A stretch of 43,403 nucleotides of DNA from PVC group bacterium (GCA_043804695.1 JAZDIV010000134.1:1-43403); one strand, 5' to 3'. Numbered from the stretch's first letter, positions 1-43,403 are shown. The notes: generated by a model not told the origin, from the letters alone. A program made the numbers and translations.

Positions 1-22
1 CGGTCCATAATTGTATGGACAT

Positions 23-101
23 GTCATTGCGAGGAGCGAAGCGACGAAGCAATCTCAACTCTATGCACAGCAAGAGATTGCTTCGCTGCGCTCGCAATGA
101 C
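23..101. repeat. REP/RPE-like palindromic element (GTCATTGCGAG...CTCGCAATGAC)
   Basis: Imperfect inverted repeat GTCATTGCGAGGAGCGAAGCGACGAAGCAATCTC / GAGATTGCTTCGCTGCGCTCGCAATGAC; resembles a widespread extragenic palindrome family. Confidence 0.8.
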
Positions 102-389
102 CGCAATCGTTGATGTAAATACTACAACGGTCGGATTAATAGCCCTCGCTGCGCTCGGGCAACGTTCTTAAGTGCCTAACGTTTTCAGCCAGAGGCTGAT
201 CCGCCTCCGGCGGAGAAGTGCCTAAAGTGCCTAAAGTTAAAAAACTACCCGGCGCCGACGAGGCCGTGCGCTATATTGTTTAGTAATTTAACAGTTATTG
301 AAATTCCGAAGCAGCAAGTTAGCGCCTTCGGCGCAACTTGTAGTGTAAAGTGTAAGGTGTAATGTGTAAGGAAACTTTTGCCCCCGTCC

Positions 390-1709
390 TCACGGCACGT
401 TACCCGGTTTGCCCTCTCCTCTTTCTCCTTGAGCATCTTTCTCCCTTCCCAGCCGCCGCTTTTCCACCGCCGGCCCTCTGATTTCCAGCCGGACCAACCG
501 GCGGTCGGTCGCCTGGGTGATCGTGAAGAGATGACCGTGGTAGCTGATCTGTTCACCGGCGGCCGGGATTTTTCCCAGCTGGTCGATCAAGAACCCGGCG
601 ACCGTCTCCTCCTCCTTATCCTCCGGGAGGCTGAGATCCAGGATGTCGTTCAAATCATCCAGCCTCATCCACCCGGAGACCTCGGCCGCCTCTTCCTTCA
701 TTTTGAACGGCGAGACCTCGTCCAGGTCGTACTCGTCGCGGATCTCCCCCACAATCTCCTCGATAATGTTCTCCAGGGTGGCGATCCCGGCCACCCCGCC
801 GTATTCATCAACCACAATGGCCATATTCACATCGTTGTTGCGCAATTCCTCCAGCAATTCATCCAGGGGCTTGCTCTCCGGGACGATGTACGGCTCCCGG
901 ATCAGCGGGACGATGCCCTCTTCGCCGGGAACCGTTACCAGATCGGTCACCTGCACGGTGCCGATGATCTTGTCCACCCGGTCCCGGTAGATGGGGATCC
1001 TGGTATGGCCGCTTTCGCTGATAATCCGCCGGATATCGGCCACGGTCGAATCTTCGGGCGCGAGCGTGACGTCGATCAAGGGGACCATGATCTCGGAGAC
1101 CTCATTCTCGCGGAACTCCAGGACCCGGGCGATCATTCTCTCCTCCTCTTCCGAAAGGGTCCCCTGCTTCTTCCCTTCCTTCATCAGGAGGAGGATGTCA
1201 TCCACCGACGTGAAGAGCCTTCCCTTCTCCGGAGTGACTCCGAACAGCTTTAAGAGGGGGGCGACCAGCCACGAGACAACCTTCACCAGAGGATAGAGAA
1301 GATAATATGCCGACCGAAAGGGATAGCTTAAAACCAGGCTCATCCCGGTCGCCCGGGGACGACTCACATTCTTGGGGATGATCTCAGCGAAGATCAGGAT
1401 CAGCGGCAGCATCACGACAGTGGCTAAAAACGGTCCCCGGTTTCCGAAAGCGAACCCCGTGGAAAAAAGATTCGATGCCACCGTGGCACCCAGGACCATG
1501 AAGAGGTTAATCCCCACCATGGTGGTGGAGAGAAATTTTTCCGGGGTTTCGAGGAACCCCTCGATAATCCAGGCGCGCCGGCCCCCCGATCCGGCAAGAT
1601 GACGGATGCGAAGCCGGTTGGCGGAAACCAGCGACATCTCCGCCGTGCAGAAGAAGGCATGCAGGAAGAGACAGCAAAAAATAATCAGTACGCTGAGACC
1701 GATAGTCAT
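390..1709 (-). CDS. CNNM/hemolysin-family membrane protein (DUF21 + CBS pair + CorC_HlyC)
   Basis: N-terminal TM domain with AFFxxAE and AEIIPK, CBS motifs HTRIPIY and VVDEYGGVAGIATLENIIEEIVGEIRDE, C-terminal CorC-like domain. Confidence 0.92.
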   Translation of the reverse strand: MTIGLSVLIIFCCLFLHAFFCTAEMSLVSANRLRIRHLAGSGGRRAWIIEGFLETPEKFLSTTMVGINLFMVLGATVASNLFSTGFAFGNRGPFLATVVMLPLILIFAEIIPKNVSRPRATGMSLVLSYPFRSAYYLLYPLVKVVSWLVAPLLKLFGVTPEKGRLFTSVDDILLLMKEGKKQGTLSEEEERMIARVLEFRENEVSEIMVPLIDVTLAPEDSTVADIRRIISESGHTRIPIYRDRVDKIIGTVQVTDLVTVPGEEGIVPLIREPYIVPESKPLDELLEELRNNDVNMAIVVDEYGGVAGIATLENIIEEIVGEIRDEYDLDEVSPFKMKEEAAEVSGWMRLDDLNDILDLSLPEDKEEETVAGFLIDQLGKIPAAGEQISYHGHLFTITQATDRRLVRLEIRGPAVEKRRLGREKDAQGERGEGKPGNVP

Positions 1710-1815
1710 ATAAATTAGCTCGCTGCGCTCGCTACTTTATAATGGACCCGACTTCGTCGGGTCTGCTGATTAACCATAATATTTCCTTAATCAGCATAAT
1801 CCGCACAATCCGCGG

Positions 1816-3149
1816 TTAAATAAGTTGCGAAGTTACGTTCTTCTTAAAGTTGCCGGGCGCCGGTCCTTCTTTCTTCAGCCGGGCGCCGATACCTTTCCCC
1901 CGTATCTCCACCTGGCCGATCCGGTGTTTCTTCAAGTTCACCACGGTGAACCGGATATCCCCTTCCTGCCAGACCTCCCCGGGCTGGGGGATATGCCCGA
2001 GACGCTCACAGATTAAACCTCCCAGGGTCACGCTCCTCTTCCCGGCCAGATCGAGTTTTAACTCATTATTGATATTACTCAGCTCCAGCCTTCCCCTGAC
2101 CCGGACGGTGTTCTCGTCCACTATCTCATATTCCCGGGGGGATTCCCCCTGTTGCCGAATCTCCCCCACGATCTCTTCAATCAGGTCCTCCATGGTGATC
2201 AGCCCGGCGAGACCGCCGTATTCATCCACCACCAGGGCGACATGGACTTTCCTTTCCAGAAATTCCTTGAGGAGGCGGGAGGCCTTCATGGTCTCGGGGA
2301 TAAAAAACGGTCGGCGGAGGAAGTCCCCCAGGACCGGACGCTCCACCCCCCGGGCCTGGGCCATGACCAGGTCCTTCGGATAGAGGATGCCGACGATGTT
2401 CTCCATCTTGCCGGAATAAATCGGAATCCGGGAATACTCCTTCTCCCGGATTACAGCGGCAATCTCCTCCAGCGGGGTGTCGATCTCAAATACGACCATC
2501 TCGTTACGGGGGGTCCTCAACTGCCGGACGCTCTTATCCCCCAGTTTGAATATCTCGGTGATCATCTCCCGCTCCTCGCCGTTGAGCGTCCCCTCCCGGG
2601 AACCGAGATCAAGGGCGGCGGTTAATTCCTCCCGGGTCAGGGGGGACTCCCGCGCCGGATGACTTTTTTCAAAGACGGCAAGAATCCAGTCGCTGAGAAA
2701 ATTCACCACCACCCTGACCGGCGTCATCACCCGCTCCAGAAGGGAGATGGCCGGCGCCACCGCCAGAGCCAATTTTTCCGACCGGTTGATGGCCAGAACC
2801 TTGGGAGTCACTTCACCGCAGATCAAAATAACAAAAGTCATCACCACGGTGGAAAAAATCCAGGCCAGGGAACGGAGAGGGCCGGAAGCGAAGATGGTGG
2901 AGGCGACGCGCGCGGCGAGGGTGGCGGAAAAAATATTGACCAGCATGTTGCTCGCCACGATCGACACCAGCAGGCGGCGGGGGTTGCTGAGAAGGCGGTA
3001 GATGATGGTGCCGCGGCCCGGTTTCTGGTGCTTCAGTTTCTCCACCGTAAAAGGGGGGAGAGAAAATAGTGCCGTTTCCGAACCGGAAAAAAGGCGGAAA
3101 AACCAAGCAAAATCGCCAGGATCGCCAGGAATAATAAGGGTACGGTCAT
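1816..3149 (-). pseudogene. Second CNNM/hemolysin-family protein, frameshifted near the N-terminus (true pseudogene or sequencing indel)
   Basis: ATG at 3149 reads MTVPLLFLAILAILLGFSAFF; the conserved SGSETALFSL continues in another frame across an A6 run at 3087-3092; remainder intact (GEVTPK, YSRIPIY, VVDEYGG). Confidence 0.75.
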
Positions 3150-3411
3150 TTTGGGTACTAAAACATACCATATCCGGGAACCGGGGGAAAGAAAATTTAC
3201 ACGTATTTCATCATGCCCATTAGTATGTTATACTGGCGGTTTTAAAGGTGCTAATTTACTGCTTCGGAATTTAAAAAGTCTTTGTGGGAGAAGTTTTCAA
3301 CCTCGATCAGAAAAGCCGCAAATCGGGGTTAAAAACCCCTCCCACATCTTATTCTGTTTTCCTTGGTGTCTTAGTGGCAAAAGTTGCGAGCGCAGCTCGC
3401 TAATTTATATT

Positions 3412-4218
3412 ATGCGCTCCGTCAAGAACTATTACCGTATCCTGAACGTCCGTCCGGATGCCCCGGCCGCCAGCATCCGGGCCTCTTTCCGGCGGCTGGC
3501 CAAGAAGTATCATCCCGATACCAGCGGCCTCGATCCGGCAACCGCCGCCGGGCAGATGCGCGTCCTTCTGGAGGCGTACCGGATCCTGATGGACGCCGGG
3601 AAAAGGGCCGTTTATGATCTCCGCTTCCGGAGACAGCGAACCGAAACCGGCCGTTCCTACCGGGATTCTTTGGAAAAGAAGAAGGACGACCCCTATGCCC
3701 GGGCCCTGCTGATCTTTTATGATCTTCTGCACGGGTCGGCGGGAACGGCGATCAACAACTATGAGTGTCTTCTGAAAAACCGCGGCGGTTCGCTCGACCT
3801 GCCGGCCCTGCTCGGGTTTGCCGATTACCTTGATTTCACCTTCCTGCTGGCGGAGGGTTACCAGCGGCAGGGCCGTTATGAAGAGGCGGCACTCCATTAT
3901 GAGAAAGCATTCCGGGAAGACCTGAAGTGGAACTACTTCCGCCACTTCCGCTCCGAGCTAAAACAGCGGATACGCGACATCTACTGCCAAAAATTAGCCC
4001 GGGAGGCCGAACCCGCAATAGCGATCAAATTCTACACGAAGCTGCTGGAAGAATACAGCTTCCCGAAAAACGAACGGGCCTTCTTCTTAAAGAAGATCGC
4101 CGAATGCTGCTGCCGACTTCATGATCCGGTGAAAGCACGGTCGTATCTGTCGAAAGCCCTCCAGTTGAAACCCACCCTGTCGGGGATCAAAAAAATCCGT
4201 TCTCAGCTAAATATGTGA
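3412..4218 (+). CDS. DnaJ-domain protein with C-terminal TPR-like repeats
   Basis: J-domain NYYRILNV...RRLAKKYHPD with intact HPD; helical TPR-like C-terminus; start trimmed to ATG 3412. Confidence 0.85.
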   Translation: MRSVKNYYRILNVRPDAPAASIRASFRRLAKKYHPDTSGLDPATAAGQMRVLLEAYRILMDAGKRAVYDLRFRRQRTETGRSYRDSLEKKKDDPYARALLIFYDLLHGSAGTAINNYECLLKNRGGSLDLPALLGFADYLDFTFLLAEGYQRQGRYEEAALHYEKAFREDLKWNYFRHFRSELKQRIRDIYCQKLAREAEPAIAIKFYTKLLEEYSFPKNERAFFLKKIAECCCRLHDPVKARSYLSKALQLKPTLSGIKKIRSQLNM

Positions 4219-4304
4219 ATGCCATTTTACCTTGAGGATTTGCATAGATTATAGGCGCTGTTAGAATAGACACATTAAAATTTTTCCGGAGGAAAAATTT
4301 TAAA

Positions 4305-4601
4305 ATGGAGAAGCTGGTGCGAGACAGGATTCCCGAGATCGTTACCGCCGACCGGGGGCGGGAGGCGCCGTTTCGGACAGCCTCCCGGACTGAATATCTC
4401 TCTTTTCTGATGGAAAAACTGAAAGAAGAGGTGGCAGAGTTCCTGGAAAGCCGGGAACCGGCGGAACTGGCCGATATCATGGAGGTCGTCTACCACCTGG
4501 CCGGGGAGGCCGGGATCAGCCCCCGACAACTGGAGAAACTCCGGGCCAGAAAGGCGGAAGAACGGGGCGGTTTCGGCGAGCGGAAGGTGATGGACTTCTA
4601 A
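4305..4601 (+). CDS. MazG-like/PRA-PH all-alpha nucleoside triphosphate pyrophosphohydrolase
   Basis: KLVRDRIPEI, KLxEEVxEF, ELADIxEV, KAEERGGF motifs. Confidence 0.85.
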   Translation: MEKLVRDRIPEIVTADRGREAPFRTASRTEYLSFLMEKLKEEVAEFLESREPAELADIMEVVYHLAGEAGISPRQLEKLRARKAEERGGFGERKVMDF

Positions 4602-4608
4602 ATTATAC

Positions 4609-4728
4609 GTAACACTTTAGCTCTTTGAAAGTTGCGGCCACCTATCTCGTTACCGCGCTCCGCGTGATAACGCTCACCTTACGTTCCCACGCGGAGCGTG
4701 GGAACGAGGGAAAGGGCTAAAGTGTTAC
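4609..4728. mobile_element. 120-bp MITE with 18-bp terminal inverted repeats and 8-bp target-site duplication
   Basis: TIRs GTAACACTTTAGCTCTTT (4609-4626) and AAAGGGCTAAAGTGTTAC (4711-4728), one mismatch; AATTATAC directly repeated at 4601-4608 and 4729-4736. Confidence 0.8.
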
Positions 4729-4745
4729 AATTATACTAATTCAGA

Positions 4746-5132
4746 TCATCGGTCCGCATTGACATCGTCGGCAATATCCTGGTCCCGCTGCTGCTCTTCA
4801 TAGAGACTGTGCATCTTTTCCTGGTCAGTCTTGATCCGGGCATCATCCTGCTGTTCCGACTGAACGAAGACGTCTCCCGGCGCCCGGTAATAGTTGGGAT
4901 TGGATGAGGCCACCCATTGACCGCTCCCGTCCTTGATCAGATAGACGGTCGTCACCTGTCCATCCGGCCCCCTGACCTCGGCGCTGAGGGGAACCGCTTC
5001 CTGATTGATCGATATGACGGCGAATCCGTCCGGGAGGGCCTTCTTGAGCGTCTCAGCATCCTGGGCGATTGACAGGCATGGATACAATCCCCCGGCAATT
5101 AATAAAACAACCATTATTTTCTTCACTTTCAC
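4746..5132 (-). CDS. Hypothetical secreted protein
   Basis: GGAGG SD before GTG start; signal-peptide-like N-terminus (KKIMVVLLIAGG...SIA-QD). Confidence 0.7.
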   Translation of the reverse strand: MKVKKIMVVLLIAGGLYPCLSIAQDAETLKKALPDGFAVISINQEAVPLSAEVRGPDGQVTTVYLIKDGSGQWVASSNPNYYRAPGDVFVQSEQQDDARIKTDQEKMHSLYEEQQRDQDIADDVNADR

Positions 5133-5347
5133 ATACCTCCAAAAGAACTTAGCGCCTTCGGCGCAACGTGGTTACGGTTACGGTGACGATGCCCGTTTCG
5201 TCTGCCGGTTACGGTTACGTGCGCCCAGCGAGGCAACCGTTACCGTTACCCTCACCGATACGGGCTTCGTTACCCTTACCCATCGTGGCATTCGGGCGAT
5301 CACAAGGATCGCCCCTACATTACTATAATGCTTTTGCGACCGGAGTG

Positions 5348-6223
5348 TTATATTTTAACATATTTCCCGATGATCAGGGCCAGGCGCTGACGGGCCTGGG
5401 GGGTGATCGCCTCCGGCGCAGTCATGATCGCATTTTTAAGAGCGTTGGCACAGGCCGGATCCGATTCCTCCGGGATCCTCTCCACCACCGTCTTGATGAT
5501 CCGCCGGGCCAGGGAGATATTCTTGAGCAGGGTAGCCACCACCGTCTCAACGGTAACATCCTCAATCCCCTCATGGTACCGCCAGCAATCGTAGTCGGTG
5601 ACCATGGCCATCGTCTGGTACGCTATCTCCGCCTCCCGGGCCAGCTTTGCCTCCGGCAGGTTGGTCATGCCGATAATATCCATACCCCACTGCCGATAGA
5701 CATTCGACTCCGCCCGGGTGGAGAAAGCCGGCCCTTCCATGTTGATGTAGGTACCTCCCAGATGAACCCGGGCGCCGGCCTCAACCGCGGCCTGATAGAT
5801 AATCTCCCGGAGCACCTTCGACATCGGCTCGGCAAACGCGATATGGGCTACCACCCCGTCCCCGAAAAAGGTGCTCTTCCGGGCCTGGTTGGTCCGATCG
5901 AAAAACTGATCGGGAAGGACGATATCCAGCGGTTTCAGTTCCTCCTTCAAACTTCCCACCGCGCTGACGGCGATTATCCACTCTACCCCCAACTTTTTAA
6001 ATCCCCAGATATTGGCCCGGTAGTTAAGCTCGCTCGGGAAATAACGGTGACCCCGGCCATGACGGGACAGGAAGGCGACCTTCCGACCTCCAAGAGTCCC
6101 CAGGACATAAGCGTCTGACGGCTCGCCGAAAGGTGTCTCGATATTTTCCCTGCGCACGTCTTCGAGTTCATCCATCTCGTAAAGTCCGCTGCCGCCGATG
6201 ATCCCGATTTTTGCTTCCGCCAT
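5348..6223 (-). CDS. mtnP: S-methyl-5'-thioadenosine phosphorylase
   Basis: IGIIGGSGLY, TPFGEPS, RHGRGH, NYRANIW, EGPAFSTRAES, IGMT, VTDYDCW; AAGGAG SD. Confidence 0.93.
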   Translation of the reverse strand: MAEAKIGIIGGSGLYEMDELEDVRRENIETPFGEPSDAYVLGTLGGRKVAFLSRHGRGHRYFPSELNYRANIWGFKKLGVEWIIAVSAVGSLKEELKPLDIVLPDQFFDRTNQARKSTFFGDGVVAHIAFAEPMSKVLREIIYQAAVEAGARVHLGGTYINMEGPAFSTRAESNVYRQWGMDIIGMTNLPEAKLAREAEIAYQTMAMVTDYDCWRYHEGIEDVTVETVVATLLKNISLARRIIKTVVERIPEESDPACANALKNAIMTAPEAITPQARQRLALIIGKYVKI

Positions 6224-6238
6224 CACCTCTCTCCTTTA

Positions 6239-6265
6239 TAAATTAGCGCCTTCGGCGCTAATTTA
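6239..6265 (-). repeat. Type example of the gene-boundary GNA-triloop hairpin (family A)
   Basis: TAAATTAGCGCC-GAA-GGCGCTAATTTA perfect 12-bp stem; related copies at 315, 1711, 3379, 5146, 6289, 7204, 8257, 12208, 20253, 20998. Confidence 0.85.
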
Positions 6266-6314
6266 GATAATCACATATTGCTGAAACATAAATTTGCGAG
6301 CGCAGCGAGCTAAT

Positions 6315-6764
6315 TTATGCGCCGGTATGGCCGAAGCCGCCGGAGTTACGGGGAGTGGTCTCCAGTTCGTCAACCTCCACCCATTCGCCCTTCACCACCT
6401 CCTTAATAACCATCTGGGCCATCCGCATTCCGCGCCGAAGCGTCACGGGTTCCCCCCCCAGGTTGATCATGATCACTCCGATCTCTCCCCGGTAATCGGC
6501 ATCAACCGTCCCCGGCGAATTGACGATGCTCAACCCTTTCTTCAGGGCCAGGCCGCTCCGGGGACGAAGCTGCGCCTCATATCCGGGGGGAAGGGCGATG
6601 AAAATCCCGGCCGGGATGAATTTGATCTCGCCCGGGCGGAGAAGAATTTCATCATCGATCGCTGCCAGCAGGTCCATCCCGGCAGCGCCCTCGCTCATGT
6701 ACCGGGGCAGATGGAGGTCCTCGAACCCCGCTTTTTTTTTGACTTTGATCCGGATTTCGGACAT
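6315..6764 (-). CDS. dut: dUTP diphosphatase
   Basis: All five dUTPase motifs: AGMDL, RPRSGLA, GTVDADYRGE, RMAQMV, RNSGGFGHTG. Confidence 0.95.
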   Translation of the reverse strand: MSEIRIKVKKKAGFEDLHLPRYMSEGAAGMDLLAAIDDEILLRPGEIKFIPAGIFIALPPGYEAQLRPRSGLALKKGLSIVNSPGTVDADYRGEIGVIMINLGGEPVTLRRGMRMAQMVIKEVVKGEWVEVDELETTPRNSGGFGHTGA

Positions 6765-6772
6765 TTTGAATC

Positions 6773-6860
6773 GTACGGGCGAATCTTGTATTCGCCCGTA
6801 TCCAGGCAATCAAGTGGGCGATCACAAGCCTGCCTGCCGGCAGGCAGGGATCGCCCCTAC
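6773..6860. repeat. Cluster of REP-like palindromes between HIT and dut
   Basis: TACGGGCGAAT/ATTCGCCCGTA hairpin, perfect palindrome CCTGCCTGCCGGCAGGCAGG, and GGGCGATC...GATCGCCCCTAC (similar copy at about 5294-5319). Confidence 0.65.
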
Positions 6861-7198
6861 CCTGGAGGCCAGCGGAAACTCCTGCCCCCCAGCAGATGGA
6901 AGTGCAGATGATCGACCGCCTGGCCGGCATCGGGGCCCGAGTTAACGACCACGCGATAACCGCTCCGATCGATGGACTCCTGCCGGGCGAGTTGGGCGGC
7001 AACGCGGCAGATCCGGCCCAGCAGTTCACAATCGTCCTCGCCCGCCTCCGGAATGCCGGAGATGTGTTTCTTCGGGATAATCAAGACATGCACCGGTGCC
7101 CGGGGAACGACATCCCGGAAGGCCAGGATTTCATCATCTTCAAAAACAATCTCGGCCGAAATCTTCTTGCTAACAATGTCACAAAAGATACAACTCAT
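6857..7198 (-). CDS. hinT: Histidine triad nucleotide-binding protein (HinT family)
   Basis: CIFCDI start, APVHVLIIPK, AGQAVDHLHFHLLGGR. Confidence 0.92.
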   Translation of the reverse strand: MSCIFCDIVSKKISAEIVFEDDEILAFRDVVPRAPVHVLIIPKKHISGIPEAGEDDCELLGRICRVAAQLARQESIDRSGYRVVVNSGPDAGQAVDHLHFHLLGGRSFRWPPG

Positions 7199-7434
7199 CT
7201 TATTAAATCAGCGCCCGCGGCGCTAACCTTTTTAGGGCTATGTCCGGGGATTACCAGACGGTATATTTATCCCCGGATTGGATATCAGGTTATCAGGATA
7301 TCAGTGGGCAGAATACCGGGATATCAGATTATCAGGCGAGGCCGGACCCGCCGACTGATCTTCTGATAGTCTGATCCCCTCCCTACTGATCTCCTGATTA
7401 TCTGATCCGCTTATGCGGCTTTTATTCCTCCCCT

Positions 7435-8244
7435 TTACCTCTCCTCATCCTCCTCGCTGGCAACCGGGCGGGCAAAGCGGATCCGGCTCAACTGATCGAC
7501 GTCCAGGGTCACCATCTGGTCGGCCGAGACCAGCATTTTGATCTGGGGAGGCTCCAGAAAGCCGCTGATGATATCCCCGTTCTTCAATTTGACCACCTGC
7601 TGGAGAACCTCGGCTTCACGATCGATCAGGACCTCACTGATCAGGTCCCGATCAATGATCAGCGTGCCGTAGGCGGTCCTGATCTTGAAACGGGGATCAA
7701 GCAGCTCCCCGGAGATGATGTCGCCCTCAAAGGTAATAAAACGGTCCTCGACCAGCGGGGGGGGGACAATAAGAGGGATACCGGCGGAAGCCTCTCCTCC
7801 CGCCGGCAGGCCGTTTTCGTCCACGAAGACCAGCCCCCGAACCAGCGTAGCGTTGATCTCAAACGGCCCGTACTCGGACCAGCCTTTCATATTATACTCG
7901 TCGACAAAGAACTCGGTAAAATCGTCTTCGCTCCCGTCCCGGAACCGGACCCGGGTGATGAACCGGCCGATCTGCCGGGCGGAAGCGACATCGGCAAAGG
8001 GGAGGGTGACCAGGTCGAGGCTCTGCCGCCAGCGGGCGCGGAAATCTTCGCTTTCAATGTTATAGTTCTTTTCGAAGACCTTGAAATTGCAGAGGTTGAT
8101 CTGCTGATTGTCAATTGTATGAACCTGGACATTATAGGAGGGGGGCGGGGGCGGCGTCACGCAGGCGTTCAGGATAACGCAGATCCCGACCGGGAGAAGC
8201 GCGGGCCATCTCCGTTTCAGTCCCGAAAAGTACCGGCATTTCAT
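7435..8244 (-). CDS. Hypothetical lipoprotein
   Basis: AGGAG SD; signal peptide with lipobox LNA-C followed by a Pro linker. Confidence 0.7.
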   Translation of the reverse strand: MKCRYFSGLKRRWPALLPVGICVILNACVTPPPPPSYNVQVHTIDNQQINLCNFKVFEKNYNIESEDFRARWRQSLDLVTLPFADVASARQIGRFITRVRFRDGSEDDFTEFFVDEYNMKGWSEYGPFEINATLVRGLVFVDENGLPAGGEASAGIPLIVPPPLVEDRFITFEGDIISGELLDPRFKIRTAYGTLIIDRDLISEVLIDREAEVLQQVVKLKNGDIISGFLEPPQIKMLVSADQMVTLDVDQLSRIRFARPVASEEDEER

Positions 8245-8514
8245 TATCAGCTCCTATAAATTAGCGCCTTCGGCGCAACTTTTCGCCACCAAGACACCAA
8301 GACACTAAGGAAAACCATATAAGGCGAATATTTTGCCCTTTCCCTTCTTTCCTTGGTGCCTTGGTGCCTTGGTGGCTAATATTATTAAAATTCCAAAGCA
8401 AGAAACGTTGCCATCCTTGTTTTTATATTCCTAATACGGCAGATGCCCGGCGTTTGTTCAACCGGATTACTTTCGACTTCCGCCAGAATAGAGAATAAGC
8501 GAAGCCTTTTCCAC

Positions 8515-9918
8515 TTATTTTTTTCGGCAGTCATAGATAATGACTCTCTCCCGGGGCTCATCGAACACGGCCACCAGTTCGTATCGGGAGAGATGGGACT
8601 GGATCAGGGGATCAAGCCAGAAACGGCTTTCCATGATGATGAAGAACTTCAGCCGGGGCTCCGCCGCCAATTTTTCCATGGTCTCCCCGATATCAGCCAG
8701 CCCCGCCTTGAACCTCATGTGATTCGTGTCAACCATGTCCAGGGCGATCGCCCGGCCGGTCATCAGGGCCAGGAGAGGGACGGTTGTCACGTGCCCGAAG
8801 AGCAGATCGTCAGCGGCCGAGTTGTCAATGATAAACTTCCGGCATTGCTCGGCGGTCTCAAAACCGGTTCCTCTCTCATGCTGGATGTAGCGCCGCAGGT
8901 CGTCACCGCTGAAAACCAGGAGCACCAGCACGGCGGCCAGACCGGCCGCCGCCCGGGAAGTCCGCGGGGGGAACCGTCTGACGACCGCCGCCAGACTGAC
9001 CGCCCCGATCCAGGCGAGAAAGGGGAGGGGGAGAATGAAATACTGGGTAAAGAGCGGATTGAGGCCCGCCAGAAGAACCAGGTAGGCCAGGGCGGCGGCC
9101 AGGACCGTGGTCCGCTTCCAGGTCCAGGGAGTCCCCGCGTATAGAAAGGGGAGGAAAAAAATCAGGATGTTCCGGCGGATCACCCGGATATAAATGTCGG
9201 CCACCAGTTCCGGGCCCCGGGGTTTCAGGACGTGATAGATGTAAACCGGAGTGAGATATTTCTCGCCGAAGAGCAGGAGGCAGAGTCCGTTGACAGAGCC
9301 GAAGAAAATGATGAAGCCGCCCAGGAAACGGCGCAGGAACGCGGCCCGCTCCCGGCGGATCAGATAATATCCAAAGGGCAGCAGCCCCCAGGGGAGCGCG
9401 TAGAGGCCGGTGACCGAAGCGCAGCCCCAGAAAAGCCCGCAGGCCAACGGCCGGTCATCCAGAAAATAATAGAGGCTGAGGAGGATGAAAAAAGCGGTCA
9501 GATTCAGCCCGAAGGGATGGGTGGTGATCTTCAGCAGTTCGTAGTTGAAAAGGAAAATGACCAGAAAAAAGAGGCCCGCCAGGCCCTCTTTTTTCTTCCA
9601 GAACTGGAGATAAATCACCGCCGCACCCGCCAGGACCGGCAGGAGAGCCGTCAGCTTGAGAGCGACCAGGTGGAAACCGAAGAGGGAGTAAACGAAAAAA
9701 AGAAAAAGCAGCTGCAGGGGGGGGTGGGCGAAGAAGAAGTCCCGGTAGAAGAGCTTGCCCTCGCTCATCAGCCGGGCCATGTAGAAATAGGCGTTTTCAT
9801 CCCCGCCCACCGTGTAGTGAAAGCCGTATCTTTTCGCCCAGAGGAATCCGGCCGCGACCAGGACCAGGAGGGGCCACTTAAGACAGTCGAACCGCGATTT
9901 TCGCTGCGTTTCTTCCAT
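8515..9918 (-). CDS. GT-C fold membrane glycosyltransferase (ArnT/PMT-like)
   Basis: DE motif after TM1 (GDENAYFY), YRDFFFAHPP, multiple TM segments, periplasmic C-terminal domain. Confidence 0.75.
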   Translation of the reverse strand: MEETQRKSRFDCLKWPLLVLVAAGFLWAKRYGFHYTVGGDENAYFYMARLMSEGKLFYRDFFFAHPPLQLLFLFFVYSLFGFHLVALKLTALLPVLAGAAVIYLQFWKKKEGLAGLFFLVIFLFNYELLKITTHPFGLNLTAFFILLSLYYFLDDRPLACGLFWGCASVTGLYALPWGLLPFGYYLIRRERAAFLRRFLGGFIIFFGSVNGLCLLLFGEKYLTPVYIYHVLKPRGPELVADIYIRVIRRNILIFFLPFLYAGTPWTWKRTTVLAAALAYLVLLAGLNPLFTQYFILPLPFLAWIGAVSLAAVVRRFPPRTSRAAAGLAAVLVLLVFSGDDLRRYIQHERGTGFETAEQCRKFIIDNSAADDLLFGHVTTVPLLALMTGRAIALDMVDTNHMRFKAGLADIGETMEKLAAEPRLKFFIIMESRFWLDPLIQSHLSRYELVAVFDEPRERVIIYDCRKK

Positions 9919-9984
9919 TGCCGTGAAGGTGAAGGATGTTTAGGAAAACTTTAATCTACCAATAAGCCCACGAAGATCACGAAG

Positions 9985-10026
9985 AAAAAAGCCGCCCCGC
10001 ACAGAATTTCCGTGGGGGGCGGCTTT
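9985..10026 (-). terminator. Rho-independent terminator after the porin gene
   Basis: GC-rich stem AAAGCCGCCCC...GGGGCGGC followed by a T6 run on the minus strand. Confidence 0.8.
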
Positions 10027-10058
10027 CAACTAAATTTTCGGAACGAAAATTTAAAAAT

Positions 10059-11429
10059 TTAAAAGCTGATCAGGACCTCGCCACGTATCTCCAGGACATC
10101 GTCGGGACTTTCATCATTGGCGGGGAGATCGTAGGCCGAACCCGGCTTGAACCAGGCGCCCACCGCCTGCATGCTGACATCCTCGGTGTAGTCGTACTCG
10201 AGGATGAGATCCAGTTCCATCCCCAGGTCCTTGTCCGCGCCGCTGGTCACGGCGCTCACCCCGCCGTTATCCATGTCGGGGTTCCCCATGACCATTGCCC
10301 GGTCCTTGGACTGGTTGTACCAGTAGAAATCGAGGACCATGGTAAAGGACTCGGCGGGAAGAATACTGGCCTGGGCGTTGAAGATCCCGATGTTGGAAAG
10401 CTTGGGAGAATACGCGTAGCCGTAATAGTTGTAGTTGAAGAGCGGATCGAACGTATTCTTGTCCGGGTTGTTCGCTTCGTCGCCCTTGTCGCCGGATCCG
10501 TAAGTGTAGGAAACGGCGATCGCCGGTTCCCAGGTGACGTCGAAGACGTAAACCATGCCGAGGTCGAATCCGAGGGCCCGGATGGTCTCCTGGTCAGCCA
10601 TGCCAGTGGCCTGGTACTTGCCGAACTCGTAGGCGAACTCACCCCAGATGTCGAAGGCCTCCACCGGCGAGGCGTCGAACCGGAACCCCACGGCGATCGG
10701 GGCCTGTTTCAGATCCCCGTATTCTTCGCCGAACTGATCCCGGACACCGAAGACGTACCCCTCCATCGCCCAGAGGTCAGCCTGGTAGTTCATGTTGAGG
10801 CCGAAGAGGTCCTCGTCATCGCCTCCCTTGTAAAGGTCGCCGCCATTGACACTGTCCGACTCAACCAGGCGGGAGTAGAAGAGGTCGATCGTCCAGGGAT
10901 AAAAATCAAAGATGTTTCTCCAGCAGTCGAACTTGTATTCCCATTCCCGGCTGCTGATCAGGAAGCCCCGGCCGTAGTTGAGGTACTGGCGGCCGAGCTT
11001 GGCCGTCCAGGGGCTGTAAAACATCTCGCTCAGTTGGAAGTAGGCTTCGGCGACATTGACATCCCAGTCATTTTTCTCTTTGCTGTACGTGGTTACCTCC
11101 ACCGTCTCGGTGGTGCCGTCGGGTTGGGTGACCTCGACCTCCTCGGTCCTCCTCACGACCACCTGCTGGCCCCAGACACCGTCGGCTTCAACGGTGGCGA
11201 CCGCCCAGATATTATCGGTCAGGTCGGCCTCGGACGAAACCCGGGTCCGCTGACGGAAATAGAAGTCGTCCGCTTTTTCCGTGGAATCCACGCTGTAAAG
11301 GTTCTTGGTGTAGTAGGCCCGGGTCCGGATATCGCCCCCGAGGCGAACGTTCTGCACCTCCGCCTGCAGCGTGGAGGCGGCGCCGATCAGCAGCGCCGCC
11401 GCCAGCAAAACCGCCATCAACCTTCTCAT
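10059..11429 (-). CDS. Outer-membrane beta-barrel (alginate export family-like porin)
   Basis: Signal peptide, GAGGAGG SD, RLGGDIRTR, EAYFQL, KLGRQxLxYG, LGMELDL, C-terminal Phe. Confidence 0.85.
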   Translation of the reverse strand: MRRLMAVLLAAALLIGAASTLQAEVQNVRLGGDIRTRAYYTKNLYSVDSTEKADDFYFRQRTRVSSEADLTDNIWAVATVEADGVWGQQVVVRRTEEVEVTQPDGTTETVEVTTYSKEKNDWDVNVAEAYFQLSEMFYSPWTAKLGRQYLNYGRGFLISSREWEYKFDCWRNIFDFYPWTIDLFYSRLVESDSVNGGDLYKGGDDEDLFGLNMNYQADLWAMEGYVFGVRDQFGEEYGDLKQAPIAVGFRFDASPVEAFDIWGEFAYEFGKYQATGMADQETIRALGFDLGMVYVFDVTWEPAIAVSYTYGSGDKGDEANNPDKNTFDPLFNYNYYGYAYSPKLSNIGIFNAQASILPAESFTMVLDFYWYNQSKDRAMVMGNPDMDNGGVSAVTSGADKDLGMELDLILEYDYTEDVSMQAVGAWFKPGSAYDLPANDESPDDVLEIRGEVLISF

Positions 11430-11538
11430 ATAACAACCTCCTCGGTACCGGTTAGCAGTTCGCATCTATGTCCATCCATCTCACCGCCAACGGCCGGGAG
11501 CCCGGCTCCCGATGGCGGGATGGTTATTCTGCGGCACG

Positions 11539-11567
11539 AAGTTATCAGTCAGCAAATATTCCGTCAA
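11539..11567 (-). promoter_or_regulatory. Putative sigma70 promoter for the porin gene
   Basis: TTGACG-N17-TAACTT with extended -10 TG. Confidence 0.5.
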
Positions 11568-12205
11568 GTGCTAATTTCGCTCAGAAGGCTGACCAGTTCT
11601 TCCCGGGCCAGCCCGGCGTACATGGTCCGGGGGAAGCGCTCGATCACCGACCGGTAGGCCTCGAGGGCTTCGTCATACCGGCCCAGCCGGACCAGGCAGC
11701 GGCCCCTATTCACGCCGGCTTCCGGTTCCAGGGAAGAGCCGGGGTAACGCTCCCCGATCCGGCCGTACCCGGCGAGCGCCTCCTCCAGCTTCCCCGCGCT
11801 CTCCAGGCAGTAAGCCGCCCCCATCTGGGCAAAGGGGGCCAGCCGGTGGGCGGCATACCGGCCGATAAAGAGCCGGTAGGTATCCCGCGCCTGATCGAAC
11901 TCTCCCGCATCGTAAAGAGCGGCGGCCAGCTGGATCAGAGCCAGCGGGGCGGCGGGAGTGTCGGGATACCGGTCAAAGACAGCCCGCAGATCTTCCCGGG
12001 ACCGGGCCGCGCCGAGTTCAGTCTCCGCCCGGGCAATCGTGCCGGCGGTGTGATAAGAGACGGCGGCAAAAATCACGGCCCCCGCCACCAGAATGATTCC
12101 CAGGACGAGGGCGGCCGCCCGGTATCTTCGCATGAATGAAGCGGTGGTGGCGACGGCATCCACCAGACCGTCGTGTCTCATTTCTTTGACGGTGATCTTC
12201 TTCAT
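11564..12205 (-). CDS. Membrane-anchored TPR protein (YfgM-like)
   Basis: Single N-terminal TM segment followed by TPR repeats (YPDTPAA, YPGS motifs). Confidence 0.8.
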   Translation of the reverse strand: MKKITVKEMRHDGLVDAVATTASFMRRYRAAALVLGIILVAGAVIFAAVSYHTAGTIARAETELGAARSREDLRAVFDRYPDTPAAPLALIQLAAALYDAGEFDQARDTYRLFIGRYAAHRLAPFAQMGAAYCLESAGKLEEALAGYGRIGERYPGSSLEPEAGVNRGRCLVRLGRYDEALEAYRSVIERFPRTMYAGLAREELVSLLSEIST

Positions 12206-12384
12206 AATAAATTAGCGCCTCCGGCGCTAATTTAGGTAATTGTTTTTCTTAACATGAATACAAAATAATCACAATTACAAATTTTTAGTATAAAGCTACG
12301 ATCGGCGCCATCTGATTTATTACTTTATTTTCATGGTAATGAAAATAAAAACTGATATTTTTTCCCCGGGGCGGGGAGAGAGCG

Positions 12385-15198
12385 TCACGGGATGACCCGG
12401 TAGATGAAGAAAGTTTCATTCACGGCGGCATCCCGCTCATGGTGAAGGAGCTCGAAATGGCTCAGGCCGCGGGGACGGTAGAGCAGCCGATAGAGCGTGG
12501 TCTCCTGGAGCTGGGTCACGTTGGAGACGCCCAGCTGCTGGGGCTGGTAGATGATGTCGGGCGAGAAGCTGTACTGGAACTCGCCGGTCTGCTTGTTATA
12601 GCGGAGCAGCTTGAAGTACTTCGACGAGACCAGGATGTACTCCAGCCCCCGCGAATGGAGGGCCCGGGCGGCCTCCGGTTCCGGCAGCCAGTAGAGCCGG
12701 GGAAGCTCGAAATCGATTTTCTCGGGAGAAAGCTCCGACGGGAGACCAGAGATCGCCTCGGCCATGTATCCGTCGCTCCAGGGGACAAAGATCTTTCCTT
12801 TCCCCCCGGCGTGTTCATTCAGCCACTGATAGCTCCGGTACTCGCCCTCGGCGCTCTTGGCGGTCTGGTTCATGGAGGGGATGATGGTGGCGAAAAGCCA
12901 GCAGACCGCGGCCACCCCCGCCGGATAATGCCCGAATTTCCGTCCTCTCTGCGGCCAGAGCAGGATAAAGAGCAGGCCGCCGAACAGTGGCGGCGCGATC
13001 AGGTACAATGCGGTCCAGAACTTTTCCAGGCCCAGAAACAAAAGGAGGAGGCCGAGCAGGGGGATCGCCCCGAAAGCCGTCTTTTCCAGAGCGCCGAGCA
13101 TCCACCGGCGGCTCTTCCGATCCGGGACCGGGAGGGACAACGCGAACAAGAGCATGAGCAGCCCCGGAACCAACAGACAGATCTGAATCGACCAGTGCCT
13201 CCGGACCGCCTCGATGAACCGGTTGAGGGCGGCGAGGATGGAGTTGATCGCCTCGATCTGCCGGGTCGGCTCCAGCCGGCCGATCTCCTCCAGCAGCCGG
13301 AGTTCCTCCGGCCTTCCCTGCTGCTTGGCCTGGAAGACCGCCCCGCCCAGCATCCCCCCGGCCACGATCCAGAGAACGGTCAGGGAGAGGATCGCCCAGA
13401 TCCATCGCGGCCGAACCGAGCGCACCGCCCACTTCCTGATCAGGCAGACCAGCAGCCCGGCCGCCGCCGCCGCCAAAAAGACAAACAGATACCGGAAGCC
13501 GGGGGCGGCCCGGAGAAGACCGCCGGGGATATCGGGGATGGAGAAGAAACCGAGGCTGTCCCGGAGGGATGATGACGAGAGGAGGATAAAACCGGCCAGC
13601 AGGGCGCCGAGGCTGACGAGCAGCGTGAGCAGGCCGGTGGTCGATCGCCGATCGTCCGCCGGCCACTGGATGGAATAATAAATGAAGAGCGCGGCGGCCG
13701 GGAAAAAAACCGCGTACTCGGTCGAGTACTTGTCGCCGAAAACGCCGATAATGAAACACATCCAGAGAGCCAGAACCCCGCCGTAAACAGCCCTCCAGTT
13801 GACGAAGGCCAGGGCTCCCATCAGGGCGAAACCGAAGGTGAGGGGACGGGTCCCCCGGTCGGCGGCCAGCGACATTAAAAACCCGGAAAGGATCAGCGCC
13901 CAGCCGAGAACATCATTCTTCCGGAACGCGATCCAGAGTCCGACCGGGAGGAAGAAGAGAAGAAAGTTAAAACGGAGCCAGTAGTCGCCCAGCGAACTCC
14001 CCAGAAGATCCCCGGAGCCGGCCTTGATCTGGGCGCGGACGTCGATCCCCCGTTCCTTAAGAGCGAGGTCATAGGTCTTCTCCATCATCGAAGGCGTGAC
14101 TTCAAAATGGAGCAAAACGATCAGAGTGAAGAGGAGGACCAGGAAGATCGCGACCGGGAGATGCGAGAGGTCCTTTTCGCTCCGTGAATAGAAGTAAAGA
14201 AGACCGGTGACCAGCGCGGCGAAGACGACGGCGAAAACCCAGCCCCAGACGCCTTCAACGGAGAGGGCATCTCCCAGGACCCGGTACCGGATCAGAATCC
14301 ACCCGAAAAGGAAGAGGGAGGCGGCCAGAAGAGACAGCAGCAGGACCACACGGCCCCCGCGCAGCCCCAGGCGGACCGCTTCCCAGACCCCGAAGAAGAC
14401 CGCGGTCGCCCCCAGAGTGATCAGGAGGGTTTTTGTCCCCACCTCGCCGAAGATAAACCTCCCCCCGAAGTAAACCGCCGTCATCGCCAGGAGCGGGGTC
14501 AGGATCAGGGCCAGATTCCGGGGCCGCCGGCGGTCGCCGAGCAGGGCGGCCACCGCCTGCCAGAGAAGATAGATGCCGATCGTCCCCGCCCCCACGTAGA
14601 TCGTGGGCCCGACCTGCCGCCCCAAAAAAAGCGCAAGAACACTCAGCCCGGCATAGGGCAGTTTCCTCCAGCCTTTTCTCCTCACGGCTGCGGCCGCGCC
14701 GTAAATGGAGAGCACCAGGTAGGGGTAGGCGAAGATATCGTGGGTGACGGTGCCGGCGCTGTTGAACATGGGAAGAACCATGGAGCCGTAAAGTATCCCG
14801 GCCAGGAAGCCGGTCTTTTTTCCGTGGACTTCCGAGACAAAGAGGCAAAAGAGGGCGGCGTTCAGGGAGGAACTGAGCGATGCGACCAGGTAGGTTCCAT
14901 AGAGGAGCGGCATCCCGCCCAGAAGCGCGCCCAGGGCCCTCAGTATCCACAGAGTCGGATCCCAGACCGAGTAGAGGTCGAAGGTCCCCTTGGCCACCCC
15001 GTAATAAAACCAGAGCTCGATCCCGCTGACGGTGTGCCAGCCCCAGCGGAGAAAAAAGACCAGGGTGACGACCACCCGTTCGGAGAGGCAGAAGAGAAAG
15101 ATAAAAGCCACCAGCCGCCAGAGGGGGCAGCCTTCGATCCGTTCCCAAAAATCTTTCTTCTCTTCTACCGCGGTATTCTGTTCTTTCGGTCTTCCCAT
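12385..15198 (-). CDS. Large polytopic GT-C membrane protein, STT3/oligosaccharyltransferase-like
   Basis: Many TM segments, acidic residue after TM1, C-terminal soluble domain with YQWL...IFVPWSDGY where STT3 proteins have WWDYG. Confidence 0.55.
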   Translation of the reverse strand: MGRPKEQNTAVEEKKDFWERIEGCPLWRLVAFIFLFCLSERVVVTLVFFLRWGWHTVSGIELWFYYGVAKGTFDLYSVWDPTLWILRALGALLGGMPLLYGTYLVASLSSSLNAALFCLFVSEVHGKKTGFLAGILYGSMVLPMFNSAGTVTHDIFAYPYLVLSIYGAAAAVRRKGWRKLPYAGLSVLALFLGRQVGPTIYVGAGTIGIYLLWQAVAALLGDRRRPRNLALILTPLLAMTAVYFGGRFIFGEVGTKTLLITLGATAVFFGVWEAVRLGLRGGRVVLLLSLLAASLFLFGWILIRYRVLGDALSVEGVWGWVFAVVFAALVTGLLYFYSRSEKDLSHLPVAIFLVLLFTLIVLLHFEVTPSMMEKTYDLALKERGIDVRAQIKAGSGDLLGSSLGDYWLRFNFLLFFLPVGLWIAFRKNDVLGWALILSGFLMSLAADRGTRPLTFGFALMGALAFVNWRAVYGGVLALWMCFIIGVFGDKYSTEYAVFFPAAALFIYYSIQWPADDRRSTTGLLTLLVSLGALLAGFILLSSSSLRDSLGFFSIPDIPGGLLRAAPGFRYLFVFLAAAAAGLLVCLIRKWAVRSVRPRWIWAILSLTVLWIVAGGMLGGAVFQAKQQGRPEELRLLEEIGRLEPTRQIEAINSILAALNRFIEAVRRHWSIQICLLVPGLLMLLFALSLPVPDRKSRRWMLGALEKTAFGAIPLLGLLLLFLGLEKFWTALYLIAPPLFGGLLFILLWPQRGRKFGHYPAGVAAVCWLFATIIPSMNQTAKSAEGEYRSYQWLNEHAGGKGKIFVPWSDGYMAEAISGLPSELSPEKIDFELPRLYWLPEPEAARALHSRGLEYILVSSKYFKLLRYNKQTGEFQYSFSPDIIYQPQQLGVSNVTQLQETTLYRLLYRPRGLSHFELLHHERDAAVNETFFIYRVIP

Positions 15199-15257
15199 CA
15201 ATAATCTCCGGCCGGTTTCTTACCTGCACGACAATCCGCCAGGCTGATCGCGCAGGT

Positions 15258-15286
15258 AAGATACTGACTCTCCGGGGGGTTGGCAA
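15258..15286 (-). promoter_or_regulatory. Putative sigma70 promoter for the STT3-like gene
   Basis: TTGCCA-N17-TATCTT. Confidence 0.5.
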
Positions 15287-15329
15287 CCCTATAACCCGAT
15301 TTATTCATACGCATCAGTCCGCCGAATGT

Positions 15330-17075
15330 TCATTTCTCCCGGCCACCGGCCCGGCGGAGCCGGCCCGCCAGGAGGCGGGCTTTTTCCGCCTTCCTGCCCT
15401 CCGGGTTCAAGGCCAGAAAACGGTCCAGGGCGTTAAGGGACCGCTCCTTTTCGCCCCGCCGGCCGGTGATCACCCCGAGGGCGTATAAGGCGGGGCCGTA
15501 CCGGGGATTCAGTTTCAGCGCCCGGGCAAATGAATCCTCGGCCTGGGCGGTCTGCTCCAGCCAGTTATACGCCCAGCCCAGACGGGTCAGGAGACCGGGG
15601 CGCCGGGAGGGGCTGTAATTGCACTTCTCCAGGATCTCGTACTCAGGGATCGCCCGTTCGAACTCCCGGAGGGAAAAAAGGGTTTCAGCCAGAAGATACC
15701 GGGCTTCCAGGTCGTCCGGATGCCCCCGGAGGATGCCCTCTAAAAGGATGGCGGCGGAGGCGTATTCTTTTTGTTCCATCTTTCCCCGGGCCTCTTCCCT
15801 GGTCTTCAGCGTTCGGACACGGCCGCCCAGCTCCTCCAGAGCAGCAGACGGGGCCAGCGGCACCCCCAGGCTTTTCAGGACCGGTTCGGGATAGGCGGCC
15901 ATGATCTCGCCCCGGGACCGCTTCAGCGGGATGGAATCGCCGAGCCGGTCAAGGGGAACCGGGATGATCGTGTCGAAGTCCGGGAGGCTCTGCCGGGGAA
16001 TCCCCTGGATCCGTTCCGCCGCTTCTCTGACCTGGGGGTGCTCGTCAAGCCACCTCCGCAAAGCGGGATACTCGCGGCAGGCGGCCGGCACGGTCATCCC
16101 GGCCGGAATGTCCCGCAGGATCTCCTCCACGGTCCCCGGAAAGACCTTCCAGGCGCCGGCGACATCGCGGATCGCCCGGGCGGCATCGATCAGCACCTGC
16201 CGGGGGCTGAAAACAACCGTGTCTTTCGGCCGGACCGGACCGGCGACCAGGGCGGGGGCGAGCTCATCAAGATCCACCCGGCACCGCCGGGAGATCTCCA
16301 CGGAGGCGTCATAGTACTCGGGGGGGAACCCGAGAGCCCGCATCTCATCCTCGGTCTTCAGGTAATAGGTGCGGACATCGAGCGCGAAATCCGTGGGGTA
16401 GCCGAAACGGGTCTTGATGATGATATCGTGAAACTCCCAATCCCCGGGCCGGGCATAGTGCGCGTCGTTGGTGACCACCGGGGCGGCCCCGAAGCGACGG
16501 GAGAGCGCGATCAGCCCCTCGTTCGCCTTCTCCTCGTCCGGGATCCCGTGGCGGCCCAGCTCGGGGTAGAAGTCCCGGCCGAATAGATCGAAGTACCGCT
16601 GAAATTCCTTTTCGGCTTCCTCCAGTCCGCCGGTGATATACTTCTGGGGGACCGACCCCCAGAAGCAGCCCGAGAGGGCGATCAACCCTTCGTGGTACTT
16701 CTCCAGCAGCTTCCAGTCCACCAGGCCGCGGGTCTCCCCGAAGTTGTTCTCGATCCAGCTCTGATTGACCAGCCTGACCAGGTTCTGAAAACCGCCGTTA
16801 TCCCGCGCCAGTAAAATCAGGTGATTGCGGTAGGGGTCGCCGGTTTCGATACTTCTTTGGGCGTCGTCGACAAAGTACACCTCGCAGCCGATGACCGGGT
16901 GGAGGCCGGCCCGGCGGCAGGCCCGATCGAACGGATAGCAATAATCCAGGACCCCATGGTCGGTGATGGCGGCCGCCTCCTGTCCCATTTCCCTGATGTA
17001 ATCCAGATCGCGGGCGGGGTCGAGCAGGCTGTCCGAGTAAGAGCCGAGAAAATGACAATGGAGGTGGGAGAACAT
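15330..17075 (-). CDS. DnaE-type PHP domain fused to a DnaE thumb-like remnant and C-terminal TPRs
   Basis: HLHCH, TDHG, GCE, HLILLA, LSGC, TNDAHY of the Pol III alpha PHP domain; AIRDVA..., GIPRQ; no GRGS or PDID; TPR repeats at the C-terminus. Confidence 0.85.
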   Translation of the reverse strand: MFSHLHCHFLGSYSDSLLDPARDLDYIREMGQEAAAITDHGVLDYCYPFDRACRRAGLHPVIGCEVYFVDDAQRSIETGDPYRNHLILLARDNGGFQNLVRLVNQSWIENNFGETRGLVDWKLLEKYHEGLIALSGCFWGSVPQKYITGGLEEAEKEFQRYFDLFGRDFYPELGRHGIPDEEKANEGLIALSRRFGAAPVVTNDAHYARPGDWEFHDIIIKTRFGYPTDFALDVRTYYLKTEDEMRALGFPPEYYDASVEISRRCRVDLDELAPALVAGPVRPKDTVVFSPRQVLIDAARAIRDVAGAWKVFPGTVEEILRDIPAGMTVPAACREYPALRRWLDEHPQVREAAERIQGIPRQSLPDFDTIIPVPLDRLGDSIPLKRSRGEIMAAYPEPVLKSLGVPLAPSAALEELGGRVRTLKTREEARGKMEQKEYASAAILLEGILRGHPDDLEARYLLAETLFSLREFERAIPEYEILEKCNYSPSRRPGLLTRLGWAYNWLEQTAQAEDSFARALKLNPRYGPALYALGVITGRRGEKERSLNALDRFLALNPEGRKAEKARLLAGRLRRAGGREK

Positions 17076-17088
17076 AGGGAGAAGTTGG

Positions 17089-17332
17089 AAGTGCCTAAAG
17101 TTCGAAGTGCCTAAAGTTATCGCTTCGGCTTGGTTGAGCCGGTTCTGGCTTTTTTACCTGGTGAAATGCGCTAAGGTGCTTAAAGTTATATAACTTAACT
17201 TTGCAACTACTGTACGGTCCGGCACCCCCCTCGCAGTGCGAACTCTGACGGATCCGTCGGATCAGACCGATCAGTCGGAGGTGAAAGCGAGCAACTTTAG
17301 GCACTTTAGGCACTTCGAACTTTAGGCACTTA
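17089..17332. repeat. Inverted arrays of AAGTGCCTA units bounding the rnhC/PHP spacer
   Basis: AAGTGCCTAAAGTTCGAAGTGCCTAAAGTT at left, reverse complement x3 at right (supplying the rnhC stop); same unit at about 170-238. Confidence 0.75.
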
Positions 17333-18236
17333 GTATCTCCCTGGTGGTCTTGAAGTGAACTTTCCCGACCCGGACCAGGGCTTCCATCCCGGCCTTCCTG
17401 ACGACGTTCCTCCCGGCCGCGACCACCAGCTCCCTCTTGTTCCCCAGGGGCAGTTTGACCTCGATCTCGTCGGAAAGCTTTTTCAGGCGGAGAACGAACT
17501 CGCCCCGGGCCAGGACGGAAGCGGCCGCCACCGCCAGATCGGATTCCCCCCGGACTCTCTGCTCGACCTCGATCGACCGGCCTTTTTTCATCAGCGCTCG
17601 CAACACCAGATCTTTTTGCCCGAACTTGTCCAGGATCGCCTTGTGGCAGCTGGTCTTGGCCAGTATGTTCTCGATCACCCGGGCGTGTCCCCAGGCCAGA
17701 ATGCGATTGAGATTGCCCATCGTCGTGTAAAGCTGGTTATACCGCTCCGGGCCGATGGCGACGACGGAATACCGGCACTCCTTCCGGATGAACTTCCGCA
17801 GCTCCTTGATCCGCCGGTCCGATATCTTCTTGCTGTCCCGCACGTTCAGGTCCCGCAATTTTTTCTCGGTTCCGGCGTCAACATAGACGCCGGCCACCAC
17901 GACCGGGCCGAAATAATCGCCCTTGCCGCTCTCATCGACGCCGATCCGGTCCCCCGGGAACCCCTCGAGGATATTTTCGTATCCGAACCGGATCTCCTGT
18001 AGAATTTCCGGCTCCATAAAAAACTGCACGAACTCAACGGTGTCCTTTCCCTGGATCAAGAGTTTCCCCGATTTGTACAGACTGAGAGAGAGGTTTCCCC
18101 GGGAGGCGCCGAAGTGCGCGTGAGGGACGGCCTTGAAAAGGAAGCCCTTATTTTCCAGCCCCCTTTTCAGCTTTTCGGCCTGGTCGGCGGTGAGCTGGAC
18201 GGTGTACGAGGTGATTTGTTTGGTCAGATTGTCCAT
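17322..18236 (-). CDS. rnhC: Ribonuclease HIII
   Basis: N-terminal TBP-like domain (YKSGKLLIQG), IGVDESGKGDYFGP, DSKK, VAAASVLAR, KVHFKT. Confidence 0.93.
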   Translation of the reverse strand: MDNLTKQITSYTVQLTADQAEKLKRGLENKGFLFKAVPHAHFGASRGNLSLSLYKSGKLLIQGKDTVEFVQFFMEPEILQEIRFGYENILEGFPGDRIGVDESGKGDYFGPVVVAGVYVDAGTEKKLRDLNVRDSKKISDRRIKELRKFIRKECRYSVVAIGPERYNQLYTTMGNLNRILAWGHARVIENILAKTSCHKAILDKFGQKDLVLRALMKKGRSIEVEQRVRGESDLAVAAASVLARGEFVLRLKKLSDEIEVKLPLGNKRELVVAAGRNVVRKAGMEALVRVGKVHFKTTREILSA

Positions 18237-19261
18237 AGGTATAACAGCCGGGGGGTTTGCGGCTGGAAGAATTGCCGGAAGTCGAAACCGGCGGGGGCGT
18301 CCGGGATCCGGAAGAGGCGCCCCCGGAAAAGATCGAAGAGGGAATAGACCCGGCGGTACTCGATTACGGTCGCCGTCTCCAGGCCGGCCAGTCGGCGGGC
18401 CCGGTCGATGGCCAGGTCCCGGTAGCCGATCTCATCGACCAGGCCGTTGGCCAGGGCCTGGGTTCCGGTGAAGATCGCGCCGCCCGACACCTCTTCCAGC
18501 TGCTCCCGGTCCATGCCCCGACCCTCGGAGACCACATCCAGGAATCGCTCGTACATCTCATCCACCACCCCCTGGAGCATCGTCCGCTCTTCCGGGGTGA
18601 GCTCCCGGAACGGGGAGAGGATATCTTTCTCTTCCCCCCGCTTGATGGTGACATCCCGGACGCCGATCTTCCCCAGCAAGCCTTCCATGTTCAACGACTG
18701 GATGATCACCCCGATGCTGCCGGTCACCGTGGTGGGATGGGCGACAATGCAGTCCGCGGGGGCGGCAACGTAATATCCTCCCGACGCGGCCAGATCGCCG
18801 AGGACGGCCACCACCTTCTTCCCGGACTTCTGCAGTTCCTTGACCCGGTGGCAGATAATGTCGCTGGCGGTGATCCCTCCGCCCGGGCTGTCGATCTGGA
18901 GGACAACCGCCTTCACGGCCGGGTCCTCTTGCGCGGCCCGCAGCCGTTCCACCGCCTGTTCTCCCATGCTTTCTTTCTTCCAGAAACCCTGCGAATCGGA
19001 GAAGGTGATAAAACCCTCGACGGGGATGAGGACGATCTTATCCGCCCCCTCCCCTTCCACCACCACCTCCGAGAAGCGGTCGTGCCCGACTTTAACGGAT
19101 GCTTTTTCGGCGGCGCCCCTGATCAGGAACACATTGGCCGCCAGGCTGATCAGGAGACTTCCCCCCAGCACAACAACAAGAGCGCCCGCAATGATCCAGG
19201 GCCAGACGCTTCTTCGCTTCCGGACATACACCGGAGGATTAGGTTGAAGAGATTGATGCAT
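18224..19261 (-). CDS. sppA: Signal peptide peptidase SppA (36K type, S49)
   Basis: IDSPGG, AASGGYY, TGSIGVI, GLVDEIG; N-terminal TM. Confidence 0.92.
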   Translation of the reverse strand: MHQSLQPNPPVYVRKRRSVWPWIIAGALVVVLGGSLLISLAANVFLIRGAAEKASVKVGHDRFSEVVVEGEGADKIVLIPVEGFITFSDSQGFWKKESMGEQAVERLRAAQEDPAVKAVVLQIDSPGGGITASDIICHRVKELQKSGKKVVAVLGDLAASGGYYVAAPADCIVAHPTTVTGSIGVIIQSLNMEGLLGKIGVRDVTIKRGEEKDILSPFRELTPEERTMLQGVVDEMYERFLDVVSEGRGMDREQLEEVSGGAIFTGTQALANGLVDEIGYRDLAIDRARRLAGLETATVIEYRRVYSLFDLFRGRLFRIPDAPAGFDFRQFFQPQTPRLLYLWTI

Positions 19262-19325
19262 AGCCAATACGGTTATTTATGTGGTCGAACAACAACGACT
19301 GAAGAGCAAAATTCCAAAGCCCAAA

Positions 19326-20219
19326 TCAATAATTGGTGGGGGTGGCGGCGGCCTGGTTATCTTTCGCTCTGATGATTTTCAGGCCGGCGCTGGCGCCGAG
19401 CCGGGTGGCGCCGGCCCCGACCATCGCCTCGGCGTCTTCAAATGTTCTCACCCCGCCGGACGCCTTGACCCCGATATCCGGCCCCACCACCTTTCTCATC
19501 AGGGCGATATCCGCGACCGTCGCGCCGCCGGTGCTGAAGCCGGTCGAGGTTTTGACAAAGTCGGCTCCCGCCTCCACGCTCAGCTCGCAGGCCCTGACTT
19601 TCTCCTCGTCGATCAGCAGGCAGGTCTCCAGGATCACCTTGACCAGGATGTTGGGACGGGTCGCCCGCACCACCGACCGGATGTCTTCCCGGACCCGGTC
19701 GTACTGCCGGGACTTGATGAGGCCGACGTTGATCACCATGTCCACCTCGGTAGCCCCCTTACCGATCGCATCCCTGGTTTCATAGGCCTTGGTCTCGGAG
19801 GTGTCGGCGCCGAGCGGGAAGCCGATGACCGTGCAGACCTTGACCCCGGAACGCCGCAGCAACTTCGCCGAGAGCTCAACCCAGACCGGGTTGATGCAGA
19901 CCGAGGCGAAACAGTAGGTGTCCGCTTCCCGGCAGAGCTGACGGATCTGATCCTCGGTCGCTTCGGGCTTGAGCAGGGTGTGATCGATCATCCTCGCGAT
20001 CTTCGCCTCCACCGGGCCGATCCCCAGCTGGGTGCTGAGCCGGCAGACCCCGTTCGAGACCAGGCTCTCGATGAAATCGGGGCGCTTGGCGACGCACTGC
20101 CCGCACTCCAGACAGATGAGTCCGCTTTCCACGCCGCACGCCCCCCCGGACGGGGCGGACCCGTTCAGGGCGGCCATCACTTCCCGGGTGACTCGATCAA
20201 TCAATGCTTGGGTGTCCAT
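19326..20219 (-). CDS. deoC: Deoxyribose-phosphate aldolase with N-terminal encapsulation peptide and Cys-rich segment
   Basis: [43 protein letters not shown]-terminal amphipathic helix [13 protein letters not shown]. Confidence 0.95.
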
Positions 20220-20340
20220 TGTAAAATTTTTCTCCGAAAAATTTTAGTTCTTTAAATTAGCTCGCTGCGCTCGCTAATTTATATTATTCGTGTAATTCGT
20301 CGAAGATCCTGAGCGAAGTCGAAGGGCGAAATTCGTAGTT

Positions 20341-20907
20341 CTACTTTCGTTTGCGCTCGATGGCCATGATCTTGTTGACCCGGGGCCAGTGCCGTCCGCC
20401 GGCGAACTCGACGGTCAGCCAGAGGCTGACGATCTCCGCCGCCAGGGAGGGATTGAGTGTCTTCCCGCCCAGGGTCAGGACATTGGCGTCGTTGTGCTCG
20501 CGGCTGCTGCGGGCAGTGGTCAGGTCATAACACATGGCCGCCCTGATCCCCCGGACCTTGTTGGCCGCCATCGCCGAAGCCATCCCGAGGCTGTCGATCA
20601 TGATCCCCCGGTCGCAGTCCCCGGAAGCGACCGCCCGGGCGACTTGCTCCGCGAAATCGGGGTAATCCACGGCGGCGGCGCTGTCCGTCCCCATGTCCTT
20701 CACGGTGTACCCTTTTGCCTCCAGGAACCGGACCAGCTCCTCTTTCAGGGGGAATCCCCCGTGATCGGCCCCGATGGCGATCCTCTTCACCGACCCTTTC
20801 TTTTCAGTGACAGTGCTCATGGGAACCTCGTTGGCGGGCCCCTTCACGATCGGGGACGCCTCTTTCATCACCTCGTCGACAATTTTTTCCAGCCGGCTCT
20901 GATCCAT
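20341..20907 (-). CDS. rpiB: Ribose-5-phosphate isomerase B family protein with N-terminal encapsulation peptide
   Basis: GADHGG, VDYPD, AANKVRGIRAA, REHNDANVL, FAGGRH; N-terminal helix LEKIVDEVMKE. Confidence 0.9.
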   Translation of the reverse strand: MDQSRLEKIVDEVMKEASPIVKGPANEVPMSTVTEKKGSVKRIAIGADHGGFPLKEELVRFLEAKGYTVKDMGTDSAAAVDYPDFAEQVARAVASGDCDRGIMIDSLGMASAMAANKVRGIRAAMCYDLTTARSSREHNDANVLTLGGKTLNPSLAAEIVSLWLTVEFAGGRHWPRVNKIMAIERKRK

Positions 20908-20955
20908 CTCTTTATATCCGTTAGGCTATTCTCCTATTTCCACGGGAGTTTTGTT

Positions 20956-20985
20956 ATTATGGGCCAGGCGAAACTCCAGCGTCAA
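20956..20985 (-). promoter_or_regulatory. Putative sigma70 promoter for rpiB-deoC
   Basis: TTGACG-N18-CATAAT. Confidence 0.45.
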
Positions 20986-21155
20986 CATCTTTATTTATAA
21001 ATTAGCTCCCTTCGGTCGCTAATTTATGTCTATCGCATTTTATTGCAGCGAAAATAGATTGATAATGGATAGAGAATCAGTTTAGCTCCAACAGATCACA
21101 CTATAATCCGATTTATTTATAAATCGGATTAGTTTTGAAGCATAATAACGATAGT

Positions 21156-21198
21156 CCGGGATTATTCATGAAAAGTAAAATTCCATGAATAATCCGGG
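21156..21198. repeat. Palindromic element CCGGG-TTATTCATGAAAA...CATGAATAATCCGGG, copy 1
   Basis: Near-identical copy at 28599-28649. Confidence 0.75.
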
Positions 21199-21266
21199 AT
21201 AATGCTATATTGTATGCAGTGCTCATGAACAAGCAGGGGGAAAGATTCTTTTTCCCGGCAAAAAGT

Positions 21267-22697
21267 ATGTACACCAGGATAGACAACGCCATTATCCGCC
21301 GCCTGGGTGATATCGTGGGGCCGGAAAACCTGCTGACCGACCCGGAGCGGATGGAGGATTACGCCCATGACGAGAACCCCAACCTTCGTGCCGATCCCGG
21401 GGCGGTAGTCAAACCGACCACCGAGGAGGAGATCGCCCGCCTGGTCACGCTCGCCAACCGCGAGGGGTTCCCCGTGGTCGCCCGGGGCGGGGGCACCGGG
21501 GTCACCGGAGGGGCGCTGCCCCTGCACGGCGGCGCCGTCATCAGTCTGGAGCGGATGAACCGGGTCCTGGACATCGACGAGGAGAACATGATGGCGATCG
21601 TCCAGCCGGGGATCGTCACCGGGGATTTTCACCAGGCGGTGGAAGCGCGGGGGGTCTTTTATCCTCCCGACCCGGCCAGTCTCGAGAACTGCTCCCTGGG
21701 GGGAAACCTGGCGGAAGATGCCGGTGGGCCGCGGGCGGTGAAGTACGGGGTGACCCGCGATTACATCAGCGGCATCCGGGCGGTGCTCCCCACCGGCGAG
21801 ATCATCAATTACGGCGGCAAGCTGGCCAAGAACGCGACCGGCTACAATCTTCTCCATCTCCTGATCGGGTCCGAGGGGACGCTGGGGATCATCACCGAGA
21901 TCACCGCCCGGCTCCTGGTCAGGCCGGTCTTCCGAGTCGACCTCCTGGTCCCCTTCCCTTCCTGCCAGGCGGCCGTTCACTGCGTGTCCGCCGTGATCCG
22001 CCGCCACCTCACCCCCACCGCCATCGAGTTCATGGACCGCAAATGCCTGGAGATCAGCCGGCAGGTACTGGAAGAGGGAATCACCGCGGCCGACGCCGAA
22101 GCCCATCTCCTGATCGAGGTGGACGGGATGGAGGAGAACGAAGTGGAGCGCCGATACGAGGCGATCGGAGAGTTATGCCTGGAGGCGGGGGCGGATGACG
22201 TGATCGTGGCCGACTCGAAAAAGAACCAGGACAAAATCTGGAACACCAGAAGGAAGCTCCGGGACTCGCTCCGGGCGGTCAGCCCGATCATCTCCGCCCA
22301 GGACGTGGTTGTTCCCCGCAGGGAGATCTCCGCGCTGATGGCCGGAACGGAAATAATCGGCCGCCGGCACAGGCTGGAGATCGTCTCTTTCGGCCACGCC
22401 GGAGACGGCAACATTCATGTCAACTTCCTAAAAAGGGACATGGATGACAGGCAGTGGTCCGACGTCCTGAGAAAGGCGACCGGCGAGGTGTTCGCCCTGG
22501 CGGTGGAGCTGGGCGGGACCATCTCCGGCGAGCATGGGATCGGCCTCAGTAAACGGGACTATCTCCCGCTCGCGCTCATGCCCGCGGCGATCGAGAGCAT
22601 GCGCCGGATCAAGCACGCGCTTGACCCGAATAATATTCTCAACCCCGGTAAAATTTTCCCTCTCTCCCGACAAACCGGGAGAGAGGGAAAATTTTAA
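21267..22697 (+). CDS. FAD-linked oxidase/dehydrogenase (GlcD/LctD glycolate or D-lactate family)
   Basis: RGGGTG, YPPDPAS, GGNLAEDAGG, KYGVTRDY, GSEGTLG, GHAGDGNIH, SGEHGIG, DPNNILNPGK. Confidence 0.9.
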   Translation: MYTRIDNAIIRRLGDIVGPENLLTDPERMEDYAHDENPNLRADPGAVVKPTTEEEIARLVTLANREGFPVVARGGGTGVTGGALPLHGGAVISLERMNRVLDIDEENMMAIVQPGIVTGDFHQAVEARGVFYPPDPASLENCSLGGNLAEDAGGPRAVKYGVTRDYISGIRAVLPTGEIINYGGKLAKNATGYNLLHLLIGSEGTLGIITEITARLLVRPVFRVDLLVPFPSCQAAVHCVSAVIRRHLTPTAIEFMDRKCLEISRQVLEEGITAADAEAHLLIEVDGMEENEVERRYEAIGELCLEAGADDVIVADSKKNQDKIWNTRRKLRDSLRAVSPIISAQDVVVPRREISALMAGTEIIGRRHRLEIVSFGHAGDGNIHVNFLKRDMDDRQWSDVLRKATGEVFALAVELGGTISGEHGIGLSKRDYLPLALMPAAIESMRRIKHALDPNNILNPGKIFPLSRQTGREGKF

Positions 22698-22784
22698 CTG
22701 GTATAAGCTCGATAATCTGATATATAGTAGTCATTATCATTGTTCATCTCAATACAGGTACATTTTTTCGGAGAATATTTTATT

Positions 22785-23084
22785 ATGCAGCTGGCAAGGG
22801 TGGTGGGGACGGTGGTCGCCACCAGGAAGGACGAGAAGATGGAGGGGGTGCCCTTCATGGTCCTCCGCGACCTGAATTTGGAAAACAAACCGACCGGAGG
22901 ATCCATCATCGCCGCCGACCCGATCGGGGTGGACCGGGGGGAAGTCGTGCTCTACTCCAAGGGAAGCTCCGCCCGGCAAACCGAGATGACCCGGGACCGT
23001 CCCAACGACGCGGTGATCTGCGGCGTGGTCGACCAGTGGGAAGTGAACGGGGTGAAGAAATATCACAAGTTTAAAGAAGAATAA
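22785..23084 (+). CDS. BMC pentameric vertex protein (EutN/CcmL), copy 1
   Basis: MQLARVVGTVVATRK, AADPIG, GSSAR, DAVICGVVD. Confidence 0.92.
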   Translation: MQLARVVGTVVATRKDEKMEGVPFMVLRDLNLENKPTGGSIIAADPIGVDRGEVVLYSKGSSARQTEMTRDRPNDAVICGVVDQWEVNGVKKYHKFKEE

Positions 23085-23136
23085 TCCGGCGGTTCACCGC
23101 CGGATCACTAAAATTTTTCGAAGAAAAAATTTTAAA

Positions 23137-23406
23137 ATGAATTTAGGCAAAGTCATCGGCACCGTCGTCAGCACGCAGAAGATGGAGGCGTTCCGGGGGG
23201 TCAAGTTCCTGATCGTCCAGCCCCTGGACGAGAACCTGAAGCCGAACGGCGAACCGGTGGTCGCCTGCGACAGCCAGCAGGCCGGACCGGGTCAGATCGT
23301 GACCTTCATCGGAGGAAGGGAGGCGTCGCTGCCCCTTCCGGATCCGTTCAACCCTTCGGATGCCACCATTACTTCTATTGTTGATGAAGTCACTCTGGGT
23401 CGGTGA
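23137..23406 (+). CDS. BMC pentameric vertex protein (EutN/CcmL), copy 2
   Basis: MNLGKVIGTVVSTQK, VACD, AGPG, DATITSIVD. Confidence 0.92.
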   Translation: MNLGKVIGTVVSTQKMEAFRGVKFLIVQPLDENLKPNGEPVVACDSQQAGPGQIVTFIGGREASLPLPDPFNPSDATITSIVDEVTLGR

Positions 23407-23463
23407 TCAGTGATCGGTAATCAGTAATCGGTACATCCACGCCGGAGCGCTGAACATACTAAC

Positions 23464-23763
23464 GTGAAGATCGGCAAGGTCATCGGGAACGTCGTCGCGA
23501 CGTTGAAACTGGAGCAGTACGAGGGGGAAAAACTGCTCCTGGTCAAGGTCCTCGATCCCGACGGGTCGGAGACCGCCGAGACCCTGGTCGCCTTCGACCG
23601 CTGCCAGGCGGGGAAAGGCGACGTCGTCCTCCTGATCGACGAGGGGAACAGCGCCCGGATGGTCCTGGAGACCGGGCCGACCGGCGTGGTCCGGGCGGTC
23701 TGTGTCGGCTACGTGGACGCGGTCAACACCTATAAATCCGATCCCGCTTCCTACGGCTCGTAG
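23464..23763 (+). CDS. BMC pentameric vertex protein (EutN/CcmL), copy 3
   Basis: KIGKVIGNVVATLK, VAFD, AGKGD, EGNSAR, VGYVD; GTG start. Confidence 0.9.
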   Translation: MKIGKVIGNVVATLKLEQYEGEKLLLVKVLDPDGSETAETLVAFDRCQAGKGDVVLLIDEGNSARMVLETGPTGVVRAVCVGYVDAVNTYKSDPASYGS

Positions 23764-23898
23764 TCCCCTACCCTGCCCCCCTTTTTTTCAGAATCGGACG
23801 GATCAGTCCGATCCGTCGGATCCGACCGATCTTATTATTCACCCGACTCGGAACTATCTGCTCCCCATTGCCTATCGAAGCGGAGACCCCGATCATCA

Positions 23899-24438
23899 TC
23901 AGGGCTCCCCACTCCCTACCTTCAACCACCGTTTGTATTCTTTTCGCACCCGGTTAAAAAACGATACGGCAGCTTCCGTCCGGTAGTCGGCGTAGGTCCA
24001 TTCCCAGGGGTGATAGGTACCGTTCTGGAAGAAATAGGTGGACTGGGCGTAGATGCCGTCTTTGAGATAGACCCGGTAGGTGGCGTCCTTGGTGGTGGCG
24101 AGGACCATCTTGGAGAGGTCGAGGTAGCCGGGGTCGAGGTTCACCGTTCTCGTCCCCTCCTCCGACAGTTCCTGCTCGACCCGATTGGTGGTGAGCTTGA
24201 CCGCCGCCAGGTCGCCGGGAGCGATGAACTCCTTCAGTGAGACATACCGGCGGAGGATGCCCGGACCCATCTCTTTATCGTAGTAATCGGTAAAGTCGAA
24301 GGGGATGACGTCGCTTTCCAGGCCGATCGGGCCGAACCACCTTTTCAGCGCTTCTTTGCCCCGGTCAAGCCGTGTCTGCCCGGCGCCCAGAAGCCCGCAG
24401 ATCATTTTCACCGGTTTGGATGCCTTTACCTCGCCCAT
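23899..24438 (-). CDS. DUF4416 family protein
   Basis: FDFTDYYxKEMG, RTVNLDPGYL, LATTK, WTYADY. Confidence 0.85.
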   Translation of the reverse strand: MGEVKASKPVKMICGLLGAGQTRLDRGKEALKRWFGPIGLESDVIPFDFTDYYDKEMGPGILRRYVSLKEFIAPGDLAAVKLTTNRVEQELSEEGTRTVNLDPGYLDLSKMVLATTKDATYRVYLKDGIYAQSTYFFQNGTYHPWEWTYADYRTEAAVSFFNRVRKEYKRWLKVGSGEP

Positions 24439-24475
24439 TTCGTTACAATCCGGGTGTACCTATTTGTTCCGTCCC

Positions 24476-25510
24476 TTATTGTTTTTGTTTCCCGAATTGC
24501 TCCATGTGAGCCCGGACTTCATTTATAACCGGCAAGTCATCAACTACCTCGGTCTCGACCTCCAGTCCGGCGGCGGCAGTTTTAAATAAGGCAAAGCCGT
24601 TTTCTTTAACAAGTATCTTCCCGGGCAATGAACCGAGCTTTTCAAGCTTTTCCAGGAACGCCTCGATGAATTCATTTATCCATTGCGAATGCGCCGAGAC
24701 GAGATGAAAAAATAAAATCAGACCTGTTTCGTGATCAACGCAAAGCATCATACGGGGAAAATAGGGACGTTCCTGCTTTTCCCTGACCGTCTCCGATGAA
24801 TAAAAATAATCAATCTCCCATATACCCGCCCGGCGAGTAATGGTTTCCCGGATTTTTTCCAGGCTGGAACTATCGAATAATGCATCAACAGGTCCCGGTT
24901 CCGGGGGTGGGACCGGCTCTTTCCATTCGTCTTCCCAGATCAGCCCGTCCGGTCCCAGTCGGGGAACCCGGACCAGGTACCGGCCGGGCTGCGGCGGCGC
25001 CAGGAGCGCCAGATCCTGTTTGAAACGCTCCGTCACGTCGATCGCCTGCGGAATCAGCTGGATAAGATAACGCGTTTCTTCGGGCGTAATGAACCAGGGA
25101 TGATACCCGGGCGTCCAGTCCCGGAACAGCGGCCAGGCATTATCGCCCCGGAACTTCAACCCCAATTGCTTGACTATCTTCCGATCTTTCGGGGCCAGGA
25201 AATCCCGGTCCTCGAATGAGACCATCAGGCATTTTTGATAATGGAGCGCGTCGGATGAATACGCATCCACGTCCCCCGATTGGACCTTCATATATCCTTC
25301 CAACCCCTCGCTCCCCCGGTACACCGCCAGGCCGAAGTGCTCCCCCAACCGTCCCATCACGCAACAATAGCCGACTTCACCGGTCTCCGGGTCCTGGACG
25401 CCGAAGATCTCACTGTCCCACATCCACTCCCATGGTTTCAGTTTCTTCAGTGCAATCGCCACAGCGTATAGTTCTCTCCATTCCTGAAGTGTAATCTGTT
25501 TTTCACTCAT
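24476..25510 (-). CDS. Conserved hypothetical protein
   Basis: LKPWEWM, GYCCVMGxLGEH, WPLFR...PGYHPW, WEID...RPYFP motifs of an uncharacterised family; GAGG SD. Confidence 0.75.
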   Translation of the reverse strand: MSEKQITLQEWRELYAVAIALKKLKPWEWMWDSEIFGVQDPETGEVGYCCVMGRLGEHFGLAVYRGSEGLEGYMKVQSGDVDAYSSDALHYQKCLMVSFEDRDFLAPKDRKIVKQLGLKFRGDNAWPLFRDWTPGYHPWFITPEETRYLIQLIPQAIDVTERFKQDLALLAPPQPGRYLVRVPRLGPDGLIWEDEWKEPVPPPEPGPVDALFDSSSLEKIRETITRRAGIWEIDYFYSSETVREKQERPYFPRMMLCVDHETGLILFFHLVSAHSQWINEFIEAFLEKLEKLGSLPGKILVKENGFALFKTAAAGLEVETEVVDDLPVINEVRAHMEQFGKQKQ

Positions 25511-25562
25511 CTGCACAATTCCTCTTATTGACATTCAGAGGCAGTACGGAAACGCCGCCGCC

Positions 25563-27056
25563 TCACCTGGTCACCGGTGCGTCTCCGAGCGTCCCGTAAT
25601 AGGACCGGGGGCCATCCCGAACCGCCCACCGGCCCGGGCTTTCCCGGAAGACGGCCGGTTCATCCGCCGAATCGCCGTCGTAATCCGCCGGCACCGGCCG
25701 GTCGGATACGTTCCCGAAGTACATCCTGGTCAGGCCGGGCACGGCCCACAGACCGGAAGACGGGCGGAAAACGGCCGGCGTCCATCGGCCCCCGCCGTCG
25801 TAATCGCCCGGGACCGGGGTGTCGCCGGAGGAGCCGAAGTTCATCCGGCTGATCCCCCGCACGGCCCAGAGGCCGGAAGCATCCCGGAAGAAAGCAATGT
25901 CCGTCAACCCGTCCCCGTCGTAGTCGCCGGGGACGGGGAGGTCGCCGGACGCGCCGTGATAAACCCGGGTGACGTCCCTGACCGCCCAGAGGCCGCTCCC
26001 GGGCCGGAAGATGCCGGCATCGCAGCTCCCGTCGCCGTTGTAGTCCCCGGCCACCGGACGGTCGGTCCCGCCGCCGAAGTAGAAGCGGGTCACGTTCCGG
26101 ACCGACCAGAGCCCCGTCTCCCGGCGGAAAACACCGACCCGGCAGGTGCCGTCACCGGTATAGTCACCAGGGACCGGGAGGTCGCCGGATACCCCATAGT
26201 AGAGACGGGTAATCCCCCTCACCGCCCAGAGTCCGGTGCTCCCCCGGAAGACGGCGATGTCGGAGACTCCGTCACCGTTGTAGTCCCCGCCGGCGATCAC
26301 GCCGGGGAGCGAGCAGTAGGTTCCGGTTGAGGCCATGGATTGGATCCTGACGGTCTCATTGCCCCGGATGACGAACTCGCTCAACCCCACGTGGTTATTC
26401 TGGTCTCCCCAGTCATAGGTATAGCCCAGCCTGCTCCAAGGCCAGCCGTTCGTGCTTCCGCCGTCGTAAATGACGGCCTTTCGCTCGTTGAACCAGGTCT
26501 GGTAGCTCCAGTCGATGGTGACATAGGGGGACTTTGGGAAGTCGAGCTCCGCTTCCCGGTCGCTGATCTCCGGGTCCGGGCTGGGCCGGAACATCTGTTC
26601 GGGACGCACCCAGAACTCGATGAAGACGGAGAGGCCCCGGTTGGGGGGCATCCCGAAAAGCTGTTCGAGCCGAAGGGGAAGGTTTTCGTAGGCCGGGGGG
26701 TGCTCCCGCAGCCAGTTTTTCAGCTCGGGGACCGCCGTCACCCAGACCAGGTGGGCCGGATGGACGGTGAAGTCGTCCCCTGGTTTGTAGTGCTGGACGT
26801 ACCAGTCATCTCCCCAGGCAGACATCAGCACCCGTCGGTCCGCGCTCGCCCTGTCCTGCCAGACCAGATCATCGTTGTAGGCGGCGATCGGGATCAGGTC
26901 CCGGGAGATGGCGGAGGGATCTCCTTCCCGCATCGCGTCAACGACCGCGGCGGTGTAGTCGGCCCAGATATCACCCCGGGCGCCGGCGGGGACCAGGATG
27001 CCGGCCACTATCCCCAGCAGGAAAACCTTCCACCCGCCTGAACGGCATCTCTTCAT
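25563..27056 (-). CDS. Secreted protein: uncharacterised N-terminal domain + six FG-GAP/VCBS-like C-terminal repeats
   Basis: AGGAGG SD, signal peptide, LRLEQLFGMPP...PWSRLGYTYDWG domain, six GDYxGDG repeats, ends PVTR. Confidence 0.85.
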   Translation of the reverse strand: MKRCRSGGWKVFLLGIVAGILVPAGARGDIWADYTAAVVDAMREGDPSAISRDLIPIAAYNDDLVWQDRASADRRVLMSAWGDDWYVQHYKPGDDFTVHPAHLVWVTAVPELKNWLREHPPAYENLPLRLEQLFGMPPNRGLSVFIEFWVRPEQMFRPSPDPEISDREAELDFPKSPYVTIDWSYQTWFNERKAVIYDGGSTNGWPWSRLGYTYDWGDQNNHVGLSEFVIRGNETVRIQSMASTGTYCSLPGVIAGGDYNGDGVSDIAVFRGSTGLWAVRGITRLYYGVSGDLPVPGDYTGDGTCRVGVFRRETGLWSVRNVTRFYFGGGTDRPVAGDYNGDGSCDAGIFRPGSGLWAVRDVTRVYHGASGDLPVPGDYDGDGLTDIAFFRDASGLWAVRGISRMNFGSSGDTPVPGDYDGGGRWTPAVFRPSSGLWAVPGLTRMYFGNVSDRPVPADYDGDSADEPAVFRESPGRWAVRDGPRSYYGTLGDAPVTR

Positions 27057-27173
27057 AACAAACCTCCTAACCTGGTGTTATTCTTCCTGTTAACGCTGCC
27101 GGCAGAAGTAGATCTTTGGCTGTAATTCATTGCCAAAGAATTTGATAAAATTAATATCTTTTCGTGTGGCTGT

Positions 27174-28523
27174 TCAGGTCCGGGCCAGGAAGCGGCCGTA
27201 GCCCCCGCCGACCAGGATCCCGGATCCATCCTCGTACACAGTCTTCCCCCGGACGATGGTCCGGGAGATCCGGCCCTGCAATTTCATCCCTTCAAAGGGG
27301 GTGACATGCCCTTTCGAGAGAAATTCCGATCCTCTTACCGTCCAGGCCGCTCCGGGATCGATCAGGACCAGGTCGGCGTCGGTCCCGACCTTGATCGCCC
27401 CTTTTTCGGGGAAGAGACCATAGCGGCGAGCGGCGTTTTCGGAGGTCACCTCCACCAACCGCCGCAGAGACAGCCGTCCTTTCCGGTACCCCTCGGAGAA
27501 TAGATACGGAAGCAGCGTTCCGCTCCCCGGGATCCCGGAGTAATCGGTCCAGATTGAACCCGTCTCCTTCCCCGGGGCCGGGCTGGGAGCGTGGTCGGAG
27601 GCGGCGAAGTCGATCGCCCCCCCGGCCAGGTACTGCCAGAGGATCTCCTTGTTGCCGGATACCTTTACCGGGGGGGTTGTCTTGAGCGGAGATCCTATCC
27701 GGATAAAATCATCAAGGTCGAACTCGAGGTAATGGGGACCGGTCTCGCAGGTGGCGGGGGCGCCGGCGATCATCTCGGCCGCTGTGGCGGTGGAGACGTG
27801 AACGATATGAAGGTCGGCCCCGGTCTCTTCCTGCAGCTCCAATGCAGAACGGACCGCCAGGATCTCCACCACTTCGGGGCGGGATCGGTAATAATAGACC
27901 GGTGTCTTCCCCTCCCCCATGAAGAAGTCGGTGGCGGCGGCGACGTAGCTGAGATCCTCGGCATGAAGGAGGATGGTCGCCCCGAATTCCTTCGCCTGCT
28001 CCAGGACCGCGCGGAACTGGAAATGGTTGAGGGAGTGAAAAAGCTCCATCACCGAGATGAAGTAGGTTTTAAAGCCGAGCACGACCCCGGACAGTTCGCG
28101 AAAATTCCCCGGGTAACCCGAGGCCATCGACTGGGGACAGATACCGCCGAAGAAACCGTAGTCGATGACCGCCTTTTTCTCGACCGCCCGGAGCTTCACC
28201 TCCAGGCTGGCAAGATCCGTCACCGGGGGGATGGAGGTGCAGGGCATGTCGATGACAGTGGTGATCCCACCCGAGGCGGAACAGGAACTGCCGTGATAAA
28301 AATCTTCCCGGTCGGTGAAACCGGGGTCATCGAAGTGGACGTGGGGATCGATCCCGCCCGGGAGAATGATCAAGCCCCGGGCCTCGATCACCTCGCCGCT
28401 GGCGGACAGCCCGGGGCCCAGTTCAGCGATCTTCTCTCCCTCGATCCTGATATCGATGGCGGCGAGGTCATCCCGGCCGGGGAGGGCGACGGCGCCGTTC
28501 CTGATGATCATGACGTCCTCCAA
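27174..28523 (-). CDS. Cyclic amidohydrolase (allantoinase/dihydroorotase family)
   Basis: IDPHVH, GGITTVIDMP, GFK (carbamate Lys), HAE, HIVHVS, ETGPHYL, SDHAP, GxDAD. Confidence 0.85.
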   Translation of the reverse strand: MEDVMIIRNGAVALPGRDDLAAIDIRIEGEKIAELGPGLSASGEVIEARGLIILPGGIDPHVHFDDPGFTDREDFYHGSSCSASGGITTVIDMPCTSIPPVTDLASLEVKLRAVEKKAVIDYGFFGGICPQSMASGYPGNFRELSGVVLGFKTYFISVMELFHSLNHFQFRAVLEQAKEFGATILLHAEDLSYVAAATDFFMGEGKTPVYYYRSRPEVVEILAVRSALELQEETGADLHIVHVSTATAAEMIAGAPATCETGPHYLEFDLDDFIRIGSPLKTTPPVKVSGNKEILWQYLAGGAIDFAASDHAPSPAPGKETGSIWTDYSGIPGSGTLLPYLFSEGYRKGRLSLRRLVEVTSENAARRYGLFPEKGAIKVGTDADLVLIDPGAAWTVRGSEFLSKGHVTPFEGMKLQGRISRTIVRGKTVYEDGSGILVGGGYGRFLART

Positions 28524-28598
28524 TAGGATAAGAAAAAACCAGTCTGCTGTAGCCGCACAACAGAGATGACAATGTTTAAAATGTTGAACGGCGGTTAT

Positions 28599-28649
28599 TA
28601 ACCCGGGTTATTCATGAAAATATAACATTTTCATGAATAATCCGGGTTA
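28599..28649. repeat. Palindromic element, copy 2
   Basis: TAACCCGGGTTATTCATGAAAAT...ATTTTCATGAATAATCCGGGTTA. Confidence 0.75.
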
Positions 28650-28653
28650 CTGA

Positions 28654-29871
28654 TCACTTCTTTTTCTTCCATGGCATCTCGGGAGCAACGGCAGGCTGCT
28701 GGAAGAATGAATCCCTGATCGTTTTGAAGAGCCCGGGGGTTTTACACATGGAGTCGTATGAGAAGAGCATGATCCCCGCAGCGCCGGACGCGCGGACATC
28801 GGACATCTGCCGGAGGAGGGCAGCGGGATTGTTTTCCAGCAGGTACTGCCCGAGGCCGACATAGACCTGCCGTTTCCCGCAGGCCGACACCGCTCCCCAG
28901 GTCAGATACCGGGCCAGGCGGGAGTCTGTCCCGTAATTCATCGGGGCAACGACATCAACCGACCCTTCGTCCAGCCAGCACCGCCAGTCCTGGAACGCGC
29001 TCAGGTAGGCCCGGTCCGCCCAGGCGACCACGGCCACCGAGAAAACGAGTCCGGGGTTCAAGCGCCGGGTCAAAGCAGAGGCCGACTCCACAAACGTGTT
29101 CACCTGGTGCCGGCGCCAGTTATCCCAGGCCAGGCAGTTGGAACGCGTGAGTTCCATCGTCAGCGGGTCGAGCCCCTTCCATTCCCGGAAACGCCGCATG
29201 CTCTCCCTGCCGTAACCGAGATCGTTCCGGTTCGCCCAGAGGGAACCGGCATAGGGGGAGTTGAACGGGTACCGAACGAAATCAAGGTGAATACCGTCCA
29301 GGCCGGGGTATTTCCGGATTACTTCCGAGACGATATTCTTGAGATACAGGACAACCTTTTCATCTCCCGGATCAAGCCAGTAGCCGCCATCGGGGAGGTT
29401 CGGCGGCTTGCAGTCGAGCAGGGAGACGCCCTTGCCGTCCCGGGTGACAACATCCGTGCCGAAACGGCGCAGGATCGGCGCGTTCCGGTCTTTCCCGATC
29501 CGGAACATGTTCAGCCAGGCGTGAACCTTGAGGCCGGATTGATGGGCCCGGCCGATCAGGTAAGCCAGGGGGTCGATCTTCTCCCTCTTCAGAATATCGC
29601 GATAGGGAGCGGTATCGGCGTACCGGGAGTTGAACCAGGCCCGGTCGTGCCGGTAGACCTGGACGAAGATCTCGTTGAAGCCGGCATCAGCCGCCCGCCG
29701 GATCATCTGGTCGATTTTGGCCCGGGTGGAAAGCGTCTCCTGGCTCCCCTCGCATTCCACCCAGACCCCGCGGGCTTCCTTCAGCGGGGGTTCCGCCCGG
29801 CAGGAAGGCACCATACCGAGACCGATCGCAACCAAAAGGATGGCGAGAAACCTTTTTACCTGGGCCCGCAT
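28654..29871 (-). CDS. Glycoside hydrolase-like GHL10 (DUF187/YddW-like), exported
   Basis: EARGVWV, GFNEIFVQV, DPLA, KVHAW, WLDPG, DGIHLDFVRYP, QDW, PMNY. Confidence 0.85.
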   Translation of the reverse strand: MRAQVKRFLAILLVAIGLGMVPSCRAEPPLKEARGVWVECEGSQETLSTRAKIDQMIRRAADAGFNEIFVQVYRHDRAWFNSRYADTAPYRDILKREKIDPLAYLIGRAHQSGLKVHAWLNMFRIGKDRNAPILRRFGTDVVTRDGKGVSLLDCKPPNLPDGGYWLDPGDEKVVLYLKNIVSEVIRKYPGLDGIHLDFVRYPFNSPYAGSLWANRNDLGYGRESMRRFREWKGLDPLTMELTRSNCLAWDNWRRHQVNTFVESASALTRRLNPGLVFSVAVVAWADRAYLSAFQDWRCWLDEGSVDVVAPMNYGTDSRLARYLTWGAVSACGKRQVYVGLGQYLLENNPAALLRQMSDVRASGAAGIMLFSYDSMCKTPGLFKTIRDSFFQQPAVAPEMPWKKKK

Positions 29872-29913
29872 AAGCAAACGTCCGCCCGGGAGGGCGATAC
29901 CGGTGAGGCCGGT

Positions 29914-30099
29914 TTAATAGGGGACGCCGAAGTTCGGCTGCTGCTCCCACGGTTCCGGCTCCCCCCAGGGGATGGACGACCCCCCCTCGGGAGTGGAGCA
30001 GCCGGACACGGCGGCGGCAACGGCAAGTAAAAAAATCGCCAGAAGTATCAAACCCCCGGCTCCCCCCTTCTTTCTACTGCTGTCAATGTGCTGTTTCAT
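29914..30099 (-). CDS. Small lipoprotein
   Basis: GAGGGG SD, hydrophobic signal, lipobox VSG-C, mature peptide SSIPWGEPEPWEQQ. Confidence 0.7.
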   Translation of the reverse strand: MKQHIDSSRKKGGAGGLILLAIFLLAVAAAVSGCSTPEGGSSIPWGEPEPWEQQPNFGVPY

Positions 30100-30130
30100 G
30101 GATGATCCCCTCTCATATCGGGGAACCAGT

Positions 30131-30219
30131 ATAGTAACCGGAGGCGACATTCCCGGTCAAGTAGTGATCTCAAAGGAAATTATTAAATTCATTGCACAAC
30201 AACTATCGGTCTCTATAAT
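30131..30219. promoter_or_regulatory. Divergent putative sigma70 promoters
   Basis: Plus: TTGCAC-N16-TATAAT (30192-30219); minus: TTGACC-N18-TACTAT (30160-30131). Confidence 0.5.
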
Positions 30220-30293
30220 AGACACCTCTCAGTTATTCTTAGCCGTCATGTAATTATTAATTTTTGCGAAGCAAAAATTACGGAGAAAAAATT

Positions 30294-31862
30294 ATGCTCA
30301 AGGGAATGCGCAGAAGCGCCAAGCAGATACTCTGGCCGCTCATCATCGCCCTGGTCATTACCATGGGGGGCTACGGGGTCTGGTACCTGGTCCGGCCGGA
30401 GGTCGCCACCTCCCAGGCCGGCGTCATCTGGGGAGAAAAGATCACGCTGGAAGAGTTCATCCAGACGGCGCGAACGGCTCAGGCCGTCGCCGCCTTCTCC
30501 GGTCAGGAACTCAATCAGAACCAACTCTACACCCTCGCCTGGCGACGGCTGCTTTCACAGAAAGAAGCGGAGAAGATGGGGGTCACCACCACCCGGAAGG
30601 AGCTGGTCTTTTTTCTGGCGCGGTGGCCGGCTTTCCAGGTCAGGGGGAAATTTGACCCCCGGCGATACCGCCAGGCCCTCGACTCCCTCGGCATGGAAGC
30701 GGGCGCTTTTGAAGACCAGGTTCAAAAGCTCCTGGCCATCGACAAGATGGGGCTGATCATCCAGAGCCAGGCCCTTGTCTCCGAAGATGAAATCGCCCAG
30801 ACCTATCAGCGGCTGAACGAGAAGATCCGGGTCGAATACGTCCAGATCGCCCAGGAACAGTTCAGCGTTCAGACCGGGATCGCCGACCTGGAGCTGGCCG
30901 AATTCTACCGGCAGAACACGTCCCGGTTCCAGGTCCAGACCCAGGTTGAGATCCGTTACATCCTGATCCCCTGGAAAAAATTCGCGGGCGAGGTTTCGGT
31001 CACTCCGGAAGAGATCGAGGCCCGGTACCGGGAGAGCTCCGTTTCCTTTGCCGGCGAAACCGGCAAAGCGCCGAAACTATCGGATGTCGAAGACGCGCTT
31101 CGGGAGGAGCTCGTCCGGGAGAAGGCGGAGAAAGGAGCCGCGGCGATGGCCGATGCCGTCAACCGGCGCCTGGACGATGCGAATTCCCTGGAGCGGCCGG
31201 CGGAAGAGTTTTCCCTTTCCATCCGGGAGAGCGGCCCGTTCGGGGCCGATGAGCCCGTCCCGGGGCTGGGAGACCTCCCGGAGATCAACCGGCTGGCTCT
31301 GACGATGGAGATCGACGAAGTCGTCAGCTACCCCGTGCCCGGACCCGAGGGCTTTATCTTCTTCCAGGTGACCGGCAAGAAAGACGCGTCGATTCTCCCC
31401 TTCGAGGAGGCACGGGAGGAGATCATAAAAATCATCGGCGAGGAACGGGCCCGGCAGGAAGCGATGAACGCGACCCGCAACGCGCTGACCGAGGTCCGGC
31501 GGCTGATGACGGACGAGGAATACGACTTTGAATCTGCGGTGACGGAACTGGGTCTGAAGACGGTGACCACTCCCTTCTTCAGCCGGGAGGGCTCGGAGGA
31601 TATCCCGGCTTCCCCCCTCTTTGTCCAGGCGTCTTTCCTGACGGTGCCGGGCAGGGCCAGCGAGATTGTCCCGACTGAAGAAGGCTTCGTTTTCCTGACG
31701 GTAAGCGGGAGAGAACCGGCCGGCCCGATGCCAAAAGACGAGAAAGAGCGATGGGAGGCGGCCACCCGTAAGTACAAGGCGGCCCTTGTTTACGACACCT
31801 GGTTCAACAACCTCATCCAGGAGTCGAAGTTCTCGATCACGAATAAAGACCTGGCCCCATAA
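30294..31862 (+). CDS. SurA N-terminal / PpiD-like periplasmic chaperone
   Basis: N-terminal TM, AFQxxGKFDxxxY, SEDEI, degenerate parvulin-like region (TTPFFSR, GFVF). Confidence 0.8.
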   Translation: MLKGMRRSAKQILWPLIIALVITMGGYGVWYLVRPEVATSQAGVIWGEKITLEEFIQTARTAQAVAAFSGQELNQNQLYTLAWRRLLSQKEAEKMGVTTTRKELVFFLARWPAFQVRGKFDPRRYRQALDSLGMEAGAFEDQVQKLLAIDKMGLIIQSQALVSEDEIAQTYQRLNEKIRVEYVQIAQEQFSVQTGIADLELAEFYRQNTSRFQVQTQVEIRYILIPWKKFAGEVSVTPEEIEARYRESSVSFAGETGKAPKLSDVEDALREELVREKAEKGAAAMADAVNRRLDDANSLERPAEEFSLSIRESGPFGADEPVPGLGDLPEINRLALTMEIDEVVSYPVPGPEGFIFFQVTGKKDASILPFEEAREEIIKIIGEERARQEAMNATRNALTEVRRLMTDEEYDFESAVTELGLKTVTTPFFSREGSEDIPASPLFVQASFLTVPGRASEIVPTEEGFVFLTVSGREPAGPMPKDEKERWEAATRKYKAALVYDTWFNNLIQESKFSITNKDLAP

Positions 31863-31878
31863 ATTACTTTTTGCTCCA

Positions 31879-33153
31879 TTATGCGCTCTCCGCTTCCGGA
31901 TCCCACCGGGCACTGAGATCCGGATAGATCGGGAAAGCTCGGGTCAAGAGCAACGTTTCCCGCTTGATCCGGCCGATCGTCTCATCATCATCGATCTTCA
32001 CTATGACCTCCGCGATCCAGCGGCCGATCAGTTTCATCTCTTCTTCCTTCATCCCCCTGGTGGTCACTGCGGGGGTCCCCAGCCGGATGCCGCTGGTCTT
32101 GCTGGCGGGGAGGGGGTCAAAGGGGATCAGGTTCCGGTTGCAGCAGATGCCGGCCCGGATCAGCGCCTCCGCCGCCTGCTTTCCGCTGATGCCCTTGTTC
32201 CGGAGATCGACCAGGAGCAGGTGATTGTCCGATCCCCCGGCGACCAGCCGGAACCCCGCGCCGAGCAGGGTCTCGCCCAGGACGCGGGTGTTGCTGATGA
32301 TCTGGCGCTGATACTCCCTGAAGGCGGGCTGCAGGGCTTCCTGGAGCGCGACCGCCTTGGCCGCAATCACGTGCATCAGGGGGCCGCCCTGGATGCCCGG
32401 GAAGACGCTCCGGTCAATCTGCCGGCCGAACTCCTTCCGGCAGAGGATCATCCCTCCCCGCGGCCCCCGGAGGGTTTTATGGTTGGTGACGGTCACGAAC
32501 TCGGCGAGGGGGACCGGATCCGGATGGCATCCGGCCACCACCAGGCCCGCGATATGGGCGATGTCCGCCATCAGGTACGCCCCTACCTCGTCGGCGATTT
32601 CCCGGAACCGGTCAAAATGAATCACCCGGGGATAGGCGCTGGCGCCTGCGATGATCATCCGGGGATGGTGCTCGCGGGCCAGGCGGGCGGCCTGATCGTA
32701 ATCGATCAGCTCGGTATCCGGGCTCACCCCGTAGGAGATGACATTGTAAAGCTGCCCGGAGAAGTTGATCTTGTGGCCGTGGCTGAGATGGCCGCCATGG
32801 TCGAGATTCATGGCCAGGATGGTCTCGCCCGGCTGAAGGAAGGCAAAGTACACCGCCATGTTGGCCTGGCTCCCGGAATGGGGTTGGACATTGGCGTGGG
32901 CGGCGCCGAAGAGCCGGCAGGCGCGCTCAATCGCCAGGCTTTCCGACCGGTCCATCCACTCGCACCCCCGGTAGAACCGGCGCCCCGGATATCCTTCCGC
33001 ATACTTGTTGGTGAAGACGCTGCCGAGCGCGGCCAGAACCGCCGGGCTGGCATAGTTCTCGGAGGCGATCAGGAGGACCTCCTCCTCCTCCCGCCGCAAT
33101 TCGCCGTAGATAGCTTCGGCGATATCCCTGTCAACGTTCCACAGGTTCTCCAT
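31879..33153 (-). CDS. glyA: Serine hydroxymethyltransferase
   Basis: [47 protein letters not shown]. Confidence 0.97.
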
Positions 33154-33155
33154 TT

Positions 33156-33180
33156 TAAAATTTTACTCCGTAAAATTTTA
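33156..33180 (-). repeat. Type example of the gene-boundary GNA-triloop hairpin (family B)
   Basis: TAAAATTTTAC-GGA-GTAAAATTTTA then AA-ATG of glyA; related copies at 4276, 10031, 20222, 22762 (degenerate), 23109, 30258. Confidence 0.85.
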
Positions 33181-33224
33181 TCGGTTCCGACTGCGTCGGA
33201 ACTTTTTTAATTATACGACAACTA

Positions 33225-33845
33225 TTATCTTCCTGTTGCCACCCGATGGCCCAGGCAGGCTTCGATTTCCTCCCGGGTGACCGGTCCTTCCCGGAGGATA
33301 CGTTCCGGAGACGCGGTGAGATCAAGAACGGTGGAAGCCGCTCCCGCCACCTCCCCTCCGTCGATAATCAGATCAACCTTGCCGGAGAACAGCCGGCGGG
33401 CCGCGGCGCCGTCGATTATGGCCGGCTCCCCGCTGAGGTTGGCGCTGGTCGCCACCAGCGCAACCCCGCTTTCCTCTATCAGCCGGCGGAGAAAATCATG
33501 GCCGGGAAGGCGATAGCCCTGGTGTATCCCTTCCGGCGTTCGCAGAATCACCGTCAGAGGCCCCGGCCAAAATTCTTCCAGCAGCCTTCTCTGTCCCTCT
33601 TCGGCAGGCAGGGACCGGATCTTCTCCCGATCAGCGATCAGGCGAACCAGGGGCTTGTTGCCGCTTCTTTTCTTGATCCGATAGATTCTCTTCACCACCG
33701 CCGGGTTGTTGCCATCTCCTCCCAGGCCATATACAGTCTCGGTGGGAAAGAGTATCACTCCACCCTCCGCCAGTATCCGCCCGGCTTCGAACAGCGCTTC
33801 CGGTTCTTTCTCCCGATGATTAAGATGAATAAAACGCGTATTCAA
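33225..33845 (-). CDS. tsaC: L-threonylcarbamoyladenylate synthase (TsaC/Sua5-YrdC)
   Basis: FPTETVYGL, KKR..KPL, FWPGPLT, TSANLSG, STVLD, REG. Confidence 0.9.
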   Translation of the reverse strand: MNTRFIHLNHREKEPEALFEAGRILAEGGVILFPTETVYGLGGDGNNPAVVKRIYRIKKRSGNKPLVRLIADREKIRSLPAEEGQRRLLEEFWPGPLTVILRTPEGIHQGYRLPGHDFLRRLIEESGVALVATSANLSGEPAIIDGAAARRLFSGKVDLIIDGGEVAGAASTVLDLTASPERILREGPVTREEIEACLGHRVATGR

Positions 33846-33897
33846 TAATGTTTTTAATCGTTAAATTGCTTCCCCCGATATCATCGGAGGAAGCAAT

Positions 33898-34413
33898 TTA
33901 ACGAGAGTAGACCATCACCGGACCCGTCATCTCCTCCCACTTGAAGGTGTAGAAGGCATGCGGACTGTTGTAATCAAGGACCCGCATGTCGTTCTCCTCC
34001 CCCAGGGACTGGACCACGTTGGAAAACCGGATGCCATAGCGCTCACGGCAGAGGTCCACGGGCACCTCGAATGCCGCGTACTTGTCGATGCCCTTGTTTT
34101 TTAACGTCTCTACCAGTCCGGGATCGTTGAGAGAAGGATAGGTGAGGATGATCAGGATAGGGCCTGACCCGGCAAAAAAAAGTCCCGCTTTCATTTCTGG
34201 CCTCCTTGGCCGTTTCCGGTACGTTTCGACGAACCGGTCAACGGAGCGGTCCCAGGTCTTCTCGACGTCGTCCGGGAAAAGACAGGCCGGCAACTCGCCC
34301 ATTTTCCAGTGATACCGGATACATTCACAGCAAACCCCTTTCCTGCTGCACGGCTCATAAGTGCAGTTACAGAACGATTTATTTTTATCAACCCTGCATT
34401 CCATTCCTTTCAT
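33898..34413 (-). CDS. Apparent in-frame fusion of a Cys-rich small protein (DUF6485-like) and a conserved 98-aa protein starting at ATG 34194
   Basis: CNCTY-PC-RKG-CCEC...ELPAC domain; second domain [12 protein letters not shown]...RVLDYN with its own AAGGAGG SD. Confidence 0.7.
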
Positions 34414-34518
34414 TCCCCTTTCTTTAAAATTTGGAATTTATTTATTATTTGTGATTTCTTTCTACATGGTAACTTGGTGGTTTTGATTGTTCTGATTGTA
34501 TGCTTTTATGTTAAAACG

Positions 34519-35169
34519 TCATCGGGGACCGAAGATCCCGGTCCCGATCCGGACCATGTTCGACCCCTCTTCAATCGCCACCCGGTAGGAGTTGGTCATC
34601 CCCATCGAAAGGAACCGCATCTCCACCCCCGGCGGGGGACTTTTTCCCAGCTTCTCAAAGAGGTCCCGGGTAACCACGAAATAAGGACGCGCGTCTTCCG
34701 GGTCGCCGGCCAGGGGGCCCATGGTCATCAATCCTTGAATGGAGAGGTTCGGCAACGGGGCAAGCTCGCGGATCAGGGCGCCCGCGTCCGGCGGAGAAAC
34801 TCCGGCTTTCTGAGGCTCCCGCCCGCTGTTGATTTCGATCAGAATCGGCATCACCTTCCCCAGTCCGGCGGAACGCTTATCGATCTCCTGAGCCAGGTGA
34901 AGCGAGTCAACGGTCTGGATCAGGTCGATGATACCGACAATCTTTTTCACCTTGTTGGTCTGAAGATGTCCGATGAAATGCCAGCGGGGATCCCCGGCCA
35001 CCCGCTCCCGGACCTGAAGGAATTCCTGAACATAGTTCTCCCCGATCACCGTGATCCCGGCCGCCGTCGCTTCCGAGATCTCTTCCGGGGTCCGGGTTTT
35101 GGCGGCGGCGATAATCGTCACCCCGGCGGGGATCTCGTCCCTCAATCTTTTAATATTGTCCGCGATCAT
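34519..35169 (-). CDS. yggS: YggS/PipY PLP homeostasis protein
   Basis: GENYVQE, WHFIGHLQTNK, GLMTM, LSMGM, GSNMVRIGTGIFG. Confidence 0.93.
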   Translation of the reverse strand: MIADNIKRLRDEIPAGVTIIAAAKTRTPEEISEATAAGITVIGENYVQEFLQVRERVAGDPRWHFIGHLQTNKVKKIVGIIDLIQTVDSLHLAQEIDKRSAGLGKVMPILIEINSGREPQKAGVSPPDAGALIRELAPLPNLSIQGLMTMGPLAGDPEDARPYFVVTRDLFEKLGKSPPPGVEMRFLSMGMTNSYRVAIEEGSNMVRIGTGIFGPR

Positions 35170-35178
35170 CTTCGCCTG

Positions 35179-36270
35179 TTATCCCGGGTACCGGGCAAAC
35201 AAATTCCCCCAGGGCGACTCCTGCAACCACCGGTCGACGACCTGCTTCCCTTTCCGCGGGTACCAGAATCGGTCGTGATAGTACTCGCTGGCAAAGATAA
35301 AAATATTGACCAGCGGGGTGCGGAAGCAGAGTTTCTGCAGGCATTTAAGCGGGCTCCGCCAGAGGAGCATCCCGGTCCCCGTCCCCAGGTTGACCCCGAC
35401 CTTGAAGCCCCAGTTCTCCTCCGCCAGCTCCGGCATCCCGACGATCTCGATCTCCCGGGGATCACCCTGCCCCAGCCCCCGGGCGGTGGCGTGGTTGATG
35501 TACCGGATGGACATCGGGTCGAATCCCATGATCCTGGCCGAAACCGCGTCGATCGCGACCTGGTCGGCGGAGGCCAGGATGACATCTTTCTGATAGGGGA
35601 TCAGCGTTCTCGGGCCGGGCCCGGAGCCGGCGGTGGTTCCGTCCATGGTGCAGAAAATTCCGGGATGGATCTCCTTCTGAATCGCCAGCAGATCGACGAT
35701 CGTGTCGTGAATCCAGGTGTGGGTATAGTGGCGGTGGACATTGAGCAGCCCCCCGAAGGCGTTTTTCAGCGCCCCGGTGGTAACCGTGTAGGAGTGGGTT
35801 TTGACGGTGGGCAAATGGACGATGTTCTTGCCAAAAAAATAATCGGGGAGATAAATCCCGGCCGGGAATATCCTGTCCAGCACCGCCATCTTCGCCCGGG
35901 GGCGATACGGGACCCACTTCATGTCTTCATCCTTGAAGTTATACTTTACCGGGATGCCGTATTTCTCGAGTACCGGCCCGAACTTATTATACCGATCGCC
36001 CAGGTCGGCGATGGTGACCACGGTCTTGTTGTGGACGTCCACCAGGTCCTGAAACCCCGCGCCTTTCAAGGCCAGGATGGTCCCCTCCAGTTGCCAGGGG
36101 GTGGTGTTCGCTCCCGGATAGAGCAGATGCCAGCTGATGTTATCCTTGAGAATGGTAACGGCTGACGGGTCCAAACTTTCCTTCAGACCGGCCAGCTCGC
36201 AGAGACGGCCATAATCGTCCAGGACAGTATCGGGACCGGTTTTGAGAATGGCCACTTTGGATTTGTTCAT
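35179..36270 (-). CDS. DUF362 domain protein (putative Fe-S binding)
   Basis: ILKDN, TTP, LPTVKTH, TGALKNAFG, DQVAIDA, MGFDP. Confidence 0.8.
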   Translation of the reverse strand: MNKSKVAILKTGPDTVLDDYGRLCELAGLKESLDPSAVTILKDNISWHLLYPGANTTPWQLEGTILALKGAGFQDLVDVHNKTVVTIADLGDRYNKFGPVLEKYGIPVKYNFKDEDMKWVPYRPRAKMAVLDRIFPAGIYLPDYFFGKNIVHLPTVKTHSYTVTTGALKNAFGGLLNVHRHYTHTWIHDTIVDLLAIQKEIHPGIFCTMDGTTAGSGPGPRTLIPYQKDVILASADQVAIDAVSARIMGFDPMSIRYINHATARGLGQGDPREIEIVGMPELAEENWGFKVGVNLGTGTGMLLWRSPLKCLQKLCFRTPLVNIFIFASEYYHDRFWYPRKGKQVVDRWLQESPWGNLFARYPG

Positions 36271-36394
36271 CTACGTAACTCCCCTGATCACGATTTTCAT
36301 CCTGCCCAGGAGCAGTTGATAACGGTTGAGAGCCATCGCCTTCACCCCCGACTGTGTTGGCCAGAACCGTCTCTGCCCGCCGTACGTTAAGAAG

Positions 36395-36423
36395 AGAATA
36401 TCGTTTCTGCCGGCGTCTGTCAA
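36395..36423 (-). promoter_or_regulatory. Sigma70 promoter for the DUF362-yggS operon
   Basis: TTGACA-N17-TATTCT, about 120 nt upstream of the start codon. Confidence 0.65.
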
Positions 36424-36739
36424 ATCGTCATATCGTATTCCGCGGGCGGACGGCTGTCAAGCAGACGGAGGAGCACTGCAGCGGCTCCGGCCGGGGAGGC
36501 GGCCGCTGGCCGGGATAAATAATAACTGTAGAAACAATCACCGCACAATTGACGAAGCAACATCCGTGGAGTATGTTATCTGCAGACGCGCTGGCCCTGG
36601 CCGGCACGCCCGATTGCAACGAATCAAGCGGATTATGGCTGCCTTCAGCATAATCCGTAAAAGATCCCGGGCGCGGTCGAAGGGCACAATACCCGGTTAC
36701 CATCAGTGGATGAACTCCGTTCTGAAGCCCGGACTCACC

Positions 36740-39700
36740 ATGAAGCTCATAACCATTCTGACATCTTTACTCGCGGCAGCCCTTTCGGTCCGCCCGGCAG
36801 CCGGTCAGGATATCCTCCCCTTCGCGCCGGATGACACGCTGGAAGAGATCCGCTACAAGATCAACCATAACGGCTACTCCTTCGAGGTCGCCGACAACTG
36901 GGTTTTTTCCATGTCCCCGGAAGAAAAGGCCCAATTTTTCAGCCGCCGATTCCCGGACCGGCCGGCCGCAAGAACAGTTTCGCTCAAGTTCAGCCCCCTT
37001 CTCAAGCAACTCGGGAAGCAGCTCCCCTTAAATTTTGACTGGCGTAACGTGGGCGGTTACTCTTACATCGGCGGAATTCGCAATCAGGGAGGCTGCGGTT
37101 CCTGCTACTCCTTCGGGGCCAACGCCGCCGCCGAGGGGACCTATAACTGGGCCAACGGTCTCTATGACGGAAACTGCATCGACTTCTCCGAGTCCTACAT
37201 CATCTGGTGCCTGGGGAGGCTCCCGGCGTACAGCTCCCACTTCTTCGGCTGCGGCGGGGCGGACTGGGATTATGCCGAGCTCGACGCCCTCTGCCTGGAA
37301 GGGGTCGGCACGGAGTCCGACTTCCCCTACACGACGACCGACCCCGGATCCTGCACTCACTGGGGCGATCAAACCTACGTCTTTCAATCCTGGCACCGGA
37401 TCGACTGCCTCGACGTCGAAGCGATCAAGACTGCTATCATGACCTACGGCCCGGTTGACGCCGCCGTTTACGTTCAAGGGGCTTTCCAGAGTTACAGCGG
37501 CGGCGTTTACGAAGACTCGTACACCTCGTGCCCTCCCGATCCCGGCATCGGTCCGGAGTGCTATCACGCCTACACCAACCACGCCATCGCGCTGATCGGC
37601 TGGGACGACGCGCCCCCGGAGGGGGGCGGAGGAGTCTGGATTCTTCGCAACTCCTGGGGGACATCCTGGGGCGAGTCCGGTTATATGCGGATCCGTTATA
37701 CTTCGGCCCGTGTCGCCTGCGAGGTCTGCTACCTGGTCTATCAACCTCCGGCCACGCCGACGCCGACACCGGTCGGTTTTCATACCCCGACACCAACCCC
37801 GACCATAACCCCCACGCCGGAAGGTTACAAAACCCCCACACCGACACCCTCCCCTTCTCCAACCTCGACGGCCGTCCCCCGAGAAATACCTTTCACGGAA
37901 GATTTTGAAGAAGCGTGGGACGGCGGCGCGCCGGCGGGCTGGACGAAGGAATACATTATGGGTACCAATGACTGGACGCAGGCGGCCGGAGGCTACAACG
38001 GCCACCCGGCTTCGGCTCATGGAGGTTCCTACAACGCTCGGTTCTTTTACGATGACTGGGCCGACATAGTCACCCGCCTGATCTCACCGCGCCTGGAGTT
38101 CGGTCCCCGCATCTACAATACCCGCCTCACCTTCTGGCTGGCCATGGAGGAGTGGGAGGGAGATCAGGATGAGCTGTCTGTTTACTACCGGACATCCGCC
38201 GGCGGGGAGTGGACCCTGCTGACTCACTACGACACCTCGCTCCCGTCCTGGGTTGAACGGAGCATCGACCTCCCCGAACCGGGAAACGATTACTATATCT
38301 GCTTCGAGTGCGACGCCAATTACGGGTACGGAGTCTGTATCGACGACCTGCTGATCACCGGGAATGCCGCCTACCCCACGCCCACACCCGTCGCGCCACC
38401 GCCGGCCACAGCAACCCCGACACCGACGCCATTCGCTCCTCCGCCGGCCACATCAACCCCGACACCGACGCCATTCGCTCCTCCGCCGGCCACATCAACC
38501 CCGACACCGCTCGCACCCACGCCGGCCGCAGCAACGCCGACACCGACGCCATTCGCTCCTCCGCCGGCCACATCAACCCCGACACCGACGCCATTCGCTC
38601 CTCCGCCGGCCACATCAACCCCGACACCGACGCCATTCGCTCCTCCGCCGGCCACAGCAACGCCGACACCCAATCAGTCGGCGACAACACCCACACCGCA
38701 ACCATCCGCCACACCGTCTCCTATCATCAATTTACTGTTGAATCCAAGCTTCGAGTTGGACCCGGCCCTGGTTAATTGGACCAAAGTAGGGACCTCAGAA
38801 ATGATCTACCGCGGGATTGGTGGTTGCCATGGAACATACTACTGTGTTTTCCAAGACCCCACTACCCAATATTCGGATAGGGGAATACGTTCCGAGGCTG
38901 TTTCGATTGCCGCCGGAAATTATTATGACTTTAATGGATGGTTTTATCTCCTTAATGAAGGGGGAATAGTAGATAACACCCAGTTCCAGTTTCTCATTGA
39001 ATGGAGAGATATCGCGCAGGCTATTCTTTCCACCTCAGGAATTTCCGACTGGAACCTGTCATCCTTTGATGTTTGGGAAGAGAAAAGCTATCCAGGCATT
39101 CAAGCTCCAGCAGGTTCGGCCTATGTAACTCTTTATTTGGCGGTAAAAGAGACATTAAATAACAATAACAATGCCTTTATAGATTATTTCTGCATTAATC
39201 CGGGGGGAGCACCTCCTTCACCGACTCCGCAAATATCCACTACACCCCCACTCCCCACACCTTCGCCCACCCCGTCAACATCCTGTAACTACCGGGTGTC
39301 CGGCACGGTCCTCGACCGGGATACCTCGGCCGCCATCCCGAACGCCGACGTCTGGCTCGAGTTCTCCGATCACGAAACGACACCGGCACAAACGAGCGGA
39401 CCCGACGGTTCCTACTCGATCTTCACCTATCAGCCTCATAGCCCCGGGACGGTACTGGCCCGGGCCGTCCACCCGGACTATCTCCCCGGGAACACGGCCA
39501 CCCAATGGGCATGCAACACCGAGATCGAGGGGATCGAGATAGAACTTGAGAGGGCCTCTGTCGTTACTCCGACGCCCGTTGCCACCCCGACCTGCGGTCC
39601 GCCGCTTGGGCAGCCGGGCTTCCTCCTCGAATCGGGGGATTATGACGGCGACGGGACCGCCGACATCGGGATCTTCCGGAGGGGTGGCGGCCTCTGGGCG

Positions 39701-40363
39701 ATCCGCGGCGTCACCCGGGCTTACTTCGGCGGCGCCGGCGACGTGCCCGTCTCCGGCGACTACGACGGCGACGGCACCGCCGACATCTCCATCTTCCGGC
39801 CGACCCAGGGCCTCTGGGCCCTCCGGGGGATCTCCCGGATCTACTACGGCATCCCCGGGGATTACCCGGCCCCCGCCGATTATGACGGGAACCGCACCGC
39901 CGACGTCTGCGTCTTCCGGGACGCCATCGGGCTCTGGGCGGTCCGGGGGGTCACCCGGGCCTATTTCGGGGTGACCGGCGACCGACCGGTCCCCGGCGAC
40001 TACGCGGGCGGGGGGACCGACGCCATCGGCATCTTCCGCCCCTCCTCCGGGACCTGGGCGGTCCGGGGCGTCACCCGGGTCTACTTCGGCGGTTTCGACG
40101 ACTGGCCGGTCCCCGGCGACTATAACGGCAACGGGAATTTCGAGGTGGCGATCTTCCGCCCCTGGTCGTCCGGACTCTGGGCGGTCCGCGGCGTCACCCG
40201 CTTCTACTACGGGCGCTGCACCGACTATCCCCTCCGGGCCGGTTTTGACGGCACCGGGACCGATAGTCCCGGCGTCTTCCGGCAGGATGTCGGCCTCTGG
40301 GCCGTCCGCGGGCTCACCCGGGCCTACTTTGGTGGCAGCGGCGACCTGCCCGTGACAAGGTAA
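36740..40363 (+). CDS. Secreted papain-like (C1A) cysteine protease with adhesin/CBM-like and Ig-like domains, Pro/Thr linkers and six C-terminal FG-GAP-like repeats
   Basis: Signal peptide MKLITIL...; FDWR, RNQGGCGSC, NHAIALIGW, RNSWG catalytic motifs; ends GDLPVTR; start trimmed from 36326. Confidence 0.88.
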   Translation: MKLITILTSLLAAALSVRPAAGQDILPFAPDDTLEEIRYKINHNGYSFEVADNWVFSMSPEEKAQFFSRRFPDRPAARTVSLKFSPLLKQLGKQLPLNFDWRNVGGYSYIGGIRNQGGCGSCYSFGANAAAEGTYNWANGLYDGNCIDFSESYIIWCLGRLPAYSSHFFGCGGADWDYAELDALCLEGVGTESDFPYTTTDPGSCTHWGDQTYVFQSWHRIDCLDVEAIKTAIMTYGPVDAAVYVQGAFQSYSGGVYEDSYTSCPPDPGIGPECYHAYTNHAIALIGWDDAPPEGGGGVWILRNSWGTSWGESGYMRIRYTSARVACEVCYLVYQPPATPTPTPVGFHTPTPTPTITPTPEGYKTPTPTPSPSPTSTAVPREIPFTEDFEEAWDGGAPAGWTKEYIMGTNDWTQAAGGYNGHPASAHGGSYNARFFYDDWADIVTRLISPRLEFGPRIYNTRLTFWLAMEEWEGDQDELSVYYRTSAGGEWTLLTHYDTSLPSWVERSIDLPEPGNDYYICFECDANYGYGVCIDDLLITGNAAYPTPTPVAPPPATATPTPTPFAPPPATSTPTPTPFAPPPATSTPTPLAPTPAAATPTPTPFAPPPATSTPTPTPFAPPPATSTPTPTPFAPPPATATPTPNQSATTPTPQPSATPSPIINLLLNPSFELDPALVNWTKVGTSEMIYRGIGGCHGTYYCVFQDPTTQYSDRGIRSEAVSIAAGNYYDFNGWFYLLNEGGIVDNTQFQFLIEWRDIAQAILSTSGISDWNLSSFDVWEEKSYPGIQAPAGSAYVTLYLAVKETLNNNNNAFIDYFCINPGGAPPSPTPQISTTPPLPTPSPTPSTSCNYRVSGTVLDRDTSAAIPNADVWLEFSDHETTPAQTSGPDGSYSIFTYQPHSPGTVLARAVHPDYLPGNTATQWACNTEIEGIEIELERASVVTPTPVATPTCGPPLGQPGFLLESGDYDGDGTADIGIFRRGGGLWAIRGVTRAYFGGAGDVPVSGDYDGDGTADISIFRPTQGLWALRGISRIYYGIPGDYPAPADYDGNRTADVCVFRDAIGLWAVRGVTRAYFGVTGDRPVPGDYAGGGTDAIGIFRPSSGTWAVRGVTRVYFGGFDDWPVPGDYNGNGNFEVAIFRPWSSGLWAVRGVTRFYYGRCTDYPLRAGFDGTGTDSPGVFRQDVGLWAVRGLTRAYFGGSGDLPVTR
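38393..38670 (+). repeat. In-frame 42-bp tandem repeat (PPPATSTPTPTPFA), about 6-7 units
   Basis: Near-identical units CCGCCGGCCACATCAACCCCGACACCGACGCCATTCGCTCCT. Confidence 0.9.
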
Positions 40364-40378
40364 AGGAAGAAGAAGTAA

Positions 40379-40560
40379 TCAGTACTTCTCCAGAGATACT
40401 TCTATTAACTCACTTATGGTGGATCTGTCCCGGATCCATCGCCAGGATCCCAGATCGCTGCCGGGCTTGATTAACCGTCCCAACACCACCGCTTCCGCCA
40501 GCGACCGCTCACGGGCGGACAGTCCAATTTCCTTCAAGATTTCCGGTAATGGTTCGTTGC
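40379..40560 (-). pseudogene. Transposase fragment (IS1634-like)
   Basis: EILKEIGLS...LAEAVVLGRLIKPGSDLGSWRWI...SELI resembles an internal IS1634 transposase segment; no DDE region, no IS ends seen. Confidence 0.5.
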
Positions 40561-40697
40561 CGGGGGCCATTCGGAGAACGAACGGACTCAACCAGGCTGT
40601 GTTTGATATACACATTGCCGGTTTTTTTATTGGTTGTTCCGGTTTCTCTAATAATCTCGAAATCGGGCAAAAGGGGAAAGTTGGGTTAGGAATTTTC

Positions 40698-40725
40698 TTG
40701 ACGCCGGACGAAAAAAGTGTATTCT
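40698..40725 (+). promoter_or_regulatory. Putative sigma70 promoter for the propeller gene
   Basis: TTGACG-N16-TATTCT. Confidence 0.4.
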
Positions 40726-40812
40726 ATCGTCATAAGGCCGAATTTTTTATTTGGATTTTATTGGAGGTTAAAAAATGATTGCACAAGTTCAACCTAAACA
40801 AGGAGTCGCGCG

Positions 40813-43403
40813 ATGAAAACAAGCGGCAAGAACAGACTTTCGGAAGTGTCTCGCCGGGGTATGATCCTGGCCGGGCTGATTCTGCTCGGGGCGGGGATGG
40901 AGCCCTTTTTACTTCCCGCCGGAACGCTTCTGCTCGATTACTCCACCTATCTCGGGGGGAGTTCTAATGAAATAGGGTATGGAATCACACTGGGGACGGG
41001 AGGGGAGGCGTATGTCACGGGTTATACTGGCTCTTTAAATTTTCCCACTGAAAATCCCTACCAGGCGAACTTTAGCGGATCTCTTGACGTCTTCGTGAGC
41101 AAGCTCGGAGCTTCCGGCTCGCAGCTCATCTTTTCCACCTATCTCGGGGGGAGTGATGCTGATGGCGGGTATGGAATCACACTGGGGACGGGAGGCGAGG
41201 CGTATGTTACGGGGTATACTGACTCTTTAAATTTTCCCACTGAAGATCCCTACCAGGCGAACTATAGCGGAGGGGGTGACGTCTTCGTGAGCAAGCTCGG
41301 AGCTTCCGGCTCGCAGCTCATCTTTTCCACCTATCTCGGGGGGAGTGATTCTGATCGAGGGTATGGAATCACACTGGGGACGGGAGGCGAGGCGTATGTC
41401 ACGGGGTTTACTGCCTCTTTAAATTTTCCCACTGAAAATCCCTACCAGGCGAACTTTAGCGGATCTCGTGAGGGCTTCGTGAGCAAGCTCGGAGCTTCCG
41501 GCTCGCAGCTCATCTTTTCCACCTATCTCGGGGGGAGTGATAGTGATTACGGGACTGGAATCACACTGGAGACGGGAGGCGAGGCGTATGTCACGGGGTT
41601 TACTAACTCTTTAAATTTTCCCACTGAAAATCCCTACCAGGCGAATTATAGCGGAGGGGGTGACGTCTTCGTGAGCAAGCTCGGAGCTTCCGGCTCGCAG
41701 CTCATCTTTTCCACCTATCTCGGGGGGAGTGATAGTGATGAAGTGTTTGGAATCACACCGGGGACGGGAGGCGAGGCGTATGTCACTGGGTATACTGACT
41801 CTTTAAATTTTCCCACTGAAAATCCCTGCCAGGCGAACGTTAGCGGATCTCGTGACGTCTTCGTGAGCAAGCTCGGCTCGACCGGCTCGGAGCTCATCTT
41901 TTCCACCTATCTCGGGGGGAGTGATAGTGATGAAGGGCATGGAATCACACTGGGGGCGGGAGGCGAGGCGTATGTCGCCGGGGTTACCTACTCCACAAAT
42001 TTTCCCACTGAAAATCCCTACCAGGCGAACTATAGCGGAGGGGGTGACGTCTTCGCGAGCAAGCTCGGAGCTTCCGGCTCGCAGCTCATCTTTTCCACCT
42101 ATCTCGGGGGGAGTGATTCTGATTGCGGGTATGGAATCACACTGGGGACGGGAGGCGAGGCGTATGTCACGGGGTATACTGACTCTGTAAATTTTCCCAC
42201 TGAAAATCCCTACCAAGGGGGATTTCAAGGAGGATCTCGTGACGTCTTCGTGAGCAAGCTGGTCTTTCTCACGACGCCGATGCCGACACCGACACCGGTG
42301 GGAGAGGTCTTCGAGGCGCCGATTGTGGTCACGCTGAACTACCACGGCAGCGGGGACACCACGGGTTTCGCCGACAACTACAACCATTACAGCTGCTTCT
42401 TTTTCGAAGAAACCGGCCGAGACGTGGTCTATTCATTTAACGTGAGCGCTCCGGGGACGCTGTCGATTTTGCTCAGCAACCTTTCCGTTGATCTCGACCT
42501 GATCCTCTGCGACATGCCCAATTGGAAGGATTGCGTGGACAGCAGCACGCGCGCGGGAACGAGAAACGAGGAGATCACGTTCGCCGCCGGGACGGGGACG
42601 TTCTACACGGTGGTGGACGGCTTCGGCGGCGCCTTCGGCCCCTATGACCTTGACATCGCGATCACCACGCCAACGCCCACGTCGACGCCGACGCCAAGCG
42701 CGACCCCGACGCCGAGCGCGTCCCCGGCGGCAACGCCCCGGGAGACGCCCACTCCGAAAAAGACCCCGACGCCTCTCACCACCCGCACCCCCTCCCCCAC
42801 GCCGACCTGCGGGCCGACGGTGGCCCAGCTCCGCTTCGTCCTCCAGTCGGGGGATTATGACGGCGACGGCACCGCCGACATCGGGATCTTCCGGAGAAGC
42901 GGCGGCCTCTGGGCGGTCCGCGGCGTCACCCGGGCCTACTTCGGCGGCGGAAACGACCTGCCCGTCTCCGGCGACTACGACGGCGACGGCACCGCCGACA
43001 TCTCCATCTTCCGCTCCGCCTGGAGCCTCTGGGCCCTCCGGGGGGTCTCCCGGATCTATTACGGTCTCCCCGGGGACTACCCGGCCCCCGCCGATTACGA
43101 CGGCAACCGCACCGCCGACGTCGGCGTCTTCCGGGACTTCGTCGGCCTCTGGGCGGTCCGGGGGGTCACCCGGGCCTATTTCGGGACGACCGGCGACAAA
43201 CCCGTCCCCGGCGACTACACGGGCGGGGGGACCGACGCCATCGGCATCTTCCGCCCCTCTTTCGGGACCTGGGCGGTCCGCGGCGTCACCCGGGTCTACT
43301 TCGGCGGTTTCGACGACTGGCCGGTCCCCGGCGACTATAACGGCAACGGGAACTTCGAGGTGGCGATCTTCCGCCCCTGGTCGTCCGGCCTCTGGGCGGT
43401 CCG
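40813..43403 (+). CDS. Secreted SBBP seven-bladed beta-propeller + PPC-like domain + Pro/Thr linker + FG-GAP-like C-terminal module (runs off the window; absent from the ORF track)
   Basis: AAGGAG SD, ATG 40813, MKTSGKNRLSEVSRRGMILAGLILLGAG, seven STYLGGS...AYVTG.T.S.NFP...DVFVSKL repeats, then GDYDGDG repeats; read manually without an in-frame stop. Confidence 0.88.
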   Translation, partial: MKTSGKNRLSEVSRRGMILAGLILLGAGMEPFLLPAGTLLLDYSTYLGGSSNEIGYGITLGTGGEAYVTGYTGSLNFPTENPYQANFSGSLDVFVSKLGASGSQLIFSTYLGGSDADGGYGITLGTGGEAYVTGYTDSLNFPTEDPYQANYSGGGDVFVSKLGASGSQLIFSTYLGGSDSDRGYGITLGTGGEAYVTGFTASLNFPTENPYQANFSGSREGFVSKLGASGSQLIFSTYLGGSDSDYGTGITLETGGEAYVTGFTNSLNFPTENPYQANYSGGGDVFVSKLGASGSQLIFSTYLGGSDSDEVFGITPGTGGEAYVTGYTDSLNFPTENPCQANVSGSRDVFVSKLGSTGSELIFSTYLGGSDSDEGHGITLGAGGEAYVAGVTYSTNFPTENPYQANYSGGGDVFASKLGASGSQLIFSTYLGGSDSDCGYGITLGTGGEAYVTGYTDSVNFPTENPYQGGFQGGSRDVFVSKLVFLTTPMPTPTPVGEVFEAPIVVTLNYHGSGDTTGFADNYNHYSCFFFEETGRDVVYSFNVSAPGTLSILLSNLSVDLDLILCDMPNWKDCVDSSTRAGTRNEEITFAAGTGTFYTVVDGFGGAFGPYDLDIAITTPTPTSTPTPSATPTPSASPAATPRETPTPKKTPTPLTTRTPSPTPTCGPTVAQLRFVLQSGDYDGDGTADIGIFRRSGGLWAVRGVTRAYFGGGNDLPVSGDYDGDGTADISIFRSAWSLWALRGVSRIYYGLPGDYPAPADYDGNRTADVGVFRDFVGLWAVRGVTRAYFGTTGDKPVPGDYTGGGTDAIGIFRPSFGTWAVRGVTRVYFGGFDDWPVPGDYNGNGNFEVAIFRPWSSGLWAV
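40942..42260 (+). repeat. Seven tandem 192-bp in-frame repeats
   Basis: Units start at 40942, 41134, 41326, 41518, 41710, 41902, 42094. Confidence 0.95.

Follow-up and report, generated by a model that had tools for sequence, protein, structure and literature searches.

Distribution of G-N-A hairpins

Short palindromes with AT-rich arms and a three-base G-N-A loop recur at gene borders throughout the window, the 43,403-nucleotide stretch of DNA analysed here, and raise the question of what kind of element they represent and why the G-N-A strand is so regularly directed at a gene. A palindrome is present at every position listed in the first-pass annotation of the window, and a scan of the whole genome (2.97 Mb) for AT-armed stems with a G-N-A loop recovered 387 intergenic and 29 genic copies, so that the polar hairpins, with their orientation bias at borders, are a real genome-wide feature. 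Chance tests gave 18 matches to TAAATTAGC with at most one mismatch against 3.6 expected (maximum of 8 in 100 shuffles), and 12 matches to TAAAATTTT against 0.16 expected. The proposed enrichment for G-N-A is likewise borne out, this loop or its complement being found in 674/2140 three-base-loop hairpins of the genome (31%, against 12.5% for 8/64 loops). Repeats account for 44% of the intergenic bases. Gene borders come from a crude ORF caller of our own, which called 2347 genes (81% coverage), and single distances may err; the gene identities given for the window derive from Pfam.

Most hairpins described in the window face a gene start at a distance of 1-13 nt. Among those of the A-type, 1711..1739 (minus strand; GCA) lies 1 nt before the ATG of a CNNM/CorC gene (390-1709), 3379..3407 (plus; GCA) 4 nt before a DnaJ-domain gene starting at 3412, and 12208..12234 (minus; GGA) 2 nt before the ATG at 12205, while 5147..5169 (minus; GAA; previously placed at 5146) is 13 nt from the GTG at 5132, with GGAGG in between. 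The hairpins at 6239..6265 and 8257..8282 (both minus; GAA) end at conserved leaders, the former exactly at the TAAAGGAGA leader of a PNP_UDP_1 (mtnP-like) gene and the latter at the ATAGGAGCTG leader of gene 7435-8244. B-type hairpins are found 2 nt before the ATG at 4305 (4276..4302, plus; GGA), a DeoC-family gene start at 20219 (20222..20246, minus; GGA), the second of two EutN genes (23109..23134, plus; GAA) and an SHMT start at 33153 (33156..33180, minus; GGA), and 13 nt before the ATG at 30294 with GGAG in between (30258..30280, plus; GAA), while a degenerate B-type copy precedes the first EutN gene (22762..22784, plus; GGA). A variant (7208..7226, minus; previously placed at 7204) is located 9 nt before a HIT gene start. 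Two hairpins are associated with stop codons. As had been stated, the last three bases of 6289..6317 (plus; A-type, GCA) complement the TAA stop of the dUTPase gene, and 10031..10053 (plus; B-type, GAA) is 5 nt away from the stop codon of the gene annotated as a porin, an Alginate_exp-family outer-membrane gene, and before a classical terminator. The remaining A-type copies comprise 20253..20281 (minus; GCA), in tandem with 20222 and facing a start 33 nt away, 20998..21026 (minus; GAA), 90 nt from the start at 20907, and 315..340 (GAA on the minus strand), which faces the contig start, its neighbor on that side lying out of view, and after which tandem 7-nt units run on the plus strand.

Orientation and cassette anatomy

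The G-N-A strand points toward rather than away from the gene in 167/171 copies within 20 nt of a start (167/4) and in 69/81 within 20 nt of a stop (69/12), as well as at tRNA and tmRNA ends (19/4; 19/23), so the previously noted polarity toward gene ends holds at all three kinds of border. The nearest border is on the 3′ side of the hairpin in 290/352 cases. In sequence from relatives the ratio is 16/0, and among 63 metagenome loci the 3′ side alone had a border in 30, the 5′ side alone in two and both sides in four, with none called in 27. When loop strand was compared with gene direction and replichore, as the first-pass annotation had recommended, it followed the gene end, with no replication or skew polarity; G-N-A lies on the G-rich strand (by GC skew) in ratios of 92:25 at starts, 14:44 at stops and 51:46 far from borders. 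Orientation follows the neighboring gene end, and neither the GC-skew strand nor the transcribed strand. A purely translational role is ruled out, as tRNA genes obey the same orientation rule.

The hairpin forms the 3′ end-module of polar repeat cassettes. Read along the G-N-A strand, similarity between copies extends to the region before the hairpin, where approximately 50% of copies have a match at -50 and 30-40% at -100, and ends within about 20 nt past the loop, alike for starts and stops. Recurrent cassette bodies (F1-F3) can be distinguished. In a set of 115 elements with a repeated body of 40-185 nt, 76 have a gene border no more than 5 nt from the hairpin end, as compared to 17 for the 5′ end. 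Among stop-facing ends, 21/35 hairpin ends abut the border against 11/64 of the 5′ ends (Fisher p=3e-5), while the raw excess at stops for these bodied elements is only 21 to 11 (p=0.11). The hairpins would therefore appear to point at genes because they constitute the 3′ end of the element, the end that is joined to or kept at borders, which provides a simpler explanation of at least part of the polarity than the boundary signal originally proposed. Near-identical, and therefore young, copies abut gene borders exactly.

Loop and stem rules

Unique loops comprise GAA (129), GGA (90), GCA (53) and GTA (12), with a C-G closing pair in 265/284, and the stems covary as described, 10.3/11 positions being paired against 5.0 after shuffling of the partner arms. 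In the window the loops on the gene-facing strand read GAA, GGA or GCA except at sites 7204, where the loop is GCG, and 22762, where the stem is imperfect; the closing pair is 5′C-G3′ with 10031 (G-C) as the sole exception. The loop rule of the first-pass annotation is thereby upheld, with 22762 as an addition to the exceptions it had recorded. Tandem G.A mismatches occur on the G-N-A strand at 1711, 6289, 20253 and 20998. According to the text available from PMC13037366, only GNA among 64 loops forms a DNA mini-hairpin, the melting temperatures rank A>G>C>T, and the stability of the DNA form greatly exceeds that of its RNA equivalent. The observed order of loop usage and the C-G closure coincide with this published rule, as the earlier link to DNA stability had anticipated, and together with the tandem G.A pairs on the same strand they favor a single-stranded DNA stage as the most likely setting in which the hairpins fold.

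If a nucleoid or insulator protein marked gene borders by binding a site in double-stranded or cruciform form, this could account for palindromes that are perfect, with AT-rich arms that melt easily, at the borders of transcription units, and for G.T and A.C mismatches being balanced (18:19, 7:4 and 16:25), as if both strands count. The families, however, have widely different arms and share nothing but the loop rule, making a sequence-reading dimer unlikely; a symmetric binder would also leave the fixed loop direction unexplained, and merely 5% or so of gene borders (240 of some 4700) bear a hairpin. We consider such a site highly improbable.

Promoter function is scarcely more credible. The AT-rich 5′ arm could supply a -10 box with initiation at the purine loop, and copies with 12-bp stems do carry TAAATT, TAAAAT, TATAAT or TATTAT at -12 to -7 from the loop G. 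Abundant TCTTATTTTT arms, however, have no A at -11, a -35-like hexamer suitably spaced from the in-arm -10 is found in about 9/168 start copies and equally in 7/73 at stops, and antisense transcription would result from the copies that face the 3′ ends of genes and tRNAs. Alternatively, an extruded DNA hairpin might be read by a polymerase or primase in the manner of phage N4, since GGA/GAA mini-hairpins serve both the N4 virion RNA polymerase and the primase of RSF1010 (PMC13037366, from the text available). Given established polymerase polarity, however, the hairpin strand would then be the template and transcription would leave the gene.

Restriction to one clade, turnover and retention

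The A-type core is present in 5/79 genomes of the phylum (89, 46, 61, 11 and 1 copies), while the B-type pattern reaches 161, 122 and 136 copies in three genomes and at most 21 in any other; among viral contigs the A-type core has only three matches. Within the family, multiplication of the hairpins is restricted to one clade, consisting of the genus of the window and one or two sister genera. Inspection of orthologous junctions, a comparison the first-pass annotation had called for, revealed turnover. Many window copies are missing at orthologous borders, where the spacers of G024 and G022 consist of a few bases, and the same border may be occupied by different hairpin families in different genomes. 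The hairpin at 1711 is absent at the orthologous CNNM/CorC start in G018, G024 and G022, the dUTPase stop codon has the same position in five genomes with the hairpin in G000 only, those at 7208 and 20253 are likewise found in G000 only, and the ATAGGAGCTG leader is conserved in G018 without a hairpin. Among the compared relatives, which are 70-88% identical in genes, neither a target-site duplication nor a fresh empty site could be demonstrated.

Other borders retain a hairpin. The DeoC-family start is occupied in four genera, with GGA hairpins of different, still paired stems in G018, G017 and G022 and none in G024. Three genera share occupancy with different paired stems at the mtnP-like start (G018 has the hairpin at this position and G017 a GAA hairpin with other arms, and G024 and G022 have none), the start of gene 4305 (GGA hairpins with different stems in G018 and G017) and the outer-membrane gene stop (same place and direction in G018, with GGA, and in G017, with GAA and one extra paired A-T). 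Related hairpins precede the DnaJ-domain gene in G018 and G017, with none in G024 and G022. The hairpin at the first EutN start is perfect in G018, while G024 retains CCGGAG 12 nt from the ATG without the 5′ arm, and an A-type hairpin occupies the ATG of the second EutN gene in a metagenome relative. The SHMT-start hairpin is kept in G018, where one change gives T.G on the G-N-A (sense) strand. Conservation of position while the stems differ yet stay paired argues against mere junk and for a function in place.

Retention of this kind makes use in the transcript possible, and the claim that the hairpins act at the DNA level rather than as mRNA elements accordingly overreaches, in view of hairpins kept at the same start in three to four genera and of promoter-like pairs at five tRNA genes. 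The hairpins could be RNA-level border elements, either 5′ leader stem-loops serving stability, start-region insulation or processing, or 3′ stem-loops after the stop codon that, like REPs, would affect the terminating ribosome or decay, with mobility secondary. Copies within 20 nt of a start number 168, with distances peaking at -2 to +2, and in G000, relatives and metagenome loci the 3′ end of the hairpin is separated by 0-3 nt from the ATG or by 1-3 nt from a Shine-Dalgarno leader that is conserved, a Shine-Dalgarno-like motif being present in 93/139 start copies. Loop choice also varies by border, with GGA enriched at starts (75/168) and GCA at stops (29/73 vs 12/168 at starts), which looks like selection on transcripts. 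Promoter-like -35/-10 pairs, identified by eye, would place the start of transcription at the hairpin foot of the genes for tRNA-Val, Arg, Gln, Tyr and Val, and in the window a promoter-like TTTGCA-17-TAGAAT lies 4 nt upstream of the 4276 hairpin. The tRNA-Ile and tRNA-Ala genes, which probably lie in the spacer of an rRNA operon, are flanked by hairpins. An analogy is provided by the REPs of E. coli, which stall ribosomes when they are no more than 15 nt from a stop codon (PMC12306157, in the text available). Against an origin in RNA function, the transcript would carry a weak U-N-C version of the loop, along with C.U mismatches, at stops (69/81) and tRNA 3′ ends (6/8), and the balance of the mismatches, with G.U not in excess over A.C, is unlike that of a strand-selected RNA. 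A stable stem ending at -1 to -3 would be expected to hinder ribosome binding. The spacing from loop G to ATG peaks at 17 nt, and a loop-borne GGAGG would stand 12 nt from the ATG as compared to the usual 5-9 nt in this genome. On balance an RNA-level origin is tentative, though a more serious contender than the promoter or the cruciform.

Proposed origin of the hairpins

We suggest, with a probability of about 0.5, that small, polar and mosaic intergenic repeats without genes, which pass through a single-stranded DNA stage, have these hairpins as their terminal stem-loop module. The form under selection would be one folded single strand, most likely DNA that is exposed during copying or insertion by some enzyme. 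The 3′ hairpin end of the element, and not its 5′ end, would be joined to or kept at gene borders, and so come to lie immediately upstream of the Shine-Dalgarno motif or ATG, over the stop codon or right behind it, or at mature tRNA ends. Once in place many copies would be transcribed, and some may have been selectively retained as leader or trailer hairpins. Polarity and the DNA-type loop rule, as recognized in the first-pass annotation, thus stand, while its boundary function is not borne out and its exclusion of a role in mRNA is too strong.

No link was found to the suggested HUH/REP-type transposase. Six Y1_Tnp (HUH) genes were identified by profile matches in the genome and in none of these (0/6) do G-N-A hairpins serve as flanks within 2.5 kb; around the copy at C62:12037-12336 the flanking repeat is of another, GC-rich kind. 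Copy number of Y1_Tnp tracks hairpin richness only loosely, with 6, 9 and 20 copies in hairpin-rich genomes and 2-4 elsewhere, but 14 in the hairpin-poor G025. That no matching enzyme is found among the six genes counts against the repeat origin favored here, and the exact abutment of young copies falls outside its account. A more specific and rather doubtful proposal is that the C-GNA-G hairpin is the recognition structure of a candidate single-stranded DNA enzyme (a nickase, transposase or primase-like protein), which would join or keep the 3′ end of the element precisely at the edges of functional units (Shine-Dalgarno motif or ATG, stop codon, tRNA ends). If so, these repeats would represent a border-seeking class of bacterial repeat, which the host may exploit as a portable leader or trailer, and the loop direction would encode in DNA that the gene lies this way.

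Comparison with known repeats

The elements resemble in kind REP/BIME, BOX, Correia and Neisseria REP2 repeats. With the REP/BIME/REPIN-RAYT systems they share short length, high copy number, an extragenic palindromic form and strand-specific folding, in a genome with Y1_Tnp genes. A GTAG-type head 5′ of the stem is a hallmark of REP/REPIN sequences, and a subfamily here has GTAG in the 5′ arm; of approximately 144 A-type copies 39 have an AGTA(G) head and 79 an ATTA(G) head, with the head within the stem and not free. Some known REP copies also lie within 15 nt of stop codons (PMC12306157, in the text available). Unlike REPs, however, the present hairpins have AT-rich arms and a strict 3-nt G-N-A loop, are mostly start-facing, flank no RAYT gene (six Y1_Tnp genes) and are depleted in convergent spacers (0.26 per kb vs 0.75-0.82). 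REPIN-type inverted doublets are not the common unit, as 309/406 regions contain one hairpin only, 40/406 outward pairs and 14/406 hairpins at both edges.

Neisseria REP2 and similar Borrelia repeats are comparable in their location directly upstream of genes, as for the start copies here, but the same end-module here also abuts stop codons and tRNA ends, and we know of no counterpart of the G-N-A loop rule in REP2. REP2 brings a ribosome-binding site and start context and has internal stem-loops (PMC3184786, in the text available). Portable leader repeats of the REP2 type also supply a promoter; none could be demonstrated at the start copies here (2/168). Streptococcus BOX and Neisseria Correia elements are modular or bounded by terminal inverted repeats, with hairpin-forming ends and intergenic sites close to genes. 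The present elements have a similar mix-and-match build, hairpin-forming ends and intergenic placement near genes; they differ in being polar with a single defined hairpin end, and neither a terminal inverted repeat pair nor a TA duplication was demonstrated. Compared with MITEs, only one end is a defined hairpin and no duplication was seen at junctions, the relatives being too distant for empty-site alignment; maximal palindromes with TA at both termini (115/387) are only suggestive of TA duplication. The d(GCGNAGC) mini-hairpins of phage origins, ssi signals and N4 early promoters share the C-GNA-G core, and their stability ranking equals the loop usage here. They are, however, individual functional sites on the single strands of phages or plasmids, whereas the chromosome here carries hundreds of copies at gene borders, with AT-rich stems of 11-12 bp.

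Two further classes were rejected. Intrinsic (Rho-independent) terminators, in which a U run comes after a GC-rich stem, do not fit, as the B-type has a T run before the core and an A run after it on both strands, the real terminator of the outer-membrane gene lies beyond the hairpin, and such a terminator follows 3/73 stop hairpins. CsrA/RsmA binding hairpins, which present GGA in a loop over the ribosome-binding site, were discounted since PF02599 was found in 0/14 genomes of the order, with positive controls.

Additional hairpins that were absent from the first-pass annotation can be observed in the window. GC-rich partners lie on the same strand as 1711, in the same cassette (1745..1763, minus; GAA), and as 33156 (33184..33202, minus; GCA). 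A separate GC-rich family is represented at 4648..4706 by two outward-facing GGA hairpins located 9 nt apart in a convergent spacer (4648-4672 and 4682-4706), an arrangement similar to a REP doublet.

Hairpin anatomy in the window

Palindromes are present in the window at every site named in the first-pass annotation and belong to two arm families. The arms of A-type hairpins consist of TAAATTAGC and a GC-rich inner stem, while those of B-type hairpins consist of TAAAATTTTT and one or two G-C pairs. In both types the stem is 11-13 bp long and encloses a three-base loop, which reads GAA, GGA or GCA on one strand and is closed by a 5'C-G3' pair, with the exceptions of a GCG loop at 7204 and an imperfect stem at 22762. 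Matches to the arm words in the window number 18 (3.6 expected by chance) and 12 (0.16 expected). In the A-type copies at 1711, 6289, 20253 and 20998, two stem pairs are replaced by tandem G.A mismatches, which in each case are located on the G-N-A strand. The identities of the neighbouring genes were confirmed by comparison against Pfam, including a dUTPase-encoding gene on the minus strand and an outer-membrane gene of the Alginate_exp family. Tandem units of 7-8 nt (GTGTAAR, GGTTACG and CACCAAGA) can furthermore be observed directly 5' of several A-type hairpins on the G-N-A strand (341-385, 5170-5200 and 8283-8310; also 5230-5300 and 8330-8380), in some cases as facing arrays.

Polarity toward gene borders

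The genome from which the window derives as contig C134 (G000; 2.97 Mb, 155 contigs, 57.8% G+C) was scanned for hairpins with a three-base loop, a stem of 10 bp or more and no more than two mismatches, and gene borders were delineated with a simple codon-usage gene caller (2347 genes, 81% coverage), for which gene starts are approximate. A total of 2140 hairpins were identified, and G-N-A or its complement forms the loop in 674 of these (31%, versus 12.5% expected), an enrichment which the first-pass annotation had set as a test of its proposal. Those with AT-rich arms are predominantly intergenic (387 versus 29 genic). For 290 of 352 hairpins the nearest gene border, comprising 209 starts and 81 stops, lies 3' of the G-N-A strand, while it lies on the 5' side for the other 62. 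Distances to starts peak at -2 to +2 nt and cluster again at 11-15 nt, and distances to stops fall mostly between -12 and +5 nt. Among hairpins within 20 nt of a border, 167 face toward and four away from a start (p=2e-44), and 69 face toward and twelve away from a stop (p=7e-11). A looser scan anchored on C-GNA-G yielded 267 outward-facing and 40 inward-facing hairpins at region edges. On these counts the postulated polarity toward genes holds, including at stop codons, where G-N-A is located on the non-coding strand.

The loop sequence differs with the type of border, with GGA commoner at starts and GCA at stops, and the stop codon is TAA or TAG at 61 of 73 stop hairpins, compared to 60% genome-wide. 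Convergent spacers contain three-fold fewer hairpins per kb than other spacers do (p=1e-6). Nine genes carry both a start and a stop hairpin, versus 5.2 expected by chance; start and stop hairpins are mutually independent, and the idea of a gene cassette, in which such hairpins bracket each gene or pair 5' to 3', was rejected on this count.

The same orientation is observed at the 37 tRNA and tmRNA genes predicted with ARAGORN. Hairpins with G-N-A loops adjoin the mature ends with gaps of mostly -4 to +3 nt (one at 29 nt); thirteen face the 5' end, six face the 3' end and four face away, two of the latter being GC-rich, terminator-like stems. As the orientation rule holds at tRNA genes, ribosome binding cannot be its basis. 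A promoter of the sigma-70 type immediately preceding the hairpin was recognized for only 2/168 start copies and, by eye, at some tRNA genes only, and the idea of such an upstream promoter was rejected. An identity of the AT-armed hairpins as classical terminators was likewise rejected. Palindromes with AT-rich outer arms are found directly 3' of most tRNA genes in G000, and in the hairpin-poor cases the palindromes following tRNA genes are classical terminators with an A-run, GC-rich stem and T-run. AT-armed hairpins flank each of the tRNA-Ile and tRNA-Ala genes on contig C48, which presumably lie within an rRNA operon spacer.

The first-pass annotation had further proposed that loop strand be weighed against gene direction and replichore. 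Genes lie on the locally G-rich strand in 1082 cases and off it in 394, while the corresponding ratios for hairpins are 92:25 at starts, 14:44 at stops and 51:46 far from borders. As start hairpins follow the bias of the genes, stop hairpins reverse it and distant hairpins are unbiased, hairpin direction is set by the neighbouring gene end rather than by the G-rich strand, and a replication-strand polarity was rejected on the same ratios, which derive from short contigs in which skew is confounded with gene strand.

By a simple rule, a GC-rich stem with a T run occurs within 110 nt downstream of only 165/2202 genes, and a Shine-Dalgarno motif was found within 20 nt for only 604/1511 well-scored genes, which suggests that gene punctuation is unusual in this organism.

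The hairpin as the end of a polar repeat

When hairpin copies are aligned in register, sequence similarity extends upstream on the G-N-A strand, with approximately half of the copies matching at -50 and 30-40% at -100, and ends abruptly just beyond the hairpin at starts and stops alike. One recurrent body of approximately 170 nt terminates in TCTAAATTAGCGCC-GGA-GGCGCTAATTTATA, and copies of this body, which are nearly identical, end at TATG or TAATG, immediately ahead of GGGAGG, or on a stop codon. A set of 115 such cassettes, with repeated bodies of 40-185 nt, was compiled. The hairpin end is situated no more than 5 nt from a gene border in 76/115 and the 5' end in 17/115, with a median gap of 99 nt for the latter. 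Hairpin ends abut the border they face at 42/80 starts and 21/35 stops, and 5' ends at 7/51 starts and 11/64 stops. The hairpin forms the terminal part of a polar repeat. This accounts for part of the polarity, since a body-carrying hairpin can adjoin a gene only when facing it, but not for which end sits at the border. Hairpins without a recognizable body show the same direction (36 toward and none away at starts; 14 and four at stops).

Repeated sequence makes up 44% of the intergenic bases in G000. An element bounded by terminal inverted repeats was rejected in the form of outward-facing hairpins at both region edges, which are rare (14/406 regions). Contig ends within ~150 nt of a hairpin are common (e.g. 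C148:19, C154:55, C40:51, C60:58, C61:115 and C137:60), and as contigs so often begin or end near hairpins, the assembly has probably been broken by these repeats and true copy numbers probably exceed those counted.

A DNA mini-hairpin rule

Among 284 unique hairpins, the loop is GAA in 129, GGA in 90, GCA in 53 and GTA in twelve, and 265 are closed by C-G and two by G-C. On average 10.3 of 11 stem positions are paired, versus 5.0 after shuffling of the partner arms, and each position is occupied by several types of pair. Data summarised in a 2026 review indicate that, among the 64 possible loops in GCNNNGC, a mini-hairpin is formed by GNA alone, that melting temperatures of the DNA form rank A>G>C>T at the central base, and that for a related mini-hairpin the RNA counterpart melts at 39 °C and the DNA at 76.5 °C (PMC13037366); dependence on the closing pair has also been reported (PMC3201870). 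Loop usage in G000 tracks this DNA stability ranking. The transcript at stops and tRNA 3' ends would bear the U-N-C complement together with C.U mismatches. Mismatches of G.T and A.C are balanced (18:19 at starts, 7:4 at stops and 16:25 far from borders), and on the G-N-A strand G.A mismatches outnumber T.C mismatches (73:27 at starts). Together, these observations favour a single-stranded DNA stage. Nearest-neighbour folding energies are equal for G-N-A and T-N-C loops, whether as DNA or RNA, and therefore cannot decide between DNA and RNA; only those of the tandem G.A variant differ (-3.6 versus -2.7 kcal/mol as DNA; -5.5 versus -3.4 as RNA).

Mobility and distribution

The DNA-level reading in the first-pass annotation is partly supported; its HUH/REP-type mechanism and the function as a signal remain proposals. 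Six matches to the HUH transposase domain Y1_Tnp are present in G000, and none of the six is flanked by AT-armed hairpins. One Y1_Tnp gene, located in the region C62:11650-13030, has GC-rich CCCCTGCCGC-GCAAG-GCGGCAGGGG repeats with GCAAG-type loops on either side and in both orientations, a classical RAYT/REP arrangement; the sequences of these repeats and of the AT-armed hairpins are unrelated. Within the order, Y1_Tnp counts are 6, 9 and 20 in three hairpin-rich genomes, 2-4 in the hairpin-poor genomes of the family and 14 in the hairpin-poor relative G025, and these genomes are kin and hence not independent. The A-type core sequence is present in 5/79 genomes of the phylum. A phage origin was rejected with only three matches to this core in viral contigs, as were CsrA sites, CsrA being absent from 14/14 genomes of the order. 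A fold-back (templated palindrome) origin would point the G-N-A strand away from the gene and was set aside on reasoning only.

Conservation and turnover in relatives

Comparison of syntenic regions with four relatives, namely G018 of the same genus, G017, G024 and G022, bears on the presence or absence of hairpins at orthologous junctions, a comparison which the first-pass annotation had proposed: some are retained in three to four genera, while seven (1711, 6289, 7204, 12208, 20253, 20998 and 23109) occur in G000 only. At the start of a DeoC-family gene, a GGA hairpin with differing arms is found in four genera, and G024 has only GAGGG, 8 nt and ATG. A GAA hairpin at the mtnP-like start ends exactly at a conserved TAAAGGAGA leader in three genera, with quite different outer arms in G017. 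At the stop of the outer-membrane gene, a hairpin of the same direction, with one compensated extra pair, is retained in three genera and lies downstream of the stop codon and upstream of a classical terminator. This is evidence that some copies matter in place, and for such retained copies a role in the RNA is a live rival to the DNA-level reading. At the sites of G000-only hairpins, the spacers of G024 and G022 often comprise a few bases.

In distant metagenome relatives, A-type hairpins end at ATG or at the 5' edge of a conserved Shine-Dalgarno leader, and an EutN start preceded by a B-type hairpin in G000 has an A-type hairpin in one of these relatives. Three EutN/CcmL-family genes are arranged in tandem in the window (22785-23763), with a B-type hairpin before the first two; the third has a hairpin in G018 and none in G000, and the spacers are entirely different among G000, G018 and G024. 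The exact 41-nt cassette end had no matches in metagenome contigs. The 27-nt hairpin was found at 63 metagenome loci, the flanks of which are only 69-83% identical to G000, and therefore no empty-site alignment or target duplication was obtainable from them.

Relation to known repeats

Small intergenic repeats are commonly viewed as junk without precise placement or as elements that stabilise 3' ends. In the best-supported reading, the present repeats form a family specific to one clade; they are polar, mosaic and devoid of genes, their terminal hairpin obeys the DNA mini-hairpin rule, and their hairpin end would be joined to functional units, or retained, at the extreme edge of these units. 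Literature searches for such hairpins returned analogues and no description of the repeats of this clade. The closest known systems are REP/BIME, BOX, Correia and especially the Neisseria REP2 repeats, which are reported directly upstream of genes, where they supply the ribosome-binding site (PMC3184786), while the stop-adjacent copies most closely resemble the Escherichia coli REPs reported within 15 nt of stop codons (PMC12306157). The repeats described here differ from all of these in their strict G-N-A loop rule, AT-rich arms and one-ended polarity, and in abutting starts, stops and tRNA ends alike. One structural rule covers several hundred copies, and in several genera one end of the element is positioned 0-3 nt from a start codon, ribosome-binding site, stop codon or tRNA end. 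Placement by an enzyme would point to a novel specificity of insertion, and placement maintained by selection would make the hairpin a naturally occurring, portable module for the borders of both protein and RNA genes in a phylum of which little is known. Under both scenarios, the annotation of gene starts, leaders and operon borders in these genomes is affected.

Other palindrome families

A separate GC-rich family, CGTTCCCACGC-GGA-GCGTGGGAACG, forms outward-facing doublets ~9-30 nt apart, one of which occupies a convergent spacer in the window (4648-4706), with at least six further occurrences in G000; the arrangement resembles that of classical REP doublets. Palindromes of the form ATTATTCATGAAAATT-GAA-AATTTTCATGAATAAT make up a fourth family, in which CCGGG/CCCGG borders the 16-bp arms; this family is found in the window at ~21170-21215 and 28585-28635, with at least 13 copies genome-wide.
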